Below, in pieces: positions 1 through 40,644 of a stretch of DNA of 40,644 nucleotides. Origin of the DNA: a phage; assembly GCA_017062915.1 (NCBI GenBank), contig GCA_017062915.1_4331.1, one strand, 5' to 3'. Positions within the stretch are counted from its first letter, which is position 1; the number at the start of each line of letters is the position of its first letter. The translations under genes were made by a program, and so were the position numbers. The notes under the pieces are model-generated. The model saw nothing but the letters and a program-made list of their open reading frames with translations, did no database searches and had not been told where the DNA came from.

Positions 1-230
1 AAAAAAAACCATTTGCCACGTCGCCGATAGTAACTGACGCATCACCATCCGCCCGCCCTATGGCATCGGCAAAAGTAGCCATGAATGGTGCGACAAGCAT
101 CGACATTACATACTCTGATGGTTCCACCGTAAACGTGCCCGCAGTAGATAACTACGCCACCATCCCCCAAGCGGATTCGGCGTGGGGTAGTAAATATATC
201 ACCCGTATTGATTTTAATGTGGACGGTTAA
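1..230 (+). CDS. 3' end of a structural (tail) gene whose start lies upstream of the window
   Basis: Frame open from the window edge to TAA at 228-230, 4 nt before the next start codon; no motif recognised. Confidence 0.35.
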   Translation, partial: KKPFATSPIVTDASPSARPMASAKVAMNGATSIDITYSDGSTVNVPAVDNYATIPQADSAWGSKYITRIDFNVDG

Positions 231-233
231 CTT

Positions 234-749
234 ATGAGCCAGGAATCAGTAGAAGCAGCCTACCGCCGTAAGCTGGCCTCAAACCCCGACGGCGAGATTG
301 ACTACACGACGCTGGAGATAGTGCATCCGCTTCTTTCGAAGCGGTATTTACTTGTGCGCGGAACTTCTGACCTGACGGCAACGTTAGAGACCGGAGAAGT
401 AGTTACGTTTGAGGCCACACCAATGGAGGCTAAAGGGGCCGCCAACAATAACGACATGGACCAGCGAGCATCGTTCGCATTGCCCGATATTGGAAACCAG
501 TTAGACGATGAGATGGATAGGATACCGCCCGATAATACCGTGTTGCCTAAGTTTATATTCCGCCGTTTTGTTAGTACCGATTTGTCTTACCCGGCTGACG
601 GGCCTGTTGTGTACGAGTTGCAGTCGATAAACCAGGAAAAGGGGCTATTTACCGCCGACGTTGGCGTTCCTATGTTGAACCAAAGGGTCACTGGTGAACT
701 AATGACCCCTTCAGTAATCCCATTGTTACGGGGCGTTTTGTCCACATGA
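234..749 (+). CDS. minor tail protein (putative)
   Basis: 171-aa ORF in the tail gene block, end overlaps the next gene start (translational coupling); no catalytic motif recognised. Confidence 0.4.
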   Translation: MSQESVEAAYRRKLASNPDGEIDYTTLEIVHPLLSKRYLLVRGTSDLTATLETGEVVTFEATPMEAKGAANNNDMDQRASFALPDIGNQLDDEMDRIPPDNTVLPKFIFRRFVSTDLSYPADGPVVYELQSINQEKGLFTADVGVPMLNQRVTGELMTPSVIPLLRGVLST

Positions 750-1111
750 ATATTAATTCTTATACAGGGTTGCCGTACGACTTTCGCCGTCGTAATTGCT
801 GGCACCATGTCCGTAACGTTCGTGCTGATGTAGGCCTCTTTACGCCTGAGTTTAACGTCGCTTCGCCAACACAGATTAACGACGCCTTCGAAGAAGGCCA
901 TAAAGATACTAAAGGCCTTGTACGCGTAGAAACTCCGCAAAACTTCGATGCCGTGCTGATGGCAACACGGCACAGAAACCGTGTAATCTGGCACGCCGGA
1001 GTATACTATGACGGTATGGTTAGTCATTGCGAGCTGGCGAGTCGCCAGGTACGGTTAGACCGTCTGGAAGACTTGCGCGAAACTTATGCGGAGATAGAAT
1101 TTTGGCGCTGA
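746..1111 (+). CDS. minor tail protein (putative)
   Basis: 121-aa ORF coupled to its neighbours in the tail block; assignment by position only. Confidence 0.35.
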   Translation: MNINSYTGLPYDFRRRNCWHHVRNVRADVGLFTPEFNVASPTQINDAFEEGHKDTKGLVRVETPQNFDAVLMATRHRNRVIWHAGVYYDGMVSHCELASRQVRLDRLEDLRETYAEIEFWR

Positions 1112-3657
1112 CATTACATTACACCCGTAACGAAGACGGTACTTTCGACCGCGAACGGCACAACGTACCGCCGATGGAATACGTCGTCGCTAACATCCCC
1201 GACGGGGTGCCTGTACGTATTTACCGTGGCGAGATCGGCGAGGACACGGAAGTAACTGAAGATTTCGAAGCGCTGAAAGAAGACAATGTTTTCCATATTA
1301 TCGAAGGCGCTGGTGGCGGTGGTGGTTTTCTGGGTAAACTCCTGGACCCTTTGGGCGTGCTTAAATTTGTTACCAAGTTGATTTCTCCGTCGCAGAAAAC
1401 GCCTAAAACGAGTTTAGCGAACCAGCAGGCTGAGTCCCCTAACAACAGCCTGACGGACCGAAACAATAAACCACGCCCATATGAACGGTCGTATGACATT
1501 TGCGGCAGGGTCCAGACTATCCCTAATGACCTCATGACAACGTATAAAATATTCGACGAATCCGGGCGAATTATCGAATACGGATACTACGATGCCGGTC
1601 GTGGGTATCTGGACATCAAGGCCGAAGATATTACCGACGGCGATACTAAGGTACAGGAGATTACGGGGACCTCTGTCGCGGTGTACGCGCCGTTTACATC
1701 CCCCAACAATACAAATACCCCGCAGCTTCTGGTGGGGGAACCTATCAATCAGAATCTTTATATAACTATCGCGTCTAATGAAGTAGATGGAGCCGTTCTT
1801 AAAGCCCAGAACGATATTCGGGTCAACCCAAGCGACACGGGCCGCGTGAGATATGACTCTGCTACAAAAATTGGATACCTGTATGACGACACGGGGGATT
1901 CTGGCTTCGCGGAAATATTATCTGTTGGTGACACCGCGTCGTTCAATAACTTTGACGTTCCGGGCGTAACAAATACCAACGGCAACTTTCGTGTTCTTTA
2001 TGTCGATAACTTCGAGCTGCGGGTCGACACCGGCGGCGCGTCTAATTGGGCTGCTTTAGGCTCAACCACCTATTCACTTTCCCAGAGAAGTGACACGTGG
2101 GTAGGCCCCGTGGATACGTATGAAAGAACATTAACCGACTGGACCACCTTAAACCGCCTGGAAGTTGAACGCGTAGTAGCCAACATCGCTGCCGCTAACG
2201 GTATGTATAAAGACAACGGCAGTAAATTGCGTACGTCGGTAACTATTGAACTCCAATACCAACTACTCGATGAAACCGGTGCCCCATACGGGAGTATCTA
2301 TTCAAAACAGGCCGTTATATCTGGTCGGTCCGCCGACTACACCGGAGTTACTATTTACGCCGACTTGCCCATGAGGTCGAAAGTTAGGGTACGTGCCCGT
2401 CGTGTTACCAACCTGGACCTTGATTTCGAGGGCACCGTGGTAGACGAGGTTTCCTATATCAACCTTTACGGTCAGGTCCGTGACACTACGCCACATTACG
2501 GCAATCGTACTACCGTACACTCGGCACGTAAGCAGACGCCGCGGGCCGCAGAGATTAAGCAACCACAGTTACGTATGGTCGCCACAGAGATGGTGTACAA
2601 ATACCTCGGTAATGGTGTATTCGATACCGTAATGACACCGAATACTCAGGCCATTCAATCATTAATACGTCTCGCCCGTGACCCGGTAGTAGGTAATCTC
2701 AACCTAACAACATCCAATATGGACAAGTTGTTAGCGACTCAGACCGAGATTGAGAATTATTTCGGTAACGTGGAGGCGGGTCAATTCTGCTACACTTTTG
2801 ACGACTATAAAATGACCATGCAGGATATCATCAGCACAATAGCCGATGCTATTTTCTGCACTCCATATCGTAAAGGGCAAGACATATTACTGGATTTCGA
2901 GCGCCCGCGTATGGGGCCGGAAATGGTATTCACACATCGAAGTAAGACAACAGCTTCGGAAAAGTGGACGCGCACATTCAACGACGCTCAGGTATACGAT
3001 AGTCTTAAGTTCTCCTACATCGACCCAGATACTAACGTAAAAGAGACCATCAGCATTCCCGCCGAGGGCGGTGTTAACACAGAAACGTATGACTCTAAAG
3101 GTATACGTAATTATCGTCAGGCGTACTGGGCGGCGTACCGTCGGTACCAGAAGAACCTGTTGAAGAAGGTGACGGTATCATTCACGGCAACAGAAGAAGG
3201 TGTTTTTGTGTTACCAGGGCGTGCAATAAGCGTGGTTAAAGGTTCTCGCGTAGCACCTCAAGATGGCTATGTTGTTGCCGTTAATGGGCTTACCCTGACG
3301 TTATCACAACCGGTTACTTTTACCTCCGGAGACGACCACTCATTGATTCTTAAGAAGCGTGACGGTGGTGTTCAGAGCGTTGCAGTGGTTCCGGGAAGTA
3401 ACGACCGTGAAGTGATTATGCTCTCCGCACCGCAGGAGGCAATTTACACAGGGAATAGCGCACTAAAAACTGAGTTTTCATTCGGCAACGAAGCAAGGCA
3501 TAATGCTCAGATGATTCTTGTTTCTACAGTTGACCCCGGAGACGACAGAACGGTTAAGATTACCGGGATTAACTATGACGACGGATTCTATAAATACGAC
3601 GGCGTCGCGCCTTTCGGTCGCGGTTTCTCCGACGGATTCAGCAACGGTTTTTATTAA
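1027..3657 (+). CDS. tail tip / central tail fibre protein (host-specificity J-like)
   Basis: 876-aa ORF directly upstream of the tailspike; Gly-rich linker GAGGGGGF near the N-terminus; the track start is TTG and overlaps the previous gene, the true start may be the internal ATG near 1174. Confidence 0.5.
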   Translation: MRAGESPGTVRPSGRLARNLCGDRILALTLHYTRNEDGTFDRERHNVPPMEYVVANIPDGVPVRIYRGEIGEDTEVTEDFEALKEDNVFHIIEGAGGGGGFLGKLLDPLGVLKFVTKLISPSQKTPKTSLANQQAESPNNSLTDRNNKPRPYERSYDICGRVQTIPNDLMTTYKIFDESGRIIEYGYYDAGRGYLDIKAEDITDGDTKVQEITGTSVAVYAPFTSPNNTNTPQLLVGEPINQNLYITIASNEVDGAVLKAQNDIRVNPSDTGRVRYDSATKIGYLYDDTGDSGFAEILSVGDTASFNNFDVPGVTNTNGNFRVLYVDNFELRVDTGGASNWAALGSTTYSLSQRSDTWVGPVDTYERTLTDWTTLNRLEVERVVANIAAANGMYKDNGSKLRTSVTIELQYQLLDETGAPYGSIYSKQAVISGRSADYTGVTIYADLPMRSKVRVRARRVTNLDLDFEGTVVDEVSYINLYGQVRDTTPHYGNRTTVHSARKQTPRAAEIKQPQLRMVATEMVYKYLGNGVFDTVMTPNTQAIQSLIRLARDPVVGNLNLTTSNMDKLLATQTEIENYFGNVEAGQFCYTFDDYKMTMQDIISTIADAIFCTPYRKGQDILLDFERPRMGPEMVFTHRSKTTASEKWTRTFNDAQVYDSLKFSYIDPDTNVKETISIPAEGGVNTETYDSKGIRNYRQAYWAAYRRYQKNLLKKVTVSFTATEEGVFVLPGRAISVVKGSRVAPQDGYVVAVNGLTLTLSQPVTFTSGDDHSLILKKRDGGVQSVAVVPGSNDREVIMLSAPQEAIYTGNSALKTEFSFGNEARHNAQMILVSTVDPGDDRTVKITGINYDDGFYKYDGVAPFGRGFSDGFSNGFY

Positions 3658-3669
3658 AGAGGACTCTAT

Positions 3670-5907
3670 ATGTCAAGCGGATGCGGTGACGTTTTAAGCC
3701 TGGTGGATTTACAAACCGCCAAGAAACACCAGATTTTCGAAGCCGAGGTTATCACAGGTAAATCCGGCGGCGTTGCTACGGGTGCTGATATTGATTACGC
3801 AACTAATCAGGTTACTGGTCAGACACAGAAGACGTTACCCGCCGTGTTGCGCGACGCCGGCTTTTCTCCCGTGTCGTGGGACTTTTCTACAGGCGGGACA
3901 TTAACGGTTAATGACCGAGACAAAGTAGTGTATGACCCGGTAAGTATGGCGTGGTACTCGTACGCGGGGACGTTACCAGTTACAGTTCCCGCGAGTTTTA
4001 ATCCCGTAGGTAACGCTAACTGGAGGCCACAGACCGATCCTAATTTACGTGGTGAGTTATCCATCATTGAAAACATAGCTGAGCTTATGTCTAAAACGCC
4101 AAACCCAGAACTCACGTACACCGTGAAAGGCTATGCCCCCGGTACGACTTTCGGCGGGGGCATTTTCTACTGGGACGCCACCCTCCCTAAGTCACAACAC
4201 AACGGCATCACTGTATTTAGTCCAACGGTGCCATGGGACGGAACCTACACCACTCTCGCGACCTTCTTAGCTGGCACAGGGGAAACCACCCCATCCGGCA
4301 GCGGATGCTGGGTCCGTATGCAGAACAGCCGCGACATGCTCGTTTCTTGGGGCGGCGTTGACATCACAGGGACGAACGTTGCGGACGCCGCTGTAACCGC
4401 GGTTATTAAGTATGCTAATACGGTCAAGCGTTCTGTTAGATTTGACTCTGGTGCAAATATTAAATGGGGCTTCTCTACCCTTGTCCAGCACTTTGACAAG
4501 TTCAATCTTAATGTGCAATGTTCTGTTGTTCTGGAGAATATCAGCGGGATTAAGGTTTACGCGGAGAATGACGTTGAGTTCAACACTGACCACCCTACTT
4601 ATGCGGAGCGTGTTGTCTTTCGCCTTAAAAACTGTAGCGAAGTGGAATTCTCTGGATTCAACTTCAACTCCAATTTCACCGACTATTCGACGACGACATC
4701 GGACACTACGTACAAGCCCCAAGAATGGTGGCAGGGCTTCACAGCCGAAGGTTGTTCTAATATAGAAATCACTAAGCATCACGTTAATGCGTGCCAAGTA
4801 TTTGTAAGGGCTGATTGTACAAACTTAGCAGCAAACCTTCATAACATAGATATTCATGTTACAGATAACATGTTTAAGTATGTAACGAATTACTGCGTTA
4901 TTTCCAGAAACATAAATCTGGTTGAATTCAGCCGCAACAAGGTTTCATTTAATGGGCGTAACTGGCACACATTCGGAGAGGCGTTCGCCCCTACGACAGG
5001 CTCCCTTAATATAATTGCCAAAGATAACATTTTTACTAACCAAATTGCGCAGCAGTCGTGTATTACGCCAACTCTGGGCGCTTCATCTGTAACTATTCAA
5101 GGTAATTATTGCCGCCGGCAGTATGGTATTTTTGTTGAACTCGGTAGTTCAAGCAATGTGTTAATTTCTGGTAATACATCGATAAGTACCGGTGAGCGCG
5201 CTGATACAACACACATTCTTTTGGTTGGGGCGGTAGATGGCAATCCGGCAGGTGGGCTTTCAAACGTAAACATTACCGCAAACTATTTTCAAGGCGGTGG
5301 TTTTGCCATTCAAGAATACAATACCGGAAACGCATTGCGCACTGGGTTCAGTATAACTAATAATCATATGATTGACTGCAAATTACCAGCCATCACTAAC
5401 CAATCTTACATTGGTGTTGTAGTTCGCGGTAACTATATGGAAGCACCCACTAACTTTCCTGATTTAGCTATCGCAGGACAGAGGCCTGTTATAGACGGTA
5501 ACATGTTTGTTGGTGTTAGGGTGCGTGCAAGAGATTTAGGGTATAGCGTAATAGCTCCTAAGGTAACCAACAATGTATGGAGAGCAAACTCCCTGGGGGA
5601 ATCATATCCAGCACTTATCGACTATACCGAATTCACCGCATTAGTGGCGGATGGCAACGACTCAACAGCAGCGGCGTACACGGACTTCATTGTCCACCCT
5701 TCAAATTGTAATAATGCAGGGTTCCGTAGGGTAGGCCCAACTGAAGGTTTTAGCGTTAGCCCTTCCGCTCGTTTCGGCGCTAAATTGACGGACGCGCATG
5801 TGGGCGATTTTGTGGCTAATTCATCTCCTACGGCATCGGGTACTTATGCGTGGGTATGCGTTAATCAAACAACAAAAACATTCAGTTCTATCGCATTGAG
5901 TGCATAA
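3670..5907 (+). CDS. tailspike protein with beta-helix (pectate-lyase-like) repeats
   Basis: 745 aa, RBS AGAGGA; repeated short Asn/Gly/Ile-rich beta-strand units (NIEITKHH, ISGNTSIS, ITANYFQGGG, ITNNHMIDC) typical of right-handed beta-helix depolymerases; terminal position in the tail module. Confidence 0.55.
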   Translation: MSSGCGDVLSLVDLQTAKKHQIFEAEVITGKSGGVATGADIDYATNQVTGQTQKTLPAVLRDAGFSPVSWDFSTGGTLTVNDRDKVVYDPVSMAWYSYAGTLPVTVPASFNPVGNANWRPQTDPNLRGELSIIENIAELMSKTPNPELTYTVKGYAPGTTFGGGIFYWDATLPKSQHNGITVFSPTVPWDGTYTTLATFLAGTGETTPSGSGCWVRMQNSRDMLVSWGGVDITGTNVADAAVTAVIKYANTVKRSVRFDSGANIKWGFSTLVQHFDKFNLNVQCSVVLENISGIKVYAENDVEFNTDHPTYAERVVFRLKNCSEVEFSGFNFNSNFTDYSTTTSDTTYKPQEWWQGFTAEGCSNIEITKHHVNACQVFVRADCTNLAANLHNIDIHVTDNMFKYVTNYCVISRNINLVEFSRNKVSFNGRNWHTFGEAFAPTTGSLNIIAKDNIFTNQIAQQSCITPTLGASSVTIQGNYCRRQYGIFVELGSSSNVLISGNTSISTGERADTTHILLVGAVDGNPAGGLSNVNITANYFQGGGFAIQEYNTGNALRTGFSITNNHMIDCKLPAITNQSYIGVVVRGNYMEAPTNFPDLAIAGQRPVIDGNMFVGVRVRARDLGYSVIAPKVTNNVWRANSLGESYPALIDYTEFTALVADGNDSTAAAYTDFIVHPSNCNNAGFRRVGPTEGFSVSPSARFGAKLTDAHVGDFVANSSPTASGTYAWVCVNQTTKTFSSIALSA

Positions 5908-5912
5908 AACTA

Positions 5913-5936
5913 AGGCCCCAAACGGGGCCTTTTCTC
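5913..5936. terminator. bidirectional rho-independent terminator
   Basis: Hairpin AGGCCCC-AAAC-GGGGCCT followed by TTTTCTCT; T-rich on the opposite strand as well; lies between convergent gene blocks. Confidence 0.6.
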
Positions 5937-6073
5937 TACTCTTCCGATAACTTCTCCAGTACAAACGCCAGTTGCGCATTAGCGGCGTCTCTTTGCTGCC
6001 GTAGTCGTAGAACCTCTTCCTCGAGTTCCTTGATACGTTTTTGCAATGCTGGAATTGGGGCTATGATGTTCAT
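5936..6073 (-). CDS. small coiled-coil protein (45 aa), hypothetical
   Basis: ATG overlaps the upstream stop (ATGA coupling); heptad-like QKRIKELEEEVLRLRQQ; below the ORF-track length cutoff. Confidence 0.3.
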   Translation of the reverse strand: MNIIAPIPALQKRIKELEEEVLRLRQQRDAANAQLAFVLEKLSEE

Positions 6074-6255
6074 TTATTACCTTCGCTTTTCTTAAAACTG
6101 CGCTTTATATCCGGCAGCGTGTAGCATCGCGACTTTTCGTATTTACCGTCCGCGCTTACCAAAACAAAGCTGTTGCCGTCTTTTGATATGTACTCGATGG
6201 TGAAAGTATTGAATGAATGTACACTGTATATTTCATCGCCAACATTAAGTTTCAT
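6070..6255 (-). CDS. hypothetical protein
   Basis: 61-aa ORF coupled to the upstream helicase gene. Confidence 0.45.
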   Translation of the reverse strand: MKLNVGDEIYSVHSFNTFTIEYISKDGNSFVLVSADGKYEKSRCYTLPDIKRSFKKSEGNK

Positions 6256-7676
6256 TTCTTACCTCGTCTCTTCATGTAATTAAGCAATTCTTCCTGGACC
6301 GATTTCTTCTCGTCAGTACGCGCGGCAACAACCTCGTCCAGCGTGTCTTTAGCAACGATGTGGTAAAGGAATACCGGGCGCTCGTGTCCCGCCTGTTTCT
6401 GGCGTACCGGGCCTATACGCTCAACGACCTGCAAATAGTGCTCAAGGTTCCAGCCTTGTGAAATAAACGCCAGATGATGCCCACCGTCCTGTAAATTGAG
6501 GCCGTGGCCCGCTGACGCCGGATGTACGCATAAGATTTCGATTTCACCGCGGTTCCACGCTTCCATCTGCTTATTGCCCTTAGCACCTTTTGCAAACGCC
6601 TGGGCTTGAGGGAATCGCTTAAGGATACGTTCCAGTTCGTGCTTGAACTGATAGGCGACCAGTAGCGGTGCGCCCTGTAACTCCTCGACAATGGACTCAA
6701 GCGCATCCAGTTTCGTATCGTGCACTTTCTCCCAGTCTTTGGTTGCTTCTCCGTCCGGCCCCGACACATACACGGCACCAGATGCAATCTGCAAACACTT
6801 CGACGTCTTCGCCGCTGCGTTAGCTGCTTCAACTTCTCCGCTCTCCAGTTCTGCAAATAGCTTCTCCTCCATATCTATGTACGCCTGACGCGCTTTCTTC
6901 GGCAGGTCGATTTCAACCGGTACGATAATCGGCGCTTCGCAACCGAACCACTCGGCAGCGTCAATCGTTAGACTAATGTCCTTCATCTTCTGGTGAATCT
7001 CAGTATCCGCGCCCGGGCGGGCGTGATACTCTCGTGCCATAGCGGACTTACCCTTCTGTACCGAATTAAACCAGCGGTCGGTGAACGCGGTGTATGAAGA
7101 ACCCAGGCGCTCGCCCGCGTCTATAAACCAGTTCTGCCCCCACAGGTCTTTGAGACCGTTAGGAGATGGTGTACCTGTCAGGTTGATGAAACGCTTAACC
7201 TTACCGAACGCCACCTTGCTGAGCGCCTTCGCTCGCTTGCTGCCGCCAGAACGGCTACGGAAAGATTTCAGTTTCGTGCTCTCGTCGGCAACTATAACGG
7301 TGAAAGGCCAGTCGTCTTTGCCGTAGTAGTCGATTAGCCACTCGATGACCTCGTAGTTGGTGCATACCACGTTAGCGTCGGACTCAAGCGCCGCGATGCG
7401 GCGCTTCTCTGAACCGGTTGCGTCTACTACACGCAGACACGGAAACCGCCATTTCTCTTGTTCTGCAGGCCACGTACCGGATGCAACACGCAATGGGGCC
7501 AGGATTAACACGCGGTCGTCGTCCGTAAGTTGCCCGTTGCGGAACAGGCGGTTTAACGTCCACAGGACGCTGCCCGTCTTCCCTGCGCCCATCGAAGCCC
7601 ATATGTTACAGCGCGAGTGCTGTAACATGAACGCTGTCATGAGTTTTTGATATTCGCGCCTTTGAAATTTACTCAT
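6252..7676 (-). CDS. SNF2/DEAD-like superfamily 2 helicase
   Basis: Walker A MGAGKTGS, motif II VIVADEST, C-terminal helicase-type region (HGLNLQDGGHHLAF). Confidence 0.7.
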   Translation of the reverse strand: MSKFQRREYQKLMTAFMLQHSRCNIWASMGAGKTGSVLWTLNRLFRNGQLTDDDRVLILAPLRVASGTWPAEQEKWRFPCLRVVDATGSEKRRIAALESDANVVCTNYEVIEWLIDYYGKDDWPFTVIVADESTKLKSFRSRSGGSKRAKALSKVAFGKVKRFINLTGTPSPNGLKDLWGQNWFIDAGERLGSSYTAFTDRWFNSVQKGKSAMAREYHARPGADTEIHQKMKDISLTIDAAEWFGCEAPIIVPVEIDLPKKARQAYIDMEEKLFAELESGEVEAANAAAKTSKCLQIASGAVYVSGPDGEATKDWEKVHDTKLDALESIVEELQGAPLLVAYQFKHELERILKRFPQAQAFAKGAKGNKQMEAWNRGEIEILCVHPASAGHGLNLQDGGHHLAFISQGWNLEHYLQVVERIGPVRQKQAGHERPVFLYHIVAKDTLDEVVAARTDEKKSVQEELLNYMKRRGKK

Positions 7677-7864
7677 TTCAACACCAGCACCAGTTCTTTA
7701 CGCCCGAACGCCGTAACGTTACCGGTTACGTCCTCAATAACCAGTTTACCGTTCGACTCGACGAACACTGTATCAACGGCAACAGGCTGGCGTGTCTTAA
7801 CGTTGAAAATCATGTCGCCCGGTACGATGTCACGTGCCGGCTTGCGGTCATATTCGTGTTTCAT
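7673..7864 (-). CDS. hypothetical protein
   Basis: 63-aa ORF directly downstream of the leftward promoter at about 7898-7926; ATGA overlap with the helicase gene. Confidence 0.45.
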   Translation of the reverse strand: MKHEYDRKPARDIVPGDMIFNVKTRQPVAVDTVFVESNGKLVIEDVTGNVTAFGRKELVLVLK

Positions 7865-7894
7865 TTCTCAATTCCTTATATTGTTGGTGTGGGA

Positions 7895-8182
7895 CTAACT
7901 ATAATAGTTTGCTATTAGGTCGTCAACCTCTTCTTTTGTTCCTACTACAAAAACATTTGCGTCGCGTTTACGAAGCCGTTTGTGTTCCCGCAACTGATGG
8001 GCCTCCGGTTCCGTGTTTTCATCCTTCTTCACCTCTACAAACCATATCACCCCTCCCGGAAGGACAACCAACAGGTCAGGCGCTCCGTTTCTACCCTCGT
8101 ACGACAACTTACGAACGAGGCCCCCAAGGGCCTCGAATTGCTCTTTTGCGTATTTCTGAATCTTGCCCTCAGGCGTACACAT
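7895..8182 (-). CDS. VRR-NUC domain nuclease
   Basis: 95 aa; GAPDLLVVLPGGVIWFVEVKK matches the PD-(D/E)XK-like VRR-NUC core (D..E-V-K). Confidence 0.6.
   Translation of the reverse strand: MCTPEGKIQKYAKEQFEALGGLVRKLSYEGRNGAPDLLVVLPGGVIWFVEVKKDENTEPEAHQLREHKRLRKRDANVFVVGTKEEVDDLIANYYS
7898..7926 (-). promoter_or_regulatory. sigma70-type promoter (TTGACG-N17-TATAGT) with AATAG-N4-CTATT palindrome in the spacer
   Basis: Reverse complement reads GTTGACG, 17-nt spacer, TATAGT; leader shares CACCAACAATA with the promoter at 36211-36239. Confidence 0.55.
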
Positions 8183-8384
8183 CTACACACCCCTCACGTT
8201 TCGTATGCTCAATCCCGCAGCGCGGACAGATTCGGCGGTCTTCTTCATAGAACCAGTAAATTTTCATTCCAGCACCCACAGATAAATTGTGATTAACATA
8301 CACAATACGGCAACCATCATGCCATATTGGCCATCGTGGCAGTAAACACCGGCGGCGAATCCCGCCAGTGCTGTAACAATCAGT

Positions 8385-10634
8385 TTACTTAGCATAACGC
8401 TTCATCTCCGCACCTTCCGCTACCAAAGGGAAGCCCCCGGCCCAGTCTGGTAATTCGCACATCAACCGCTCAAGTTCATCCACATTGTATTCAGGCGAAT
8501 CCGGTGTCTCGCAGATAATCTCATCATGTACGTGAAGTACAATCGGGTAGCCGTTTGCTTCAACGTTCAGCAGGGCATTAGCTAGCAAATCACGGCACAG
8601 CGCCTGAGTGCAGTTTTCCACCAGTTTACCGGAGTAGGTGTACTGGAACCCCCACTGACGGGTTAGCTGATTTTCGCCCTGGTACTTGATGCGCACGTTA
8701 GTAGACACCTTCCCGTCTTCGTCTGTCTCTTTTGACACGCTCAATCCTACGCCCGGGTATGACATTACACGACCCGACGGCAACGTCATGCGCAACCACC
8801 AACCCGCTACCTTGTTGCCGTTGTTGTCTGTTTCTACGTTGCGGGAAAACTTAACGCCACGTGGCCCTGCGGTGAACTCTTTCCCTGGATTACGGATTGC
8901 TGCCATAGCTGCGTCTTCAATATCGCGCCAGAAAGCTACAGTCTCCGGGTGAGACTCCCGCCACATACGCTTGATCGCGTCACAAGTACGCCACACTTTC
9001 TTATCAAGAATATATGATGGTCGGTCATCTTTTTCACCAGGACGCGGCGGGCGCTTCGCCTCCTGAATACGCGCCCACTCGTAGCCTCGCGCGGTGGCGG
9101 CCCAGATATGGTCCGGGAAAGTTCCGTCCATTGTTTTAGCCATATCGATGAGGTTTAGGCCGAGGTTCTTGGCGAACTGAACGAAAGCGCCGACGCCACC
9201 CGCATAGCCCAATCCCAACTCACATGCTTTACCAATCTGGCGCAGGTCGCTACGGCTTTCGAGAATGTAATTAGGATCCATACCAAACATCTTACCCGCC
9301 GTTACACAATAAATATCGAGTCCAGCACGGAAAGTATCTAGCGCAGTTTCTTCTCCAGCCAGCCATGCCAGACCACGCCCCTCAACGTTAGAGTAGTCGG
9401 CAACAACAAATTTGTGCCCGGCTTCCGGGATGATGCAGCTACGCACCGTCGATGCCGTTAGCTTGGCTACATCAAATCTTCGATGGGCACGCCCTTTAAG
9501 CAACAGGTCAATCCCATAGGACAATGGGTGTGTTACTCTCCACCAGTCCTTCTCTGACATCCAGTCGTAACGTACTTTCTTCTTTTTATTCTTCGGGTCG
9601 TCGTGATAGTACCCGCGCGCCAGGTTCTGCGGCTGGAAGCCTTTGCCCGCGAATCGTAGCGTACGCTTAGCCCCACCGTACTGTATGCAACCACGGCGAC
9701 GGTCGTCAGAAGAACGGCCCAACAGCAGTGGGTTATATTTAGTTGATGCAGTTGAAGCAGCCCCGAGGCGCATTTCGATAATCGTGCGCGCATCGTCCGG
9801 TAAATCGTCGTCCGCCAGCAGGTCATGAAGTGTTGACTTCTGCGCATTGTGAATGCGGTGAGCGGGGGCCAGTTCACGCAGAATTGGCAGGAAGTCTTTA
9901 CCGGTTAACGAGCCGCCGTATTTGCGCCGGGCTTCTTCCTGTAACTGTGCCTTGTGCTTCTCTACGGCTTCAATCGCAGCCTCTGCCAGCGCAACGTCAA
10001 CCTTAAACCCACGGTCGTTGATTAACTGGTCCAGTTCCAGTACACGGTCCTCGAACTCGGAGTTACCCCACCGCGGCAGCTTATGGAAGACTTCGCGCAT
10101 CGCGGTGATGTCACTCACAGCGTACTTGATGAACAACGCCCACTCATCCGGGTGCGTATCGGCGGTGTAGCGGCGGATTTTATAGTTCTTCGGCGTAGGT
10201 TTTGAGAAACGCTGAATCAGCGCCTTGCCGCGTTTGTCTTTCGCATTGTCGGCGGATACACCGAGAACTTCACACAGCGCATCAAGTGAACCCGGCAGCG
10301 CGTGACGAAACGCCCAAATCATCGTATCAATGGTGTTGCTTACAGGGATATCAAAGTCCCAGCAGTTTTTCATGATGAGCCTATCGAAAAGTCCACCGTT
10401 ATGCCACACCATCTTAATGCGACTGTTCGGTTTCACCAGACGGCGTAACGCGCGGTGTAAATCTCCTGGCATATCGCTGCCGTCTGTGCAATCCCATACC
10501 TGCACAGGCTCGTCGTCAAAGGCATATGTACAGATAAGCACTTCGGTAGTCGGGTGTTCAGCATAAGCGTAAGAACCGACTTTCTTCAAATCAGCTTCGG
10601 AGAATGTTTCAAAGTCTAAGAACAGATAACTCAT
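8385..10634 (-). CDS. family A DNA polymerase with 3'-5' exonuclease domain
   Basis: N-terminal exo motif LFLDFETFS; Pol A motif A (VVADYSNVEGR), motif B (RQIGKACELGLGYAGG), motif C (VHDEII). Confidence 0.85.
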   Translation of the reverse strand: MSYLFLDFETFSEADLKKVGSYAYAEHPTTEVLICTYAFDDEPVQVWDCTDGSDMPGDLHRALRRLVKPNSRIKMVWHNGGLFDRLIMKNCWDFDIPVSNTIDTMIWAFRHALPGSLDALCEVLGVSADNAKDKRGKALIQRFSKPTPKNYKIRRYTADTHPDEWALFIKYAVSDITAMREVFHKLPRWGNSEFEDRVLELDQLINDRGFKVDVALAEAAIEAVEKHKAQLQEEARRKYGGSLTGKDFLPILRELAPAHRIHNAQKSTLHDLLADDDLPDDARTIIEMRLGAASTASTKYNPLLLGRSSDDRRRGCIQYGGAKRTLRFAGKGFQPQNLARGYYHDDPKNKKKKVRYDWMSEKDWWRVTHPLSYGIDLLLKGRAHRRFDVAKLTASTVRSCIIPEAGHKFVVADYSNVEGRGLAWLAGEETALDTFRAGLDIYCVTAGKMFGMDPNYILESRSDLRQIGKACELGLGYAGGVGAFVQFAKNLGLNLIDMAKTMDGTFPDHIWAATARGYEWARIQEAKRPPRPGEKDDRPSYILDKKVWRTCDAIKRMWRESHPETVAFWRDIEDAAMAAIRNPGKEFTAGPRGVKFSRNVETDNNGNKVAGWWLRMTLPSGRVMSYPGVGLSVSKETDEDGKVSTNVRIKYQGENQLTRQWGFQYTYSGKLVENCTQALCRDLLANALLNVEANGYPIVLHVHDEIICETPDSPEYNVDELERLMCELPDWAGGFPLVAEGAEMKRYAK

Positions 10635-10651
10635 TATTTTCGACCCTTAGT

Positions 10652-10673
10652 AAAAAGGCCCAATAAAGGGCCT
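10652..10673 (-). terminator. rho-independent terminator between the SSB-like gene and the polymerase gene
   Basis: On the minus strand: hairpin AGGCCC-TTTATT-GGGCCT followed by TTTTTAC. Confidence 0.5.
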
Positions 10674-10693
10674 TAATTAAACAGATTCAGATA

Positions 10694-11323
10694 TTAGCCA
10701 CGGCGACGACGTTCACGGCGCGGTGCTTCATCTTCTTCGTCGTCTTCCAGGTCATTGACGCTTGCTGCAACTTTAGAACCGCCAAACGCTTTACCTTCAC
10801 CTACGTATTTAATCGCCAGCAGGTTAACACCGAGAACTTTATACTTCTGGCTAAACCAGACTTCCACGCTTACGTTAGCAACGCAGCCGCTGTAAACCTG
10901 TTCGCCTTCAATCTGTTCACCTTCGACGTTGAAGTCAGGCTCTACCTGAGTTTCACCTTTTTTAGAGGTTACAATCAGAGGCTGTTTCTGCGCCTTCGCT
11001 TTGAAGTAGAAACCTTCCGGGAAGTCTTCAAACGGATTGTCGCGCTCAGCGATGTCCTTAATCGCGCATTTATCCATGTGCTTGCCTTCGCCGTAGTTTG
11101 ACTTCATCCACTTCCCTGCAGCGGCAGCCCCCAGTGCTTCTTCTACAACCGCGTAAACGGTGTCGTACATTTCGTCGATTTGCGCATGGTCAGACGGCAG
11201 AATGATAGTCGCGCTGTACTGGCCTTTAGTAATAGAGCCATCGTCGTTTTCACGGTCTTTTTCGCGTTCAAATACGTTAACCCATGCAGTGTTTACTTTA
11301 CGCAGATTCAGCTTAATACCCAT
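10694..11323 (-). CDS. ssDNA-binding protein-like (T7 gp2.5-like) replication protein
   Basis: 209 aa, RBS GAGGAA; acidic C-terminal tail DLEDDEEDE; first gene after a strong promoter and followed by a terminator (high-expression context); family assignment from memory only. Confidence 0.4.
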   Translation of the reverse strand: MGIKLNLRKVNTAWVNVFEREKDRENDDGSITKGQYSATIILPSDHAQIDEMYDTVYAVVEEALGAAAAGKWMKSNYGEGKHMDKCAIKDIAERDNPFEDFPEGFYFKAKAQKQPLIVTSKKGETQVEPDFNVEGEQIEGEQVYSGCVANVSVEVWFSQKYKVLGVNLLAIKYVGEGKAFGGSKVAASVNDLEDDEEDEAPRRERRRRG

Positions 11324-11380
11324 TTCCAGATTCCTCAGTTTTTTCAGTTTACTCCGGGAAGCTGCCCGGCCAGTGATTTA

Positions 11381-11409
11381 ACTATAATAGTTCGCTATTC
11401 AGGTGTCAA
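11381..11409 (-). promoter_or_regulatory. sigma70-type promoter (TTGACA-N17-TATAGT) with AATAG-N4-CTATT palindrome in the spacer
   Basis: Perfect -35 TTGACA, 17-nt spacer, -10 TATAGT on the minus strand; leader hairpin CCGGG-CAGCTT-CCCGG before RBS GAGGAA. Confidence 0.6.
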
Positions 11410-11413
11410 CACT

Positions 11414-12655
11414 TTATTCTAAATCTTCTTCACTAACCTGATTCCACTCAGGACGTTTGTCGTCCGCCGTTGCGACGCATGGCGCCCCCGGCTTACGGGT
11501 AATGAAGTCTTTCAGTTCTTCTTCCGATATAACTTTAACAGCTTCGGTCGGCGTCATTAGGACGACTTTATTCAGCATAGTGCCGTATTTCTCAGCCACC
11601 TTGTCGGCGTCTTTCCATGCACGATTACCCGGACGACCTTCTACCAGCTTGTACCCCGGAACTTTCTTACCAGAATACAACGCGGCGGACATCGCTTTTT
11701 CGACCTTGTCGATGTGCTGGCGCAACAACGGCAACTTCTCATACTCGGCGACTAGTTGCTCAGGTGTCAGTTCCAGTGCAAAGTCGTCTTCCAGTTCTTC
11801 TGCCAGTACCGAATTAACCGTCTTCGTTCTGGCGGCGCACTGTTCCGAGAACCTACACCACTGGCAACCGTCCACCGACGGCTTGAAGTCCGACGCTTTC
11901 AGGTTCTTCTTACCCCGGAAATACGCATCGAGTGCTAACAGTGCGCGTTTCTGCGCGAACTTAGCGAACAGTTCCAGACCTTCAACCGAAATATCCCACT
12001 CTGACGCACCACCAGCGTACGGCTGGAAGATGACCAGACGAACAGTTGTTATGTTATAACGTCTCTTGAGTCTGCGATAAACACCGAGAGCGTAAAGCAT
12101 AAGCTGCTTGTTTTCTTTCGCTTCGACACGATGCCGTCCTGTTTTCAGGTCGCCGATTACGAGCATATGCTCGTCGGTGTTTGCCAGTTCCTGAACGGCA
12201 ACAAGGTCGGCGGTCCCGAACGTCTCAACGCCTTCGTAGCCCGGATGCAGCACCTCAGTAAGATTGACACGCATCTCCAGCTTGGCGTAAGTCGCTACGT
12301 CAATAATCGCTTTGCAGTAGTCTGTGTACTTGCGCACCTGTTCAATCATGTCCGCCGTAATCAGTACCGCACCTTTCATCGGGCTGATTAGTGCCTTAAT
12401 CTGGCCTTTACCTTCATCCAGCACGTAAGCACCGACTTCACGCTCTAACGGCAGCGCAGTGCCCTTGATGTACTGGTTAAGGTGCATCTCCGCTATGGTG
12501 TGACATGCGGTCCCTGTAACGGCAGCTTTTCCAGATGCGTTAGGAATGTCTTTTTCACAGGCCAGTGACGCTGCACAACTTAGCCATTTCTTAGCACCAG
12601 ACGGAGACAGTAGTGCATGAACATCGTTATTGCCTCCGCGTTCTTTTAAAATCAT
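11414..12655 (-). CDS. PD-(D/E)XK family exonuclease with C-terminal Cys cluster (Cas4/RecB-like)
   Basis: Cys cluster CQWCRF..C; start placed at the ATG that overlaps the upstream stop (ATGA) rather than the track start. Confidence 0.6.
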   Translation of the reverse strand: MILKERGGNNDVHALLSPSGAKKWLSCAASLACEKDIPNASGKAAVTGTACHTIAEMHLNQYIKGTALPLEREVGAYVLDEGKGQIKALISPMKGAVLITADMIEQVRKYTDYCKAIIDVATYAKLEMRVNLTEVLHPGYEGVETFGTADLVAVQELANTDEHMLVIGDLKTGRHRVEAKENKQLMLYALGVYRRLKRRYNITTVRLVIFQPYAGGASEWDISVEGLELFAKFAQKRALLALDAYFRGKKNLKASDFKPSVDGCQWCRFSEQCAARTKTVNSVLAEELEDDFALELTPEQLVAEYEKLPLLRQHIDKVEKAMSAALYSGKKVPGYKLVEGRPGNRAWKDADKVAEKYGTMLNKVVLMTPTEAVKVISEEELKDFITRKPGAPCVATADDKRPEWNQVSEEDLE

Positions 12656-12924
12656 ACCCTGACCTCCCACTGGTCGATTAAATGCCGAGTCCTGTGGTCA
12701 CAATGCATCGCCCAACTATACATAGACTCGAAGACATAAAAGTCACTTTTAACGAAAGTCGTGCGCTTAATCTGCGACACGTGACGGCCTATATCTTTAG
12801 GGTGCGGCACTTTGCCTAAGTACGCCATCTCTTCCATCTGGTGCGAGCCAGACGGCGCACGTAACAGCCATAGCGCCTCTGTGCTATCCCGCCTGTCTAC
12901 GGCGCGGTAGAGTTGGTAAATCAT
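12652..12924 (-). CDS. hypothetical protein
   Basis: 90-aa ORF coupled to the exonuclease gene. Confidence 0.45.
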   Translation of the reverse strand: MIYQLYRAVDRRDSTEALWLLRAPSGSHQMEEMAYLGKVPHPKDIGRHVSQIKRTTFVKSDFYVFESMYSWAMHCDHRTRHLIDQWEVRV

Positions 12925-12967
12925 AATTCCGACCCTCAGTTAAAGCGGCCCGAAGGCCGCGGGATAG

Positions 12968-13489
12968 TTATTCTTCTTCGAAATACTTGTTCTTGATTGC
13001 TGTCAGGCGCTCCAGATACTCAGCCAGGTCTTCGTCTTTAATCGCTGCAATCTTCATCTTCTTACCGGTAAACTCTTCCAGCAGTTCGTCAGAATCGTCG
13101 CACGCGGCATCGCTTGGGCCTTCGTTAATCGCATCGTCGATAGCCTGAATCTGGTCGCGCAGAGACTGATAATTGACTTCTTCCTTCTCTTCTTCCGGTT
13201 CTGGCGTCTGCTCCTCTACTTTAGCTTTACGTGGTTTGCGTTTCGGCTTCTCTTCTTCTGCCGGTTTAGTGTCGACGATGTCTTCACCTTCGACCGGGAT
13301 TTCTTTCGCCTTCTCGACTTCTTCAAGTGCTTTAGCCAGCTCTTTTTTAACTGTTTCTACCCCCGTGACCGCAACATCAATGGTTAATTCACCTACTGAT
13401 TTGCCGTTTTGTGGTTTCACGCTATTCGCAGCAATCAGTTCATGTGCAACTACGAAACGTTCCAGTAATTTTAAAAATTGTTCTAACAT
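12968..13489 (-). CDS. acidic hypothetical protein (replication module)
   Basis: 173 aa, RBS AGGAGAA; highly charged central region (EEEKPKRKPRKAKVEEQTPEPEEEKEE). Confidence 0.5.
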   Translation of the reverse strand: MLEQFLKLLERFVVAHELIAANSVKPQNGKSVGELTIDVAVTGVETVKKELAKALEEVEKAKEIPVEGEDIVDTKPAEEEKPKRKPRKAKVEEQTPEPEEEKEEVNYQSLRDQIQAIDDAINEGPSDAACDDSDELLEEFTGKKMKIAAIKDEDLAEYLERLTAIKNKYFEEE

Positions 13490-13504
13490 TATTTGTTCTC
13501 CTGT

Positions 13505-13666
13505 TTATTTTGACGCTTGAATCATTGCTTGCCAGATAAAATAAACGGCGTCTGATAGTTGCTCTTCATCGACTTCATCCTCGATGCCAGGGATGTAGTA
13601 TATCAGTTGGTCTATGCCGGCTTTTAACATTTCTTCTGTTGGTTGCATGTCTACGCTGAACTTCAT
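13505..13666 (-). CDS. small acidic protein (53 aa), hypothetical
   Basis: First ORF after the leftward promoter; RBS AGGAG in the leader module CAAACGAGAGGAGAGACAA shared with the promoter at 18728. Confidence 0.35.
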   Translation of the reverse strand: MKFSVDMQPTEEMLKAGIDQLIYYIPGIEDEVDEEQLSDAVYFIWQAMIQASK

Positions 13667-13696
13667 TTTGTCTCTCCTCTCGTTTGGTATGGGCTA

Positions 13697-13725
13697 ACTA
13701 TAATAGCGAACTATTCACATGTCAA
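13697..13725 (-). promoter_or_regulatory. sigma70-type leftward promoter (TTGACA-N17-TATAGT) with AATAG-N4-CTATT palindrome
   Basis: Perfect -35 and 17-nt spacer on the minus strand; part of a divergent control region with the HTH gene. Confidence 0.6.
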
Positions 13726-13730
13726 TGGGC

Positions 13731-13758
13731 TTTTCTAAAATAATTAATATGGTACTAT
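13731..13758 (+). promoter_or_regulatory. rightward promoter for the HTH regulator gene (weak -35, -10 TACTAT)
   Basis: TACTATTCA -10 block as in the early-class promoters; half-site AATAT-N4-CTATT with one mismatch. Confidence 0.4.
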
Positions 13759-13789
13759 TCACATATCAACTGACTAAGGAGTAATTGAC

Positions 13790-14005
13790 ATGCAACCATC
13801 TGAACTAGGAATCCGTGTAGAGCAACGCCGTAAAGAACTCGGCATCTCCCAGCGCCGGCTGGCTGTCCTGACTGGCGTTTCCCAGGGTGCGATTAACCAG
13901 CTGGCTCTCGGTGTAACTCAGGACGTCCGCCCGGCAACGCTGTTTAAACTGGCGGAAGTGCTGGAAGTAGACGCCAAGTGGCTGGCGTTCGGTGAAGGGG
14001 CTTAA
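13790..14005 (+). CDS. XRE/Cro-type helix-turn-helix transcriptional regulator
   Basis: 71 aa; HTH signature ISQRRLAVLTGVSQGAINQLALG; RBS AAGGAG; single-gene unit ended by a terminator. Confidence 0.7.
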   Translation: MQPSELGIRVEQRRKELGISQRRLAVLTGVSQGAINQLALGVTQDVRPATLFKLAEVLEVDAKWLAFGEGA

Positions 14006-14020
14006 CGCCCCTTTCTTTTT
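13997..14020 (+). terminator. rho-independent terminator
   Basis: GGGGC-TTAAC-GCCCC followed by TTTCTTTTT; overlaps the stop of the HTH gene. Confidence 0.6.
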
Positions 14021-14022
14021 AC

Positions 14023-16290
14023 CTATTCCAAATCTTCCTCCGTAACCACCAGCATTTCATTCGGTTCGTATATTGTCTTCGGAATCTTGTTATCCGTTAT
14101 TCTGGTGTTCAGCCTGTAACGGCCTGGAATTATCTGATTGTTTTCGTCGGTCCCTGGCACAAGATACCCCGCCTCAACCATTTTCTTAATCTTCCCACGT
14201 TCTATGGCTTCTTTGGAGTTAAACGCCTTCGCGTTGGGGTCGGACTGTGCGAGTTTATTCGCTGCAGCTGCCGTGATACCTTCGTTGCCGTTGTAAGTTC
14301 CTTCTGCCAGTTCGAACGCTGCCAGTATCGTGACCTCTGAACTGTTGACGGCGTTCTCTACGGTTTTACGTACGTTTTCTTTACCTTCCTTTGTCAGCCC
14401 TTCTTCCCGCTCTTTCTCCTCGTCAGTCTTGAATGGTTCGAAGCCCCACGGCATCAACACAAGCGCCTTGTGTGGTTCAGGCAGGTCAAGGTTTACGATT
14501 GTGCCGTATTCCTCGGTGCTGCCCAGGAACTCAACCGCGCGGTACTCTTTCGGCGGTGGGGCTTCGCGGAACTGCACAGACTCCAGCGCCATACCAACCG
14601 TCTTCTGTTGAGGGCCATGCTTAAATTTCGAGTGGTATACGTTTATCTGACGGTCGGTCGCGCGTTCAATTGTCAGTTCCACGTCGACGCCCGCATACAG
14701 CGCCCCACTACCACGGGCTTTCTTTCCGCCCTTCGGGGTATGATGGACAACGCCCACCGCAGCTTTAGTCGCGTCACGTACTTCTTTCAGGATGGCGATA
14801 ACTTTACCCATGCCGATTGCCGTCGATGAACTGTTCTCGTCGAACTTATCAATCGTCAGCGCCAACGTCTGGTTAAGGGTATCGAACGCAACCATGCCAA
14901 TTGGCTCGTCGCCAGCAGTTTCACGCATCAGCTTAATCAGGCTTTTCAGTTTGCCGACTTCACCCATATCGATAACGTGGATGTAGTTCTTCCCCTCCTC
15001 GCCATATTTAGCCGCGAGTGCGTCGATACGTGTGCGTGTAGCTGCGCCACCCTCACCGTCGATATAGAAATGGTGGCAACGCTGGGTATCGGCCCCCGCA
15101 AACCGGTATCCAGCGGCGCTCAGGTACATCATCCCCAGCGTATAGAAGGATTTGTACGTGCCGGATTCCCCAACAATATCCCATATGCAATCCGAGGGCA
15201 TGTACCCCTCAACGACGAAATCAGCCTTTACCGGTTCCGGTAACTCGTCCTCCTCTGAGTCCTCGTCGTCTTCCAGGTCATCGAGGCTGCATTCGACCGT
15301 CTCACGCGCGCCCCAGCCGATGGCCTCAGCGACTTCACTGAACGGCAGCCCGGTCGCATCGCACGCATATTTCCACACCTCTTTCGGCGACATACTCTCT
15401 GTTGCCGTAATGTCGGTGTCGTGAATCATTGTTACGTTAGGCGCGGCGTAACCCTCTCGCGGAAAGCACAGCAGGAAATCATCCGGGCGCGGTGTCGGGT
15501 CGCTGTAGTTCTCGGCGTGCTCTGGTGTGGCTGGCATCTTAAGGCCGCGCGACGTCATAACACCGCCATACTCGAACGCAAGTGCCTCAAACGCATCTGT
15601 AAACGCGGTGCGCAGTTCTTCCGGTATCTGGTAGTCAGATGCGCTGCTCACCTCGTGATCCGGGATGCCTTCCAGTAGCTCATCCGGGTCAATCAGGTCG
15701 TTGCGGCGCGACCAGATAACCTGAGAGCCGACCGGCGGCAGGTACATAGGCTGCGAAAGAGTGAACCCACTGCGGTCTGCACCCATGCCTTTGAAGAAGT
15801 GCTCCAGCAATCCGTGGCGGACGCGGATGATGTCACCACCTTCTACCGGGCGGCCTAGTGGCGTGACGACGCGAAAGCGCGGCGACTCGTCGGTATGCGA
15901 TGCCGTGGTGTAAATGCACATGGCTTTACGACTGCGCTTAACCAGGCGCACAGCTTCCTGATACTCTTCCGGCGTCGCACTGTCGAAGTCCAGATAAGCG
16001 AGCGACGATTTGCTTACAGACGCGTCGCAGCGATAGAAGAAGCCTTTACGCGCCTGCTTAAAGTCACTGGTTTCCGGGTCTTTTACGGTGCTGTGCGTTG
16101 AGTCACACGCCGCGGTGATATAACCGGGAGCGGTCTTCGGGTTAACCCCATCGCGAACGGCATCGAGTGGCTGAATTAGCTCTTTCAGGTCGTCCAGTGT
16201 TGCCGTGTGGGTTGTTCTGACGTTTATATCCTTTTTCTCTGCCCGCGCGTTGCGACGAGACCACGAGTAGGATAAAATTACATCGGACAT
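14023..16290 (-). CDS. primase-polymerase (AEP-like) / helicase fusion protein
   Basis: N-terminal AEP-type motifs (AYLDFDS, TASHTDES); C-terminal P-loop ATPase with Walker A GESGTYKS; start set at an internal ATG with RBS AAGGA (the track ORF extends to 16332 from a GTG). Confidence 0.7.
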   Translation of the reverse strand: MSDVILSYSWSRRNARAEKKDINVRTTHTATLDDLKELIQPLDAVRDGVNPKTAPGYITAACDSTHSTVKDPETSDFKQARKGFFYRCDASVSKSSLAYLDFDSATPEEYQEAVRLVKRSRKAMCIYTTASHTDESPRFRVVTPLGRPVEGGDIIRVRHGLLEHFFKGMGADRSGFTLSQPMYLPPVGSQVIWSRRNDLIDPDELLEGIPDHEVSSASDYQIPEELRTAFTDAFEALAFEYGGVMTSRGLKMPATPEHAENYSDPTPRPDDFLLCFPREGYAAPNVTMIHDTDITATESMSPKEVWKYACDATGLPFSEVAEAIGWGARETVECSLDDLEDDEDSEEDELPEPVKADFVVEGYMPSDCIWDIVGESGTYKSFYTLGMMYLSAAGYRFAGADTQRCHHFYIDGEGGAATRTRIDALAAKYGEEGKNYIHVIDMGEVGKLKSLIKLMRETAGDEPIGMVAFDTLNQTLALTIDKFDENSSSTAIGMGKVIAILKEVRDATKAAVGVVHHTPKGGKKARGSGALYAGVDVELTIERATDRQINVYHSKFKHGPQQKTVGMALESVQFREAPPPKEYRAVEFLGSTEEYGTIVNLDLPEPHKALVLMPWGFEPFKTDEEKEREEGLTKEGKENVRKTVENAVNSSEVTILAAFELAEGTYNGNEGITAAAANKLAQSDPNAKAFNSKEAIERGKIKKMVEAGYLVPGTDENNQIIPGRYRLNTRITDNKIPKTIYEPNEMLVVTEEDLE

Positions 16291-16348
16291 GTTGTATATT
16301 CCTTCAGCAAGTAATTTAGCCTCGGCGTTCACGCGTCGGGGCTTTCTT

Positions 16349-16639
16349 TTATCTTTTGGCCAGACATTCCATCAAATGCGCGTACTTACGGTAATAATCT
16401 ACGACAATCTCATCGCCGAAATACTGATAAATGTACGCTAAGTGGTCAGAGACACCGATGGAGGCCGACATTGTGCTGAGTCTTCGGAGACTAATCAACT
16501 GCAATTCTTCTGTAACGCAAAACGGTGAATAAGAGTCCAGCTTACAAGAAACGTTAAAGCACAACGCGTACTCGCCTTGCGCTAAATAAACCATATAAGC
16601 ATTGTCGTTCTCTTTATCGTGGAAAATTACACCTTTCAT
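16349..16639 (-). CDS. hypothetical protein
   Basis: 96-aa ORF coupled to the AlpA-like gene. Confidence 0.45.
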   Translation of the reverse strand: MKGVIFHDKENDNAYMVYLAQGEYALCFNVSCKLDSYSPFCVTEELQLISLRRLSTMSASIGVSDHLAYIYQYFGDEIVVDYYRKYAHLMECLAKR

Positions 16640-16806
16640 TTCACGTTCTCCTTAATCCACGCTTCAACTTTATTACGGTCAAATGTTCCCGGTAAACGGC
16701 GGCCCATTACTTTAACGCTGCAATCAGGAAACTTTCCACTCTTAATCCAGTTATTAATCGTCTGGCGGGTGACGCCAATTAATTCTGCGACTTCATTGAT
16801 AGTCAT
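16636..16806 (-). CDS. AlpA/excisionase-like helix-turn-helix DNA-binding protein
   Basis: MTINEVAELIGVTRQTINNWIKSGKFP is the MerR-type winged-helix pattern of AlpA/Xis regulators; start at ATG with RBS GGAG; the track's N-terminal extension (TTG start) is rejected. Confidence 0.6.
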   Translation of the reverse strand: MTINEVAELIGVTRQTINNWIKSGKFPDCSVKVMGRRLPGTFDRNKVEAWIKENVK

Positions 16807-16846
16807 TTCACGCTCTCCTGTGTAAGATGTATCGAAGTATAAGGCG

Positions 16847-16886
16847 GTAACTTTGTAAAAGCAACCAAAACCGAACACAAAGTTAC
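16847..16886. promoter_or_regulatory. inverted repeat GTAACTTTGT-N20-ACAAAGTTAC overlapping a candidate leftward promoter (TTGCTT-N17-TATACT)
   Basis: Perfect 10-bp inverted repeat; one half-site lies in the spacer of the putative promoter of the AlpA-like operon. Confidence 0.45.
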
Positions 16887-16911
16887 TAAGATACAAAAGA
16901 TGCTACTGGTA

Positions 16912-17165
16912 TTGACTTTTACTTAAAAATATGCTAAGCTTCACTGAGCTTGTGAGATATCGCAAGCGACCGCGGAGCGGCAGGGAACGCAACGCGTGCC
17001 ATTAGGCACTTGAGTGTAGTTCCGCTGGCGCTTTCGGAAGGGCCAAAGTCTATTGTTAATCCCACCTAAATACCCAAGTCACTGATAATTAAAAGTTTCT
17101 ATAGTTTCCGTGAGCAAGGTGGAAAGTACTTCACTCCGCTGGGGCGGGCTAACGCCCGCCCACTG
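16912..17165 (+). ncRNA. candidate promoter-proximal structured RNA element, copy 1
   Basis: TTGACT-N17-TAAGCT promoter (16912-16940), about 200 nt without a credible ORF, GC hairpin GGGCGGGC-TAAC-GCCCGCCC at 17142-17161; paralogous to 28022-28259. Confidence 0.4.
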
Positions 17166-17219
17166 CGTTGCGTACTCTTTTAAGAAACGAAAGAATCACA
17201 ACGGCAACGTAACTATCTC

Positions 17220-17248
17220 TTGCACGCCCCAACATAATAGGATACTAT
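17220..17248 (+). promoter_or_regulatory. early-class promoter TTGCAC-N17-TACTAT with AATAG-N4-CTATT palindrome
   Basis: Near-identical module at 18728, 27927(-) and 36211(-); leader TTATCGAAACGAGACAGAGGAG supplies the RBS. Confidence 0.55.
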
Positions 17249-17282
17249 TCACTTATCGAAACGAGACAGAGGAGTGAAGGTT

Positions 17283-17474
17283 ATGTTTAAGAAGGGTCAG
17301 TTGGTTAAATGCGCCGACGGTAAACACGGTGTGATTGAATTAAAATCCGCTTTATTTCCGGGAGAGTACATAGTTACTGTGCAAAAGGTGAGAGGAGTAA
17401 ATTCGGTGGCATACGTAGCGGAAGAGAATTTAAAACTAATCGGCAACAATTTTAAATTCAAAGGGGCGAAGTGA
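17283..17474 (+). CDS. hypothetical early protein
   Basis: RBS AGAGGAG 8 nt upstream of the ATG; first gene after the early promoter. Confidence 0.5.
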   Translation: MFKKGQLVKCADGKHGVIELKSALFPGEYIVTVQKVRGVNSVAYVAEENLKLIGNNFKFKGAK

Positions 17475-17680
17475 TGCAAATCATAATTACAGATAACACC
17501 ATTACCTATGAAACGGCTAACGATACTCTGGAAAGCATAGGTGTAAATATAGGCGATGTTTTTGATGTACTGGATTCATGTAACGGCGGCTGGTGGATTA
17601 AAACCGGGCGCTACACTATACCGGTTACTAAGGATGAGGCGAAGATATACACATCGGCATCGGATAAAGAGGCGAAGTGA
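17471..17680 (+). CDS. hypothetical early protein
   Basis: 69 aa, ATGA-type overlap with the upstream gene. Confidence 0.5.
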   Translation: MMQIIITDNTITYETANDTLESIGVNIGDVFDVLDSCNGGWWIKTGRYTIPVTKDEAKIYTSASDKEAK

Positions 17681-17883
17681 TGCAAGAATTATTTGAAGAA
17701 CTGAAACATCATGAACTAGAAGAAGTGCATTTCATAATTGACCATTACAAAGTCACTTTATTAGACGGTACAACCATTTCTTCAGGGGCAAGTGACGATT
17801 TGTTGAAATTTTTACGTTTACTACGAACGGCATCGAATCATGATGCTCGTGCCGACGACTCTGAGGGAGGTTGCCGTAAATGA
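17677..17883 (+). CDS. hypothetical early protein
   Basis: 68 aa, coupled. Confidence 0.5.
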   Translation: MMQELFEELKHHELEEVHFIIDHYKVTLLDGTTISSGASDDLLKFLRLLRTASNHDARADDSEGGCRK

Positions 17884-18071
17884 GAATTCGAATAACTGAT
17901 GTTGATTATGTTCTTCCGCCGGGGTATGGCGACCACTCACTGCGCTACTTTGGTGTTTCGGTAGGTGATGAGTTCGAGGTTACGTCCAGTAATGACTACG
18001 GATGCACAGTCGAACATTGTGGCGAGGAACTGTACGTGCGTAGACGTGAATATGTGATTATTGAGGACTAA
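17880..18071 (+). CDS. hypothetical early protein
   Basis: 63 aa, coupled. Confidence 0.5.
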   Translation: MRIRITDVDYVLPPGYGDHSLRYFGVSVGDEFEVTSSNDYGCTVEHCGEELYVRRREYVIIED

Positions 18072-18074
18072 GTT

Positions 18075-18218
18075 ATGAGAGAAGCATTCGAACGGTGGGC
18101 CGTCGTAGAGGGGCTGCCGGTTAACAAGGGTTCGAAGAAAGAGTACCTGAACGTTAAGACGCGTCTCGCGTGGCGGGCGTGGAAAGCTGGTGTACAAGCT
18201 ATTCTGAATAAGGGGTAA
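18075..18218 (+). CDS. small hypothetical protein (47 aa)
   Basis: ATG with RBS GAGGA; fills the gap between flanking genes; below the track cutoff. Confidence 0.4.
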   Translation: MREAFERWAVVEGLPVNKGSKKEYLNVKTRLAWRAWKAGVQAILNKG

Positions 18219-18221
18219 GTT

Positions 18222-18416
18222 ATGAGCGAGTGGATTACGTGTAGTGAGCGGATGCCGGAGCATTTCCGTGATGTGCTGGTAACCAATGGCGTGGATGTAG
18301 AAGTTAAATGGCTTGATGAAAATTACTGCTGGGATAGTTTCACGGAGAACAATTCAAATATTCGTAGCTGCGACGTGGTGTACTGGATGCCGTTACCGCA
18401 GCCGCCAGAATTGTGA
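18222..18416 (+). CDS. DUF551-like phage protein
   Basis: 64 aa; C-terminal WMPLPQPP resembles the conserved DUF551 tail. Confidence 0.5.
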   Translation: MSEWITCSERMPEHFRDVLVTNGVDVEVKWLDENYCWDSFTENNSNIRSCDVVYWMPLPQPPEL

Positions 18417-18458
18417 TGTTATATTGTAACAATAGTTTGAGATTTTACTGAGTGACTT

Positions 18459-18495
18459 ACGCTGCTACACAGCAGCGTATCATTTTTCTCATTTT
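18459..18495 (+). terminator. rho-independent terminator
   Basis: ACGCTGCT-ACAC-AGCAGCGT followed by ATCATTTTTCTCATTTTT. Confidence 0.55.
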
Positions 18496-18549
18496 TGTCC
18501 TATTTCACTAAACGCAACAATCGAAGTGACTATTGCAGGAGATGCAACG

Positions 18550-18720
18550 ATGAAACTGAATGACATCGTAACCTGGACCGGCAGAAACGGAGAAAAGCGA
18601 TTCGGGCTTATTGTTGAGTCAAACGGCAACAAGTACCGTGTTATGCGATGGCGTCAGTGGGCCAGACGTCCAAGGTACTACTGGATTCGTAGTGAACGAT
18701 TATCTTTAAAACACCAATAA
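18550..18720 (+). CDS. hypothetical protein
   Basis: ATG with RBS AGGAG at 8 nt spacing (track start 18526 less likely). Confidence 0.45.
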   Translation: MKLNDIVTWTGRNGEKRFGLIVESNGNKYRVMRWRQWARRPRYYWIRSERLSLKHQ

Positions 18721-18727
18721 AATTTAC

Positions 18728-18756
18728 TTGCACACTGAGATATAATAGGCTACTAT
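18728..18756 (+). promoter_or_regulatory. early-class promoter TTGCAC-N17-TACTAT with AATAG-N4-CTATT palindrome
   Basis: Same module as 17220-17248; leader CACAAACGAGAGGAGAGACAAGG. Confidence 0.55.
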
Positions 18757-18796
18757 TCATTTACACAAACGAGAGGAGAGACAAGGTGAAAGAGTT

Positions 18797-19000
18797 ATGA
18801 CCAGCATCTTATTTATCTGGGTGCTGTCCGCAGGCCAGATGCAACTGGCGGCATCAGAAACGTTTTATTCGATGGAGGCGTGCCAGTCAGCGGCACGCGC
18901 CGCAGAGAACGCGCACTTTCTGTTTCAGGGTGACAAGCCCAACGATTCAGAGGTACGTGCTATCTGCTCACCTAAGCGACTTGGTAAACAGGAGAAGTGA
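18797..19000 (+). CDS. hypothetical protein with hydrophobic N-terminus
   Basis: 67 aa; N-terminal MTSILFIWVLSAGQMQLAA looks like a signal/anchor segment. Confidence 0.45.
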   Translation: MTSILFIWVLSAGQMQLAASETFYSMEACQSAARAAENAHFLFQGDKPNDSEVRAICSPKRLGKQEK

Positions 19001-19179
19001 TTATGGTACAGAGATACTCTAATAACGGGTTTTGTGTAGCGGACGCTGACGGTGGATACGTTAAATACGAAGACTATGTGAAACTCGAAGCCGAGTTACA
19101 GAAATACAAAGACCAGTTTCCGGATTACGTCGAGTGCGCGAACTGTGGGTCAATTACGCATGTGGAAGGGGTGGAGTGA
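18997..19179 (+). CDS. hypothetical protein
   Basis: 60 aa, coupled; CANCGS near the C-terminus. Confidence 0.45.
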   Translation: MIMVQRYSNNGFCVADADGGYVKYEDYVKLEAELQKYKDQFPDYVECANCGSITHVEGVE

Positions 19180-19346
19180 TGTCGTTAGCAACTGATATCC
19201 TGAAACGAAGCGGCCTTGCACCGCTGTCACCACGTAAAAGACATTTCAACACGCGTCCGACGTATCTTGAGTTACATGAGCGCCGGAAGACACCCGCACA
19301 ACGACTGGCTGAATATTGGAATAAGAGATATTCGGATAAATCCTAA
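19179..19346 (+). CDS. small basic hypothetical protein (55 aa)
   Basis: ATG overlaps the upstream TGA (TGATG); RBS GGGGTGGAG. Confidence 0.4.
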   Translation: MSLATDILKRSGLAPLSPRKRHFNTRPTYLELHERRKTPAQRLAEYWNKRYSDKS

Positions 19347-19398
19347 CCGTGGTATCCTCCAGGTACAGCATACTAAATACGCACCTGGAGGATTCATC

Positions 19399-19707
19399 TT
19401 GGATAAATTTACTGAAACAGTGACGGGCTGGCTTCTGGCTGCCGCACTAGCTGGCGGGGTAATAGGCTTACGACAACACAAAGCCACTATTACCGGCCCT
19501 GTCGATGCTCTCTGTTTTCTCGCCACTGGCTTTGCGTGTGCCGTATTCGGTGCGCCTCTCGCCGCTCAATGGTTCGGTATCGCAGGTGAACGCGAAATAG
19601 CGGGCCTTGGATTCATCATTGCTATTCTCTGGATGCCGATTTATTCCCGTCTCTCTGGCATTGTCGCCGGAGAATACATCGCACGTCGCGGAGGTGGTAA
19701 TGAATGA
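19399..19707 (+). CDS. holin-like membrane protein
   Basis: About three predicted TM segments (GWLLAAALAGGVIGL, LCFLATGFACAVFGAPL, GFIIAILWMPIY); TTG start 7 nt after SD GGAGG; immediately upstream of the endolysin. Confidence 0.5.
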   Translation: MDKFTETVTGWLLAAALAGGVIGLRQHKATITGPVDALCFLATGFACAVFGAPLAAQWFGIAGEREIAGLGFIIAILWMPIYSRLSGIVAGEYIARRGGGNE

Positions 19708-19981
19708 ATTATTCTGGTTTGGCGGTATGCTCGCAATCGGAGGTACATCGCTGTTTAACGTATACCACCCCAGTGTGGACGATGGCCTGTTTGGCCGTGT
19801 GCTGTATATCCTCACCGCTATTGTCTGCGCTGCCGGTTGTATTCACCTGTTACATGGCAGCATGTCGCCGACGCTGCCGGAAACACTAATCACCCTGGTA
19901 GCGCTGCGACAGATTCGTCAGTCGTGGCTGCATTACCAGTCGAAAGGAGGACATAAGCGTGTCTCGAAACATTTCAGATAA
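19700..19981 (+). CDS. second holin/antiholin-like membrane protein
   Basis: 93 aa, two hydrophobic helices and a basic C-terminus; ATG overlaps the upstream gene end, RBS GGAGGTGG. Confidence 0.45.
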   Translation: MNELFWFGGMLAIGGTSLFNVYHPSVDDGLFGRVLYILTAIVCAAGCIHLLHGSMSPTLPETLITLVALRQIRQSWLHYQSKGGHKRVSKHFR

Positions 19982-20465
19982 TGGATTGCAGTTCAAGAAA
20001 GCGTGGGAGAAGTTTCGCGGAACTGCCTACAAAGCAACAAAGAACGAAAAATACTGGACTATAGGCTGGGGCCATACCGGGCCTGAAGTGTACGAAGGGC
20101 AGAAGATTACCGAAGGTCAGGGACTTCTGCTACTGAACCGCGATATGCAGTGGGCAGTGAAAGCAGTTGATGAAGTCGCGCACCCCTCACTGACCCAGGC
20201 CCAGTTTGATGCTGTTGTCGACCTGGTGTTCAACGCCGGAACTGGCGTGATTGCGGCTACTACTGGCACGTGTAAGGCACTACGGCAGGGAGACATCCCT
20301 ACTCTACGACACAAGATGAGTCAGTTTATCAACCAGCGTAACCCGAAAACCGGTAAACTTGAGCCTGTGCTTGGCCTACGCCGTCGCGTAGCTGGTCGTC
20401 TGGCACTGTTCGACGGTAAACCGTGGCAGGAGGCTGAGGCTATTGGACGCGCGGTGAAAGGTTGA
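19959..20465 (+). CDS. endolysin, phage lysozyme (T4-lysozyme-like GH24 muramidase)
   Basis: GTG start with strong RBS AAAGGAGG; conserved GH24 core KYWTIGWGHTG with upstream Glu; 168 aa. Confidence 0.8.
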   Translation: MSRNISDNGLQFKKAWEKFRGTAYKATKNEKYWTIGWGHTGPEVYEGQKITEGQGLLLLNRDMQWAVKAVDEVAHPSLTQAQFDAVVDLVFNAGTGVIAATTGTCKALRQGDIPTLRHKMSQFINQRNPKTGKLEPVLGLRRRVAGRLALFDGKPWQEAEAIGRAVKG

Positions 20466-20581
20466 TAGACTAACGACAACAGAAGATTAAACAACATTAA
20501 GGGCATTCCGGGTATCATCACCCTCGCGGACCTGTAACAAGGTCGAGCCAAAGTGCGGTAACGCGCGCCGGAGAATCTCTG

Positions 20582-20610
20582 TTGACACCTAAGACTAATC
20601 CTACGATACT
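20582..20610 (+). promoter_or_regulatory. sigma70-type promoter TTGACA-N17-GATACT driving a very short terminated transcript
   Basis: Perfect -35, 17-nt spacer; predicted start about 40 nt before the terminator at 20652. Confidence 0.4.
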
Positions 20611-20651
20611 TAAATCACCTCCTGTTCCATCCCTCTGCTCTCCAGTTTTAT

Positions 20652-20681
20652 CCCGGCACTGACCCAGCCGGGATTTTTTTT
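20652..20681 (+). terminator. strong rho-independent terminator
   Basis: CCCGGC-ACTGACCCA-GCCGGG followed by eight T. Confidence 0.7.
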
Positions 20682-20703
20682 ATCTATTTTCTGCAATGAC
20701 TAG

Positions 20704-20732
20704 TTGACTATTACTCTGACACCAATTATATT
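20704..20732 (+). promoter_or_regulatory. sigma70-type promoter TTGACT-N17-TATATT for the 20766-22626 operon
   Basis: Good -35 and -10 with 17-nt spacer, about 35 nt upstream of the first RBS. Confidence 0.45.
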
Positions 20733-20765
20733 TACTCCATCGACAACGAGAACGGAGTAGAGAAG

Positions 20766-20915
20766 ATGAAAATAACAGATATCGAAGCATTCAAAGACGC
20801 ACAACTTATGGCACGTATCGCCGTTAGTAATCTCAGCACTGCTGTACCTGCGGACGCGTTCTGGTTCGCTGCGATGCAGACACTGAAAGCAGCTTATGCA
20901 GGAGAGAAGAAATGA
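20766..20915 (+). CDS. small hypothetical protein (49 aa)
   Basis: RBS GGAG; stop overlaps the next start (ATGA). Confidence 0.4.
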   Translation: MKITDIEAFKDAQLMARIAVSNLSTAVPADAFWFAAMQTLKAAYAGEKK

Positions 20916-21070
20916 CCGTTTATATTGTTACTGGTTGGCGATGTCTGCGTGATATAGAAATTATTAACGTGTTTGCAAATGAAGAGAAGGCCAAAAAAGC
21001 TGCGGAGTTAGTGCGAACCGCTGGCTACTACGATGTTGTTGAAATTAATAATTACGAGGTCGAGCAATGA
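20912..21070 (+). CDS. small hypothetical protein (52 aa)
   Basis: ATGA overlaps at both ends. Confidence 0.4.
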   Translation: MTVYIVTGWRCLRDIEIINVFANEEKAKKAAELVRTAGYYDVVEINNYEVEQ

Positions 21071-21225
21071 GTGAACAAACACCAATCAGCCAACCGTTAC
21101 GAGTAGGCCGTAAAGTCAGTCACACCCCGTTCCCGACACGCGAGGAGCTGATGAAACGTAACAGTTTCCCGGGGCCGGACAAGAACAAGTATCTCAATCG
21201 CATGTGGGGAGCGCGTAAAGAATGA
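21067..21225 (+). CDS. small hypothetical protein (52 aa)
   Basis: ATGA overlaps at both ends. Confidence 0.4.
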   Translation: MSEQTPISQPLRVGRKVSHTPFPTREELMKRNSFPGPDKNKYLNRMWGARKE

Positions 21226-21458
21226 CTGACCGTGAATACGAAAAGATGATGGTAGAGGCCGTTAACGGCGGCGTAGACGTAAGCCACGTGATGCACGTCC
21301 TGAATACTAAAATCGCAGTAGCGGAGCAAATGGTAGAGTCGCTTTACGAGACTCGCCGTGAACTGATTAACCGCTTCAACCTGAACAAGGGGTGCGCTAT
21401 TTCTGACGATTTCGATGGGGATTACCGAAATGGAGATTTTTATGAGGGGGCCGAATAA
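21222..21458 (+). CDS. hypothetical protein
   Basis: 78 aa, coupled. Confidence 0.5.
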   Translation: MTDREYEKMMVEAVNGGVDVSHVMHVLNTKIAVAEQMVESLYETRRELINRFNLNKGCAISDDFDGDYRNGDFYEGAE

Positions 21459-21697
21459 TGCCTAAAATCACAATCGCGTCACTCGATCGCCGTATTCTGG
21501 TGCTTGAGTCGGAGAAACAGACGTTAGGCGGGCAACTGTCTATCAACGGCGAGTTTCAACTGGAGGCGTTTAAGTTGCTTCTTGCTAAGTTGAAGGAGGA
21601 CGAAAAGCCTTGCGAGCACGATTACTACCTACATGTGGTCGGTGGATTACATCGAGCCACGTGCATTAAATGTGGTGAAGCGTATGGAGTCGCCTAA
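21458..21697 (+). CDS. hypothetical protein with C-terminal Cys/His cluster (zinc-ribbon-like)
   Basis: 79 aa; CEHDYYLH...CIKCGE spacing consistent with a small zinc-binding fold. Confidence 0.5.
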   Translation: MPKITIASLDRRILVLESEKQTLGGQLSINGEFQLEAFKLLLAKLKEDEKPCEHDYYLHVVGGLHRATCIKCGEAYGVA

Positions 21698-21866
21698 ACC
21701 AGTAGTCATTGATGGCGTCCTGTGGAAACCGTACTCGGTTAACCACATCGACGCCGACGGGAAGAAGTTCAGCTTCTACATTTTTGCAATTAGCCGTGAG
21801 CACGCCGCTTGTGTGGTTGACGATATAAGAGAAACGGCGTGGCTTGGTGATGAGATAGTGGGGTGA
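21684..21866 (+). CDS. hypothetical protein
   Basis: Start placed at the internal ATG (MESPKPVV); the track ORF starts at 21633 and overlaps the previous gene. Confidence 0.4.
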   Translation: MESPKPVVIDGVLWKPYSVNHIDADGKKFSFYIFAISREHAACVVDDIRETAWLGDEIVG

Positions 21867-21953
21867 GGATATGAGCCTTGAAGTGGTTATAGGTTTAGTT
21901 GGTCTTAGTTATTTTATCGGGTTGGCTGTCGGCTTTCTGTGGGGTAGATACTA

Positions 21954-22124
21954 ATGTTCAGTGACATCGCCGCGGCAATCGAAGAAGCAATCTGGCGTCG
22001 CTACAACGGCGAGCAACAAAGACACTTCTGCCTCGTGCAGCGCGGTAACATGATTGCCGTGGTGCAGGACCGGGATAATAAATACCCAAATGCGATGTGG
22101 ACGACGAGGAATTTCTTAGGATGA
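21954..22124 (+). CDS. small hypothetical protein (56 aa)
   Basis: Fills the gap between 21866 and 22121; TGA overlaps the next ATG. Confidence 0.35.
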   Translation: MFSDIAAAIEEAIWRRYNGEQQRHFCLVQRGNMIAVVQDRDNKYPNAMWTTRNFLG

Positions 22125-22357
22125 TTACCAGCATTCCGAACCTGATTAAAGAATACGGCACGATGGCTGAGACATGCCGACAAACCGGCATCAACGAAAT
22201 GACGATTCGCAAGTACAGCAAAGACGTAGACTGCGAGCGCCATGTAATTTATAACAACCGACTGATGACGCACGTTAAGACAAGCCCGGTGCTATTCACA
22301 CGCCGCGGCATCACGAAGACTGAGCAACGTATCGCACGAGAGGAGAGTGGGGAATGA
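22121..22357 (+). CDS. hypothetical protein
   Basis: ATG start with ATGA coupling preferred over the track GTG at 22097. Confidence 0.45.
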   Translation: MITSIPNLIKEYGTMAETCRQTGINEMTIRKYSKDVDCERHVIYNNRLMTHVKTSPVLFTRRGITKTEQRIAREESGE

Positions 22358-22626
22358 TTGAATATGATAACTACCACATAAACCGGTGTGAGGCACTTGA
22401 ATTTTTGTCCAGAAACTTCCACGATTTCCCGGAATGCATGCCTAATGTACGCGAAGTTGCAGAGGGTATTTCCGAGAACATATTCAAAGGTTGGCGATTC
22501 GTCGTTATTGATTCCGGTGAGTTGGTTTTCGCGGATTGCCTTTCACCATGTATCCGTAAAATAGACCTTGAGGAATTTAATGCAACTTTTAGTCTTTCCG
22601 AATGCCTGGGCAATCGCTGTATCTAA
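22354..22626 (+). CDS. hypothetical Cys-rich protein
   Basis: 90 aa, coupled; last gene before a terminator. Confidence 0.5.
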   Translation: MIEYDNYHINRCEALEFLSRNFHDFPECMPNVREVAEGISENIFKGWRFVVIDSGELVFADCLSPCIRKIDLEEFNATFSLSECLGNRCI

Positions 22627-22685
22627 CGACCACTACGGCGGCGATGGTAAAAGAGCGCCACGACACGGCCTATATAACTGATACA

Positions 22686-22708
22686 AGCCCTCTACGGAGG
22701 GCTTTTCT
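22686..22708 (+). terminator. rho-independent terminator
   Basis: AGCCCTC-TACG-GAGGGCT followed by TTTCT. Confidence 0.6.
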
Positions 22709-22802
22709 GTACATCCCGCCCAATCCCCTTATATAATCCCTTTAGACGCGTAGGGCGCGTCTGATGCGCTCTGATGGTCAGACGCATATGTCAGGGGGTT
22801 AT

Positions 22803-23312
22803 ATGAAACTTACACTTAAGCAACCATCACCTGAGGTGGTGCAAGCTGCGCATGAAGAGGCTGTTAGTGCCAACCGTCGCCGTAAACGACCGCGCGGTAA
22901 ACAGAGCCTTTATCAATCATCCCGTAATTCCGCAGCATTGTGGGACCCGGACTATTGCGACGAGTTAATCCGGTTCTTTGACCGCAACTCATGGGAACTC
23001 GTACCTACGTCCAAGGGTGACGAACGCCCACTTATCCAAGATAAACCCCCATCACTGGCCCGCTTCGCCTTACACATCGGCGTCACTATCCCGATTATTA
23101 AGCTGTGGCTGCGTGAGATTCCGGCGTTCGCAGAAGCCTATGAAACGGCGCAGGCACTGGAAGAGGCGTATTTCACGGAGACAGGGGCGGCGGGCATCTC
23201 CGCTACGTTTGCTGCCGCTAAGCTGGGGCTTAATAAAACTGTTGTCGCTGAAGAAGTACGCGACGAGCCAATCAGCGAAGTAACTATTAAGGTGGTGTCT
23301 GGTGAACGTTAA
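22803..23312 (+). CDS. terminase small subunit (putative)
   Basis: About 170 aa directly upstream of and overlapping the large terminase gene; start at ATG after GGGGG RBS; assignment mainly positional. Confidence 0.5.
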   Translation: MKLTLKQPSPEVVQAAHEEAVSANRRRKRPRGKQSLYQSSRNSAALWDPDYCDELIRFFDRNSWELVPTSKGDERPLIQDKPPSLARFALHIGVTIPIIKLWLREIPAFAEAYETAQALEEAYFTETGAAGISATFAAAKLGLNKTVVAEEVRDEPISEVTIKVVSGER

Positions 23313-24573
23313 TATCACGGCGACAGAGCCACAGGGCACGTTTCTCGGTATGCACTGCAAGTTCCCTGCGTTCGTGGCAGGCTTCGGTACTGGCAAATCT
23401 GAGGTTATGTGTAACTCCGCGCTACTCGACAGTATGGAAGGCGGCAGCGATTCAATCATCGCCATGTACGAGCCCACCTACGACCTTGTGCGTCTTATCC
23501 TTGCACCACGTATGGAAGAAAAGTTGACTGACTGGGGCGTACGATACAAATACAACAAGTCCGACAACATAATTTATACGTCATCAGGACAATTCGGGGA
23601 TTTTGTACTGCGTACATTAGACAACCCAGCACGAATCGTTGGTTACGAATCTTTTCGTGCAAAAATCGACGAGTTGGACACCCTTAACATGGAACACGCC
23701 GAACACGCGTGGAACAAAGTTATCGCTCGTAACCGCCAGTTGCCGCGGACATATAAACCTATTACACCAAAACCGGCTAATACCGTTTCCGTATTCACTA
23801 CGCCAGAAGGTTTCCGGTTTGTACACGACCGCTGGGTAGTTAAAAAGAATCCAGGCTACGAGATGATACAGGCCTCGACTCTTTCCAACCCGTTCCTTCC
23901 GGAAGACTACGTACAGTCGTTGCGGGATACCTACCCTGGGCAATTGATTGACGCTTACATCAACGGAGAGTTCGTCAACCTGACTGCGGGGACCGTCTAC
24001 TACGCGTACGACCGCAGGAAAAACAGCAGCCGCGAAACAATTAAGCCAGGAGAAACCCTGTATATCGGGCAGGACTTTAACGTAGGCCATATGGCGAGTA
24101 CGGTTTATGTGCAGCGCGGTAAAGTCTGGCATGCTGTCGCCGAGTTGGTGGATATGTTTGATACGCCTGATGTAGTGCGAGCGATAACGGAGCGATGGAA
24201 AAATAAAGGGCATTACATCATCATGTACCCGGACGCTAGCGGCAAAAACCGCAAAAGTAACAACGCCAGTACATCCGATATCGCCCAGCTACAGCAGGCG
24301 GGCTTCGAGGTAAGGGCTAAATCAACAAACCCTCCAGTTAAAGACCGTGTATCGTCGATGAATAAGGCGCTCGAATCTGGTATGGTCATGATTAATGAAC
24401 AGGCTTGCCCGGTTACCGCGCGATGCCTGGAGCAACAGGCTTACGACAAGAACGGCGAACCAGACAAATCAGGCGGTGTGGACCACCAGAATGACGGAAC
24501 CACGTATCCAATCGCATATGAAATGCCGATTCGCAAACCAGTAATCAACATTCCGGTGACTTTCGCACTTTAA
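23302..24573 (+). CDS. terminase large subunit
   Basis: Walker A AGFGTGKS, Walker B-like KIDELD, C-terminal nuclease-type acidic residues; 423 aa. Confidence 0.8.
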   Translation: MNVNITATEPQGTFLGMHCKFPAFVAGFGTGKSEVMCNSALLDSMEGGSDSIIAMYEPTYDLVRLILAPRMEEKLTDWGVRYKYNKSDNIIYTSSGQFGDFVLRTLDNPARIVGYESFRAKIDELDTLNMEHAEHAWNKVIARNRQLPRTYKPITPKPANTVSVFTTPEGFRFVHDRWVVKKNPGYEMIQASTLSNPFLPEDYVQSLRDTYPGQLIDAYINGEFVNLTAGTVYYAYDRRKNSSRETIKPGETLYIGQDFNVGHMASTVYVQRGKVWHAVAELVDMFDTPDVVRAITERWKNKGHYIIMYPDASGKNRKSNNASTSDIAQLQQAGFEVRAKSTNPPVKDRVSSMNKALESGMVMINEQACPVTARCLEQQAYDKNGEPDKSGGVDHQNDGTTYPIAYEMPIRKPVINIPVTFAL

Positions 24574-24584
24574 GAGGACAACAA

Positions 24585-26078
24585 ATGGTTTCCGCAAATA
24601 TTAACGCAAGGCAAGGGCAGAATGTAAAAACTCGCCATCGCCAGTACGAAGAGTATTTCCCTAAGTGGCAGAAGGTGCGACATGCACTTTCTGGCGACCT
24701 GACATCATATTTACGTGATGTGGGTAAGAATGAGCCAGACCCGGTTTACGGACGGCAGCGTCAAGCTGAATATGAAGCCGGGGCTATCTGCTACAACTTC
24801 ACCAAGCGAACACTCTCTGGCATGGTCGGCTCCGTTATGCGCAAAGACCCCGAGCAAATCATCCCTAAAGAACTTGAGTACCTTCTGGAAAACGCAGACG
24901 GTTCAGGTGTAGGGCTGTGGCAACATGCGCAGGACACGCTGTACGAAATCGACGCTATCGGACGCGGGGGCCTTCTGGTGGACGCGCCCGCGGTAGAAGT
25001 CGCCACTATGGCGGAGCAAAACGAGGGCTTACTAAACCCTACAATTGCTTTCTACACCGCGGAGAACATCATCAACTGGCGGCTTCAGCGCGTCGGGTCG
25101 GTCAACCGTGTGGTTATGGTCGTATTGCGCGAAGAATACGAGTACACCGACGGTACGGATGAGTTCAGCCCGAACTACGGCGAACAATACCGCGTCCTTG
25201 ATATCTTCGAAGGCCGGTATCGCCAGCGTCTGTACCGGTTTAACCAGAAAGGTGCACTGATGGGAGGCGGCTATATCGAAATCTTCCCGAAACTCGGTAA
25301 TATTCCGGTAGGGGTGATTCCGTTCACGTTCATTGGTGCAGGGAATAACGATTCTACGCCGGATGATGCGCCTTTGCTGCCGTTGGCTGAGCTAAATATC
25401 GGGCATTTCCGCAACAGTGCCGACAATGAGGAATCCAGCTTCGTTGTAGGCCAGCCCACACTGTTCATTGCCCCAGGCGAGAATATGAGCATGGAGCAGT
25501 GGAAAGAGGCCAACCCCCACGGCGTGCGCATGGGTTCGCGCTCGGGCCACAACATCGGCTACGGCGGCAACGCGTTTCTTGTTCAGGCGGGCGAGAATAA
25601 CCTTGCCAAACAGAACATGCTGGACAAAGAGAATCAGGCTATCCAGATTGGTGCGCAGCTTATCACGCCGACGCAGCAAATCACCGCTGAATCTGCCCGC
25701 CTGCAACGCGGCGCTGATACGTCCGTAATGGCTACTATCGCGCGCAATGTAAGCATGGCGTACACCGAAGCGTTGCGTTGGGTAGCCGCGATGCTGGGCT
25801 TGCGCGAAGGCACTGAGATTGAGTTCAAGCTGAATATGGAGTTCTTCCTGCAGCCGATGACCGCTCAGGACCGCGCGCAGTGGATGGCTGACATTAATGC
25901 CGGTTTACTGCCTGCAACTGCTTACTACGCGGCGTTGCGTAAGGCCGGGGTAACTGACTGGACTGACGAGGAGATTACGACGGCGATTGAGGATGCACCT
26001 GTGCCGTTAGGTGCTGTTACTCAGGTAGCAGGAGAGATTCCGCAGTCGGCACAGCAACAAAACACCGCTCAGCAGTAA
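24585..26078 (+). CDS. portal protein
   Basis: 497 aa immediately after the terminase gene, RBS AAGAGGA; acidic/Gln-rich C-terminus. Confidence 0.65.
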   Translation: MVSANINARQGQNVKTRHRQYEEYFPKWQKVRHALSGDLTSYLRDVGKNEPDPVYGRQRQAEYEAGAICYNFTKRTLSGMVGSVMRKDPEQIIPKELEYLLENADGSGVGLWQHAQDTLYEIDAIGRGGLLVDAPAVEVATMAEQNEGLLNPTIAFYTAENIINWRLQRVGSVNRVVMVVLREEYEYTDGTDEFSPNYGEQYRVLDIFEGRYRQRLYRFNQKGALMGGGYIEIFPKLGNIPVGVIPFTFIGAGNNDSTPDDAPLLPLAELNIGHFRNSADNEESSFVVGQPTLFIAPGENMSMEQWKEANPHGVRMGSRSGHNIGYGGNAFLVQAGENNLAKQNMLDKENQAIQIGAQLITPTQQITAESARLQRGADTSVMATIARNVSMAYTEALRWVAAMLGLREGTEIEFKLNMEFFLQPMTAQDRAQWMADINAGLLPATAYYAALRKAGVTDWTDEEITTAIEDAPVPLGAVTQVAGEIPQSAQQQNTAQQ

Positions 26079-26088
26079 GTTCACATAT

Positions 26089-26110
26089 AGCCCCGAAAGG
26101 GGCTTTCTTA
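26089..26110 (+). terminator. rho-independent terminator
   Basis: AGCCCC-GAAA-GGGGCT followed by TTCTTAT. Confidence 0.55.
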
Positions 26111-26147
26111 TAGTATGCTATTAACTTTAGCGCCACAGGGTTTATCT

Positions 26148-27191
26148 ATGAGCTTACTTACATCCCTAATCAGCCACCAGATATGGCTGCAACGCACCGC
26201 ATCCGGTGAAGTGAAAGACCTTGCGCCGTTTCTTCAGAAAATGCGGGACGAAATCAAACGGCAGGTGCTGTTATTCGGTGACGACGGGCGAAGCACCGCG
26301 CGGTTGAATAAATTGTTACGCGACCTCGAAGAAGCATTGACTGGGCTTACGGGCGACTGGCAGACAAAGCTGACAGAAGACCTTAAGGAACTGGCGGCGT
26401 ATGAAGCCGAGTGGAACGTAAAGACTCTGACCACCAACGTAAATGCGGAATTTGTTACACCTACCGCCGAGCAGGTGTGGGCCGCCGCCGAGTTTCAGCC
26501 CTTATCATTAAGCGACAAGCCTGTCGATTTCACTAAGCTGATGTCCGGCTGGGGTGAAACAGAAGTGTCGCGCCTGGTAACGGGCGTTAAGATGGGTTTC
26601 GTACAAGGTCAGACGACACGACAGATTGTTAAGAATGTCGTAGGCGCTGGTGGACTGGCTGACATCTCTGAACGCAACGCAGCTACGGTAATACGTACTG
26701 CGCTGTCTCACGTGTCCAACGAAGCACGCAACGAGACGTACCGCCAGAATGACGACATCATTGAGAAATACGAATGGGTGTCGACGCTGGACAGCCGTAC
26801 CAGCACGATTTGCAGAGCCAGAGACGGAATGACATGGGAAATTGGAAAAGGGCCGATGCCCCCGGCCCATCCGAACTGTCGAAGTACCACTGCACCCGTA
26901 ATAAGCTCCGAGTTCGACTTCCTAGATAAAGGCGCAAAACGCGCGGCTAAGGGCGCAGACGGAGGCACTCAGGTAAGCGCAGATACCACTTATTACGAGT
27001 TCCTGAAACAGCAACCGGCGTGGTTTCAGGACCAGGCGCTCGGCCCTGTACGGGGTAAGATTTTCCGCAACAGCGGTATATCGCCGGAAGAGTTTCGCGT
27101 AATATCTGTAGATGGTTTCGGGAATCCGCTCACGCTTAAGCAGATGGCGGAACTCGATAAACGTGTTGCTGATTATCTGAAAGGGGAATAA
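26148..27191 (+). CDS. head morphogenesis / minor capsid protein (SPP1 gp7 / Mu F-like)
   Basis: Position after the portal gene; size about 350 aa; family from memory of the typical portal-associated minor capsid protein. Confidence 0.55.
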   Translation: MSLLTSLISHQIWLQRTASGEVKDLAPFLQKMRDEIKRQVLLFGDDGRSTARLNKLLRDLEEALTGLTGDWQTKLTEDLKELAAYEAEWNVKTLTTNVNAEFVTPTAEQVWAAAEFQPLSLSDKPVDFTKLMSGWGETEVSRLVTGVKMGFVQGQTTRQIVKNVVGAGGLADISERNAATVIRTALSHVSNEARNETYRQNDDIIEKYEWVSTLDSRTSTICRARDGMTWEIGKGPMPPAHPNCRSTTAPVISSEFDFLDKGAKRAAKGADGGTQVSADTTYYEFLKQQPAWFQDQALGPVRGKIFRNSGISPEEFRVISVDGFGNPLTLKQMAELDKRVADYLKGE

Positions 27192-27652
27192 TGATGGGCT
27201 TTTTCAAAATTACTGATGTACCGTCGCGTCGCGTAGTCCAGTTTGCCCGTGTGTCTGGCTCTGGCGAGAACGTGGTGTTTATTGAAGATGAAAGTGAACT
27301 GGGTACACCGGTAGACGATATGCCGTTTGCGGATAAAACTGGCATTGCGCTGCCCGCGGCGGGTATGCTCTATGAGATTCCGTATCTGGCTGATGCAGGC
27401 GACGTGTATTTCTCTGCGCAACCGCAGGACGCTGAACTGACAGACGGCAGCGCAACTATCACTGTCGAAGTTAAGGCGGGCAAAGCACCATATGCTTTAA
27501 CATGGTACAAAGACGGAAAGGAAGTGGTAAACGCACCCGAAGAGGCCTTGTCTCTGTCGGTTAATTCTGTCGGCGAATACTTCGTTAAAGTTACTGACGC
27601 CGATGGGGTAGAGGCTGTGAGTAAAGCAGCAAAGGTTACTAAGCCAGAATGA
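27191..27652 (+). CDS. hypothetical protein with Ig-like C-terminal domain (possible capsid decoration protein)
   Basis: C-terminal beta-rich repeat-like segment (ITVEVKAGKAPYALTWYKDGKEV...YFVKVTDADGVEAV). Confidence 0.35.
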   Translation: MMGFFKITDVPSRRVVQFARVSGSGENVVFIEDESELGTPVDDMPFADKTGIALPAAGMLYEIPYLADAGDVYFSAQPQDAELTDGSATITVEVKAGKAPYALTWYKDGKEVVNAPEEALSLSVNSVGEYFVKVTDADGVEAVSKAAKVTKPE

Positions 27653-27656
27653 TAAA

Positions 27657-27682
27657 AGGCCCCTTACGGGGCCTTAGTTTTA
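27657..27682. terminator. bidirectional rho-independent terminator
   Basis: AGGCCCC-TTAC-GGGGCCT flanked by T-rich sequence on both strands; between convergent genes. Confidence 0.6.
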
Positions 27683-27892
27683 TTCATGCGTCGCTGCTCT
27701 AAAATTAAGTTCTTCACGAGGGATAAAACCTCTATCAGTTTTTACGTAACAAGTTGTGTAACTGTACATTACCTCTCTGCCTGTGATATCTCCGTAGTTC
27801 TCACACTCGTGTTTATCTAAGCTGCGTACACCAACAGCAGTTACCAGTAAAACCGCCGATACCGTCAATACCGCTTTAATTAAGTCTTTCAT
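27680..27892 (-). CDS. small secreted protein (signal peptide plus about 45-aa two-Cys domain), accessory gene
   Basis: N-terminal MKDLIKAVLTVSAVLLVTAVGVRS signal-like segment; own early-class promoter; reverse orientation inside the forward late block. Confidence 0.5.
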   Translation of the reverse strand: MKDLIKAVLTVSAVLLVTAVGVRSLDKHECENYGDITGREVMYSYTTCYVKTDRGFIPREELNFRAATHE

Positions 27893-27926
27893 CTTTAAAT
27901 TCCTTATCTCTCGTTTCGATAACTGA

Positions 27927-27955
27927 ATAGTACCCTATTATATTGGTGTCTGCAA
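27927..27955 (-). promoter_or_regulatory. early-class promoter TTGCAG-N17-TACTAT with AATAG-N4-CTATT palindrome
   Basis: Same module and leader (TTATCGAAACGAGAGATAAGGA) as the promoter at 17220. Confidence 0.55.
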
Positions 27956-28021
27956 ACTATTTGTTTACGTATTACAGTTATTCCTCCTAATTGTAAATGT
28001 TGGAATAAACTATTCGAATAG

Positions 28022-28259
28022 TTGACTTTTCACTAAAAATATGCTAAGCTCCACCTGAGCTTGTGAAGTATGAACAAGCGACCGCGGCGCGGGCAGGTAA
28101 CGGAGCGGGACGTAAGTCATGAGTGTAGTTACGCTGACGCGTTCGGAAGGGCCATACTCTATTGCTTGTGTAAAAAGTAACTGGTTTACTGAGATTACGC
28201 CGTTTCTATGTTTAAATGATAAGGACTAGCGCCCCGCTTTAAGGCGGGGCTTTACTTAT
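28022..28259 (+). ncRNA. candidate promoter-proximal structured RNA element, copy 2
   Basis: TTGACT-N17-TAAGCT promoter (28022-28050), conserved core shared with copy 1, intrinsic terminator GCCCCGC-TTTAAG-GCGGGGC plus T-tract at 28231-28259. Confidence 0.4.
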
Positions 28260-28274
28260 CGAGAAAGGAGAAAC

Positions 28275-28661
28275 ATGAATCTTAAAGCAACTGTCGTAGC
28301 GGGAGCATGTTTCATCGTCCTGTTATATGCACACGGCATCTACCAGTACCGCGTCGGCTGGAACGAAGGCCGGGCGAATATCATTTCGCAGCAACAGCAG
28401 AAAGCACAGGCTGAGTTAGCGAAGAAAACACAACGGCAGCAGCAGGACGAATCAAAGGCCGCAGCCGCTGACAACGAAGGCAAGACGAAATCAGAGGTGA
28501 TTACCCGTGAAGTCGTTAAGTACATTAGAACGCCTGGTCGCAGCGTGTGCACTTTCGATGATGCTCGCGTCCTGCTCAAGTCCCGTGCCATCGCAAACGC
28601 CAATTCCATCCCCGGATACGACGATGATGCAGCCGCCATGCAAGCTGGCTCTGCCAAGTAG
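28275..28661 (+). CDS. inner-membrane spanin (Rz-like)
   Basis: N-terminal TM segment, Gln/Ala-rich coiled-coil region, RBS AAAGGAG; contains an embedded lipoprotein gene in another frame. Confidence 0.6.
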   Translation: MNLKATVVAGACFIVLLYAHGIYQYRVGWNEGRANIISQQQQKAQAELAKKTQRQQQDESKAAAADNEGKTKSEVITREVVKYIRTPGRSVCTFDDARVLLKSRAIANANSIPGYDDDAAAMQAGSAK

Positions 28662-28770
28662 AGACGCTGACGAGGATTTGGCTATTGACGTCCAGAACGC
28701 CGAATGTGTACGGCAACTGCGCCTGAAAGTATTCCAGTTGCAGGATTATGTGAGGAATATTCTGGAATAG
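28507..28770 (+). CDS. outer-membrane spanin lipoprotein (Rz1-like), overlapping the Rz-like gene
   Basis: Lipoprotein signal with lipobox LASC, Pro-rich mature region; overlapping out-of-frame arrangement typical of Rz/Rz1. Confidence 0.55.
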   Translation: MKSLSTLERLVAACALSMMLASCSSPVPSQTPIPSPDTTMMQPPCKLALPSRDADEDLAIDVQNAECVRQLRLKVFQLQDYVRNILE

Positions 28771-28799
28771 TTGCCTTGCATGTTGGAATAATTTATTCT
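28771..28799 (+). promoter_or_regulatory. candidate promoter TTGCCT-N17-TATTCT upstream of the scaffold/capsid genes
   Basis: Shares AATAGTTG and ATGTTGGAATAA blocks with the region upstream of ncRNA copy 2; followed by leader hairpin TCCGGG-TGG-CCCGGA. Confidence 0.35.
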
Positions 28800-28849
28800 T
28801 TACATGTAAATCCGGGTGGCCCGGATTCCAACGTCCAGGGGACATACTG

Positions 28850-29476
28850 ATGAGCGAAGAAGTGAAAGACGAAACTATCGAACAACAAGAGCCTAAGACC
28901 ACGTTCACTAAAGAAGAAGTTGACGCGCTGGTATCTGGTCTTAAAGCTAACAACGAGAAACTCTTGTCTGAAAAGAAAGCCGCTGCCGCTGCTGCTAAAG
29001 AAGCCGCAGATGCGAAGCTGAAAGCCGAGCAAGAACGTGCTAAGCAGAACGGCGAACTTGAGGCATTCGAGAAAACGTTGCGCAGTCAGTATGAGCCTGT
29101 ACTCGCTGAGAAAGACGGCAAGATTAGCAAGATGGCGGAGCGTATCCTCGGCGCAGAACGTAAATCAGTTATCAGCCAGTTGTCTGGCATGTTGATTGAC
29201 GAGAGCGCAGCAGATATCATCGCTATGATGGTTAAGACCGAATTCGATGGCGACGACGTCGTTACTAAGTTCACCGGTGCAGACGGCAACGTCATCACCA
29301 CCGACGCAGAACAATTTAAAAAGTATCTGCGTGAGCACAAAGCATTCTCGCATCTCATTAAAGCAGACGCAGCAACCGGCGGCGGGGCTTCCGGTAACAA
29401 AAATTCTACTGGCGGGGCCGGTGGTACGGACGTAATCCAGCAAAAACTTAACGCCAAATACGGCAAACGAGGATAA
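28850..29476 (+). CDS. scaffolding protein (putative)
   Basis: 208 aa, acidic N-terminus, Ala/Lys/Glu-rich helical region, Gly-rich C-terminal tail; immediately upstream of the capsid gene. Confidence 0.5.
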   Translation: MSEEVKDETIEQQEPKTTFTKEEVDALVSGLKANNEKLLSEKKAAAAAAKEAADAKLKAEQERAKQNGELEAFEKTLRSQYEPVLAEKDGKISKMAERILGAERKSVISQLSGMLIDESAADIIAMMVKTEFDGDDVVTKFTGADGNVITTDAEQFKKYLREHKAFSHLIKADAATGGGASGNKNSTGGAGGTDVIQQKLNAKYGKRG

Positions 29477-29482
29477 CAGAAT

Positions 29483-30451
29483 ATGTCTCTGTCAGATATG
29501 AATGTTTATAACGACGATATCGTCGGCACTACTATCGAATTGCTCGGTCAGAAAACTGACCAGTTCAACGCAGCTTCTGGTGGTGCAATTGTACTGTCTA
29601 CCGCTTCATGGCGCGGTGACTTCTCCCGCGAGTCTTTCTTTAACCAGATTGCCTCTGCTAAACGTCGTGTTGACCGTTACGCGGCTATCGCATCTCAGGC
29701 CGCTACCGCGCTGACCCAGGGTGAACATGTTGGCGTTAAAGTAGCAGGCGGCTTTGGCCCCGTTCTGTTCGAACCAGCACAGATGACCTGGCTGAACGAA
29801 GACCCGGCAAGCGCGATTCGTGCTATTTCAGAAGGTTTCTCCGACGCGCTGTTAGCCGACCAGCTTAACACCGCTGTTGGTGCTGCCGTTGCTGCGGTAT
29901 CAGGCCAGACTGCACTGGTTAACGACGTATCTGCGTCCGCCGGCCTGTCACTGAACGTACTGAACAACAGCCACGCAAAATTTGGTGACCAGTCTCAGTT
30001 GCTGATTACTGACATCATGACCGGTGCTGCTTACCACACCCTGGTAGACAAAGCGCTGACCAACGCAAACCAGTTGTTCGTTGCCGGTAACGTTATGGTT
30101 GTTGATGTCCTCGGCAAGCGTTATGTAATCTCCGACATCCCAGCGCTGTACGAAGCAGGTACGCCGAACAAGACCAAGGTCCTGTCCGTAGTTGCGAATG
30201 GCATCATCGTTGATAATGCTTCCGACATTATCAGCAACATCGATACCAGCAACGGCAACACCCGCATCCAGACCACCTGGCAGGCGGACTACAGTTTCGG
30301 CCTGAAACTGAAAGGCTATAGCTGGGATGTAACAAACGGCGGTAAATCTCCGCTGGACGCTGAACTGTTCACCGCGTCCAACTGGGACAAAGCTGTTGCC
30401 GAGAACAAGCACACTCTCGGTACTCTGGCAATCGCCGACGCGGACCTGTAA
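29483..30451 (+). CDS. major capsid protein
   Basis: 322 aa, strong RBS GAGGA, followed directly by a terminator (high-expression context); position after the scaffold gene. Confidence 0.6.
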   Translation: MSLSDMNVYNDDIVGTTIELLGQKTDQFNAASGGAIVLSTASWRGDFSRESFFNQIASAKRRVDRYAAIASQAATALTQGEHVGVKVAGGFGPVLFEPAQMTWLNEDPASAIRAISEGFSDALLADQLNTAVGAAVAAVSGQTALVNDVSASAGLSLNVLNNSHAKFGDQSQLLITDIMTGAAYHTLVDKALTNANQLFVAGNVMVVDVLGKRYVISDIPALYEAGTPNKTKVLSVVANGIIVDNASDIISNIDTSNGNTRIQTTWQADYSFGLKLKGYSWDVTNGGKSPLDAELFTASNWDKAVAENKHTLGTLAIADADL

Positions 30452-30472
30452 TACGGTTGATGGTAAAAACAA

Positions 30473-30493
30473 AGGGGCTACGGCCCCTTTTTA
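30473..30493 (+). terminator. rho-independent terminator after the capsid gene
   Basis: AGGGGC-TACG-GCCCCT followed by TTTTT. Confidence 0.6.
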
Positions 30494-30508
30494 CTAGGAG
30501 AAATTAAA

Positions 30509-30676
30509 GTGGAAATTAAATACGTACCTATGCCTATTACCGTAGAACAGAAGCGGGAGTACAACCGTCAAGGTTTCCGTGTGGTAGATGCACGTTTCGC
30601 ACCCGAAGGCACCGTGATAGAATCGACTAAAGAAGAAACACCACGCCGCCAGCGCCGGGCGAAGTCTGAGGAATAA
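30509..30676 (+). CDS. small hypothetical protein (55 aa)
   Basis: GTG start with RBS AGGAG at 8 nt; fills the gap before the next gene. Confidence 0.35.
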   Translation: MEIKYVPMPITVEQKREYNRQGFRVVDARFAPEGTVIESTKEETPRRQRRAKSEE

Positions 30677-30679
30677 TTT

Positions 30680-31192
30680 ATGCCGCTAATCGTGGAAGAC
30701 GGGTCAATAGTCCCGAATGCTGACAGTTACGTTAGCCTGGCTGACGCCCGCGCGTTAGCGGCTAATTACGGTCTTGAGCTACCGGCAGACGATACTGATG
30801 CCGAAGTAGCCCTGCGAAATGGCGCTACGTATGTCGGCCTGTCCGAACCGCAGATGTGCGGTCGCCGTGTGTCAGCCGAGCAGTCACTGGCGTACCCACG
30901 TACAGGAACAACCCTGAACGGCTTCCCTGTGGCGAACAATGTAATTCCTAAGCAGGTAATTCTCGCACAGGTAATCGCCGCGGTAACATACGGTTCCGGT
31001 ACAGAGGTACGCGCCAACTCAGACGGGCGTTCAGTACAGACTGAGCGCGTAGAGGGCGCGGTAACCGTTACCTACTTCAACAACGGCAGTTCTGGAGCCA
31101 CTACATCAATCACCGCAGCCGATGACGCCTTACGCCCGCTTCTTTGCGGTGGTCTTAACAATGGCTTCTCGTTTAACGTGTACCGGGGCTAA
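30680..31192 (+). CDS. head-tail connector / head completion protein (putative)
   Basis: Position between the capsid and major tail genes; 170 aa. Confidence 0.4.
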   Translation: MPLIVEDGSIVPNADSYVSLADARALAANYGLELPADDTDAEVALRNGATYVGLSEPQMCGRRVSAEQSLAYPRTGTTLNGFPVANNVIPKQVILAQVIAAVTYGSGTEVRANSDGRSVQTERVEGAVTVTYFNNGSSGATTSITAADDALRPLLCGGLNNGFSFNVYRG

Positions 31193-31194
31193 AA

Positions 31195-31821
31195 ATGGCG
31201 AAGACTAAAACAGAGATATTTACACTAATTGGGTCTGAATTACCAGATAACACAACCGGGCTAATCACCCCGGAGAAGTTACGCGGTGTTCTTACCCAAA
31301 TGGCCGACTCACCTATTTATGCCACTCCCGGCGTGAAAGAGGTTGAGGTGCTACGCGCCGCGTCTACTGTCACCCAGGCTCCGTCCGCGGTCGATACCGC
31401 GTTGCAACTAACCTTCGGTGCTGCGCAAGGTAGCGCCTCCGACCCTGTTATGATTAACGCGGCGGGTCTGGTAACTTTCAACACGGCTGGTAACTATGCC
31501 GTTCGCATTAAGCTACAGGCGTGGCGCACTGGGGCCAGCGGCACGTCTATCCTGTTATCCCGTATTCTGGTAAACGGCGCTCAGTATGGCTCACCGGCAG
31601 CTACGAAACTGGTTAGCGCGGAAACTACCAGTCCCATTGAATCGCGTGTAGTGATTAACCCAACAGCCGGACAAACATTTGCGGTTCAGATTATGCGGGA
31701 TAGCGCCGGGACAAACTTCGGTGGCGTATACCCGCAAGCCGCAACCGTAACCGCATGGGGTACCGCATGGGGTACCGCACCTTCGGCTTTACTGGTTATC
31801 TCGATACTGGAGGCTGCGTAA
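31195..31821 (+). CDS. head-tail joining protein (putative)
   Basis: 208 aa; contains a tandem 12-bp coding repeat (AWGTAWGT). Confidence 0.4.
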   Translation: MAKTKTEIFTLIGSELPDNTTGLITPEKLRGVLTQMADSPIYATPGVKEVEVLRAASTVTQAPSAVDTALQLTFGAAQGSASDPVMINAAGLVTFNTAGNYAVRIKLQAWRTGASGTSILLSRILVNGAQYGSPAATKLVSAETTSPIESRVVINPTAGQTFAVQIMRDSAGTNFGGVYPQAATVTAWGTAWGTAPSALLVISILEAA

Positions 31822-32180
31822 TGAGCACCGCCTTTAGTAAACGTATGCAGGGCGTGGGGACACGCCTGCTAACCAAATTCGGCAGCACGGTATCTCTGGT
31901 TCGCGCTGGCTCGAAAGTGTGGGATGAAGTTCTCGGCGAATACGTCTGGTCGGACGATGAAGTGCTGCCGTTGAAAGCGGTTCCCGTTCCTGTTAATGCC
32001 GGTTTAATTAACGGCACAACCGCTCAGGCCGGAGACATGATTGTTAAAGCGGATTACAGCGTCGTTCCGAAGATGGAAGACAAGGTGCAATTCGGCGGTG
32101 AGCAGTGGTCTGTTGTAGCCATCGAGAAGAAGATGGTTAACGATGACGTTGTGGCTTATTTCATTCAGGTGAGAAAATGA
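31821..32180 (+). CDS. head-tail joining protein (putative)
   Basis: Start at ATG MSTAFSK overlapping the previous stop; the track ORF begins earlier at 31755. Confidence 0.4.
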   Translation: MSTAFSKRMQGVGTRLLTKFGSTVSLVRAGSKVWDEVLGEYVWSDDEVLPLKAVPVPVNAGLINGTTAQAGDMIVKADYSVVPKMEDKVQFGGEQWSVVAIEKKMVNDDVVAYFIQVRK

Positions 32181-32572
32181 GTTTCGCGCTTGATGTATCA
32201 AAGTTCGTCGAGAAGGCGAAGAAGAACCCTGAAACGGTGATGCGTCAGGTGTCTATCAAGCTGTTTTCCGCTATTATAAAGGCGAGTCCGGTGGACACCG
32301 GGCGTTTTCGTATGAACTGGATGCCATCCGGCGGAACTCCGGCTTCTGGTACTACAGATGCTACCGACAAATCGGGAAACACCGCGACCGGAAACGCCAC
32401 TAGTTTCGTGCTGAAAGCCGCCGACTGGAAGGAGTTCACGCTGACTAATAACCTGCCGTATGCACAACGGCTGGAGTACGGTTGGTCGCAACAGGCCCCG
32501 CAAGGCATGGTCAGGACTAACGTGTCACGCTTCCAGCAACTAATTAATGAAGAAGCCAACAAGGTGAAATGA
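32177..32572 (+). CDS. tail completion protein (putative)
   Basis: 131 aa, coupled. Confidence 0.4.
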   Translation: MSFALDVSKFVEKAKKNPETVMRQVSIKLFSAIIKASPVDTGRFRMNWMPSGGTPASGTTDATDKSGNTATGNATSFVLKAADWKEFTLTNNLPYAQRLEYGWSQQAPQGMVRTNVSRFQQLINEEANKVK

Positions 32573-32985
32573 TGGGCTACTTTGAGGACTTAACCAAAGC
32601 GTTCGACGTGCCGCTGGTAGCCTTCGGAAACACCAACGGCATCAAAGTTGCGCTTGAGAATATCGACGCCCCAACGTCAACTGATACTCCGTATCTGGCT
32701 AGCTACATGCTACTGGCGGATACCGAGCAGGCCGACTTATTTTTCACAGAGCAACGCGCCGGTGTTTATCAGGTGGACATTAACTACGCATCGGTGAAAG
32801 GTAGCGCGCCAATCAATAAAATGGCAGACTTACTTAACACGGCATTCAAAGCAGGTAAGTCTTTTTCACGTAACGACATCTGCGCCGAAGTGCAATCGGT
32901 TAGCCTGGGGCCGCTGATTGTAGAAAATGGATGGGCCAAACGACCATTATCAATTAACTTTATTGCATTCACCAAGAGGCTGTGA
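32569..32985 (+). CDS. tail terminator / completion protein (putative)
   Basis: 138 aa, coupled. Confidence 0.4.
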   Translation: MMGYFEDLTKAFDVPLVAFGNTNGIKVALENIDAPTSTDTPYLASYMLLADTEQADLFFTEQRAGVYQVDINYASVKGSAPINKMADLLNTAFKAGKSFSRNDICAEVQSVSLGPLIVENGWAKRPLSINFIAFTKRL

Positions 32986-32987
32986 AT

Positions 32988-34154
32988 ATGGCTACAACTC
33001 CTTTTAAGGGCGCGAATACCGCGCAATTCTATGTGGCGGAAACTACCCCGGGCGTGACACCGACTTCCCCGGTATGGTCGCCGTTGCGTAACACTGGCGG
33101 CGTTCCCGCGGTAACCCGCGACGCGCTGACCTCCAACGAACTGGACGGCAGCCGTGAAACCACGTCTATCCGCACCGGCAACAAACAGGTAACAGGTGAA
33201 TACGCCATTGAGCTTAGCTCAAAAAGTCAGGATGATTTCCTCGCCGGTGCGATGACATCTACGTGGCAGGCTGGCGTCGAGATTACTGGCGCGGAAATTA
33301 CTGTAGCCCCGGTTGGTAAAACGTTCACCCGCGCAACCGGTAGCTTCATTACCGACGGCGTTGAAGTTGGCGACCTGATTGCGTTCACCGGACTGACGGG
33401 CGATAACACTAAACCGTTCATCGTCACCGAAGTTTCCGCTCTTGTTGTAACAGGTGCGGGAGTTCAGCACACACTGACCGCAGAAACCGTAACTACCGAT
33501 GCAAAAACCGGCGACAAGCTGGAAACTGGTAACGCGTGTAAGACGTTCTCTATCCTGACCTGGTTCAAAGGCCAGTGCGGAAACCCTGACGCGTACATGC
33601 TGACCAAAGGTGTAGAAATCTCTGGTTTCACCATCGAGCAGGCGGTTAATGCGATGGTCACGGGCAGCTTCCCGTTCATCGGCCTGAGCCAGGAGATTCT
33701 TACGGCCCCTCCGGCTGGTTCCGACTTCTCTCAGGTTACGTTTACCGATGAGCCGTTCTCTTCGGTTGATGTGTCAGTGTTCGACGGTACGTCGCCGTTG
33801 CGTTGCGACACGCTGACCATTACCAACGACAACGGTGCTTCCGCCCAGTTCGAACTCGGCAACAGTAACGTAGCGTTCGTTGAACGAGGCCGCGCGGCAA
33901 ACACCTTCTCCATCTCCGGCAAGCTGTACGACATGGCTATGATTCAGAAGTTTATCAACGAGCAACAGGTAGAGATTAACTCTATTCTGGCGGGGGTAAA
34001 CGGGGCTATGTCATTCAGCCTGAAACGTGCCGAGTTGACCGCAGTTACACCGGAGATTGGCGGGCCAGAGTCAATCACTCAGTCTATTGAAGGCCAGGCA
34101 ACCGGCAACCAGTATCAGTCGTCTATCGTAATTCAGCGCATCACCTACGCATAA
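32988..34154 (+). CDS. major tail (tube) protein
   Basis: About 389 aa, RBS AAGAGG 8 nt before the ATG (MATTPFKG); last gene of the head-tail block, followed by a strong terminator. Confidence 0.55.
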   Translation: MATTPFKGANTAQFYVAETTPGVTPTSPVWSPLRNTGGVPAVTRDALTSNELDGSRETTSIRTGNKQVTGEYAIELSSKSQDDFLAGAMTSTWQAGVEITGAEITVAPVGKTFTRATGSFITDGVEVGDLIAFTGLTGDNTKPFIVTEVSALVVTGAGVQHTLTAETVTTDAKTGDKLETGNACKTFSILTWFKGQCGNPDAYMLTKGVEISGFTIEQAVNAMVTGSFPFIGLSQEILTAPPAGSDFSQVTFTDEPFSSVDVSVFDGTSPLRCDTLTITNDNGASAQFELGNSNVAFVERGRAANTFSISGKLYDMAMIQKFINEQQVEINSILAGVNGAMSFSLKRAELTAVTPEIGGPESITQSIEGQATGNQYQSSIVIQRITYA

Positions 34155-34159
34155 AACTA

Positions 34160-34184
34160 AGGCCCCTTTCGGGGCCTTTTTCTT
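34160..34184. terminator. bidirectional rho-independent terminator
   Basis: AGGCCCC-TTTC-GGGGCCT with T-runs on both strands; separates the major tail gene from the convergent accessory cassette. Confidence 0.65.
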
Positions 34185-34593
34185 ATTCATCAATATTATT
34201 CCTGTACTCTCGTAACTTCTCCAGACTTTCTATAGCCTCGTCTAAGTCCGTGCCTGTGTCCTTGTGCCCGCGCAACCCCATACATAACAGCTTTTTCAAT
34301 GCGTGTTGTAGCGCCGGGTCGCGGATGTCGAAAGCACGTAGCACATCATAGACGTCAACAGTCATTGTGCTGCCGTGTGTATTTGTCATGGTTCTGTCGT
34401 ATTTATTGACTTCCTTAAAGCGTGCGATACCTGATTCGGTAATGTTACCAATACAGAAGTAGGAACTATACTTAGTAGAGTACATCATCACATCTCCGTT
34501 GGGCGTGACTACTCCGTCATACACGACGCCTACTTTGAACCCGTTGCATTCCGCGTAAGGACTTACTGCGGTACATTCGTATTTTGAAGTCAT
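34183..34593 (-). CDS. hypothetical protein with DUF3310-like C-terminal region
   Basis: 136 aa; C-terminal DVYDVLRAF...ALQHALKKLL..GLRG.KD...DLDEAIESL resembles the DUF3310 phage pattern (from memory). Confidence 0.4.
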   Translation of the reverse strand: MTSKYECTAVSPYAECNGFKVGVVYDGVVTPNGDVMMYSTKYSSYFCIGNITESGIARFKEVNKYDRTMTNTHGSTMTVDVYDVLRAFDIRDPALQHALKKLLCMGLRGHKDTGTDLDEAIESLEKLREYRNNIDE

Positions 34594-34823
34594 AAATCGC
34601 TCTCCTCTGTAAGAATAATAACCGCAGAAATAGCTACGGCGGCTACATATAAAAGACGTATGCCCGTTAAGCTAGCCTGTGTGGCCTCTTCGTACAAACT
34701 AAAGAACACTGACGAGTCCATAGAGATGAAGCACAAGGCTAACGCCAGAATTAACACGGAGAAAGCCAGCACAAAGAAAATAGCAAGCGGCATTATGGCG
34801 AAAATCCACAATAACTTAATCAT
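34590..34823 (-). CDS. small two-helix membrane protein
   Basis: 77 aa; two long hydrophobic segments; ATGA coupling on both sides. Confidence 0.45.
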   Translation of the reverse strand: MIKLLWIFAIMPLAIFFVLAFSVLILALALCFISMDSSVFFSLYEEATQASLTGIRLLYVAAVAISAVIILTEESDL

Positions 34824-35950
34824 CCCAGCATCTCCGGTGAAATAGTTAAACGAGCGACCTCGCCGTATTCGGCGCTATAAGTAATTACATTTGCACTCCG
34901 GCCTGACATCCATCCGCCGCGGGAAGCGTAGGCATCTTTAGCGGCCAGGGTGCGGTGTTGTTCAACAATCATGTTACGGCTTTCAATAATTTTCTGGTGG
35001 TGGAGGTGGCCCACATGCGCGTAGCTGTAGACGCTCTCGCCGAACGCTTTGCGGAACTTGGCAATCATAACAGGCTCGATTGCGTCGAAGCGTGCCTTAT
35101 GCCCGTGGTGGAAGAACAGCGTCGTTTTGCCGTGTTGCACCATCTTGTACACATCTGGCGACGTATCGACGAACACACGTGGCTCATTGTCGTACAGTGT
35201 GCTGAACATCTCCGCCAGCCAAATCATCCCACTTTCGTCGTGGTTTCCCTGAACTATAAGCAAGCGAACAGTTTTATGTTTAACCAGCGCCATATCGACA
35301 ACACGGCGTACCATGCGAATCATATAGCGAACAAGTTTCTGATAGCGCGTGTCGGCGTCAAGGACATGACCACTCGCTGGCGTAACGGCGTCAAGACTGT
35401 CGAAGTGCGCCAGGTCCCCCAGAAGATTAATAACCCCCGTACCGGCATCCGGTGCTTTCTGGAACGCAGCGTCAAACCAGCGGGAGAACAAGTCTTCCGC
35501 GATTTTCATATCCCAGTCGTCGCCGCTCTCATCGGCCCAGGCTAACATTCCGAGATGGAAATCGGACACGGTGTACAGGTTAAGCAGCTTATCGTCACGT
35601 TTAGCCATGGCGGCCTTCACCGGAGCTACCGGGGTAATCTCAGACTTCATGCCTTCGATCACGGCTTTCATCAACTCGACCTGACGTTCGGCATCTGTAT
35701 CAGTCTTAACCCACTGCAACTTGGTGTTGCCGAACTCGTCAACCAGAGACGACGTACCCTTAATCTTGTAGCCGTCTGGTACAAGGTGGCTTACGTCACG
35801 CCCGTGACCCACGCCTTTCTTGGCCAGCTTCGCTTTACGGATGCGGATAACGCGGTCTGAGATGCCGTATTTACGGGCGATATCGATATTCTTCATCCCG
35901 GCGTTCAATTCTTCCTGTAATTGCTCGTCGGTTATTTTCTTCTGGGCCAT
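34820..35950 (-). CDS. HTH-domain protein fused to a calcineurin-like metallophosphoesterase
   Basis: Start at ATG with RBS GAGGAAG; N-terminal HTH (IDIARKYGISDRVIRIRKAK); complete metallophosphoesterase motif set DFH, GDLAHFD, GNHDE, HHGH, GHLHH. Confidence 0.65.
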   Translation of the reverse strand: MAQKKITDEQLQEELNAGMKNIDIARKYGISDRVIRIRKAKLAKKGVGHGRDVSHLVPDGYKIKGTSSLVDEFGNTKLQWVKTDTDAERQVELMKAVIEGMKSEITPVAPVKAAMAKRDDKLLNLYTVSDFHLGMLAWADESGDDWDMKIAEDLFSRWFDAAFQKAPDAGTGVINLLGDLAHFDSLDAVTPASGHVLDADTRYQKLVRYMIRMVRRVVDMALVKHKTVRLLIVQGNHDESGMIWLAEMFSTLYDNEPRVFVDTSPDVYKMVQHGKTTLFFHHGHKARFDAIEPVMIAKFRKAFGESVYSYAHVGHLHHQKIIESRNMIVEQHRTLAAKDAYASRGGWMSGRSANVITYSAEYGEVARLTISPEMLG

Positions 35951-35988
35951 GCTTACTTCCTCGTGTTTAGGATTTGTCTTATAGTAGC

Positions 35989-36180
35989 CTACTTCTCTTT
36001 CACGTTCGAGTTGCAAGCCCAGATTAAAATGAATACCCACGGCAACAAAACCCATCCGAGAAATAAGTTAGCCATGAATATCGCCAGCTTTGCTTTATGG
36101 TTACGGAAGTAGGCAACTAAAAAAGGCGCAAAGTACGCGAGCAGTGCAAACAGGATTAAGGAAATTGGTAAACTGGACAT
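35989..36180 (-). CDS. superinfection-immunity-like small membrane protein
   Basis: 63 aa, two TM helices; pattern YFAPFLVAYFRNHKAKLAIFMANLFLGW...LIWA matches the small Imm-like superinfection-immunity family (from memory); first gene after an early-class promoter. Confidence 0.5.
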   Translation of the reverse strand: MSSLPISLILFALLAYFAPFLVAYFRNHKAKLAIFMANLFLGWVLLPWVFILIWACNSNVKEK

Positions 36181-36210
36181 TTTAAAACCCTCTATTGTTG
36201 GTGTAAGTGA

Positions 36211-36239
36211 ATAGTACGCTATTATATTGGGGTGCGCAA
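36211..36239 (-). promoter_or_regulatory. early-class promoter TTGCGC-N17-TACTAT with AATAG-N4-CTATT palindrome
   Basis: Same module as 17220, 18728 and 27927; drives the reverse-oriented cassette 34183-36180. Confidence 0.55.
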
Positions 36240-36347
36240 GTAATGTGATAGAATAATTTTGCGCCTAGTGTCGCACACGAAAAGCGGGTGGTTCCCGTCT
36301 GGCGCATTTACCATTAACCTGTAACCTCTTAACCAAAGGATTAAAGA

Positions 36348-36764
36348 ATGAAACTTTCTGATTTTTATTACGAAGCTGAGGCAGAAAAAGGCGCCCGTAT
36401 GCCGATACCACTGAAAGACGGCACCGATTCAGGGGAGTGGCTGAACGTTGTTTCACCGGAGGCAGACGTTGCTGTTAAAGCTATGAGGGCGTTTACACTT
36501 GCGTACCGCGCGGCATTAGGTAAATTGAAACCGCTTCGCGATAAATGCGAGGAACTGAAAGATTTCTCGGAATACAACATCAAGATGGAAGACGCCGCAA
36601 CGGACCTTAACCGCCAGTTAGCGCTTGAACTGGTTAACGGTTGGAGTCTCGACGATGAATTTAATAAAGAGAACCTGAATACTCTTTTCTCACAATATAA
36701 ACGACTCGCTGAACACGTTGTTGTTTTCCACAATGAACAGCTTCACCAATTGCAGGAAAAGTAG
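36348..36764 (+). CDS. tail assembly chaperone
   Basis: 138 aa directly upstream of the tape measure gene; RBS AAAGGA. Confidence 0.5.
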   Translation: MKLSDFYYEAEAEKGARMPIPLKDGTDSGEWLNVVSPEADVAVKAMRAFTLAYRAALGKLKPLRDKCEELKDFSEYNIKMEDAATDLNRQLALELVNGWSLDDEFNKENLNTLFSQYKRLAEHVVVFHNEQLHQLQEK

Positions 36765-36769
36765 ACGCG

Positions 36770-37129
36770 TTGCTCCAGTTTGCCCGTTGGAACTTCATAA
36801 CCCGCCACAAACGGCGGGAGTTTGACAGTATCGCCGACGGGCATAAAGCCGCGCTAATTGCTATGGGGGTTATGCAAGACGCGCCGGAAGCAACGCAGGA
36901 CACAGGGCCGGAATGCCCCCCTGAGCTATTAACCACCTTCGAGAAGTACAGGGAAATCAAATTCACCCGCCGAGTGGACGATGATGGCATCAAGATGTAC
37001 CCGCGCGAACAGTTAAGATGGTCGGATTTAGTGGCATACAGCACCGTTTCAGGCCAGAATATAGGCATGTTCGAATCTGACATCATCATGAGCTTAGACG
37101 CTATTTTCGAGGGTAGAAACGATGGCTGA
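36770..37129 (+). CDS. tail assembly chaperone extension (possible frameshift product)
   Basis: ORF in the -1 frame relative to the chaperone, open across its last codons, ending in overlap with the tape measure start. Confidence 0.35.
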   Translation: MLQFARWNFITRHKRREFDSIADGHKAALIAMGVMQDAPEATQDTGPECPPELLTTFEKYREIKFTRRVDDDGIKMYPREQLRWSDLVAYSTVSGQNIGMFESDIIMSLDAIFEGRNDG

Positions 37130-39458
37130 TGTAGCTAGTTTAGTTGTAAAGGTATCAGAGCAAGGCGCGAAAGCTACATCGGACCGTCTTGATAATCTCT
37201 CCAAGTCGGCAAAAGTAGCGGGGGCAGCCGTAGCCGGACTCGCTTCAATTGTCGCCGCGACAGCGTACAAGGCCGCACAGGAACTGGTAGACTCCCAACG
37301 GCAACTGGACAAGATGTCCGCCAGCCTGAAAACACTAACCGGAAGCACGCAGGGTGCAAGACAGGCGTTAAGCATCCTGCAAGACTTCGCGCGCGACACC
37401 CCGTATGGTCTTGAACAGGCGGTAGAGGGATTCCGTAAACTGGTGGCTCTCGGCCTTACACCGTCAGAAGAAGCGTTGCGCTCCTATGGCAACACTGCCG
37501 CTGCTATGGGTAAAGACCTTAATCAGATGATTGAGGCCGTTGCGGACGCCAGCACATTTGAATTTGAGCGCCTTAAAGAATTCGGCATCAAGGCCAAGCA
37601 AAACAAAGACGATGTTGAATTTACATTCCAGGGCACCACTACGGTAGTTAAGAAGAGCGCTGCCGACATCGAGCAATACCTGCTCAACATTGGTAACGTA
37701 AACTTCGCAGGGGCTATGGCGGACCAGGCCAACACACTTAACGGGGCCATCGCCAGTGCCAGCGATTCCTGGTCGCAGTTAAAAATGACACTGGCTACCA
37801 GCCTTGATGTTGGTGCTCTTGCGGAACCTATCCGGTACATCGATGATTTAATCCAGGAACTTAACGCACAGGTGGCATCCGGTGAACTCGCCGCCGAGAT
37901 GCGTATGTGGGGTGACATCGCATCAGAAGTGGGCAGCGCGATAGAGATGTCGTTCGACGCGGCATTTGGTTTCGTAGGCGACGCAATAAACGGGCTGAAT
38001 GAACTTTGGGATTTTAGCAGTAAAAGTATCACCGACAGCGGCGAACAAACGGCGACAACCATCGCGGAATCAGCTGCCGATGCGCTCGATTTCATCGCAG
38101 AAGAATTTACCGCGATGGAGCGCTTCTTTGAAGATATGGTTAAAGGGGCACAGGACGCTGGCCGGTTGGTGAAAGCTGCCTTCACACCAGGGGAATCCGT
38201 AGACGTAGCAAAAAACATTAACTTCCAGTTAGGGATGGCACTGGATACTCAGCGTGATGTTGCGGACCTGACCCGTAAAAGTTTCCGCGAACAGGTGGAG
38301 GCTCAGCAAAATATTGTCGCGCTTAAACGCGCGGCATATGACATCGACAAAGAAGCCGCTAAGGAAGAAGGTCTTAGTAAATTTAAGGTAACTGGTACTG
38401 GTGGCGGATCCGAAGATGATAGCGCAGGTGCAAAAGCCGCTAAGAAAGCCGCAGATGCGTTCGAGCGCCAGAAGAAAGCCGCTGAGGATTTCTACTACCA
38501 GTCGATTCATCTCAATGATGACGTATTCCAGAAAATAGAAGCCAACCAGGAACAGCAGCTAACCAAGCTACAGGAGTTTTACGGCAATCAGCTTCTTAGC
38601 GACCAGCAATACGAGAACGCTAAAACTCAGATTATGTTGGAGGCGGACACCGCTCGCCAGGAAGAACTCGCCAAGCGGGAGAAAGAACGACAGGAGAAGA
38701 ACCAGAAAGGCGAAGACTTCATGGCTCAGATTATGGGTCAGAATGCCACCGAGCTTGAGCTTCTGGAAATTCAGGAACAACAAAAACTGGACGTTGCGGA
38801 CAGATACCGTGAACAGAATCTTATTAACGAGGAACAGTACCAGGCTGCGGTTAATGCTATAAACGACCAGTACGCGTTAAAACGCGCCAACGCTACAGGT
38901 AACGCTTTCGGCATGATGGCGGATAATATTAAATCGTCGCTTGGCGAAGCGTCTACCGCTTATAAAGCGTTTGCTATCGCCCAGGCCACCATCGCCACAT
39001 ACACATCCGCCATCGAGGCTTATAAATCTGCGTCCGCGATTCCTTTTGTTGGTTGGATACTTGGGCCGATAGCAGCAGCTACAGCGGTAGCGGCAGGTCT
39101 CGCTAACATCAGCAAGATTCGTTCGGCCCGTGAACAGGGTGGTAACTTAGCTGCCGGGCAGCTATCCACCATTGCAGAACGTAACAAGCCGGAAGTTATT
39201 ATGCCTGCGGGGGCGTCACGCGTACGTACCGCGGAACAGATGCGCCAGATTATGGGCGAGAACGGCAACAAGTCAGGCGGTGACAGCGTGACAATCGTCA
39301 ACAACACCACCGGACGAGTTGATTCCGCCGTTACAGAGCGTGACGACGAAGGGCGGTTACGTGTTATCATCAGTGAAACAGTATCGGCGGCGTTACAAGA
39401 CAGCAACAGTGCAATCTCCAAGTCCCGCCGGGCTACACGAAACCAGCCGGGGTATTAA
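37122..39458 (+). CDS. tail tape measure protein
   Basis: 778 aa, long Ala/Gln/Glu-rich helical regions, C-terminal hydrophobic segment (ILGPIAAATAVAAGLA); position after the chaperone pair. Confidence 0.7.
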   Translation: MADVASLVVKVSEQGAKATSDRLDNLSKSAKVAGAAVAGLASIVAATAYKAAQELVDSQRQLDKMSASLKTLTGSTQGARQALSILQDFARDTPYGLEQAVEGFRKLVALGLTPSEEALRSYGNTAAAMGKDLNQMIEAVADASTFEFERLKEFGIKAKQNKDDVEFTFQGTTTVVKKSAADIEQYLLNIGNVNFAGAMADQANTLNGAIASASDSWSQLKMTLATSLDVGALAEPIRYIDDLIQELNAQVASGELAAEMRMWGDIASEVGSAIEMSFDAAFGFVGDAINGLNELWDFSSKSITDSGEQTATTIAESAADALDFIAEEFTAMERFFEDMVKGAQDAGRLVKAAFTPGESVDVAKNINFQLGMALDTQRDVADLTRKSFREQVEAQQNIVALKRAAYDIDKEAAKEEGLSKFKVTGTGGGSEDDSAGAKAAKKAADAFERQKKAAEDFYYQSIHLNDDVFQKIEANQEQQLTKLQEFYGNQLLSDQQYENAKTQIMLEADTARQEELAKREKERQEKNQKGEDFMAQIMGQNATELELLEIQEQQKLDVADRYREQNLINEEQYQAAVNAINDQYALKRANATGNAFGMMADNIKSSLGEASTAYKAFAIAQATIATYTSAIEAYKSASAIPFVGWILGPIAAATAVAAGLANISKIRSAREQGGNLAAGQLSTIAERNKPEVIMPAGASRVRTAEQMRQIMGENGNKSGGDSVTIVNNTTGRVDSAVTERDDEGRLRVIISETVSAALQDSNSAISKSRRATRNQPGY

Positions 39459-39461
39459 CCA

Positions 39462-40644
39462 ATGAGTGATTTGAGATTCCCTATGTCCCTTCGACCAATA
39501 GTGTCGAAGGGGTACTCCCAAACGCGAGGGAGTAATATCTGGCGTACAGAAGTGCAAGGTGGCGTGCCGCGACAGGGGCGTGATACATACTTTGAGCCAG
39601 TGCCGATTAGCGTTACGCTCGTCGTATCGTCGCTCGGGCGACAGGCGTTCTATAGCTTCCTGAACAACATAGACGGCGGTGCGTCTTCATTTATCATGCC
39701 GCACGATACGGGTTTAGGTCTCGAAGACCACCAGGTACTTATTACGTCGGACATTAGCGACAGCACCGACGATGGTAAAAACTGGGTAATTACTTTCACA
39801 GCAACCGCGGAGCGGACTGCGATTCAGGAAGATACCTGCCTTACGAAGAATCTACCGGATTTGTTCGGTTGTTATGGGGATTGTCTGGGTAGTTTCCTGA
39901 AAATATATGCGAACTACGAGACTACGTTCCCACGCATCTGGAGTAATGAAGGGCCTGCGGGATACCCGCCAATTAACCTTCTGGCGTCCGCGCTGGATAG
40001 CCGCATTGTTTATGAGGGGCCACAGGTATACCACATCAACCGAAACGGCAATCTTGTGCCATCAGCCGCAAATGAATGGCCCCTTACGTTTATTGACGGG
40101 GTTGCTGTTGGGCGTGTGCCACCAGAAGGCGGTTCTATTAACTACCAGATATGTGGGTTAGGTATTGGGTGGGTACGTACTTTCAACCGTATACCACTAA
40201 CATCAACAGAGGACAGTGTATATCAAGGCAACCTGGCGGGCACAGTCACCCCAACAGCAGAAAATAACCGCCATTTCTTGTATGCCGAATCGCTGGGGGA
40301 TTCAGTAATAGATGTTGGGGAAACATATACTGCTACGGTAATTCTTAAGGCGAATGGTGTCCAGTTTATTCAGGTTTATTGGAACGCAGGTAGCACAGGG
40401 ATTTCATCGCACTACTCTAACTTCGACCTTATTAATAAAGCTGTATCAGGCACGGCGACATCGGCTTTCGTAACTGAAATATCTGATGGGTGGGTTCTAT
40501 GCTCAACTACCACAACCGCGACAGGAGACGGTTCTGCACTATCCTCCATCGCGGTGGCAAGCGTACCGTCTATGACGTCTACCAGACTCCCGTCTTACGC
40601 ATCGGATGGAGCATCTTCTTTTTCAGTTGCGTCCGCTCAGGTTG
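39462..40644 (+). CDS. minor tail protein, 3' end outside the window
   Basis: ATG 4 nt after the tape measure stop; frame stays open to the window end (at least 394 codons). Confidence 0.45.
   Translation, partial: MSDLRFPMSLRPIVSKGYSQTRGSNIWRTEVQGGVPRQGRDTYFEPVPISVTLVVSSLGRQAFYSFLNNIDGGASSFIMPHDTGLGLEDHQVLITSDISDSTDDGKNWVITFTATAERTAIQEDTCLTKNLPDLFGCYGDCLGSFLKIYANYETTFPRIWSNEGPAGYPPINLLASALDSRIVYEGPQVYHINRNGNLVPSAANEWPLTFIDGVAVGRVPPEGGSINYQICGLGIGWVRTFNRIPLTSTEDSVYQGNLAGTVTPTAENNRHFLYAESLGDSVIDVGETYTATVILKANGVQFIQVYWNAGSTGISSHYSNFDLINKAVSGTATSAFVTEISDGWVLCSTTTTATGDGSALSSIAVASVPSMTSTRLPSYASDGASSFSVASAQV

What the first reader, a model, noticed from the sequence alone, without database searches (positions are those of the whole stretch)
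7898..36239. Eight promoter-leader modules share a 14-bp palindrome AATAG-N4-CTATT, suggesting a common operator
Promoters at about 7898(-), 11381(-), 13697(-), 13731(+), 17220(+), 18728(+), 27927(-) and 36211(-) all carry TATAATAG-N4-CTATTCA. In the rightward early-class promoters (TTGCAC-like -35, -10 TACTAT) the palindrome overlaps the -10; in the leftward replication promoters (TTGACA-N17-TATAGT) it lies in the spacer. Leaders are also reused (AAACGAGAGGAGAGACAA; TTATCGAAACGAGA; CACCAACAATA). A dyad between -35 and -10 is the classic position for a repressor operator. The only obvious candidate regulator is the Cro/XRE-like gene at 13790-14005, which sits in a divergent control region with two copies of the motif.
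Basis: seen in the sequence. Interest (0 to 1): 0.6.

Follow-up and report, generated by a model that had tools for sequence, protein, structure and literature searches.

The report
Cro-like repressor operators on phage promoters
A 14-bp palindrome on seven or eight host-type promoters of this virulent E. coli phage is most likely the binding site of the phage's own small 434-Cro-like repressor; this is an ordinary kind of switch, and papers on related phages had already listed the motif as 'phage promoters'.

Summary
AATAG-N4-CTATT occurs 7 times exactly (0.02 expected), plus one imperfect copy at 13746. All copies sit on sigma-70-like promoters of a Kagunavirus (Guernseyvirinae).

There are two promoter classes:
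- TTGACA-N17-TATAGT, with the dyad in the spacer.
- TTGCAC-N17-TACTAT, with the dyad over the -10.

Across more than 150 unique related promoter sequences, the two half-sites are more conserved than the -35/-10 hexamers, while N4 varies. Jerseyviruses keep the same dyad. Pantoea phage AH01 carries AATAC-N4-GTATT at orthologous promoters (5 exact, 0.04 expected). That is a symmetric swap in both half-sites, as expected for a dimeric phage-encoded binder and not for RNA polymerase.

The 71-aa gene at 13790-14005 is the best candidate:
- Its best sequence and fold match is phage 434 Cro, which binds 14-bp operators.
- It is the only recognisable DNA-binding protein conserved in all five genomes compared.
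- It always sits in the divergent region that holds two sites.

The AlpA-like gene is missing from three clades that keep dyad promoters. No phage RNA polymerase is encoded.

Two genome papers already list these sites as PHIRE 'phage promoters', without an operator reading. Binding is untested.

The parts
7903..7916 (.). Operator-like dyad AATAGTTTGCTATT in the spacer of the leftward promoter 7898-7926 (TTGACG-N17-TATAGT). It lies in the 3' end of the endonuclease-like ORF 7895-8182 and upstream of 7673-7864 and the SNF2-type helicase.
11386..11399 (.). Dyad AATAGTTCGCTATT in the spacer of the leftward promoter 11381-11409 (TTGACA-N17-TATAGT), upstream of the ssDNA-binding gene 10694-11323 and the DNA polymerase.
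13702..13715 (.). Dyad AATAGCGAACTATT (here called O1) in the spacer of the leftward promoter 13697-13725 (TTGACA-N17-TATAGT). This promoter starts the replication-gene operon (13505-13666 and onward).
13746..13759 (.). Imperfect dyad AATATGGTACTATT (here called O2, 1 mismatch) over the -10 TACTAT (13753-13758) of the rightward promoter of the XRE gene. Its -35 is poor in this phage. It lies 44 bp, centre to centre, from O1.
13790..14005 (+). 71-aa HTH_3 / 434-Cro-like protein, the proposed repressor.
   Evidence: Pfam HTH_3 E 2.3e-12. PDB sequence best hit 434 Cro, E 2.1e-6, over nearly the whole length. Foldseek best hit 2cro, TM 0.73/0.79. Conserved in all five genomes compared.
17236..17249 (.). 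Dyad AATAGGATACTATT over the -10 of the rightward promoter 17220-17248 (TTGCAC-N17-TACTAT), upstream of small genes of unknown function (17274 onward).
18744..18757 (.). Dyad AATAGGCTACTATT over the -10 of the rightward promoter 18728-18756 (TTGCAC-N17-TACTAT), upstream of 18797 onward.
27926..27939 (.). Dyad over the -10 of the leftward promoter 27927-27955 (TTGCAG-N17-TACTAT), upstream of the 70-aa ORF 27680-27892 inside the structural region.
36210..36223 (.). Dyad over the -10 of the leftward promoter 36211-36239 (TTGCGC-N17-TACTAT), upstream of the superinfection-immunity-like gene 35989-36180 and the exonuclease 34820-36055.
20699..20712 (.). One-mismatch dyad ACTAGTTGACTATT over the -35 of TTGACT-N17-TATATT (20704-20732). 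Conserved in Kagunavirus; the Jerseyvirus version is AATAGTTGACTAGT. A possible weak operator.
26109..26122 (.). One-mismatch dyad TATAGTATGCTATT just after a terminator-like hairpin and before the Mu-F-like head gene. The sequence is identical in Salmonella phage wksl3. Role unknown.
28017..28030 (.). One-mismatch dyad AATAGTTGACTTTT abutting or overlapping the -35 of the TTGACT-N17-TAAGCT promoter of the second non-coding RNA-like module.

Best explanation
The 14-bp dyad AATAG-N4-CTATT is the operator of a phage-encoded homodimeric repressor, most likely the 71-aa 434-Cro-like protein made from 13790-14005.

Proposed mechanism (inferred):
- Host sigma-70 RNA polymerase starts transcription at two kinds of promoter. 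The small 'early' genes use TTGCAC-N17-TACTAT and the replication genes use TTGACA-N17-TATAGT.
- The Cro-like protein accumulates and binds the dyads. These lie inside the core promoters, with the centre near -12.5 or -18.5, so binding excludes polymerase.
- This turns down the early and replication regulon.
- The weaker, imperfect site on the protein's own -10 gives negative autoregulation.
- There is no cI partner, so this is a Cro-only shut-off or dosage circuit of a virulent phage, not an immunity switch.

Shown: the sites, their positions, their conservation, the symmetric change in a related phage, and the identity of the protein family. Inferred: binding, repression and timing.
For: - Enrichment: 7 exact sites against 0.02 expected; 11 sites with up to 1 mismatch against about 1 expected, all between the predicted genes or at a gene start.
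- Conservation: in 114 + 53 unique Kagunavirus promoter sequences the ten half-site positions are near 2 bits. That is higher than the -35/-10 hexamers, and N4 is near 0 bits.
- Same dyad in Jerseyvirus, where the XRE protein is 49% identical.
- The dyad occupies two registers and both orientations relative to the hexamers.
- Pantoea phage AH01 has AATAC-N4-GTATT 5 times exactly (0.04 expected), plus one-mismatch copies, at promoters including the divergent region, the XRE promoter and the positions orthologous to window 17236, 27926 and 36210.
- Half-site position 5 tracks the XRE recognition helix across loci:
  - VSQGAINQL: G 323, C 1
  - VSQSLITHL: G 82, C 0
  - MTQGGIGHI: C 18, G 4
- Salmonella phages of two clades carry different motifs on the same host, which argues against a host factor.
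- XRE protein: Pfam HTH_3; best PDB match 434 Cro, also 71 aa; fold match 2cro/3cro. From established knowledge, 434 operators are 14-bp dyads with conserved outer bases and a free centre.
- An unrelated GC-rich temperate contig (L066) has AATAC-N4-GTATT three times around its cI(S24)/cro genes. Its cI helix, VSQGTIGHI, resembles the AH01 XRE helix, MTQGGIGHI.
- The XRE gene always lies beside a pair of sites in a divergent control region.
- The AlpA-like gene is absent from ZS, Smarc3 and AH01.
- No RNA polymerase or sigma factor was found.
Against: - There are no binding, transcription-start or expression data for these sites.
- The helix-to-base correlation rests on only about 4-6 independent clades and is not clean. 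The FSQGRVSHI clade mixes C and G. ZS-like phages use a consistently asymmetric AATAC-N4-CTAAT. Single P_L operators in several metagenomic clades mix G and C halves.
- The flanks of the dyad in Kagunavirus are asymmetric and conserved in one orientation. A plain homodimer site does not explain this.
- A second protein, the 173-aa ORF 12968-13489 (phrog_3127, unknown function), is also conserved in all five genomes and cannot be excluded as the binder.
- The XRE promoter in this window has a poor -35.
- The one published time course for a Kagunavirus is too coarse to show shut-off (PMC12645636).
Confidence: 0.65

Rival explanations
1. The dyad is a real protein-binding site, but the binder is not the XRE protein. 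It could be another phage protein, such as the conserved 173-aa ORF 12968-13489 or a small early protein, or a host transcription factor.
For: ORF 12968-13489 is, with XRE, the only small non-structural protein found in all five genomes, and it has no known function. The correlation between the XRE helix and the motif is imperfect.
Against: The 173-aa protein has no recognisable DNA-binding domain. XRE is a 434-Cro homologue whose family binds exactly this site geometry. Salmonella phages of two clades on one host species have different motifs, and AH01 changed its motif across the genome, which argues against a conserved host factor. An unrelated phage with a similar HTH helix has the same dyad at its cI/cro genes.
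Confidence: 0.15
2. The motif is a phage-specific promoter element, as labelled by PHIRE in published genome reports. It would be recognised by RNA polymerase itself or by polymerase with a phage-encoded specificity or activator factor, so it acts positively and is not an operator.
For: All copies are at promoters. The extended motif contains TATAAT and TACTAT. Two papers list the sites as phage promoters (PMC9825357; PMC7203180 Table S4). The class with TTGCAC/TACTAT hexamers is sub-consensus and might need help.
Against: No phage RNA polymerase or sigma factor is encoded. The element is a dyad. It sits at two registers 6 bp apart and in both orientations relative to well-spaced -35/-10 pairs. 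AH01 changed both half-sites symmetrically while its hexamers still resemble the sigma-70 consensus. A centre at -12.5 or -18.5 with a 17-bp spacer is not a known activator position; from established knowledge, MerR-type activation needs 19-20-bp spacers.
Confidence: 0.1
3. The similarity only reflects copied promoter cassettes (duplication or recombination within the genome). The palindrome has no function of its own.
For: Leaders and flanks are reused between promoters. Phage genomes are mosaic.
Against: N4 and the flanks have diverged while the ten half-site bases stay fixed in more than 150 unique sequences and across genera. A passive copy would not turn into a different perfect palindrome in AH01 at five or more loci.
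Confidence: 0.04
4. The dyad serves a DNA transaction other than transcription, for example as a replication-initiator, recombination, methylation or restriction-related site.
For: It is palindromic, like many restriction or methylation sites. Several copies lie in the replication gene block.
Against: Every strong copy is placed precisely inside a -35/-10 pair, and none lies within coding sequence away from a promoter. No clustered iteron-like array is present.
Confidence: 0.03

Closest known systems
Phage 434 Cro / cI with operators OR1-3 and OL1-3 (HTH_3 family)
   Same: The protein has the same length (71 aa), with a nearly full-length sequence match (E 2.1e-6) and a fold match (2cro, TM 0.73-0.79). 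The operator is a 14-bp dyad with conserved outer bases and a variable centre, and it overlaps core promoters. There is a divergent two-promoter control region with a stronger and a weaker site. The invariant Gln at the start of helix 3 and the invariant A at operator position 1 parallel the Gln28-A1 contact of 434 (established knowledge, not tested here).
   Different: The half-site is AATAG, not ACAA. There is no cI(S24) partner, integrase or immunity region; the phage group is described as virulent. Operators are not clustered in threes at two promoters but spread as single sites over 7-8 promoters (up to 11 sites) across 28 kb.
P22 c2/Cro and other lambdoid HTH_3 repressors
   Same: The same fold family appears among the structural hits. 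The operators are dyads with a 4-bp centre that, in this family, is not contacted by the protein.
   Different: The P22 operators are 18 bp long with a different sequence, and they form part of a lysis-lysogeny switch.
Temperate-phage repressors with many dispersed sites: Streptomyces phiC31 c repressor with conserved inverted repeats at early promoters, and mycobacteriophage L5 gp71 'stoperators' (recalled knowledge, not tested here)
   Same: One small phage repressor has many copies of one site distributed over the genome, and many of the sites sit on early promoters.
   Different: Those are lysogeny repressors of temperate phages from other protein families. L5 sites are asymmetric and act as roadblocks. 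Here the phage is virulent and the sites sit inside core promoters.
'Phage-specific promoters' predicted by PHIRE in Kagunavirus genome papers (fBC-Eco01, consensus tgAATAGTa-ccTATTat-T; vB_EcoS-Golestan, Table S4)
   Same: These are the same sequences at the same loci, including the imperfect XRE-promoter site and the TATAGTATGCTATT site.
   Different: Those papers treat the motif as a promoter for a phage RNA polymerase, which these phages do not encode. They do not mention the dyad, an operator or a regulator.

Membership tests
434-Cro-type HTH_3 repressor / operator system | The regulator has a Cro/C1-type (HTH_3) five-helix DNA-binding domain. | tested here: met
   Pfam HTH_3 E 2.3e-12, above the curated cut-off. 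The AlphaFold model has 5 helices, pLDDT 81.5. Foldseek best hit is 434 Cro, 2cro. phmmer best PDB hit is 434 Cro, 1zug.
434-Cro-type HTH_3 repressor / operator system | The operator is a short dyad of about 14 bp with conserved outer half-sites and a variable, uncontacted centre. | tested here: met
   AATAG-N4-CTATT occurs 7 times exactly. Half-sites are near 2 bits and N4 near 0 bits in more than 150 unique sequences.
434-Cro-type HTH_3 repressor / operator system | Operators overlap the core promoter so that binding excludes RNA polymerase. | tested here: inconclusive
   By sequence the dyads lie inside TTGACA-N17-TATAGT or over the -10 of TTGCAC-N17-TACTAT. Transcription starts and promoter use have not been mapped.
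434-Cro-type HTH_3 repressor / operator system | Specificity of protein and site co-vary: a change of operator goes with a change of recognition helix. | tested here: inconclusive
   Helices with N/T at residue 6 go with G at half-site position 5 (Kagunavirus, Jerseyvirus, Smarc3), and G at residue 6 goes with C (AH01, L066 cI). There are few independent clades, with mixed or asymmetric cases.
434-Cro-type HTH_3 repressor / operator system | The protein binds the dyad specifically and represses transcription. | not testable with these tools
   This needs EMSA or footprinting and reporter assays.
Lambdoid immunity region (cI-Cro bistable switch) | A cI-type repressor with an S24 peptidase or oligomerisation domain, divergent from cro, plus lysogeny functions. 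| tested here: not met
   Only the 71-aa single-domain protein is present. Its divergent partner is a replication-gene operon. No integrase or cI is annotated in the five annotated relatives examined. The L066 contig shows what a true cI(S24)/cro pair with this dyad looks like.
Phage-RNA-polymerase promoters (the PHIRE label in the literature) | The phage encodes its own RNA polymerase or sigma factor that reads the motif. | tested here: not met
   The ten ORFs scanned (nine of the ten longest, plus the 209-aa ssDNA-binding gene) are a DNA polymerase, helicases, a nuclease, an ssDNA-binding protein and tail or head proteins; two have no Pfam match and by synteny are tail proteins. No RNA polymerase or sigma factor is annotated in relatives. 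The AlpA-like protein matches Sigma70_r4 only at E 0.005, below the cut-off.
MerR-type spacer-binding activators | A dyad in an over-long (19-20 bp) spacer, with a MerR-family regulator. | tested here: not met
   Spacers are 17 bp in every case counted. The only MerR/HTH_17-like gene (16636-16896) is absent from three clades with dyad promoters.

The most novel reading that the evidence does not exclude
A 'Cro-only' global timer in a virulent phage. One 71-aa repressor is made from a self-limited promoter and shuts seven strong operators on all early and replication promoters. It also acts through conserved one-mismatch sites over the -35 of the late and non-coding-RNA promoters (20699, 28017), grading the whole lytic programme. 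The two operators of the control region are kept on one face of the helix (43/44, 55 and 64/65 bp in different clades), which would imply looping or cooperativity.
Probability: 0.25. Interest if true: 0.5.

Novelty: new member of a known kind. Interest (0 to 1): 0.35.

Why it matters
Guernseyvirinae (Kagunavirus, Jerseyvirus) are among the phages most often proposed for therapy and biocontrol of E. coli and Salmonella, and their small genomes are being used as synthetic-biology chassis. Their gene regulation is essentially unstudied.

- The 'repressor' gene is often flagged as a possible sign of a temperate lifestyle.
- The repeated motif has been mislabelled as a promoter for a phage polymerase that does not exist.
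- Reading the motif as the operator set of a Cro-like shut-off repressor gives a simple, testable model of the early-to-late switch.
- It explains why a virulent phage keeps an XRE gene.
- It offers a compact orthogonal repressor/operator pair, with a natural specificity variant in phage AH01.

The mechanism itself is textbook.

Tried and rejected
- AlpA-like / HTH_17 protein (16636-16896) as the binder. Rejected: tblastn finds it only in Kagunavirus and Jerseyvirus, not in ZS, Smarc3 or AH01, which keep dyad promoters.
- Phage RNA polymerase or sigma factor. Rejected: none is encoded (annotated relatives).
- Bidirectional-promoter origin of the palindrome (-10 elements on both strands). Considered because TATAAT is present on the opposite strand of the class-A sites. 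No usable -35 lies at 16-18 bp on that strand for most sites, and there are no downstream genes (read), so it was not pursued.
- Host-factor boxes recalled from memory (ArgR, TrpR, CRP and others). None has this spacing; not tested further.
- De novo repeat search in the distant loci L056, L048 and L051. It was mostly noise; only TTAGC-N2-GCTAA, twice in L056, looked site-like.
The single-sequence model was used instead.
- One literature search with loose terms returned nothing relevant. The published Kagunavirus time course is too coarse to test shut-off.
- Rfam found nothing in the window. The only weak hit in the first non-coding module was chance-level.
Full report
**What the window is.** The region 13000-19000 matches Kagunavirus genomes (Guernseyvirinae) at 89-94% identity, for example 536P11, fFiEco02 and K1G, and more distantly several hundred Salmonella Jerseyvirus genomes. 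The literature consulted describes these as virulent siphoviruses. GC content is 50%.

The gene layout is as follows:
- A leftward replication block (about 6070-13666), plus a convergent leftward helicase-primase block (14023-16896).
- Rightward small genes of unknown function, then lysis and structural genes from about 17274.
- Two short leftward units embedded in the structural region (27680-27892 and 34183-36180).

**The observation.**
- AATAG-N4-CTATT occurs exactly 7 times, against 0.02 expected from dinucleotide shuffles.
- With one mismatch allowed there are 11 sites against about 1 expected. The four extra sites (13746, 20699, 26109, 28017) all lie between the predicted genes or at a gene start.

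The sites fall into two promoter classes:
- Class A (7903, 11386, 13702; minus strand) is TTGAC(A/G)-N17-TATAGT. The dyad begins 4 bp after the -35 and ends on the first base of the -10, so its centre is near -18.5.
- Class B (17236+, 18744+, 27926-, 36210-) is TTGCAC-like-N17-TACTAT. The dyad begins 10 bp after the -35 and its right half lies inside the -10, so its centre is near -12.5.
- The eighth site (13746, AATATGGTACTATT) has the class-B core over the -10 of the XRE gene's own promoter. That promoter has a poor -35 in this phage.

The reused leaders are real.

**Is the dyad more than promoter consensus?**
- I collected loci around homologues of the XRE gene from IMG/VR (63 loci) and from metagenomes (52 loci), plus five complete genomes.
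- In 114 unique class-A and 53 unique class-B Kagunavirus sequences, the ten half-site positions carry close to 2 bits. That is more than the -35 and -10 hexamers, and the four central positions are nearly free.
- The left half-site has no role in sigma-70 recognition in either class.
- The same dyad occupies two registers 6 bp apart, and opposite orientations of its flanks, relative to the hexamers.
- Jerseyviruses carry the same dyad at the orthologous promoters, although their XRE protein is only 49% identical.

**The most informative relative.**
- Pantoea phage AH01 (Guernseyvirinae) has no AATAG-N4-CTATT. Instead it has AATAC-N4-GTATT five times exactly (0.04 expected), plus one-mismatch copies.
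- These lie at the divergent control region, at the XRE promoter and at the first rightward small-gene promoter. They also lie at the two leftward units inside the structural region, at positions orthologous to window 17236, 27926 and 36210.
- Both half-sites have therefore changed together, symmetrically, at many separate promoters. This is the signature of co-evolution with a dimeric sequence-specific protein carried by the phage. It is not a constraint imposed by host RNA polymerase.
- Salmonella phages of the ZS clade use yet another motif (AATAC-N4-CTAAT) on the same host species as the Jerseyviruses, which argues against a host factor.

**Which protein?**
- The 13790-14005 product is an HTH_3 protein. 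Its best match among all solved structures is phage 434 Cro, which is also 71 aa; the match covers nearly the whole length at E 2.1e-6.
- A single-sequence AlphaFold model (pLDDT 81.5, five helices) again finds 434 Cro first (2cro, TM 0.73/0.79), followed by 434 repressor, P22 c2, SinR and C-proteins.
- From established knowledge, 434 Cro binds 14-bp dyads with conserved outer bases and an uncontacted centre, which is the geometry seen here.
- Of 21 small non-structural ORFs, only XRE and an uncharacterised 173-aa protein (12968-13489, phrog_3127) are found in all five complete genomes. The AlpA-like HTH_17 protein is found only in Kagunavirus and Jerseyvirus.
- The XRE gene always sits next to a divergent control region with two sites, one on the leftward replication promoter and a weaker one on its own promoter.

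The base at half-site position 5 follows the recognition helix across loci:

| Recognition helix | Loci | Base at position 5 |
|---|---|---|
| VSQGAINQL | 33 | G 323, C 1 |
| VSQSLITHL | 12 | G 82, C 0 |
| MTQGGIGHI | 2 | C 18, G 4 |
| FSQGRVSHI | 3 | C 8, G 11 |

- The variable helix residue (N/T against G/S) aligns with Gln32 of 434 Cro. Its counterpart in 434 repressor, Gln33, reads operator positions 4-5 (established knowledge; an inference here).
- As an independent check, an unrelated GC-rich temperate contig (L066) has AATAC-N4-GTATT three times around its cI(S24)/cro genes. Its cI helix, VSQGTIGHI, resembles the AH01 XRE helix.

**Caveats.**
- Nothing here shows binding, repression or transcription starts.
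- The helix-to-base correlation rests on a handful of clades and has exceptions: the asymmetric ZS motif and mixed halves in several metagenomic P_L operators.
- The dyad flanks in Kagunavirus are asymmetric and conserved in one orientation regardless of transcription direction. In AH01 they are not conserved. I cannot explain this beyond overlap with the hexamers and common descent.
- The 173-aa protein cannot be excluded as the binder.

**Mechanism proposed (inferred).**
- Host polymerase fires both promoter classes.
- XRE accumulates and occupies the strong operators inside the core promoters. This turns down the small genes of unknown function, the replication genes and the two leftward accessory units.
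- XRE limits its own synthesis through the weaker site at 13746.
- Promoters without a strong dyad would continue. These are TTGACT-N17-TATATT at 20704 and the two TTGACT-N17-TAAGCT promoters at 16912 and 28022.
- There is no cI partner or integrase, so this is not an immunity switch.

**Comparison with what is known.**
- The motif itself has been published twice as PHIRE-predicted 'phage promoters' of Kagunaviruses: fBC-Eco01 with consensus tgAATAGTa-ccTATTat-T (PMC9825357), and vB_EcoS-Golestan Table S4, which lists the same sites including the two imperfect ones (PMC7203180).
- Neither paper mentions the dyad, an operator or the XRE protein. The fBC-Eco01 paper assigns the sites to a phage RNA polymerase, which these phages lack (and the annotations of relatives).
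- In the searchable library I found no experimental work on transcription control in this subfamily, apart from one coarse RNA-seq time course.
- The system is best filed as a new member of the 434-Cro-type repressor/operator kind. It is used in a virulent phage and has single operators spread over 7-8 promoters.

**Verdict.** Novelty is modest and interest is 0.35.

Noticed in passing
window 16912-17068 and 28022-28169 (+ strand): There are two copies of a non-coding module, about 81% identical over roughly 145 nt. Each has a near-consensus promoter TTGACT-N17-TAAGCT followed by a structured RNA of about 100-125 nt: MFE -49.3 kcal/mol, z -3.85, and 4 of 22 consensus pairs with compensatory changes among Kagunavirus variants. 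No Rfam family matches. nhmmer finds one copy in Salmonella phage wksl3 (L002 40718-40634) at the late-gene position. Each copy sits beside a class-B dyad promoter. It could be a small RNA or a cis-acting leader, such as an antitermination element, for the long rightward operons.
   Followed up: partly
window 13702-13759; L038 9904-9972; L048 9886-9963; L068 42398-42476: The centre-to-centre distance between the two operators of the divergent XRE control region is 43/44 bp (Kagunavirus), 55 bp (Jerseyvirus) and 64/65 bp (L048, ZS-like, AH01). The steps are about 10.5 bp, which keeps both sites on the same helical face. This may point to cooperative binding or looping.
   Followed up: partly
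window 20699-20712, 26109-26122, 28017-28030: These are conserved one-mismatch versions of the dyad at other sites between genes or at a gene start. Two overlap the -35 of TTGACT promoters. At 20699 Kagunavirus has ACTAG..CTATT where Jerseyvirus has AATAG..CTAGT. The third is TATAGTATGCTATT, identical in wksl3, lying just after a terminator-like hairpin. They are possible low-affinity operators.
   Followed up: partly
window 17252-17266, 27909-27920, 13678-13685, 18767-18774; L004 99-110 and 3800-3811: The leader motif (T)ATCGAAACGAGA / AAACGAGA lies just downstream of the predicted transcription starts. It is shared between promoter classes and is conserved as far as Serratia phage Smarc3. 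It is more than a Shine-Dalgarno sequence; its function is unknown.
   Followed up: no
window 5901-5944, 27646-27688, 34149-34191: A family of near-identical GC-rich hairpins (AAAAGGCCCCnnnnGGGGCCTTTT) has T-runs or A-runs on both sides. The hairpins lie where convergent transcription units meet, so they look like bidirectional terminators.
   Followed up: no
window 14023-16896 versus L003 4385-7275, L004 36837-39605 and L068 42509-45141: In Kagunavirus and Jerseyvirus the helicase-primase block is inverted relative to the XRE gene (convergent). In ZS-like phages, Smarc3 and AH01 it follows XRE on the same strand. The inverted block is also where the AlpA-like HTH_17 gene occurs.
   Followed up: no
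L066 8174-9300: An unrelated GC-rich (62%) temperate-phage contig has a cI(S24 peptidase)/cro pair with three AATAC-N4-GTATT operators, two of them 25 bp apart on a TTGACT-N17-TATTCT promoter. This suggests the AATA(C/G) half-site is recognised by a wider set of HTH_3 repressors with an SQGxIxH(I/L) helix.
   Followed up: partly

What the first reader, a model, noticed from the sequence alone, without database searches (positions are those of the whole stretch)
16912..17165. Paralogous promoter-proximal noncoding element, copy 1, at the head of the early gene block
About 250 nt with no credible ORF, starting at a strong promoter (TTGACT-N17-TAAGCT) and ending in a GC hairpin, shares a core of several conserved blocks with a second copy 11 kb away (AAAAATATGCTAAGCT, GAGCTTGTGA, CAAGCGACCGCGG, GAGTGTAGTT, TTCGGAAGGGCCA, TCTATTG, GTTTCTAT). 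Both copies are on the plus strand, directly upstream of the two long rightward gene blocks. That placement is reminiscent of cis-acting RNA antitermination elements (put-like) or of a phage sRNA family; either would be a noteworthy RNA feature.
Basis: partly seen in the sequence, partly recalled or inferred. Interest (0 to 1): 0.75.

Follow-up and report, generated by a model that had tools for sequence, protein, structure and literature searches.

The report
Conserved structured leader RNA in Guernseyvirinae
Two copies of a roughly 110-nucleotide folded RNA sit at the very start of the two rightward operons of this Kagunavirus phage; the fold matches no Rfam family tested here, it recurs in about 450 related phage genomes, and it most likely acts on the polymerase that makes it, though its function is untested.

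Summary
The window is a Kagunavirus (Guernseyvirinae), about 97% identical to Escherichia phage AV104. It holds exactly two copies of a cassette made of an extended -10 sigma-70 promoter (TTGACT-N17-TGnTAAGCT) followed by a structured RNA that starts at +1.

- **Positions.** The cores lie at 16946-17055 and 28057-28164, both on the + strand.
- **Fold.** A 5'-terminal hairpin P1 is followed by a long interrupted helix P2 capped by hairpin P3. Across 31 variants, 97% of cells are paired and 17 of 28 pairs show compensatory changes. Slid controls give 31-43% paired.
- **Strand.** Invariant tandem G.U pairs and lower folding energy both point to the + strand transcript.
- **Which copy is ancestral.** Copy 2 heads the late operon (spanin, scaffold, capsid). 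It occurs there in about 450 Kagunavirus and Jerseyvirus records. Copy 1, the flagged one, is a lineage-restricted second copy at the early-operon head, found in about 54 records.
- **Relation to known RNAs.** Nothing matches in Rfam. A covariance model built from HK022 putL/putR finds nothing at either leader. No E. coli genome carries a homologue.

Function is inferred, not shown. My best reading (about 0.4) is a cis-acting nascent RNA that modifies RNA polymerase, working like put but not belonging to that family. The rivals are a stable trans-acting RNA, a binding site for a phage protein, and a 5' stabiliser.

The parts
16912..16940 (+). Early PA promoter: TTGACT, 17-nt spacer ending in TGC, then TAAGCT (extended -10). 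The predicted start is at about 16946-16947.
   Evidence: Sequence. The pattern occurs twice in the window against 0 expected. The n of the TGn motif varies (C, A or G) among relatives while TG is kept.
16946..17055 (+). Core RNA copy 1 (type A). P1 is a 5'-terminal hairpin at 16948-16967. P2 and P3 span 16970-17037. The conserved tail AAGGGCCAAAGUCUAUUG spans 17038-17055.
   Evidence: Covariance model R1 hit of 83.5 bits. The single-sequence MFE reproduces P1/P2/P3 at -49.3 kcal/mol, z = -3.9. Covariation.
17080..17106 (+). Conserved spacer block CACTGATAATTAAAAGTTTCTATAGTT. It is shared with copy 2 and with the K1G early leader, which lacks the core. Its role is unknown.
   Evidence: Alignment A1; K1G sequence.
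17142..17161 (+). GC hairpin GGGCGGGC-UAAC-GCCCGCCC with no adjacent U tract. It is not called terminator-like.
   Evidence: Relatives keep the pairing through a compensatory change (GGGTGGGC/GCCCACCC).
28008..28023 (.). Palindrome AACTATTCGAATAGTT abutting the -35 of the late PA promoter, centred at about -41.5. It is absent at copy 1. It is probably a regulator site that makes the late copy conditional.
   Evidence: Sequence. Analogous palindromes lie upstream of the late promoter in SETP7 (TGAATACTTTATTCA) and SenTO17 (GGAATAAATTATTCC).
28022..28050 (+). Late PA promoter: TTGACT, 17-nt spacer, TAAGCT with a TGC extended -10. The predicted start is at about 28057.
28057..28164 (+). Core RNA copy 2 (type B). 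This is the ancestral late-operon copy.
   Evidence: R1 hit of 134 bits. The MFE equals the consensus fold. Near-identical copies sit at the same position in K1G, SETP13 and many IMG/VR and metagenome contigs.
28186..28213 (+). Conserved spacer block TTACTGAGATTACGCCGTTTCTATGTTT.
   Evidence: It is partly conserved in the type E leaders.
28231..28259 (+). Terminator-like hairpin GCCCCGCU-UUAA-GGCGGGGC followed by UUUACUUAU. It ends 15 nt before the RBS (28265-28270) of the first late gene (ATG at 28275). No promoter fits in between, so the late genes require read-through.
   Evidence: One relative keeps the stem through a compensatory change (GCCCTGC/GCAGGGC in L006).

Best explanation
The element is a promoter-plus-leader cassette. 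A strong host sigma-70 promoter starts transcription directly into a ~110-nt RNA. That RNA folds co-transcriptionally into a 5'-terminal hairpin (P1) and a long interrupted hairpin (P2/P3).

The base of P2 is invariant in sequence. It reads ACCGCGG on one strand and UUCGGAAGGGCC on the other, with a bulged C and tandem G.U pairs. The internal loop is purine-rich.

I infer that the nascent RNA stays with the RNA polymerase that made it, or with a conserved host elongation factor on it. This would make that polymerase resistant to pausing and termination. Transcription could then pass the leader hairpin or terminator and the internal terminators of the ~10-kb early/lysis/terminase operon and the ~6-kb late structural operon. 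In other words it works like HK022 put, with an unrelated fold.

**Shown here:** the promoter, the fold, the strand, the conservation and the position.
**Inferred:** binding to polymerase, and antitermination.
For: **Real structured + strand RNA.**
- 97.1% of cells are paired, and 17 of 28 pairs carry compensatory changes. Slid controls give 31-43% paired.
- The invariant G.U pairs would be A.C mismatches on the other strand.
- The + strand folds better than the - strand: -49.3 against -37.6 and -35.4 against -23.3 kcal/mol.

**Always in line with operons.**
- The RNA always sits at +1 to +3 of a strong promoter and in line with a long operon.
- The late position is occupied in 181 records (types A-D) plus 269 records (type E), out of 539 records that carry the spanin gene.

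**The duplicated unit is promoter plus core only.**
- The early copy kept the resident K1G-like downstream leader and its hairpin without a U tract.
- That fits something that must be at the head of a transcript better than it fits an autonomous sRNA gene.

**Read-through is obligatory or useful.**
- At the late copy the terminator-like hairpin ends 15 nt before the RBS.
- Further terminator-like sites lie inside the operon that copy 1 heads, at 18458-18479 and 26089-26104.

**The partner looks like conserved host machinery.**
- The invariant sequence motifs persist across E. coli and Salmonella phages. In rearranged form they persist in Enterobacter and Hafnia phages, whose adjacent proteins are only 50-65% identical. 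This suggests a conserved host partner rather than a co-evolving phage protein.
- PHROGs finds no N-like or Q-like protein among 20 early or adjacent ORFs.

**Precedent.** RNA-only processive antiterminators are known: put, EAR and canT (PMC9378689, PMC11658703).
Against: - No experiment or transcript data were available. The one Kagunavirus RNA-seq paper found (PMC12645636) has no occurrence of 'intergenic' or 'noncoding' in its text.
- A canonical intrinsic terminator after the RNA is not universal. The copy 1 hairpin lacks a U tract. The type E hairpin is not called by the scan. The type F hairpins also lack a U tract.
- K1G and SETP13 have the same operon layout but carry a different early leader. 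The core is therefore dispensable at the early position, or is replaced by something else.
- There is no similarity to put in sequence or structure.
- Most early ORFs have unknown function, so a protein cofactor cannot be excluded.
Confidence: 0.4

Rival explanations
1. A discrete, stable noncoding RNA of about 195-215 nt, acting in trans. Transcripts would start at PA and end by termination or processing at the GC hairpin. P1 would protect the 5' end and the hairpin the 3' end. The conserved loops would bind or titrate a host protein or RNA.
For: - Copy 2 ends in a terminator-like hairpin about 195 nt from the start.
- P1 leaves at most 2 unpaired 5' nucleotides.
- The invariant single-stranded motifs GAGUGUAG, AAGGGCC and UCUAUUG could be recognition sites.
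- A GC hairpin 13-17 nt before the RBS is present in all late leader types.
- The lambda PR' to tR' 6S RNA shows that such leader RNAs do accumulate (from my own knowledge).
Against: - The early copy did not bring a terminator, and its hairpin lacks a U tract.
- The RNA is always in line with an operon and has no independent locus.
- No E. coli sequence is similar enough to suggest a mimic.
- The U tracts are poor for Hfq-type sRNAs.
Confidence: 0.25
2. A binding site on the leader RNA for a phage-encoded protein. This could be nut-like recruitment of an antiterminator, or an attenuator or autoregulatory operator.
For: - The architecture matches nutL/nutR, with one copy in each of two operon leaders.
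- Many early ORFs have unknown function.
- Palindromic operators near the late promoter show that the phage encodes site-specific regulators.
Against: - The P3 loop sequence is free to vary (GUAA, AUUA, GUCA, UGUAG, CUCG, UCACAA), unlike boxB.
- There is no convincing boxA.
- The recognition-like motifs are invariant across phages whose proteins have diverged to 50-65% identity.
- No N/Q-type family was detected.
Confidence: 0.2
3. A 5' mRNA stabiliser or processing module. The 5'-terminal hairpin and compact fold would protect the long operon mRNAs from RppH and RNase E, with no effect on transcription.
For: - P1 begins within 0-2 nt of the predicted start in types A-F.
- P1 changes sequence but keeps its pairing (GCUUGU/ACAAGC, ACGCU/AGCGU, UUCGU/ACGAA).
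Against: - A simple hairpin would suffice. This does not explain the ~85-nt P2/P3 domain with its invariant sequence motifs and conserved internal loop.
- The 90-230 nt of spacer between the core and the first gene offers internal RNase E entry.
Confidence: 0.1
4. A metabolite- or ion-sensing riboswitch that controls the late operon through the downstream terminator.
For: It is a conserved folded domain with invariant unpaired nucleotides, and in copy 2 it lies upstream of a terminator-like hairpin.
Against: - I saw no alternative pairing between the core and the terminator arms that is conserved across types. This was inspected by eye only.
- The spacer between them is 65-80 nt and variable.
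- Several leader types lack a canonical terminator.
- No Rfam riboswitch matches even at E <= 10.
Confidence: 0.04

Closest known systems
HK022 putL/putR antiterminator RNAs
   Same: - Two paralogous copies in one phage genome, each on the sense strand just downstream of a strong sigma-70 promoter and at the head of a long operon.
- A multi-helix RNA with bulges and conserved internal loops that starts at the transcript's 5' end, as putL does.
- No dedicated antiterminator protein is evident.
   Different: - No sequence or structure homology (the put model finds nothing at either leader).
- About 110 nt against about 70 nt.
- The architecture is a short hairpin plus one long interrupted hairpin, not two comparable stems with a triplex.
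- The host phage is a virulent siphovirus, not a lambdoid one.
- The main copy heads the late structural operon rather than an early operon.
- Antitermination is untested here.
Lambda PR'-6S RNA-tR' late leader (Q/qut system)
   Same: Copy 2 has a strong late-operon promoter, a ~195-nt untranslated leader, a terminator-like hairpin, and then lysis and structural genes. Expression therefore requires read-through.
   Different: - Here the RNA fold itself is under selection (covariation), which Q/qut does not require.
- No Q-like protein was found.
- The DNA palindrome lies upstream of -35 rather than between the promoter hexamers.
Other RNA processive antiterminators: EAR (Bacillus eps operon), canT (Tn916), conAn2 (pLS20)
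   Same: All are cis-acting structured leader RNAs at the head of long operons that contain internal terminators (PMC11658703).
   Different: - They come from unrelated hosts (Firmicutes) and have unrelated sequences.
- Rfam 15, searched in full, gave no match at either leader.
- canT needs about 450 nt.
- conAn2 needs a protein partner.
Lambda nutL/nutR (boxA-boxB)
   Same: A duplicated RNA signal in the leaders of two operons.
   Different: The apical loop sequence is not conserved, there is no boxA, and no N-like protein was detected.

Membership tests
HK022 put RNA family | Sequence and secondary-structure homology to putL/putR (~70 nt, two stem-loops) | tested here: not met
   Model R2, built from HK022 putL and putR, recovers both put sites (94.7 and 87.7 bits). 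It gives no hit at either leader; the best window hits are E = 0.9-8 at unrelated places. blastn with putL finds 21 lambdoid records and no Guernseyvirinae. Conversely, model R1 finds nothing in HK022.
HK022 put RNA family | Sense-strand position downstream of a promoter and upstream of terminators of a long operon, in two copies | tested here: met
HK022 put RNA family | Factor-independent, cis-acting, processive antitermination through the beta' zinc-binding domain | not testable with these tools
   This needs reporter assays, in vitro transcription, and rpoC ZBD mutants.
Any Rfam 15 family | Covariance-model score at or above the gathering threshold | tested here: not met
   There were 0 hits at gathering thresholds over the whole window. 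At E <= 10 on each leader, only chance-level matches appear (wcaG at 16 bits against a threshold of 42; NsiR8 at 17 against 61).
Lambda-type nut site | boxB hairpin with a conserved loop, plus boxA, plus an N-family protein | tested here: not met
   The P3 loop varies freely among types. By eye there is only a weak boxA resemblance (CUCUAUUG). No N-like PHROG appears among 20 ORFs, although a protein of unknown family cannot be excluded.
Transcriptional riboswitch | An aptamer whose 3' part overlaps an expression platform that competes with the terminator | tested here: inconclusive
   The core is separated from the hairpin by 65-80 nt of variable spacer. I saw no alternative pairing conserved across types, but this was checked by eye only. 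The hairpin is a canonical terminator only in some types.
Terminator-bounded trans-acting sRNA | Own promoter and own intrinsic terminator defining a discrete RNA | tested here: inconclusive
   Copy 2 has both. Copy 1 has the promoter, but its hairpin has no U tract. Transcript ends are unknown.

The most novel reading that the evidence does not exclude
This would be a second, structurally unrelated class of factor-independent put-like RNA that reprograms E. coli or Salmonella RNA polymerase into a termination-resistant form. It would be encoded by virulent Guernseyvirinae phages, which are widely used in phage therapy, and would head their late structural operon.
Probability: 0.3. Interest if true: 0.75.

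Novelty: new variant of a known kind. Interest (0 to 1): 0.62.

Why it matters
**If it is an RNA antiterminator.** put has remained almost the only enterobacterial example of an RNA that directly reprograms RNA polymerase, and it is confined to a handful of lambdoid phages (21 records here). A second, unrelated fold doing the same job in about 450 virulent phage genomes would show that the strategy is general. It would also give a new handle on the RNA-exit-channel and zinc-binding-domain surface of RNAP.

**Whatever the mechanism.**
- This is a well-supported structured RNA family that matches no Rfam 15 model. It controls or accompanies the structural-gene operon of Kagunavirus and Jerseyvirus phages, which are common therapy and biocontrol candidates.
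- Several deposited genomes annotate spurious 'hypothetical proteins' over it.
- The compact promoter-plus-RNA cassette is directly testable in a simple reporter.

Tried and rejected
- **Rfam.** Nothing at gathering thresholds over the whole window, and nothing meaningful at E <= 10 on each leader.
- **tRNA or tmRNA.** None found.
- **Host origin or mimicry.** blastn of the late leader against 5,426 E. coli genomes found no match.
- **Wider distribution.** The metagenome scan with the P1-linker pattern returned only the same four core types plus five chance matches.
- **put homology.** Rejected with a put covariance model.
- **Alternative closing helix P0 (GACC/GGCC).** SenTO17 suggested it. 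It is only 68% paired, with A.C in 28 of 30 sequences, against 99.6% for P2a. Rejected.
- **Pseudoknot between the P1 loop (AGUAUG) and the tail (CAUACU).** The tail position varies through C, G, A and U with no compensation in the loop. Rejected by inspection.
- **Leader peptide starting at the conserved UUG of CUAUUG.** The would-be peptides differ in length (3, 6 or 10 codons). The UUG is lost in K1G (UCG) and L045 (UUA). Rejected.
- **Coding potential.**
  - The small ORFs over the two copies share neither frame nor length.
  - The annotated ORFs over the element are judged spurious.
- **ops/RfaH-like element.** Only GTAG is shared. Rejected by eye.
- **K-turn or loop-E assignment of the internal loop.** No register is consistent across types. 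Left open.
- **Convergent antisense transcription through copy 1 from the palindrome at 17233-17251.** Set aside. The leftward HTH gene has its own promoter (TTGCTT-N17-TATACT, minus strand, 16864-16836). Read rightward (CATAAT), the palindrome sits about 46 nt before the ATG at 17283, like its paralogues.
- **Literature.** Searches for Guernseyvirinae, Kagunavirus or Jerseyvirus transcription or ncRNA found no description of this RNA.

Full report
**1. What the window is**

The flagged region and its flanks are about 97% identical to Escherichia phage AV104 and other Kagunavirus genomes (Guernseyvirinae). Annotated relatives (K1G, SETP13, AV104) give the gene map.
- Copy 1 lies between a leftward HTH gene and the rightward block. 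That block runs from small early ORFs through holin, endolysin, terminase, portal and head genes.
- Copy 2 lies between the end of that block and the late operon, which carries Rz-like spanin, scaffold, major capsid, and neck and tail genes.

**2.

- The two copies (16912-17165 and 28022-28250, + strand) align at 79% identity with all quoted blocks present.
- The promoter string occurs exactly twice, against 0 expected.
- Both promoters read TTGACT-N17-TAAGCT with TG one base upstream of the -10 (an extended -10). In relatives the base after TG varies (C, A or G) while TG is kept.
- No ORF is shared between the copies.

**3. It is a structured RNA read from the + strand**

*Variant types.* IMG/VR, GenBank and metagenome relatives yielded four core variants in Kagunavirus and some Jerseyvirus (types A to D). 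Most Jerseyvirus carry a fifth, more divergent variant (type E; SETP7, SS3e, Shelanagig).

*The fold.*
- P1 is a hairpin beginning 0-2 nt from the predicted start.
- P2 is a long helix. It runs CCG/CGG, a bulged C, GG.UU, and N-N' followed by GCG/CGC. Then come an internal loop, CAG/CUG, a bulged G, and 5 further base pairs.
- P3 is an apical hairpin set in a purine-rich internal loop (AACG.AGC on one strand, GAGUGUAG on the other).
- A conserved tail follows (AAGGGCC...UCUAUUG).

*The model and its counts.* I built model R1 from types B and C with this structure. It finds exactly two hits in the window.

| Alignment | Cells paired | Pairs with compensatory changes | Slid controls |
|---|---|---|---|
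| 29 distinct sequences | 97.4% | 9 of 28 | 33-46% |
| 31 sequences, with type E | 97.1% | 17 of 28, including 4 in P1, 7 in mid-P2 and all 5 in P3 | 31-43% |

No shuffle reached the observed values in either alignment.

*Caveats.* The alignment was fitted to the model. The sequences also fall into about five lineages, so the number of independent events is far smaller than the cell counts.

*Other support.*
- Single-sequence MFE folds of types A to D reproduce the architecture on their own.
- The two invariant G.U pairs in P2, and the lower energies of the + strand, assign the fold to the transcript made from PA.
- Between the window's own two copies, 22 pairs are identical, 3 are compensatory, 2 are one-sided and 1 is broken.

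**4. History of the two copies**

*The late copy is ancestral.*
- Types A to D match 181 phage records, 54 of them with two places.
- Type E matches 269 records with one place each.
- The adjacent spanin gene is found in 539 records.

*The early copy is restricted to a lineage.*
- K1G and SETP13 have only the late copy.
- At the early position they carry a different, AT-rich leader with AAGTTACTTAAA-like repeats.
- The K1G leader becomes homologous to the window's again from about GUCUAUU and CACTGATAATT onward, including the GC hairpin.
- The unit that was copied is therefore promoter plus core only.

*Types reassort.* Core types move between positions. One contig has type C late and type A early (L021 and L022).

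*More distant phages carry a rearranged version.* In Cornellvirus SP-049, SenTO17, phiEap-2 and Hafnia TS33 the late leader is rearranged but built from recognisable modules:
- a 5'-terminal P1;
- a hairpin whose internal-loop strands (GUAGCGAG and AACGAGC) are swapped relative to types A-E;
- ACCGCGCGGAAGGGYC without the P2 insert;
- a GUCU.UUAC tail.

This points to conserved sequence modules recognised by something that does not vary among Enterobacterales hosts.

**5. Context that bears on mechanism**

*Read-through at copy 2.* The terminator-like hairpin (28231-28250 plus UUUACUUAU) ends 15 nt before the RBS of the first late gene. Late expression from PA therefore requires read-through. 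One relative preserves the stem through a compensatory change.

*Internal terminators.* The operon that copy 1 heads contains further terminator-like sites at 18458-18479 and 26089-26104.

*A canonical terminator after the RNA is not universal.*

| Leader | Terminator-like call |
|---|---|
| Window copy 2 (late, type B) | yes |
| Type D (early) | yes |
| Window copy 1 (early, type A) | no; hairpin lacks a U tract |
| Type E (late) | no |
| Type F (late) | not scanned; hairpins lack U tracts by eye |

*Regulation of the late promoter.* The late promoter, but not the early one, has a palindrome abutting -35 (AACTATTCGAATAGTT, centre about -41.5). Types E and F have other palindromes there. Timing is therefore probably set at the DNA level. 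The RNA is the feature common to both transcripts.

*No known antiterminator protein.* PHROGs finds only an HTH protein, holin and endolysin among 20 early or adjacent ORFs, and no N/Q family.

**6. Comparison with known systems**

- Rfam gives no match.
- No E. coli genome carries a homologue.
- A model built from HK022 putL/putR finds both put sites but nothing at either leader.
- The element is therefore not a put family member. It does share put's placement, duplication, sense orientation, 5'-proximal multi-helix character and lack of an evident protein partner (features of put from PMC9378689).
- Copy 2 also resembles the lambda PR'-6S-tR' layout.
- Other RNA antiterminators (EAR, canT, conAn2; PMC11658703) are unrelated in sequence and host.

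**7. Verdict**

This is a real, conserved structured leader RNA that matches no described family tested here.

| Reading | Probability |
|---|---|
| Cis-acting RNA that modifies the elongation complex (works like put) | about 0.4 |
| Stable trans-acting or titrating RNA | about 0.25 |
| Target of a phage protein | about 0.2 |
| 5' stabiliser | about 0.1 |
| Riboswitch | about 0.04 |

The arguments that tip towards cis action are these:
- the RNA has an invariable in-line, +1 position;
- the duplicated unit is promoter plus core without a terminator;
- read-through is obligatory at the late copy;
- the motifs stay invariant across phages whose proteins have diverged.

The non-universal terminator and the dispensability of the early copy hold the confidence down. 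None of the functional steps has been shown.

Noticed in passing
window 7900-7918(-), 11383-11401(-), 13699-13717(-), 13743-13761(-), 17233-17251(-), 18741-18759(-), 27924-27942(+), 36208-36226(+), plus 3 weaker sites: The near-palindromic motif TGAATAG-N4-CTATTATA occurs 11 times against about 0.9 expected. On one strand it contains TATAAT, and on the other it pairs with TTGACA at 17 nt (TTGACA-N17-TATAGT at 11383). It could therefore serve as a -10 in either direction and as an operator. Several copies sit 35-46 nt before a start codon. The fBC-Eco01 paper (PMC9825357) lists the same consensus as a 'phage promoter'.
   Followed up: partly
window 28008-28023; L107 about 453-467; L109 about 420-434: Every late PA promoter examined has a palindrome just upstream of -35, but with lineage-specific sequence (CTATTC|GAATAG, TGAATA-CTT-TATTCA, GGAATAA-A-TTATTCC). 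The half-site resembles that of the TGAATAG motif, which suggests one regulator for both.
   Followed up: partly
window 16985-16993 and 17163-17171: In copy 1 (type A only), CGCAACGCG in the P2 internal loop is complementary to UGCGUUGCG just after the GC hairpin. The full-leader MFE prefers this long-range pairing (-93.3 kcal/mol). The downstream partner also exists in K1G, which has no core, so this may be coincidence or a type A-specific alternative fold.
   Followed up: no
L041 36680-36880 (K1G) and L040 35990-36250 (SETP13): Phages without the early core carry a different, AT-rich early leader. It has three or four AAGTTACTTAAA-like repeats and its own GC hairpins. It could be a functional replacement module, in the way nut and put replace each other in lambdoid phages.
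   Followed up: no
window 16836-16864(-), 16847-16856 and 16877-16886: The leftward HTH gene really starts at ATG 16806, not at the TTG at 16896. It has its own promoter (TTGCTT-N17-TATACT) flanked by a 10-nt inverted repeat (GTAACTTTGT / ACAAAGTTAC). This makes it a back-to-back divergent partner of the early PA promoter.
   Followed up: partly
window 18458-18479(+), 26089-26104(+): Strong terminator-like hairpins lie inside the rightward early/terminase operon. The second sits between the portal and head-morphogenesis genes.
   Followed up: no
window 5902-5944, 27646-27688, 34149-34191: This is a repeat family of bidirectional terminators (AAGGCCCC-loop-GGGGCCTT) at the ends of the three rightward operons (family D2).
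   Followed up: no
L107 537-656 (SETP7 gp07); L112 537-656; L042 636-761(-); L044 633-740(-): Deposited genomes annotate small 'hypothetical proteins' directly over the structured RNA, on either strand. Frames and lengths are not conserved between core types, so these are probably spurious gene calls.
   Followed up: partly
L107 about 478-512: In type E the -10 hexamer TACGCT is repeated exactly as the 5' arm of P1, 9 nt downstream (TACGCTAACTACGCTTTCAGCGTA). The covariance model sometimes pairs the promoter copy instead. The significance is unknown.
   Followed up: no
L109 485-600, L113, L114, L115 (alignment A7): Cornellvirus-like late leaders contain the same sequence modules in a different order. 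The internal-loop strands of the hairpin are swapped, and the ACCGCG/CGGAAGGG motif is contiguous. This hints that the internal loop and that motif are separable recognition modules.
   Followed up: partly

What the first reader, a model, noticed from the sequence alone, without database searches (positions are those of the whole stretch)
17283..22626. Two arrays of tiny, translationally coupled early ORFs of unknown function
About twenty ORFs of 27-90 aa are packed with ATGA/TGATG overlaps at 17283-19346 and 20766-22626, each array behind its own promoter. None shows a recognisable enzymatic motif; one has a Cys/His cluster (21458-21697), one is DUF551-like, and several share short Gly-X-Val beta-like signatures that may indicate paralogy. 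Such early arrays are where phages usually encode host-takeover and anti-defence proteins, so they are the best place in this window to look for new inhibitors.
Basis: inference. Interest (0 to 1): 0.5.

Follow-up and report, generated by a model that had tools for sequence, protein, structure and literature searches.

The report
Small accessory gene arrays of a Kagunavirus
The twenty tiny genes are real, conserved protein-coding genes in the well-known accessory regions that flank the lysis genes of K1G-like (Kagunavirus) coliphages; their functions remain unknown and nothing yet marks them as anti-defence genes.

Summary
There are 20 plus-strand ORFs of 27-90 aa at 17283-19346 and 20766-22626. 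Each has a Shine-Dalgarno-like sequence, and most overlap or abut their neighbour. Nineteen match PHROG families and four match Pfam families (DUF551, DUF7336, DUF2737, NinH). Pooled dN/dS against relatives is 0.03-0.42, so they are genes.

The window is a new Kagunavirus, about 87% identical in DNA to its closest relatives. These arrays are that group's usual blocks of "hypothetical proteins" around the holin-holin-endolysin cassette.

- There are three promoter-led units, not two. P1 leads g1-g6. P2 leads g8-g10 plus the lysis genes. P3 leads g11-g20.
- "Early" expression is unproven.
- Only one paralogous pair exists, g2/g4.
- Gene content mixes a subfamily-wide core gene (g8, probably exported), genus-wide conserved genes, and swappable cassettes.

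No ORF resembles a known anti-defence, defence or enzyme family. The Cys/His ORF (g15) models as a helical hairpin plus a zinc ribbon, with no informative structural match.

One by-product is a conserved promoter-terminator unit at 20582-20681 that could make a CU-rich RNA of about 65 nt.

Overall this is an ordinary feature of low to moderate interest.

The parts
17220..17248 (+). Promoter P1: TTGCAC-17 nt-TACTAT, containing the inverted repeat AATAG-N4-CTATT, followed by a conserved leader AACGAGA..GGAG. It precedes g1.
   Evidence: This is one of four near-identical copies in the window, where 0.96 would be expected by chance. It is almost invariant in 9 relatives. The same motif was published as a PHIRE 'phage promoter' for Kagunavirus fBC-Eco01 (PMC9825357; annotated).
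17283..17474 (+). g1 (63 aa, basic). The N-terminal 9 and C-terminal 12 residues are conserved and the centre is hypervariable. It may be a small beta-barrel.
   Evidence: It matches phrog_12538 at E=3e-13. Relatives are 44-54% identical in protein although the promoter in front is about 98% identical. dN/dS is 0.37. Only sub-threshold PDB hits were found, to PsaE and the SH3 region of Dda.
17474..17680 (+). g2 (68 aa, acidic), a paralogue of g4 and probably an SH3-like small barrel.
Evidence: hhalign of g2 against g4 gives probability 95.5%, E=1.4e-8, over 59 columns. It matches phrog_5684. dN/dS is 0.19-0.23.
17680..17883 (+). g3 (67 aa; the start could instead be GTG 17725). It is a cassette whose last 18 codons are the tail that ends g2-type genes in relatives.
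   Evidence: 17674-17824 has no DNA match in 9 relatives. Residues 18-67 are 94% identical in other Kagunaviruses. The shared C-terminal tail ASNHDARADDSEGGCR is seen. dN/dS is 0.20 from one comparison.
17880..18071 (+). g4 (63 aa, acidic), a paralogue of g2.
   Evidence: It matches phrog_10916 at E=4e-11. dN/dS is 0.21.
18075..18218 (+). g5 (47 aa, basic).
   Evidence: It matches phrog_15836 at E=1e-34. It is present in 9/9 relatives at 85-94% identity. dN/dS is 0.25.
18222..18416 (+). g6 (64 aa), a DUF551 domain protein that diverges quickly between relatives.
   Evidence: It matches Pfam PF04448 at E=2.1e-12, 48.2 bits against a cut-off of 22. Relatives are 32-56% identical. dN/dS is 0.42.
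18458..18496 (+). Hairpin TACGCTGCT-acac-AGCAGCGTA followed by a T-rich tail. It is terminator-like (T1) and ends the g1-g6 unit.
   Evidence: It was found by the terminator scan. The hairpin is invariant in 9 relatives, but the T-run is present in only about half of them.
18550..18720 (+). g7 (56 aa, very basic, pI 11.5). No promoter of its own was recognised.
   Evidence: It matches phrog_9384 at E=3e-16. It is present in 6/9 relatives at 89-96% identity. dN/dS is 0.14.
18728..18756 (+). Promoter P2, of the same type as P1 (TTGCAC-17 nt-TACTAT with AATAG-N4-CTATT).
   Evidence: The hexamers are invariant in 9 relatives, while the 'TATAAT' inside the spacer is not. It is annotated as 'phage promoter7' in fBC-Eco01.
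18797..19000 (+). g8 (67 aa). It has an N-terminal hydrophobic segment and two invariant Cys residues, so it is probably exported or membrane-anchored. It is a core gene of the whole subfamily.
   Evidence: tblastn finds it in 475 phage records, 351 of them Salmonella phages. dN/dS is 0.043. C29 and C57 are invariant. The family is confined to contigs of about 40-45 kb, and every member that carries a source name is called hypothetical. It matches phrog_3766 at E=4e-36.
19003..19179 (+). g9 (58 aa). It has a conserved MVQRY start and a conserved C-terminal half containing CxxC, with a variable middle.
   Evidence: It matches phrog_29624 at E=2e-30. The alignment is. dN/dS is 0.24.
19179..19346 (+). 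g10 (55 aa, basic). It is shorter than the 97-aa homologues in most relatives.
   Evidence: It matches phrog_9632 over residues 1-36 only. Relatives cover 69% of it, except one at 100% coverage and 89% identity. dN/dS is 0.23-0.27.
19399..20465 (+). Lysis cassette in the same unit as g8-g10: holin II (19399-19707), holin I (19700-19981) and endolysin (19959-20465).
   Evidence: These match phrog_2359, phrog_2508 and phrog_7/33703, at E=1e-29 to 1e-36. Relatives are annotated the same way.
20582..20681 (+). Short conserved unit. It has a promoter TTGACA(20582-87)-17 nt-GATACT(20605-10), an unstructured CU-rich stretch of about 35 nt beginning CACCUCCU, a hairpin at 20650-20674 and a U8 run. It is a candidate RNA of about 65 nt, and it also serves as the terminator (T2) of the lysis unit.
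   Evidence: See the promoter scan, the sequence and the fold. In 9 relatives, similarity begins exactly at the -35 hexamer. Of 40 IMG/VR contigs chosen by the downstream P3 promoter, 39 keep both hexamers although the spacer varies. Indels of 2 and 4 nt between genera rule out coding. There is no Rfam family match, only sub-threshold hits to CU-rich sRNAs.
20704..20732 (+). Promoter P3: TTGACT-17 nt-TATATT, a sigma-70 consensus type. It precedes g11.
   Evidence: See the promoter scan. The hexamers are near-invariant with a variable spacer in 9 relatives and 40 metagenomic sequences.
20766..20915 (+). g11 (49 aa; helical on my reading of the sequence, no prediction was run).
   Evidence: It matches phrog_2180 at E=1e-25. 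It is present in 9/9 relatives. dN/dS is 0.14.
20912..21070 (+). g12 (52 aa), a DUF7336 protein and a sporadic cassette.
   Evidence: It matches Pfam PF24024 at E=3.8e-13, 49.5 bits against a cut-off of 25. It is present in 1/9 relatives, at 38% identity.
21067..21225 (+). g13 (52 aa, basic), a DUF2737 protein.
   Evidence: It matches Pfam PF10930 at E=8e-10, 38.9 bits against a cut-off of 25. It matches phrog_4684 at E=1e-31. dN/dS is 0.22.
21222..21458 (+). g14 (78 aa, with an acidic C-terminus).
   Evidence: It matches phrog_1402 at E=3e-22, and also the N-terminal part of phrog_268. dN/dS is 0.13.
21458..21697 (+). g15 (79 aa). It has an invariant N-terminal helical hairpin and a C-terminal zinc-ribbon-like module, C52-x-H54...C69-x2-C72.
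   Evidence: The AlphaFold2 model has pLDDT 84.3, with helices at 6-22 and 29-47 and three strands. There were 282 clusters at E<=0.001; the best 120 were listed, and every one that carries a source name is called hypothetical. In 67-aa variants the Cys/His module is replaced. No significant PDB match was found and BFVD returned only its own family. dN/dS is 0.12.
21684..21866 (+). g16 (60 aa). It overlaps g15 by 14 nt.
   Evidence: It matches phrog_10509 at E=1e-34. It is present in 9/9 relatives at 93-100% identity. dN/dS is 0.056.
21871..21954 (+). g17 (27 aa), a single hydrophobic helix and so a putative membrane peptide.
   Evidence: It is conserved in 7/9 relatives. There are 79 synonymous against 29 non-synonymous differences, giving dN/dS 0.058. 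It has no PHROG match.
21954..22124 (+). g18 (56 aa), conserved across the genus.
   Evidence: It occurs in 111 phage records at 90-98% identity, with a few at about 50% in phages outside the subfamily with genomes of about 72-73 kb. dN/dS is 0.030. It matches phrog_5407.
22121..22357 (+). g19 (78 aa), a NinH-family protein with a Fis-like helix-turn-helix DNA-binding region.
   Evidence: It matches Pfam PF06322 at 30.1 bits against a cut-off of 29.8. BLASTP against lambda NinH gives 37% identity over 51 aa, E=3e-11. It matches phrog_268 at E=9e-31. dN/dS is 0.068. The function of lambda NinH is described in PMC7166090.
22354..22626 (+). g20 (90 aa, 6 Cys, acidic), a sporadic cassette.
   Evidence: It is absent from 9/9 sampled relatives. 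It occurs in 14 phage records, including Hafnia, Klebsiella and Salmonella phages. The conserved core is GELVFADCLSPCI. dN/dS is 0.23. The AlphaFold2 model is poor, at pLDDT 58.
22686..22737 (+). Terminator T3 (AGCCCTC-tacg-GAGGGCT followed by TTTT), then promoter P4 (TGTACA-18 nt-TATAAT) for the terminase and structural genes.
   Evidence: See the sequence and the promoter scan. Both are invariant in relatives.

Best explanation
The two arrays are the standard accessory-gene regions of a virulent Kagunavirus (Guernseyvirinae). They lie on either side of its holin-holin-endolysin cassette.

Shown:
- All 20 ORFs are genuine protein-coding genes under purifying selection.
- They are packed so that termination of one gene and initiation of the next overlap or abut.
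- They sit in three conserved promoter-to-terminator units. P1 leads g1-g6 and ends at a hairpin. P2 leads g8-g10 plus the lysis genes and ends at T2. P3 leads g11-g20 and ends at T3. Whether each unit is one transcript has not been measured.
- P1 and P2 are copies of a phage-specific promoter and leader element. That element also precedes a DNA-repair exonuclease gene and a small membrane-protein gene elsewhere in the genome.
- Gene content is layered. There is one subfamily-wide core gene (g8). There is a genus-wide conserved set (g5, g11, g13-g19). The rest are exchangeable or fast-diverging cassettes (g1 centre, g2-g4, g6, g7, g9, g10, g12, g20).

Inferred:
- Cassettes are swapped by recombination at short conserved gene ends. 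These ends carry the ribosome-binding site and start codon of the next gene.
- The proteins are small binding or regulatory modules, not enzymes. They include a Fis-like DNA binder (NinH), a zinc-ribbon protein, SH3-like barrels, an exported disulfide-bonded peptide and a membrane peptide. They probably adjust host or phage processes during infection.
- Array 2 is the counterpart of the lambdoid nin region.

Which proteins, if any, counter host defences is unknown.
For: Identity of the region:
- DNA identity to more than 100 Kagunavirus genomes is 84-90%, with the same gene order.
- There is no match in E. coli genomes.

Coding status:
- Shine-Dalgarno motifs precede every ORF.
- dN/dS is 0.03-0.42.

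Transcription units:
- The promoter element repeats four times, and the same motif is published for a relative (PMC9825357).
- All signals are conserved in relatives, with invariant hexamers and variable spacers.
- The identity of the lysis genes is shown.

Layered content:
- g8 is in 475 records, g18 in 111 and g20 in 14.
- The presence/absence matrix is and the mosaic coverage map.

Cassette junctions:
- g1 has conserved ends and a variable centre.
- g3 shares the C-terminal tail of g2-type genes.

Protein types:
- g19 matches lambda NinH at 37% over 51 aa, E=3e-11, and NinH is a Fis-like DNA binder (PMC7166090).
- The g2/g4 profile match is, with weak SH3 hits.
- DUF551, DUF2737 and NinH are families seen in lambdoid phages.
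Against: - No transcript, ribosome-profiling or proteomic data exist for this phage, so operon boundaries and timing are inferred from sequence signals alone.
- The T-run after the 18458 hairpin is missing in about half of the relatives, so that hairpin may not be a terminator.
- g7 has no recognisable promoter.
- Function is unknown for 19 of the 20 proteins. 'Small binding modules' rests on size, composition and weak fold hints.
- The SH3-like assignment is sub-threshold.
- The dN/dS values pool non-independent pairwise comparisons. For g1, g6 and g12, synonymous sites are at or near saturation.
Confidence: 0.75

Rival explanations
1. The arrays are early-expressed islands of host-takeover and anti-defence genes. 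Most of the small proteins would inhibit bacterial immune systems or shut down host functions in the first minutes of infection.
For: - The proteins are small, lack enzyme motifs and are tightly packed behind promoters next to the replication module.
- Some genes diverge fast or occur sporadically, as arms-race genes do. g1 is 44-54% identical and g6 is 32-56% identical between close relatives. g12 and g20 are present in few genomes.
- Several are acidic (g2, g3, g4, g6, g9, g14, g20), like some DNA-mimic inhibitors.
- Machine-learning tools flagged small ORFs of the close relative EcoPhCCP1 as candidate anti-CRISPRs, without validation (PMC12919940).
Against: - There is no similarity to any characterised inhibitor in Pfam, NCBIfam, PDB sequences or BFVD.
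- Kagunavirus isolates are highly sensitive to restriction-modification systems and variably to Old (PMC11990801). Guernseyvirinae are also sensitive to Ec2ApeA.
- Half of the ORFs are strongly conserved, not variable.
- g8-g10 share a unit with the lysis genes.
- RNA-seq of a relative places NinH in the 'middle' class.
Confidence: 0.2
2. The second half of array 1 (g8-g10) belongs functionally to the lysis module. In particular g8, a small exported or membrane-anchored protein with a disulfide bond, would regulate lysis timing (like an antiholin) or act in the envelope, for example in superinfection exclusion.
For: - g8-g10 lie between promoter P2 and the holin genes, with no terminator before T2 at 20650-20681.
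- g8 sits upstream of the holins in both Kagunavirus and Jerseyvirus.
- Its hydrophobic N-terminal segment, rich in Ser, Ala and Gly, and its two cysteines are invariant.
- It is present in essentially every Guernseyvirinae genome, which fits a life-cycle function better than an accessory one.
Against: - It has no sequence similarity to any known antiholin, spanin or exclusion protein.
- The spanin is encoded elsewhere, at 28275-28661 (phrog_2536).
- In relatives, up to six unrelated genes separate P2 from g8, and an HslV-like peptidase can lie between g8 and the holins. The linkage could therefore be positional only.
Confidence: 0.2
3. A substantial share of the tiny ORFs are not genes. They would be chance open frames in regulatory or spacer DNA that annotation pipelines propagate from genome to genome.
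For: - Very short ORFs of 27-56 aa are easily over-called.
- g17 has no PHROG or Pfam match.
- The start of g3 is ambiguous.
- g10 is a shortened version of a longer gene.
Against: - Synonymous changes exceed non-synonymous changes per site by 2.4-fold to more than 30-fold for 19/20 ORFs, including g17.
- 19/20 match independent family profiles.
- Ribosome-binding motifs are at the right distance for all of them.
- The genuinely non-coding conserved stretch at 20582-20681 behaves differently, with indels of 2 and 4 nt.
Confidence: 0.04

Closest known systems
Small-ORF regions flanking the lysis cassette in Kagunavirus and other Guernseyvirinae, for example fBC-Eco01 genes 057-078, fPoEco01 PE1_051-076 and BASEL phages Bas70-76
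   Same: - The gene order is the same: helix-turn-helix gene, divergent promoter region, small ORFs, two holins, endolysin, small ORFs including NinH, terminase.
- DNA identity is 84-90%.
- The promoter motif and terminators are the same.
- The PHROG families are the same.
   Different: - This window has a different combination of cassettes, and no database genome covers more than 74% of the region.
- It lacks the 150-230-aa genes and the HslV-like peptidase that many relatives carry between P2 and g8.
- It carries g12 and g20, which are rare.
The nin region of lambdoid phages (lambda ninB-ninI)
   Same: - It is a run of small, overlapping genes, mostly of unknown function.
- It contains a NinH homologue (37% identity) and DUF2737/DUF551-type families that also occur in lambdoid phages.
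- It is mosaic, with exchange at gene boundaries (established knowledge of lambdoid genome mosaicism).
   Different: - Here it lies between the endolysin gene and the terminase genes of a virulent phage, not between the replication genes and Q.
- It has no NinB, NinG or NinI homologues.
- It has its own sigma-70-type promoter and does not depend on read-through from pR.
Early-gene or anti-defence clusters of model phages, such as T7 class I genes, T4 early small ORFs and anti-CRISPR loci
   Same: The proteins are small, mostly orphans, densely packed behind strong promoters, and partly variable between close relatives.
   Different: - No member is homologous to a characterised inhibitor.
- Timing is unknown.
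- Part of the array is co-oriented and apparently co-transcribed with the lysis genes.
- The phage group is phenotypically sensitive to restriction.
Lambda pR'-6S RNA-tR' unit, and CU-rich anti-Shine-Dalgarno sRNAs (for the 20582-20681 element only)
   Same: - A constitutive-looking promoter is followed within about 65 nt by a strong intrinsic terminator next to the lysis genes.
- The 5' part is single-stranded and CU-rich, like sRNAs that pair with ribosome-binding sites.
   Different: - No Q-type antiterminator gene was noticed, but I did not search the rest of the window for one.
- The unit lies after the lysis genes, not before them.
- No Rfam family reaches threshold.
- No target has been established.

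Membership tests
Kagunavirus (Guernseyvirinae) accessory small-ORF regions | Nucleotide similarity and shared gene order with sequenced Kagunavirus genomes | tested here: met
   453 phage records match at 84-90% identity. The structural half of the window is 87% identical to the closest genomes. Synteny is seen in 9 annotated relatives.
Kagunavirus (Guernseyvirinae) accessory small-ORF regions | The group's repeated promoter motif (published consensus tgAATAGTa-ccTATTat-T on the opposite strand) | tested here: met
   There are four copies with at most 1 mismatch, two of them heading array 1. The published motif is in PMC9825357.
Pfam DUF551 (g6) | Profile match above the gathering score over the whole domain | tested here: met
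   48.2 bits against a cut-off of 22, covering profile positions 1-68 of 68.
Pfam DUF7336 (g12) and DUF2737 (g13) | Profile match above the gathering score | tested here: met
   g12 scores 49.5 bits and g13 scores 38.9 bits, both against a cut-off of 25.
NinH (g19) | Sequence homology to lambda NinH, including the Fis-like helix-turn-helix region | tested here: met
   The Pfam PF06322 score is 30.1 bits against a cut-off of 29.8, which is marginal. BLASTP against lambda NinH gives 37% identity over 51 aa, E=3e-11, spanning the helix-turn-helix region.
NinH (g19) | Homodimer that binds and bends DNA | not testable with these tools
   This was shown only for lambda NinH (PMC7166090).
Known anti-defence or host-takeover proteins | Sequence or fold similarity to a characterised inhibitor | tested here: not met
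   There are no hits in Pfam or NCBIfam for any of the 20 ORFs. PDB sequence searches covered g15, g16, g18 and g20 singly and g1 and g2/g4 as profiles, with no hits. The g15 model has no informative fold match. No dedicated anti-defence library was available.
Known anti-defence or host-takeover proteins | Measured inhibition of a defence system or host process | not testable with these tools
   Only indirect evidence exists: the genus is reported as sensitive to restriction-modification systems (PMC11990801).
Phage early genes | Transcribed in the first minutes of infection from host-RNA-polymerase promoters | tested here: inconclusive
   Promoters of the sigma-70 kind are present and conserved. 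Timing cannot be read from sequence. P2 also serves the lysis genes. RNA-seq of a relative calls NinH and the lysozyme 'middle'.
Paralogous gene family within the arrays | Significant profile-profile similarity between ORF families | tested here: met
   This is met only for g2/g4, at probability 95.5%, E=1.4e-8. The next best of 190 pairs reaches 49.6% over 12 columns, which is explained by a shared recombined tail.
Zinc-ribbon proteins (g15) | Four metal ligands on two knuckles of a small beta-ribbon | tested here: met
   C52, H54, C69 and C72 are conserved wherever the module is present. The model shows three strands at residues 56-77 with pLDDT of about 80. Local matches are to zinc-finger or zinc-ribbon pieces only. 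Metal binding was not tested.
Rfam small-RNA families (element 20582-20681) | Covariance-model score at or above the gathering threshold | tested here: not met
   There are no gathering-level hits in the window. The best sub-threshold score is 23.8 bits against a threshold of 50.

The most novel reading that the evidence does not exclude

(a) The promoter-terminator unit at 20582-20681 is conserved across both Kagunavirus and Jerseyvirus. It may encode a CU-rich small RNA of about 65 nt whose first 8 nt equal the 16S rRNA anti-Shine-Dalgarno sequence. Such an RNA could pair with ribosome-binding sites of phage or host mRNAs. As far as my literature searches showed, no regulatory RNA has been reported for this subfamily.

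(b) g8 may be a previously unrecognised exported core protein of all Guernseyvirinae, acting in the cell envelope.
Probability: 0.3. Interest if true: 0.55.

Novelty: new member of a known kind. Interest (0 to 1): 0.28.

Why it matters
The arrays themselves matter little. They are one more instance of the blocks of hypothetical proteins found in every Kagunavirus genome.

The analysis does sort the 20 genes into useful groups for anyone who uses these 40-45 kb phages in therapy or synthetic biology:
- core: g8
- genus-conserved: g5, g11, g13-g19
- swappable or fast-diverging: g1, g2-g4, g6, g7, g9, g10, g12, g20

The conserved genes are poor candidates for deletion. The variable genes are the sensible first candidates for host-interaction screens.

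The analysis also gives a conserved map of promoters and terminators, and flags a possible regulatory RNA that annotation pipelines currently cover with spurious ORFs.

Tried and rejected
- NCBIfam and PADLOC scans of all 20 proteins found nothing, apart from one insignificant helix-turn-helix-level hit for g19.
- PDB sequence searches with single sequences (g15, g16, g18, g20) and with profiles (g1, g2/g4) gave only E>0.08.
- The AlphaFold2 model of g20, built from a 16-sequence alignment, had pLDDT 58. That is too poor for a fold search, so none was run.
- Fold searches with the g15 model against PDB and BFVD returned no functional analogue.
- g8 as a spanin was rejected. It has no lipobox, and an Rz-like spanin is encoded at 28275-28661.
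- Broad paralogy among the ORFs was rejected, because 189 of 190 family pairs are at background.
- I looked for a phage mRNA target of the candidate RNA. No exact complement of 12 nt or more exists in the window. The best duplex is -34.7 kcal/mol, inside the minus-strand ORF near 6835-6855. It is not at a ribosome-binding site and I did not check its conservation, so I do not rely on it.
- The supplementary tables of the K1B4 RNA-seq paper did not list which genes were called early.
- Window-wide Rfam and tRNA scans found nothing.

Full report
**What the window is**

The region 17000-22700 matches 453 phage records at 84-90% nucleotide identity. Almost all are Escherichia Kagunavirus or Salmonella Jerseyvirus (subfamily Guernseyvirinae), and no record covers more than 74% of the region. 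Nothing matches in 5,426 complete E. coli genomes. The structural half of the window is about 87% identical to the closest genomes. The window is therefore most of the genome of a new, virulent, K1G-like siphophage.

The local gene order is as follows:
- On the minus strand: primase-helicase (14023-16332), a 96-aa ORF and a helix-turn-helix gene.
- A divergent control region.
- On the plus strand: array 1, holin II (19399-19707), holin I (19700-19981), endolysin (19959-20465), array 2, and the small and large terminase subunits.

Nine annotated relatives show the same layout. Essentially every small ORF in them is labelled "hypothetical protein".

**Checking the observation**

I count 20 plus-strand ORFs:
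- g1-g10 lie at 17283-19346 and are 47-68 aa long.
- g11-g20 lie at 20766-22626 and are 27-90 aa long.

Each has a GGAG/GAGG-type motif 5-10 nt before its start codon. Of the 18 junctions inside the arrays, 13 are overlaps of 1, 4 or 14 nt, 4 are gaps of 2-4 nt, and 2 are larger gaps.

The ORFs are genes, on three lines of evidence:
- 19 of 20 match PHROG families, many over their full length with E-values from 1e-10 to 1e-40.
- Four match Pfam above the curated cut-off: g6 is DUF551, g12 is DUF7336, g13 is DUF2737 and g19 is NinH.
- Pooled Nei-Gojobori dN/dS against relatives is 0.03-0.42 for 19 of 20. The 27-aa g17 has 79 synonymous against 29 non-synonymous changes, giving 0.058.

These pooled values come from non-independent pairwise comparisons. 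Synonymous sites are at or near saturation for g1, g6 and g12. Even so, the direction of the result is unambiguous.

**Transcription signals**

*Two promoters serve array 1.* The element TTGCAC-17 nt-TACTAT contains the inverted repeat AATAG-N4-CTATT and is followed by the leader AACGAGA..GGAG. It occurs at four places:
- 17220 (+), before g1.
- 18728 (+), before g8.
- 27955 (-), before a 70-aa membrane ORF.
- 36239 (-), before a DNA-repair exonuclease gene.

Four copies with at most 1 mismatch were found, where 0.96 matches to this pattern (at up to 3 mismatches) would be expected by chance. Weaker core copies lie in the replication module. This motif is already published as the PHIRE "phage promoter" consensus of Kagunavirus fBC-Eco01 (PMC9825357), and it is annotated at the equivalent sites of that genome. 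In nine relatives the two hexamers and the palindrome are invariant.

*Array 1 is split.* Between g6 and g7 sits an invariant hairpin at 18458-18479. In this window a T-rich tail follows it, but the T-run is missing in about half of the relatives.

*g8-g10 share a unit with the lysis genes.* No terminator was found between P2 and the strong terminator at 20650-20681. On the sequence signals, g8-g10, both holins and the endolysin form one unit.

*Array 2 has its own promoter and terminator.* It has a sigma-70 consensus-like promoter, TTGACT-17 nt-TATATT, at 20704-20732. It ends at the terminator at 22686-22708. That terminator is followed directly by the terminase promoter at 22708-22737. In relatives these hexamers are invariant while the spacers vary, which is the signature of working promoters.

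**Timing**

"Early" cannot be read from the sequence. The P1/P2 element serves accessory genes, a DNA-repair gene and the lysis cassette alike. The only Kagunavirus transcriptome (phage K1B4, multi-round sampling from 5 to 120 min) reports only four early genes, one of them the helix-turn-helix gene. It puts NinH and the lysozyme in a "middle" class (PMC12645636). Its supplementary tables did not identify the other early genes. I treat timing as open.

**Conservation pattern**

A presence/identity matrix over nine relatives, a coverage map and database-wide tblastn searches show three layers.

| Layer | Genes | Evidence |
|---|---|---|
| Subfamily-wide core | g8 | 475 phage records, 351 of them Salmonella phages; dN/dS 0.043 |
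| Conserved across the sampled Kagunavirus relatives | g5, g11, g13-g19 | Present in 9 of 9 relatives (g17 in 7), mostly at 85-100% identity; g18 is in 111 phage records database-wide, dN/dS 0.030 |
| Variable or sporadic | g1, g2-g4, g6, g7, g9, g10, g12, g20 | See below |

Details for the variable layer:
- g1 is 44-54% identical to relatives and g6 is 32-56% identical.
- g2, g4 and g7 are each present in only some relatives.
- g12 is in 1 of 9 relatives.
- g20 is in 0 of 9 sampled relatives. It occurs in 14 records overall, including Hafnia, Klebsiella and Salmonella phages.

The boundaries of variation fall at gene ends:
- g1 keeps its first 9 and last 12 residues while its centre is replaced.
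- The last 18 codons of g3 are the tail that ends the longer g2-type genes of relatives. The 151 bp before that tail have no match in the nine sampled genomes.

I infer that short conserved gene ends carry the next gene's ribosome-binding site and start codon, and that they act as recombination joints for cassette exchange. This matches what is established for lambdoid mosaics.

**Paralogy**

I built family alignments from the relatives and compared all 190 pairs with hhalign. Only g2/g4 is significant, with probability 95.5%, E=1.4e-8, 59 aligned columns and 29% identity. The runner-up is g2/g3 at 49.6% over 12 columns, and that is the recombined tail. Paralogy is therefore real but limited to one pair.

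**What the proteins look like**

No enzyme signatures were found, and there are no NCBIfam or PADLOC matches.

- **g19** is a NinH homologue: 37% identity to lambda NinH over 51 aa, E=3e-11, across the helix-turn-helix region. Lambda NinH is a dimeric, DNA-bending mimic of Fis that is toxic when overproduced (PMC7166090).
- **g6** is DUF551, a portable domain of unknown function also found in YfdS and some Ea22 variants (PMC10834534 and PMC4776307).
  - Its N-terminal 50 residues are nearly invariant.
  - Its C-terminal C-x-H-D...C-x-x-C-G module is conserved where present. Some 67-aa family members replace it, and it recurs on other small proteins of relatives.
  - AlphaFold2 gives a confident model (pLDDT 84.3) of a helical hairpin plus a three-stranded ribbon.
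  - Foldseek finds no significant PDB match, only local zinc-finger or zinc-ribbon pieces at E≥0.16. In BFVD it finds only its own uncharacterised family.
- **g2/g4 and g1** give only sub-threshold hits to SH3-type barrels. This agrees with an HHpred note in the fPoEco01 record.
- **g8** has a conserved hydrophobic N-terminal segment rich in Ser, Ala and Gly, and two invariant cysteines. I infer export or membrane anchoring with a periplasmic disulfide bond. Its family is confined to Guernseyvirinae-sized contigs.
- **g17** is a single hydrophobic helix.
- **g20** could not be modelled usefully (pLDDT 58).

**Anti-defence interpretation**

Nothing found here supports it directly. The BASEL study reports that Kagunavirus isolates are highly sensitive to restriction-modification systems and variably to Old (PMC11990801). 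A preprint reports that Guernseyvirinae are sensitive to Ec2ApeA. The variable genes (g1, g6, g9, g12, g20) remain reasonable candidates for host-interaction functions, but that is a prior and not a result.

**A by-product inside the coordinates**

Between the endolysin gene and P3 lies a promoter, TTGACA(20582-87)-17 nt-GATACT(20605-10), only about 40 nt upstream of the terminator hairpin. The implied transcript of about 65 nt has an unstructured CU-rich 5' part, CACCUCCUGUUCCAUCCCUCUGCUCUCCAGUUUU. Its first 8 nt equal the 16S anti-Shine-Dalgarno sequence. A hairpin and a U8 run follow.

Evidence that it is conserved and non-coding:
- In nine relatives, similarity starts exactly at the -35 hexamer, although there are three different upstream contexts. 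The transcribed part is more conserved than the neighbouring genes.
- In a Jerseyvirus, both hexamers are identical with an unrelated spacer. The CU-rich body is partly kept, and the hairpin keeps pairing through a C:G to U:A change.
- Of 40 IMG/VR contigs selected by the downstream P3 promoter, 39 keep both hexamers. The scan pattern itself required part of the body and the stem, so conservation of those parts is biased.
- Indels of 2 and 4 nt rule out coding.
- Rfam has no family for it. The sub-threshold hits are to CU-rich anti-SD sRNAs.
- I found no convincing target.

Other readings are possible. It could be a lambda pR'-tR'-like antitermination unit. It could also simply be the terminator of the lysis unit with a conserved promoter of another purpose.

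**Verdict**

The feature is an ordinary, already-annotated property of Kagunavirus genomes, seen here in a new combination of cassettes. The functions of 19 of the 20 proteins remain unknown.

Noticed in passing
window 20582-20681 (+): A conserved promoter (TTGACA-17 nt-GATACT) lies about 40 nt upstream of the lysis-unit terminator. It implies a non-coding CU-rich RNA of about 65 nt that begins with the 16S anti-Shine-Dalgarno sequence CACCUCCU. The unit is conserved in Kagunavirus and Jerseyvirus. Annotation pipelines cover this stretch with differing short ORFs.
   Followed up: partly
window 17220-17251 (+), 18728-18759 (+), 27924-27955 (-), 36208-36239 (-); weaker copies at 7901, 11384, 13700 and 13744 (+): A repeated promoter and leader element has the palindromic core AATAG-N4-CTATT overlapping the -10 hexamer. 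The palindrome suggests an operator for a dimeric phage DNA-binding protein, such as the helix-turn-helix gene at 16636-16818 or NinH. The motif is published as a 'phage promoter', although I saw no RNA-polymerase-sized ORF or annotation in the window or its relatives (I did not search for one).
   Followed up: partly
window 18797-19000 (+): g8 is present in essentially all Guernseyvirinae (475 records). It has an invariant hydrophobic N-terminus and two invariant cysteines. It looks like an uncharacterised exported core protein and not an accessory gene.
   Followed up: partly
window 28275-28661 (+): The Rz-like spanin gene (phrog_2536, E=2e-54) lies inside the structural gene block, about 8 kb from the holin-endolysin cassette. 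I did not look for an embedded Rz1.
   Followed up: no
window 27680-27892 (-): A 70-aa membrane-protein ORF sits on the opposite strand inside the structural module. It is driven by its own copy of the P1-type promoter, so it looks like a moron and may be a superinfection-exclusion gene.
   Followed up: no
window 16819-17219: The control region of about 400 bp between the helix-turn-helix gene and P1 carries a GC-rich hairpin at 17144-17163 (GGGCGGGC-taac-GCCCGCCC). The hairpin shows a compensatory C:G to U:A change in relatives, and in other relatives a different hairpin takes its place. fBC-Eco01 annotates a host promoter and a terminator here. It could be another short transcript or an origin-related structure.
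   Followed up: no
window 18417-18549: The non-coding stretch around the 18458 hairpin is almost invariant among relatives, even where the T-run is absent. It is flanked by CAATAG...CTATTG half-sites about 95 nt apart. The hairpin may therefore have a role other than termination.
   Followed up: no
window 6835-6855 (- strand mRNA): This is the best predicted duplex for the candidate RNA: 17 bp, -34.7 kcal/mol, against a window-wide mean of -11.3 and sd of 4.9. It lies inside the 474-aa minus-strand ORF and not at a ribosome-binding site. I did not check its conservation.
   Followed up: no
L003 3720-3974 and L006 3755-4138 (g9 homologues); L007 3018-3743: The zinc-binding module C-E-H-x-W...C-x-x-C-G seen in g15 also appears as a C-terminal extension on g9-type and other small proteins of relatives. 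It therefore behaves as a mobile domain within these arrays.
   Followed up: no

What the first reader, a model, noticed from the sequence alone, without database searches (positions are those of the whole stretch)
19356..19401. Hairpin predicted to sequester the Shine-Dalgarno sequence of the holin-like gene
A perfect 9-bp inverted repeat, CCTCCAGGT (19356-19364) and ACCTGGAGG (19383-19391), flanks an 18-nt loop. The 3' arm contains the GGAGG that would serve as SD for the TTG start at 19399. Folding would occlude the ribosome-binding site, which could delay or meter holin translation and hence lysis timing.
Basis: seen in the sequence. Interest (0 to 1): 0.45.

Follow-up and report, generated by a model that had tools for sequence, protein, structure and literature searches.

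The report
Hairpin hiding the holin ribosome-binding site
A conserved RNA hairpin just upstream of this phage's first holin gene buries the gene's ribosome-binding site, and probably keeps the lethal lysis protein from being made off transcripts that read in from upstream genes; this is a known kind of control (phage T4 lysozyme, lambda S) found here in a phage group where it has not been described.

Summary
The inverted repeat is real and longer than reported: 11 perfect bp (19354-19364 / 19383-19393) around an 18-nt loop, -18.4 kcal/mol. GGAGG (19387-19391) sits in the 3' arm, 7 nt before a TTG start (19399) that homology confirms. An 11-bp repeat is not rare on its own (about 0.6 expected per window). 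Its position and conservation make the case. Among 41 Kagunavirus-type relatives the intergenic stretch is about 12 times less variable than holin third-codon positions. All stem changes found are wobble or compensatory.

Homologous holins from five other lineages (L043, L044, two Jerseyvirus types, Dhillonvirus) carry hairpins of different sequence that also bury their SD. An extended -10-like motif, TGnTAnnnT (19350-19358), overlaps the base of the 5' arm in all six lineages. A promoter there would start transcripts in the loop, without the anti-SD arm.

Best reading: a T4 gene-e-like insulator. Read-through RNA is translationally silent and, in some relatives, terminated. Transcripts from the cassette's own promoter expose the SD. 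The structure is well supported; the promoter is inferred. This is a new member of a known kind, of moderate interest.

The parts
19329..19349 (+). Conserved block upstream of the hairpin (TATTCGGATAAATCCTAACCG). It holds the stop codon of the upstream ORF (TAA 19344-19346).
   Evidence: It is kept whether the upstream gene is a hypothetical protein or an HslV-like protease. Nucleotide diversity is 0.05-0.08, against 0.35 at holin third-codon positions. TTATTAAGATA is also kept in L043, where the spacer differs.
19350..19358 (+). Extended -10-like motif TGGTATCCT (TGnTAnnnT), overlapping the first 5 nt of the 5' arm. Putative promoter element (inferred); the predicted start site is about 19365.
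   Evidence: T, G, T, A and T are invariant and the 'n' at 19352 is the most variable base nearby. It is one of only two gapped 5-of-9 patterns out of 35,840, both at this site, shared by the five lineages then in hand. It was then found in Dhillonvirus as TGATATAGT. Background density is about 1 per kb per strand. The promoter scan does not call it.
19354..19364 (+). 5' arm of the hairpin, ATCCTCCAGGT. It contains CCUCC, the same core as the 16S anti-SD.
19365..19382 (+). 18-nt loop (ACAGCATACTAAATACGC). Two weak inner G-C pairs are possible.
   Evidence: Conserved within the Kagunavirus type (diversity 0.031), but replaced by unrelated loops of 6-11 nt in L043, L044, Jerseyvirus and Dhillonvirus.
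19383..19393 (+). 3' arm of the hairpin, ACCTGGAGGAT, containing the Shine-Dalgarno GGAGG (19387-19391).
   Evidence: SD unpaired probability is about 0.
19392..19398 (+). 7-nt SD-to-start spacer ATTCATC. In relatives it is ATTTATT, which doubles as a U-tract.
19399..19707 (+). Holin-like gene 1 (102 aa, TTG start, three predicted transmembrane segments).
   Evidence: PHROG 2359 holin, E = 3.7e-29, residues 1-96 on profile positions 4-98. No Pfam hit. Annotated as antiholin/holin with 3 TMDs in phage Schulenburg. The TTG start is conserved.
19700..19981 (+). Holin-like gene 2 (93 aa, ATG). Its start overlaps the stop of gene 1 (ATGAATGA), and it has its own SD, GGAGG, upstream.
   Evidence: PHROG 2508 holin, E = 4.9e-30. 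SD unpaired probability 0.24.
19959..20465 (+). Endolysin (168 aa, GTG start).
   Evidence: PF00959 Phage_lysozyme, E = 1.4e-24.
19179..19346 (+). Upstream small ORF (55 aa). Its stop lies 7 nt before the stem.
   Evidence: In relatives the nearest real upstream stop is 14 to 60 or more nt away.

Best explanation
The element is a cis-acting RNA hairpin on the + strand mRNA. Its 3' arm is the holin Shine-Dalgarno sequence and its 5' arm is an internal anti-SD (CCUCC).

On any transcript that enters from the upstream genes, both arms are present. The 11-bp stem (-18 kcal/mol) forms as soon as it is transcribed, and the 30S subunit cannot reach the SD or the weak TTG start. The lethal holin is therefore not translated from read-through RNA. 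In several relatives the same hairpin plus a U-rich spacer should also terminate that RNA.

The lysis cassette is expressed instead from its own weak sigma-70 promoter of the extended -10 type (TGGTATCCT, 19350-19358), which lies in the DNA encoding the base of the 5' arm. Transcripts from it would start at about 19365 in the loop. They would lack the anti-SD arm and carry an exposed SD on a 34-nt leader.

This is the logic of phage T4 gene e (lysozyme), applied to a holin and a host-type promoter.

Shown here: the structure, the SD and start assignment, conservation, covariation, and recurrence in homologous holin genes.
Inferred: the block to translation, the promoter, its start site, and any effect on lysis timing.

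The confidence of 0.47 is for the full model including the embedded promoter. That the hairpin is a selected SD-occluding structure restraining holin translation I put at about 0.75-0.85.
For: Structure and placement:
-. Holin 1 has the most occluded SD among about 50 gene starts in the window.

Selection on the pairing:
- In 41 Kagunavirus-type loci, nucleotide diversity is 0.013 in the stem and 0.029 across the intergenic stretch. It is 0.354 at holin codon position 3.
- In 121 GenBank phages the 96-nt segment is mostly 90-97% identical, while the surrounding 531 nt is mostly 80-90%.
- All 14 sequence variants fold into the same hairpin, at -14 to -23 kcal/mol.
- Across 10 distinct sequences, 94.5% of cells are paired. 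Three of 11 pairs change on both sides, including U-A to C-G inside the SD itself in L044. No shuffle out of 500 reaches the covariation score, and shifted registers pair in only 24-53% of cells.
- Single changes give G.U pairs only on the + strand RNA (Ivi, L038, L043). This argues for RNA rather than a DNA operator.

Recurrence in homologues with unrelated hairpin sequences:
- L043 (holin 66% identical) and L044 (41%).
- Jerseyvirus-type holin, a homologue at hhalign probability 98.6%, with two hairpin types that differ by a compensatory A-U to U-A change.
- Dhillonvirus HK578, SO-1 and UAE_MI-01.

Embedded promoter:
- Two overlapping patterns at this one site, TGnTAnnnT and GnTAnnnTC, are the only gapped 5-of-9 patterns of 35,840 present upstream in all five lineages then in hand.
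- The motif always overlaps the base of the 5' arm, and the 'n' positions vary.
- It was predicted for Dhillonvirus and then found there as TGATATAGT (5 of 6 matches to the -10 consensus, plus TG). It is the only occurrence in 110 nt. Background is about 1 per kb per strand.
- A start 7 nt after the -7 T lies beyond the anti-SD in all seven representatives of the five lineages tested. It leaves leaders that fold at only -3 to -6 kcal/mol.

Precedent:
- T4 genes e, soc, 49 and I-TevI (PMC3014915).
Against: - No transcription start data exist for any of these phages.
- The -10 hexamer in the window is weak (TATCCT, 4 of 6). The best -35 candidate is poor (TTCGGA, 3 of 6; TTAAGA in relatives). 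The promoter scan does not call the site.
- Presence of one universal 5-of-9 pattern is close to chance expectation (about 0.8 for five independent 120-nt sequences, my estimate). The significance rests on its fixed position and on the single prospective test.
- The lineages share ancestry, so they are not fully independent.
- From the putative start site the SD is still only 0.18 unpaired in the window, and 0.05 in the common variant, because of weak alternative pairings.
- A constitutive sigma-70 promoter does not by itself explain late timing.
- In the window the hairpin is a poor terminator: 18-nt loop, tail UUCAUCUU, not called.
- More distant holin homologues (38% identity or less, and Pectobacterium phage Wc4-1) lack the arrangement.
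Confidence: 0.47

Rival explanations
1. Constitutive throttle. Every holin mRNA contains the whole hairpin. Together with the TTG start it simply sets a very low, constant rate of holin synthesis, through rare breathing or ribosome standby. This sets the lysis clock.
For: - The SD is strong and optimally spaced but buried, and the start codon is the weak TTG (GTG in Jerseyvirus type 1).
- Lower holin translation delays lysis in lambda (bioRxiv 10.1101/2025.05.14.654169).
- Standby binding can override stable RBS structure (title and abstract of PMC5934652 as listed; paper not read).
- No experimentally mapped promoter exists inside the hairpin.
Against: - Stems of -14 to -25 kcal/mol are far beyond the range in which structure merely tunes initiation.
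- A strong SD paired with a strong stem looks like a two-state design.
- This reading does not explain the invariant TGnT just outside the stem, nor its recurrence in six lineages.
- It does not explain why the hairpin is terminator-like in relatives.
Confidence: 0.3
2. The element is mainly an intrinsic transcription terminator marking the end of the upstream operon. The overlap with the SD is a by-product of a compact genome.
For: - The homologous hairpins in HK578, Jerseyvirus type 1 and L044 satisfy the terminator scan: 12-13 bp stem, 6-nt loop, T-rich tail.
- L043 has the tail UUUAUUUU.
Against: - The window's version has an 18-nt loop and the tail UUCAUCUU, and is not called.
- Jerseyvirus type 2 has a non-U tail (TCCTCTCACCG) yet keeps SD burial.
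- SD-in-3'-arm is the common denominator of all six lineages. The U-tract is not.
- A pure terminator directly before the start codon would leave the holin with no mRNA unless a promoter overlaps it. That leads back to the best explanation.
Confidence: 0.12
3. Translational coupling. Ribosomes finishing the upstream ORF melt the stem and hand over to the holin start, so holin synthesis tracks translation of the upstream gene.
For: In the window the upstream stop (19344-19346) is only 7 nt before the stem.
Against: - A terminating ribosome would reach only about the first base of the stem. This estimate rests on general knowledge of the ribosome footprint, roughly +11 to +13 nt from the P site.
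- The distance is not conserved: 14 nt with the protease gene, 30 nt in Schulenburg, 28 nt in L044, and 60 nt or more in L043.
Confidence: 0.03
4. A switch opened by a trans-acting factor or by a signal: a small RNA pairing with the 5' arm or loop, CsrA binding the GGA motifs, or a temperature shift.
For: - The loop is as conserved as the stem within the Kagunavirus type.
- GGA motifs occur at 19388, 19390 and 19401.
Against: - The only complementary 11-mer in the window (20840-20850) is at chance level and is not conserved in relatives.
- The candidate sRNA at about 20617-20683 does not rank the holin start region among its best targets.
- Loops are unrelated across lineages.
- A stem of -18 kcal/mol is far too stable for a thermometer.
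- There is no Rfam match.
Confidence: 0.05
5. A DNA-level feature (protein operator, or a homology block for modular recombination), or a chance repeat.
For: - Mosaic joints lie nearby: VT223 and LSPA1 carry truncated relics of the alternative holin type next to this block.
- About 0.6 repeats of this size are expected per window by chance.
Against: - Variants that keep pairing only as G.U on the + strand, and compensatory changes, fit RNA and not a symmetric operator.
- Homologous holins have hairpins of unrelated sequence at the same place. Recombinational homogenisation cannot produce that.
Confidence: 0.03

Closest known systems
Phage T4 gene e (lysozyme) translation-initiation hairpin; also T4 soc, 49 and I-TevI
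   Same: The RBS of a lysis gene is sequestered in a helix on long read-through transcripts. A promoter lies in the DNA encoding the 5' strand of the helix, so its own transcripts lack that strand and are translated (PMC3014915).
   Different: - The gene here is a holin, not the endolysin.
- The candidate promoter is a host sigma-70 extended -10 type, not a gp55-dependent T4 late promoter, so temporal control is not self-evident.
- The promoter and its start site are unproven here.
- In relatives the hairpin also looks like an intrinsic terminator.
Lambda S gene upstream stem-loop (sdi), which controls the S107/S105 dual start
   Same: A stem-loop immediately upstream of a three-TMD holin gene controls ribosome access to its SD (bioRxiv 10.1101/2025.05.14.654169).
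   Different: - Lambda's stem is short (nt -21 to -7) and partitions initiation between two AUGs, Met1 and Met3, in a 1:2 ratio.
- Here there is one start (TTG) and no dual-start motif.
- The stem is 11 bp and far more stable.
- There is no detectable protein homology signal: no Pfam hit.
Structure-gated cistrons of RNA phages MS2 and Q-beta, and type I toxin mRNAs (tisB, hok)
   Same: A toxic or tightly dosed small protein has its RBS locked in stable structure. Translation requires unfolding, processing or standby binding. This is taken from titles and abstracts listed (PMC5934652, PMC6690012, PMC2978339; papers not read) and from general knowledge.
   Different: Those systems rely on upstream translation, RNA processing or standby sites. 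Here, coupling is not supported and no processing signal was found.
Rho-independent terminator
   Same: A G+C-rich stem is followed by a U-rich tract. Homologous elements in HK578, Jerseyvirus type 1 and L044 meet the scan criteria.
   Different: The window's copy has an 18-nt loop and an interrupted U tract (UUCAUCUU), and it is not called. The U tract doubles as the SD-to-start spacer.

Membership tests
cis-acting SD-sequestering mRNA hairpin | A stable local helix, beyond what shuffled sequence gives | tested here: met
   -18.4 kcal/mol for the hairpin alone. z = -4.73, with 0 of 200 shuffles as stable.
cis-acting SD-sequestering mRNA hairpin | The SD (and/or start codon) lies inside the paired region, at a functional distance from the real start codon | tested here: met
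   GGAGG 19387-19391 is in the 3' arm, 7 nt from TTG 19399. The start is confirmed by conservation, by in-frame stops in relatives, and by homologous N-termini.
cis-acting SD-sequestering mRNA hairpin | The pairing is maintained in evolution (covariation) | tested here: met
   94.5% of cells paired; 3 of 11 pairs changed on both sides; 0 of 500 shuffles reach the score. Independent hairpins occur at homologous holin genes.
cis-acting SD-sequestering mRNA hairpin | Disrupting the stem raises translation, and compensatory changes restore repression | not testable with these tools
   Needs reporter fusions or toeprinting.
T4 gene e-type promoter-in-hairpin control | A promoter within the DNA of the 5' strand, so that its transcripts lack that strand | tested here: inconclusive
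   TGnTAnnnT overlaps the base of the 5' arm in six lineages, including one prospective test. However, the hexamer is weak, there is no -35, the scan does not call it, and there are no TSS data.
T4 gene e-type promoter-in-hairpin control | Read-through transcripts exist and are translationally silent; short transcripts are translated | not testable with these tools
   Only predicted folds are available: SD unpaired about 0 in the long RNA, and a leader of -3.2 kcal/mol in the short RNA.
Lambda S-type dual-start (sdi) regulation | Two in-frame start codons a few codons apart, giving a holin and an antiholin | tested here: not met
   There is a single TTG start. The next in-frame start is GTG at codon 8, with no SD. 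Upstream the frame is closed by a TAA in most relatives.
Lambda S-type dual-start (sdi) regulation | Holin of the lambda S protein family | tested here: not met
   No Pfam family was hit. The protein belongs to PHROG 2359.
Rho-independent terminator | G+C-rich stem, a loop of about 3-8 nt, and a U-tract directly after the stem | tested here: not met
   Window copy: 18-nt loop, tail TTCATCTT, not called. Homologous elements in L099, L085 and L044 do meet the criteria.
RNA thermometer (ROSE / fourU type) | A marginally stable SD helix with mismatches that melts at 37-42 C | tested here: not met
   11 perfect bp, -18.4 kcal/mol at 37 C. No Rfam match.
Any Rfam family | A covariance-model match | tested here: not met
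   Only two chance-level hits elsewhere in 18800-20100, and none at the hairpin.

The most novel reading that the evidence does not exclude
The hairpin is one copy of a compact three-in-one module that guards holin genes in Guernseyvirinae and Dhillonvirus siphophages. The same roughly 50 nt would act in three ways:
(i) as a terminator for upstream transcription;
(ii) as an anti-SD lock that silences whatever RNA reads through;
(iii) through an extended -10 promoter embedded in the 5' arm, as the source of the only translatable holin mRNA.

The lysis clock would then be set solely by this weak promoter plus a weak start codon, insulated from the rest of the phage programme. This would be an independently evolved, host-polymerase version of the T4 gene e device. 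It would be conserved through complete sequence turnover of the hairpin.
Probability: 0.4. Interest if true: 0.6.

Novelty: new member of a known kind. Interest (0 to 1): 0.45.

Why it matters
Holin dosage sets when a phage lyses its host, and premature holin synthesis is lethal to the infection.

If the model holds, these widely used coliphage and Salmonella-phage groups (Kagunavirus, Jerseyvirus and Dhillonvirus, common in phage-therapy collections) protect their lysis clock with a simple cis element. That element can be mutated to shift lysis time, and it can be reused as a compact insulator part.

There is also a practical point for annotation. In these genomes the feature is currently either unannotated or called only a terminator, and the TTG start is easy to miss.

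Tried and rejected
- **Upstream in-frame ATG (19276) as the start.** Rejected. Most relatives have an in-frame TAA in the loop, and a different upstream gene.
- **Translational coupling.** The distance from the upstream stop to the stem is not conserved.
- **A trans RNA partner.** The only 11-nt complement (20840-20850) is at chance level and absent from relatives. The candidate sRNA at about 20617-20683 does not favour the holin start region.
- **Rfam.** Nothing at the hairpin.
- **The 'terminator' annotated in fBC-Eco01.** It lies inside the holin gene and is not this hairpin.
- **Searches that returned nothing useful.** These were search for related loci with the 16-sequence alignment (error); P0019 and P0020 in viral contigs; P0019 in metagenome contigs; and the search for homologous proteins with P0019 (itself only).
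- **Distant holin homologues with ATG starts** (L046-L051, L062-L083, Wc4-1). They have no such hairpin, so the feature is clade-specific and not family-wide.
- **Literature.** No paper describes this element or transcription start sites in these phages.

Full report
**Context**

The window is a Kagunavirus-like siphophage (Guernseyvirinae). The best DNA matches are Escherichia phages Schulenburg, Ivi and the K1G group.

The finding lies at the head of the lysis cassette, which has three genes:
- Holin-like gene 1: TTG 19399 to 19707, 102 aa, PHROG 2359 'holin', no Pfam hit.
- Holin-like gene 2: ATG 19700 to 19981, PHROG 2508.
- A PF00959 endolysin: GTG 19959 to 20465.

All neighbouring genes are on the + strand. 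The cassette sits among small ORFs, downstream of a divergent region near 16.4-17.4 kb and upstream of the terminase and head genes.

**Observation**

The hairpin alone folds at -18.4 kcal/mol. In a 250-nt context the SD bases 19387-19391 are unpaired with probability about 0. The 81-nt segment has z = -4.73 against shuffles.

I estimate about 0.56 perfect repeats of this size (loop 3-60 nt) per 40.6 kb by chance. The repeat alone is therefore unremarkable, and 9-bp repeats are common. Its placement over an SD is the unusual part. Among about 50 crude gene starts in the window, holin 1 has the least accessible SD (0.024; next lowest 0.026; median 0.45). Its local fold is the second most stable.

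**Start codon**

TTG 19399 is retained in 38 IMG/VR loci, in Schulenburg and in Ivi. It is also retained in the more distant L043 (holin 66% identical) and L044 (41%).

In most relatives an in-frame TAA lies in the loop, eight codons upstream. The upstream gene also differs between relatives: a hypothetical protein in some, an HslV-like protease in others. The in-frame ATG at 19276 is therefore not the start.

The family consensus begins with MD. Jerseyvirus and Dhillonvirus homologues start with GTG or ATG at the same position, giving MDDK and MDKL.

**Conservation**

Figures for 41 distinct Kagunavirus-type sequences:

| Region | Nucleotide diversity |
|---|---|
| Stem | 0.013 |
| Loop | 0.031 |
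| Whole intergenic stretch | 0.029 |
| Holin codon position 3 | 0.354 |
| Holin codon position 2 | 0.034 |

The conserved island runs from about 19329 to about 19448.

In 121 GenBank phages the 96 nt around the hairpin are mostly 90-97% identical. The 531 nt around it are mostly 80-90% identical.

**Covariation**

The variants all preserve pairing:
- Pair 19363:19384 is G-C in the window, L003 and Ivi. It is U-A in the LSPA1 type, where the stem grows to 13 bp. It is a U.C mismatch in the commonest type.
- Ivi has a C-to-U change and L038 an A-to-G change. Both give G.U pairs.
- L043 has three G.U pairs and two pairs changed on both sides.
- L044 changes the U-A pair inside the SD to C-G (CCCCC/GGGGG).

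On a 10-sequence alignment, 94.5% of cells are paired and 3 of 11 pairs change on both sides. No shuffle out of 500 reaches the covariation score. Shifted registers pair in only 24-53% of cells.

G.U pairs work only in + strand RNA. This argues against a symmetric DNA operator.

**Recurrence at homologous holin genes**

- L043 and L044 have loops of unrelated sequence, 11 and 6 nt. They keep the stem, the 7-nt spacer and the TTG start.
- The alternative holin of Jerseyviruses (for example VT223) is a distant homologue of the window's holin: BLASTP 25% identity, hhalign probability 98.6%.
- Jerseyvirus type 1 carries AAUCUCCGAAGG/CUUUCGGAGAUU, then U-rich sequence, then GTG.
- Jerseyvirus type 2 carries CUCCGUA.../...UACGGAG, then ATG. 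The two types differ by a compensatory A-U to U-A change, and GGAG is in the 3' arm in both.
- Dhillonvirus holins (HK578, SO-1, UAE_MI-01; about 47% identical over residues 25-90) have a 12-bp hairpin, AGUCCCAGUGAG/CUUACUGGGACU. It is followed by a T-rich run (five or six T) and then ATG.
- More distant relatives with ATG starts lack any such hairpin.

SD burial is therefore a clade-specific trait, repeatedly maintained while the sequence turns over completely.

**How the block might be relieved**

Translational coupling is unlikely. The nearest real upstream stop lies 7 nt before the stem in the window. In relatives it is 14, 28, 30 or more than 60 nt away.

No trans partner was found, and Rfam has no match.

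The data do show a conserved TGnTAnnnT overlapping the base of the 5' arm:

| Lineage | Motif |
|---|---|
| Window | TGGTATCCT (19350-19358) |
| Common Kagunavirus type | TGCTATCCT |
| L043 | TGGTATCCT |
| L044 | TGCTACTAT |
| Jerseyvirus | TGTTAATCT, TGCTAATCT, TGATAATCT, TGCTAACCT |

- The fixed positions are the TG, -12T, -11A and -7T of a sigma-70 extended -10 element. The 'n' positions vary.
- In an unbiased count of 35,840 gapped 5-of-9 patterns, this one and an overlapping pattern at the same site are the only ones shared by the five lineages then in hand. Presence alone is near chance expectation (about 0.8 by my estimate), but the position is fixed.
- I then predicted the motif for Dhillonvirus. 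It was found as TGATATAGT, the only occurrence in 110 nt, again on the base of the 5' arm. Background density is about one per kb per strand.
- A start 7 nt after the -7 T falls beyond the anti-SD in all seven representatives tested (A19365 in the window). It leaves leaders of 27-34 nt that fold at only -3 to -6 kcal/mol.

This is the arrangement described for T4 gene e, soc, 49 and I-TevI (PMC3014915).

**Terminator aspect**

The scan tool calls the HK578, Jerseyvirus type 1 and L044 hairpins terminator-like: 12-13 bp stem, 6-nt loop, T-rich tail.

The window's copy has an 18-nt loop and the tail UUCAUCUU, and it is not called. Jerseyvirus type 2 has no U tract.

Termination is thus an accessory property in some lineages. 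SD burial is the common one.

**Verdict**

- The SD and TTG assignment is right.
- The structure is under selection.
- I favour, at about 0.45-0.5, a T4 e-like insulator with an embedded promoter. In that model the hairpin silences read-through RNA, and in some relatives terminates it.
- Both belong to known kinds of control: lambda S sdi and T4 e.
- No paper describes the element in these phages.
- Everything about translation, the transcription start site and lysis timing remains inference.

Noticed in passing
window 20582-20683 (+): A consensus-like sigma-70 promoter (TTGACA-17-GATACT, 20582-20610) is followed about 45 nt later by a strong intrinsic terminator (CCCGGCACTGACCCAGCCGGG plus a run of T). 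No ORF lies between them, so this is a candidate sRNA of about 65 nt. It is CU-rich and contains AUCACCUCCU, identical to the 3' end of 16S rRNA (the anti-SD), plus CCCUCU and CUCUCC. It is conserved in phage Schulenburg, where only the terminator is annotated. Rfam gives sub-threshold hits to anti-SD-type sRNAs (RF02278 at 23.8 bits against a threshold of 50; RF02837). The holin start region is not among its best predicted targets.
   Followed up: partly
L040 (VT223) 1501-1720; L042 (LSPA1) 1095-1205: Mosaic relics. VT223 keeps the Kagunavirus-type hairpin, the TTG and about 22 holin codons fused to unrelated sequence, ahead of its functional Jerseyvirus-type holin. LSPA1 shows the reverse: a truncated Jerseyvirus-type holin start ahead of a complete Kagunavirus-type hairpin and holin. 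The two holin cassettes have evidently replaced each other by recombination inside the holin gene.
   Followed up: partly
L041 (Ivi) 748-1185, L040 1071-1511, and many hits: Many relatives carry an HslV-family peptidase gene inserted directly upstream of the conserved block and hairpin. The window instead has a 55-aa ORF (19179-19346). The conserved block starts at the same place in both cases.
   Followed up: no
L043 1399-1501: In this relative an ATG 34 codons upstream is in frame with the holin TTG, with no intervening stop. An N-terminally extended product that would be translated through the hairpin is formally possible there. It is not conserved elsewhere.
   Followed up: no
window 19700-19707: The holin 2 start overlaps the holin 1 stop (ATGAATGA) and has its own GGAGG. 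Translation of gene 2 may be partly coupled to gene 1, so the hairpin could indirectly affect the ratio of the two holin-like proteins.
   Followed up: no
window 18458-18489 (+): A terminator-like hairpin (TACGCTGCTACACAGCAGCGTA, then TCATTTTTCT) lies about 0.9 kb upstream of the holin, within the same-strand run of small ORFs. It may limit read-through towards the lysis cassette.
   Followed up: no
window 19404-19448: The first 16 or so holin codons are nearly invariant even at synonymous sites (diversity 0.003-0.09, against 0.35 for third positions overall). This suggests an RNA-level constraint on the early coding region, or a shared recombination block.
   Followed up: no

What the first reader, a model, noticed from the sequence alone, without database searches (positions are those of the whole stretch)
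20582..20681. Promoter-to-terminator mini-unit downstream of the endolysin whose 5' end matches the 16S rRNA anti-Shine-Dalgarno tail
A near-consensus promoter (TTGACA-N17-GATACT) is followed about 40 nt later by a strong terminator (CCCGGC hairpin plus eight T), predicting a roughly 65-nt pyrimidine-rich transcript with no ORF. Its predicted 5' end contains ATCACCTCCT (about 20614-20623), identical to 10 nt of the 3' end of enterobacterial 16S rRNA. A small RNA carrying an anti-SD mimic could titrate SD sequences or act as an sRNA; it could equally be an attenuator remnant or a chance match (roughly a 1-in-10 chance of one such 10-mer somewhere in the window on either strand).
Basis: partly seen in the sequence, partly recalled or inferred. 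Interest (0 to 1): 0.5.

Follow-up and report, generated by a model that had tools for sequence, protein, structure and literature searches.

The report
Conserved small-RNA gene after phage endolysin
Just after the lysis enzyme gene of this E. coli phage lies a promoter-to-terminator unit for an RNA of about 65 bases that is kept almost unchanged in hundreds of related phages, so it is probably an undescribed phage regulatory RNA, but its exact match to the ribosomal RNA tail is not the conserved part.

Summary
TTGACA-N17-GATACT lies at 20582-20610. A C/U-rich tract with no ORF follows, then an 8-bp GC hairpin (20650-20674) and T8 (20674-20681). ATCACCTCCT (20614-20623) equals 10 nt of the E. 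coli 16S 3' tail and is unique in the window (0.04 expected).

The window is a Kagunavirus-like genome. The unit is present in all 31 sampled relatives at about 95% identity, inside a mosaic region where the flanking endolysin is only 68-91% identical. A homologous unit follows the endolysin in Jerseyvirus. A diverged one occupies the same position in FSL SP-031-like Salmonella phages.

Both promoter hexamers, a purine 7 nt after the -10, a 5'-terminal CUCCU, CAUCCCUCU and the terminator are conserved, while the promoter spacer diverges. In 7 relatives a separate terminator ends just before the -35, so there the unit stands alone.

The full anti-SD 10-mer occurs only in Kagunavirus. About 3 of its nucleotides lie upstream of the predicted start.

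Best reading: an unannotated phage small RNA with an Hfq-type 3' end and a pyrimidine-rich 5' seed. No target was found and there is no expression evidence. It would be a new member of a known kind.

The parts
19959..20465 (+). Endolysin gene (context). In most relatives its TGA stop lies inside the -35 hexamer of the unit.
   Evidence: Pfam Phage_lysozyme PF00959, E 1.4e-24. Stop/-35 overlap in 15 of 31 Kagunavirus loci.
20466..20581 (+). 116-bp variable non-coding insert between the endolysin stop and the unit. It is not part of the conserved unit.
   Evidence: Present in only some relatives. The conserved block begins at 20581/20582 in the hits listed.
20582..20587 (+). P1 -35 hexamer TTGACA
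   Evidence: TTGACA in 46 of 47 distinct unit sequences, TTGACG in one.
20605..20610 (+). P1 -10 hexamer GATACT, 17-nt spacer
   Evidence: GATACT in 46 of 47, CATACT in one. The spacer is 10/17 identical between the Kagunavirus and Jerseyvirus consensus and almost wholly different in L025.
20617..20617 (+). Predicted transcription start (A, 7 nt after the -10). Inferred, not measured.
   Evidence: A purine occupies this position in 47 of 47 distinct units.
20614..20623 (+). ATCACCTCCT, identical to 10 nt of the 16S rRNA 3' tail. Only ACCTCCT (20617-20623) is predicted to be transcribed.
   Evidence: The 10-mer is confined to Kagunavirus-type units, 30 of 47.
20617..20649 (+). Unstructured C/U-rich 5' region (82% pyrimidine): 5'-terminal CCUCCUG, then CAUCCCUCU, CUCUCCAG and a UUUU run next to the hairpin. 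Proposed seed.
   Evidence: CUCCU lies within the first 16 nt in 46 of 47 units and CAUCCCUCU is present in 42 of 47.
20650..20674 (+). Terminator hairpin: 8-bp stem, 9-nt loop containing conserved CUGACC
   Evidence: -14.3 kcal/mol. It is the only consensus structure. One C-G to U-A compensatory change separates the two genera.
20674..20681 (+). T8 tract (U-tail of the terminator)
   Evidence: There are 7-14 T in all homologues.
20704..20732 (+). P2 (TTGACT-N17-TATATT), the next promoter. It starts 23 nt after the T tract and drives orf49 and the small-gene cluster towards the terminase genes (context).
   Evidence: The hexamers are conserved and the spacer is variable in relatives. The same hexamers occur in Jerseyvirus.

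Best explanation
The unit is an independent, conserved gene for a small non-coding RNA of about 60-65 nt, found in Guernseyvirinae phages.

Proposed mechanism (inferred):
1. Host sigma-70 RNA polymerase starts at P1, whose -35 hexamer usually overlaps the endolysin stop codon.
2. The RNA begins at about A20617 and ends at the intrinsic terminator.
3. In genomes without an extra upstream terminator, the same terminator also ends the lysis-gene transcript. This is the layout of an sRNA embedded in a 3' UTR with its own promoter.
4. The RNA has a single-stranded C/U-rich 5' part that starts with R-C(C)UCCU, then a U-rich stretch, a GC hairpin and a U-tail. This is the layout of an enterobacterial Hfq-dependent sRNA.
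5. It most likely acts in trans. The pyrimidine-rich 5' seed would pair with purine-rich, Shine-Dalgarno-like mRNA segments and change their translation or stability.

Shown here: the sequence elements, their coordinates, and their selective conservation. Inferred: transcription, Hfq dependence, base-pairing and the targets.
For: - The block is conserved as a unit. It is found in 122 Kagunavirus-type records at 91% identity or more, and the match begins at the -35 in the hits listed.
- It is 88-98% identical in all but two of 31 relatives (L025 and L023 align over only part of it), where the endolysin is 68-91%, the holin 76-93% and orf49 81-93% identical.
- It is present in 31 of 31 loci, whereas many neighbouring genes are present in under 90% of them.
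- The conservation follows a promoter pattern. Among 47 distinct sequences from two genera, TTGACA and GATACT are each kept in 46, with spacing fixed at 17 and a purine at the 7th base after the -10 in all 47. Meanwhile the spacer and the bases around the start diverge.
- Seven of 31 relatives have a 10-bp-stem terminator ending a few nt before the -35. In those genomes P1 is the only evident source of the RNA, and the downstream terminator is not needed to end the lysis operon.
- The 5' 33 nt are unstructured in every homologue. The only consensus structure is the hairpin, with one compensatory pair change.
- A 100-nt insertion in L023 / phage EC3-1 folds into its own 5' hairpin and leaves the CU tract and terminator intact.
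- A homologous unit is found in 328 phage records, nearly all Salmonella Jerseyvirus-type.
- A covariance model finds exactly one copy per genome, and also matches the FSL SP-031-like RNAs in the same position at E 1e-5 to 5e-3.
- Host precedent: E. coli CyaR carries CACCUCCUUA.
Against: - There is no expression evidence of any kind.
- No target emerged. Duplex scans of translation start regions in a Kagunavirus and a Jerseyvirus genome gave only generic purine-rich hits.
- The best real start-region hit, the gene starting at 22354, is present in only about 17% of relatives.
- A 14-bp match to the helicase gene is not matched by the Jerseyvirus RNA.
- The endolysin SD does not covary with the RNA 5' end.
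- No match of about 20 nt or longer exists in E. coli genomes.
- High conservation could partly reflect recombination at a module junction.
- The segment between CUCCUG and CAUCCC varies, and the family-wide shared sequence is short.
Confidence: 0.5

Rival explanations
1. The hairpin is simply the terminator of the lysis operon. The CU tract is a 3'-UTR element affecting mRNA stability or termination efficiency. P1 is a conserved but functionally unimportant promoter-like sequence, so there is no trans-acting RNA.
For: In 15 of 31 Kagunavirus loci and in the Jerseyvirus loci inspected, the endolysin stop abuts or overlaps the -35, so the lysis transcript must run through the unit to this terminator. 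In a read-through fold, the CU tract can pair with the purine-rich end of the endolysin gene.
Against: - That fold is not significant (z = -1.35).
- Seven relatives end the lysis transcript at a separate upstream terminator yet keep the whole unit.
- Exact conservation of both hexamers, their spacing and a purine start site over a diverging spacer is hard to explain without promoter function.
Confidence: 0.2
2. A promoter-proximal terminator that controls downstream genes, as with lambda PR'-tR'. P1 transcripts stop at the hairpin unless a phage factor antiterminates. Read-through then expresses orf49, the small genes and the terminase and head genes.
For: The geometry fits: a strong constitutive promoter, a short terminated RNA, then late-type genes.
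Against: - P2, a 10/12 promoter conserved in both genera, follows 23 nt after the T tract and makes antitermination unnecessary.
- No alternative antiterminator hairpin is predicted.
- No antiterminator is annotated in relatives, and none appears among the ten proteins scanned here.
Confidence: 0.1
3. A DNA-level element: a recombination junction between gene modules, a packaging or replication signal, or a protein-binding site. Its sequence would be conserved for reasons unrelated to RNA.
For: The unit lies at a hot spot of insertions and gene replacement. At least four different inserts end at the same GGTTGA junction. The region is strongly mosaic.
Against: - The conserved positions coincide with promoter hexamers, a hairpin showing a compensatory change, and a T tract.
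- Cumulative GC skew shows nothing at 20.6 kb.
- The junction repeat covers only the first few bases of the unit.
Confidence: 0.07
4. A true mimic of the 16S rRNA 3' tail. An abundant RNA copying the anti-SD would either compete with 30S subunits for SD sequences generally, or act as a decoy for factors or defence nucleases that recognise the 16S tail.
For: There is 10-nt identity to the 16S tail with 0.04 expected by chance. It sits at the extreme 5' end of the RNA and is single-stranded.
Against: - The AUC is probably not transcribed.
- The 10-mer is absent from the Jerseyvirus and FSL SP-031-like homologues and from two Kagunavirus variants.
- The 8-mer core is at chance level.
Confidence: 0.05
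5. The functional strand is the minus strand. The reverse complement reads as an SD, a spacer, an AUG and a 6-7 codon mini-ORF: GGAGAG-N7-ATG GAA CAG GAG GTG ATT TAA in this window, and AAGGAG-N8-ATG...TAG in Jerseyvirus.
For: The SD-like sequence, the ATG (CAT on the + strand) and an in-frame stop are present in both genera. This was read directly from the sequences.
Against: - No minus-strand promoter lies to the right.
- All neighbouring genes are on the + strand.
- The peptide is not conserved (MEQEVI versus MNKQEQV).
- L025 loses the stop.
- The hairpin and T tract are oriented for the + strand.
Confidence: 0.03

Closest known systems
CyaR (RyeE), Hfq-dependent sRNA of E. coli and Salmonella
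   Same: Both carry a single-stranded stretch identical to the 16S anti-SD tail. CyaR has CACCUCCUUA and the unit has AUCACCUCCU, so they share CACCUCCU. Both end in a Rho-independent terminator with a U-tail. From established knowledge, CyaR represses mRNAs by pairing at ribosome-binding sites.
   Different: There is no sequence or structure homology: no Rfam hit to CyaR at E up to 10. In CyaR the motif lies in an internal hairpin region of an 87-nt RNA. Here it is at the extreme 5' end of a roughly 65-nt RNA. This unit is phage-encoded, and the motif is not conserved across its family.
Betaproteobacteria toxic small RNA (Rfam RF02278) and anti-hemB (RF02837)
   Same: These are short RNAs (about 57-92 nt) with a terminator. 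They were the best Rfam matches, both below threshold. From memory, they carry C/U-rich anti-SD-like motifs. They are toxic when cloned in E. coli (PMC4603805).
   Different: Scores are 23.8 and 19.4 bits against gathering thresholds of 50 and 49.5. The matches rest mainly on the terminator. The taxa differ and the genomic context is bacterial rather than phage.
3'-UTR-embedded sRNAs with their own promoter (MicL; also DapZ, from memory)
   Same: The promoter lies within or at the end of the upstream coding sequence, and the sRNA shares the mRNA's terminator. MicL is transcribed from within the cutC coding sequence (PMC4102768, abstract seen).
   Different: Those are host sRNAs with known regulators and targets. 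Here both expression and targets are only predicted.
Lambda PR'-tR' 6S RNA and StxS of Stx phages (from memory); also lambda OOP and P22 Sar
   Same: A phage promoter is followed closely by a terminator, giving a short abundant RNA next to the lysis and late genes.
   Different: The lambda unit is the substrate of Q antitermination and has no second promoter after tR'. Here P2 follows the terminator and no Q-like protein was seen. OOP and Sar are cis-antisense RNAs, whereas no opposite-strand gene exists here.

Membership tests
Hfq-type trans-acting sRNA (enterobacterial architecture) | Own promoter and a defined 5' end | tested here: inconclusive
   A 10/12 sigma-70 promoter with invariant hexamers and spacing, and a purine at +1 in 47 of 47 distinct sequences. 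No transcript data.
Hfq-type trans-acting sRNA (enterobacterial architecture) | Rho-independent terminator hairpin with a U-tail of 6 or more, preceded by a U-rich stretch (the Hfq-binding module; established knowledge) | tested here: met
   8-bp GC stem, 7 U after the stem, and UUUUAU immediately 5' of the stem. All are conserved in Kagunavirus and Jerseyvirus.
Hfq-type trans-acting sRNA (enterobacterial architecture) | Conserved single-stranded seed | tested here: met
   The 5' 33 nt are unpaired in single-sequence and consensus folds. CUCCU and CAUCCCUCU are conserved in 46 and 42 of 47 sequences.
Hfq-type trans-acting sRNA (enterobacterial architecture) | Binding to Hfq and base-pairing with defined target mRNAs | not testable with these tools
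   Duplex scans gave no specific or conserved target. The host genome could not be scanned.
CyaR (Rfam RF00112) | Match to the family covariance model | tested here: not met
   No CyaR match at E up to 10 in 20380-20800. Only the 8-nt CACCUCCU is shared.
Betaproteobacteria toxic sRNA (Rfam RF02278) | Score at or above the gathering threshold (50 bits) | tested here: not met
   23.8 bits, E 0.012. Nothing in the window reaches any gathering threshold.
16S rRNA 3'-tail (anti-SD) mimic | The anti-SD sequence is present in the RNA and conserved among homologues | tested here: not met
   The exact 10-mer occurs in Kagunavirus-type units only (30 of 47). Jerseyvirus units start GCUCCUG, and the FSL SP-031-like RNAs lack the motif. 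The AUC lies upstream of the predicted start.
Transcription attenuator / leader | Alternative antiterminator structure or leader peptide upstream of the terminator | tested here: not met
   Only the terminator hairpin is predicted in single and consensus folds. There is no start codon in the RNA.
Lambda-type PR'-tR' antitermination unit | Downstream late genes depend on read-through, with no promoter between the terminator and those genes | tested here: not met
   P2 (TTGACT-N17-TATATT) starts 23 nt after the T tract and is conserved in both genera.
Lambda-type PR'-tR' antitermination unit | A Q-like antiterminator gene in the genome | not tested
   None is annotated in fBC-Eco01 or BPS11Q3, and none was found among 10 neighbouring proteins. 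The whole proteome was not scanned.

The most novel reading that the evidence does not exclude
The RNA is a deliberate copy of the ribosome's anti-Shine-Dalgarno tail. Made in large amounts from a near-consensus promoter on a replicating phage genome, it would either compete with 30S subunits for strong SD sequences and so re-programme translation during infection, or act as a decoy for host factors or anti-phage nucleases that recognise the 16S 3' end. The Jerseyvirus and FSL SP-031-like versions would be diverged relatives tuned to other partners.
Probability: 0.06. Interest if true: 0.85.

Novelty: new member of a known kind. Interest (0 to 1): 0.45.

Why it matters
Regulatory RNAs of strictly virulent phages are barely charted. 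The phage sRNAs reviewed in PMC12197685 and listed come mostly from temperate phages and prophages.

This candidate is single-copy and present in every relative sampled. It is the best-conserved non-coding block next to the lysis genes in a subfamily that is widely isolated for E. coli and Salmonella phage therapy and biocontrol. It occurs in about 120 Kagunavirus-type and about 330 mostly Jerseyvirus records, with a diverged form in about 30 FSL SP-031-like phages. None of the records inspected annotates it as an RNA gene.

If it is expressed, it offers a compact natural system for studying how a lytic phage uses a pyrimidine-rich seed against purine-rich ribosome-binding regions. It could also influence lysis timing or host shut-off. 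The finding is directly testable with isolates in public collections, such as the BASEL phages Bas71, Bas72 and Bas75 and the K1-specific phages.

Tried and rejected
1. Rfam at gathering thresholds over the whole window found nothing. At E up to 10 over the region it gave only sub-threshold hits driven by the terminator.
2. The literature searches made on Kagunavirus, Guernseyvirinae or Jerseyvirus (small RNA, RNA-seq/promoter, transcriptome terms) and on phage sRNAs with an anti-SD found nothing relevant.
3. Exact-pattern scans found the unit only in Guernseyvirinae-sized viral contigs, once per contig. There was one chance-level hit in GTDB genomes and none in E. coli genomes. So there is no host copy and no long host complement.
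4. Target searches:
   - A genome-wide duplex scan gave a 14-bp match in the helicase gene at 6836-6849(-). The Jerseyvirus RNA does not share it, although the helicase site is identical there. Rejected as a probable chance match.
   - Start-region scans gave the gene starting at 22354, which is absent from most relatives.
   - The endolysin SD (AGGAGG here, CGGAGG in most relatives) shows no covariation with the RNA 5' end.
   - AGAGGGATG-type complements do not fall at start regions.
5. Pairing of the CU tract with the end of the endolysin gene in read-through RNA is not significant.
6. A replication-origin idea was dropped because there is no GC-skew feature at 20.6 kb.
7. The minus-strand mini-ORF was considered and rejected: no promoter, no peptide conservation.
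8. Similarity of the Jerseyvirus 5' end to the RybB 5' end (GC..CUGCUU) was noticed from memory. It was not tested and is treated as chance.

Full report
**What is in the sequence**

The window is a Kagunavirus-like (Guernseyvirinae) E. coli siphophage genome. Tail genes lie on the + strand to about 5.9 kb. A replication module lies on the - strand from 6.2 to 16.8 kb. From about 17.2 kb everything is on the + strand: small genes, two holins, the endolysin at 19959-20465 (Pfam Phage_lysozyme), a cluster of small genes, and then the terminase, head and tail genes.

- -35 TTGACA at 20582-20587, a 17-nt spacer, and -10 GATACT at 20605-20610.
- ATCACCTCCT at 20614-20623. It is unique in the window, with 0.04 expected by chance.
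- A tract with no ORF that is 82% pyrimidine.
- An 8-bp hairpin AUCCCGGC/GCCGGGAU with a 9-nt loop at 20650-20674, and eight T at 20674-20681 (-14.3 kcal/mol).

The consensus terminator scan missed the hairpin only because its loop exceeds the 8-nt limit. The E. coli 16S rRNA ends in GGAUCACCUCCUUA, so the 10-nt identity is real.

A second promoter of equal quality, P2 (TTGACT-N17-TATATT, 20704-20732), follows 23 nt after the T tract. It leads into orf49 at 20766.

**Comparative evidence**

The 101-nt block is found in 122 phage records at 91% identity or more. In the hits listed, the match begins at query position 22 or 23, which is the -35 hexamer.

In 31 Kagunavirus genomes sampled through their endolysin rather than through the unit:
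- The unit is 88-98% identical in all but two; L025 and L023 align over only part of it.
- The adjoining endolysin is 68-91%, the holin 76-93% and orf49 81-93% identical.
- A position-by-position profile shows the unit in 31 of 31 genomes at about 95% identity. The surrounding region is mosaic, with many genes present in only some genomes.

A homologous unit follows the endolysin in 328 phage records, nearly all Salmonella Jerseyvirus-type.

Across 47 distinct unit sequences from the two genera:
- The -35 is TTGACA in 46.
- The -10 is GATACT in 46.
- The spacing is always 17.
- The 7th base after the -10 is always a purine.

The spacer is only 10/17 identical between the consensus of the two genera and is almost completely different in L025. 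This is the pattern expected of a working promoter.

The predicted RNAs begin ACCUCCUG (Kagunavirus), GCUCCUG (Jerseyvirus) or ACUCCUUG (two Kagunavirus variants). CUCCU lies within the first 16 nt in 46 of 47 sequences. CAUCCCUCU is present in 42 of 47. The UUUAUCCCGG junction, the CUGACC loop and the U-tail are nearly invariant.

The only consensus structure is the terminator hairpin. One C-G to U-A compensatory change, plus stem extension, separates the genera.

A covariance model of the RNA finds exactly one copy in the window and one in a complete Jerseyvirus genome. It also matches, at 20-31 bits, the short C-rich RNAs that occupy the same position in FSL SP-031-like Salmonella phages and related contigs. 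Those appear to be diverged homologues without a CUCCU motif.

**Is it an independent unit or just the lysis-operon terminator?**

In 15 of 31 Kagunavirus genomes, the endolysin TGA lies inside the -35 (GG-TTGA-CA). In the Jerseyvirus loci inspected, its TAG stop lies immediately before the -35. In these the lysis transcript must end at this hairpin.

The other genomes carry 85-336 bp inserted exactly at that junction:
- extra small ORFs that again end in GGTTGA;
- the 116-bp non-coding insert seen in this window;
- in 7 genomes, a separate 10-bp-stem terminator that ends a few nt before the -35.

In those seven genomes the unit is bracketed by terminators yet fully conserved. This argues that P1 and the RNA are maintained for their own sake.

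A rare 100-nt insertion in L023 / phage EC3-1 lies between the -10 and the CU tract. It folds into a self-contained 5' hairpin and leaves the CU tract single-stranded. That fits an RNA built from separate modules.

**Mechanism**

The layout matches an enterobacterial Hfq-dependent sRNA whose seed lies at the extreme 5' end: an unstructured 5' part, a U-rich stretch, a GC hairpin and a U-tail. This comparison rests on established knowledge of the Hfq-binding module.

The gene arrangement matches 3'-UTR-embedded sRNAs that have their own promoter, such as MicL (PMC4102768).

A pyrimidine-rich seed containing CCUCCU would pair with purine-rich ribosome-binding regions. E. coli CyaR, which carries CACCUCCUUA, is a host precedent.

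I therefore favour a trans-acting base-pairing sRNA. This is inference.

No target could be identified:
- Start-region and whole-genome duplex scans gave only generic purine-rich hits.
- A 14-bp match in the helicase gene is not shared by the Jerseyvirus RNA.
- The endolysin SD does not covary with the RNA.
- E. coli genomes contain no long complement.

**The anti-SD claim**

The 10-nt identity is statistically unusual but is not what is conserved:
- With the start at A20617, the first three nucleotides (AUC) are not transcribed.
- The bases between the -10 and CUCCU differ between lineages.
- The 10-mer is absent from the Jerseyvirus and FSL SP-031-like homologues and from two Kagunavirus variants.
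- The 8-mer CACCTCCT is at chance frequency.

Only the 5-nt anti-SD core is general. A dedicated 16S-tail mimic therefore remains a low-probability reading.

**Rivals**

- A pure terminator or 3'-UTR element is weakened by the terminator-bracketed genomes and by the promoter conservation pattern.
- A lambda PR'-tR'-like antitermination unit, or an attenuator, is weakened by the conserved P2 immediately downstream and by the absence of any alternative structure.
- A DNA-level junction or origin signal is not supported by GC skew. It also does not explain the hexamer, hairpin and T-tract pattern.
- The minus strand reads as an SD, an AUG and a 6-7 codon mini-ORF in both genera. However, there is no minus-strand promoter and the peptide is not conserved.

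**Comparison with known families, and novelty**

- No Rfam family reaches its threshold. The best sub-threshold hits are the Betaproteobacteria toxic sRNA at 23.8 bits against a threshold of 50, and anti-hemB. There is no CyaR hit.
- Of the relatives' records inspected, fBC-Eco01 annotates predicted promoters and a terminator here and Schulenburg a terminator. Snoke lists a terminator under the match. None shows an RNA gene.
- Literature searches found no description.

The unit is best filed as a new, still unverified member of a known kind: a phage-encoded small regulatory RNA. It is notable for being universal in a subfamily of virulent phages.

**Verdict**

- Interest is moderate at 0.45.
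- Confidence in the sRNA-gene reading is about 0.5. Northern blotting or dRNA-seq would be the decisive test.

Noticed in passing
window 20466-20581: A 116-bp non-coding insert lies between the endolysin stop and the P1 -35, bounded by GTTGA at both ends. It is present in only some Kagunavirus relatives. Its core (CGCGGACCTGTAACAAGGTC...GTGCGGTAACGCG...CCGGAG) recurs inside the post-endolysin RNA of a more distant phage contig (L039). It folds better than shuffles on the + strand (z = -2.55) and has no Rfam match. It may be a small mobile or structured RNA module.
   Followed up: partly
L023 3684-3783 (also phage EC3-1, PQ571288.1): A 100-nt insertion with 13-bp terminal inverted repeats (TTAGGCGAGTAGT...ACTACTCGCCTAA) lies between the P1 -10 and the CU tract. 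It is predicted to form a separate 5' hairpin domain on the small RNA. Among phage records it was seen in only one isolate.
   Followed up: partly
L007, L016, L020, L023, L028, L030, L041 (for example L020 2897-2930): An extra intrinsic terminator (ACCCGGA-N7-TCCGGGT followed by TTTATTTT) ends a few nt before the P1 -35. It arrives together with 97-165 bp of inserted non-coding sequence after the endolysin.
   Followed up: yes
L017, L035, L096, L097, L099, L121, L123, L135 (post-endolysin region): FSL SP-031-like Salmonella phages and related contigs carry, in the same position, a -10-like element right after the endolysin stop. It is followed by a 50-200 nt non-coding RNA ending in ...AAAUUCCAYSCAGCCAGCYUUUG plus a hairpin and U-tail. 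The 5' part varies greatly in length. The covariance model links it weakly to the Kagunavirus and Jerseyvirus RNA (20-31 bits).
   Followed up: partly
window 17212-17286 and 18720-18799: Two paralogous promoter-plus-leader copies (CTTGCAC...ATAATAGGMTACTATTCAYTTAY..AAACGAGA...) head successive + strand gene clusters. P2 at 20704 shares the AACGAGA..GGAG leader motif more loosely.
   Followed up: partly
window 16900-17260: A non-coding stretch of about 330 bp lies in the divergent region between the - strand replication genes and the + strand genes. It follows a TTGACT...TAAGCT promoter-like site. The cumulative GC-skew minimum is here. It was not examined for structure or function.
   Followed up: no
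window 5912-5931, 27656-27675, 34159-34178: The palindromic hairpin AAGGCCCC-N4-GGGGCCTT is repeated at three gene-module boundaries. At two of them it scores as a terminator on both strands.
   Followed up: no
window 6836-6849 (- strand) versus 20632-20645: There is 14-bp complementarity (one G-U pair) between the small RNA (CUCUGCUCUCCAGU) and the helicase coding sequence (ACUGGAGAGCGGAG). The helicase site is identical in Jerseyvirus, but the Jerseyvirus RNA lacks the complement, so this is probably chance.
   Followed up: yes
window 20911-21070 and 22354-22626: orf52 (DUF7336) and the 90-aa ORF at 22354 are absent from nearly all 31 sampled relatives. This shows how mosaic the small-gene cluster between the unit and the terminase genes is.
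   Followed up: partly
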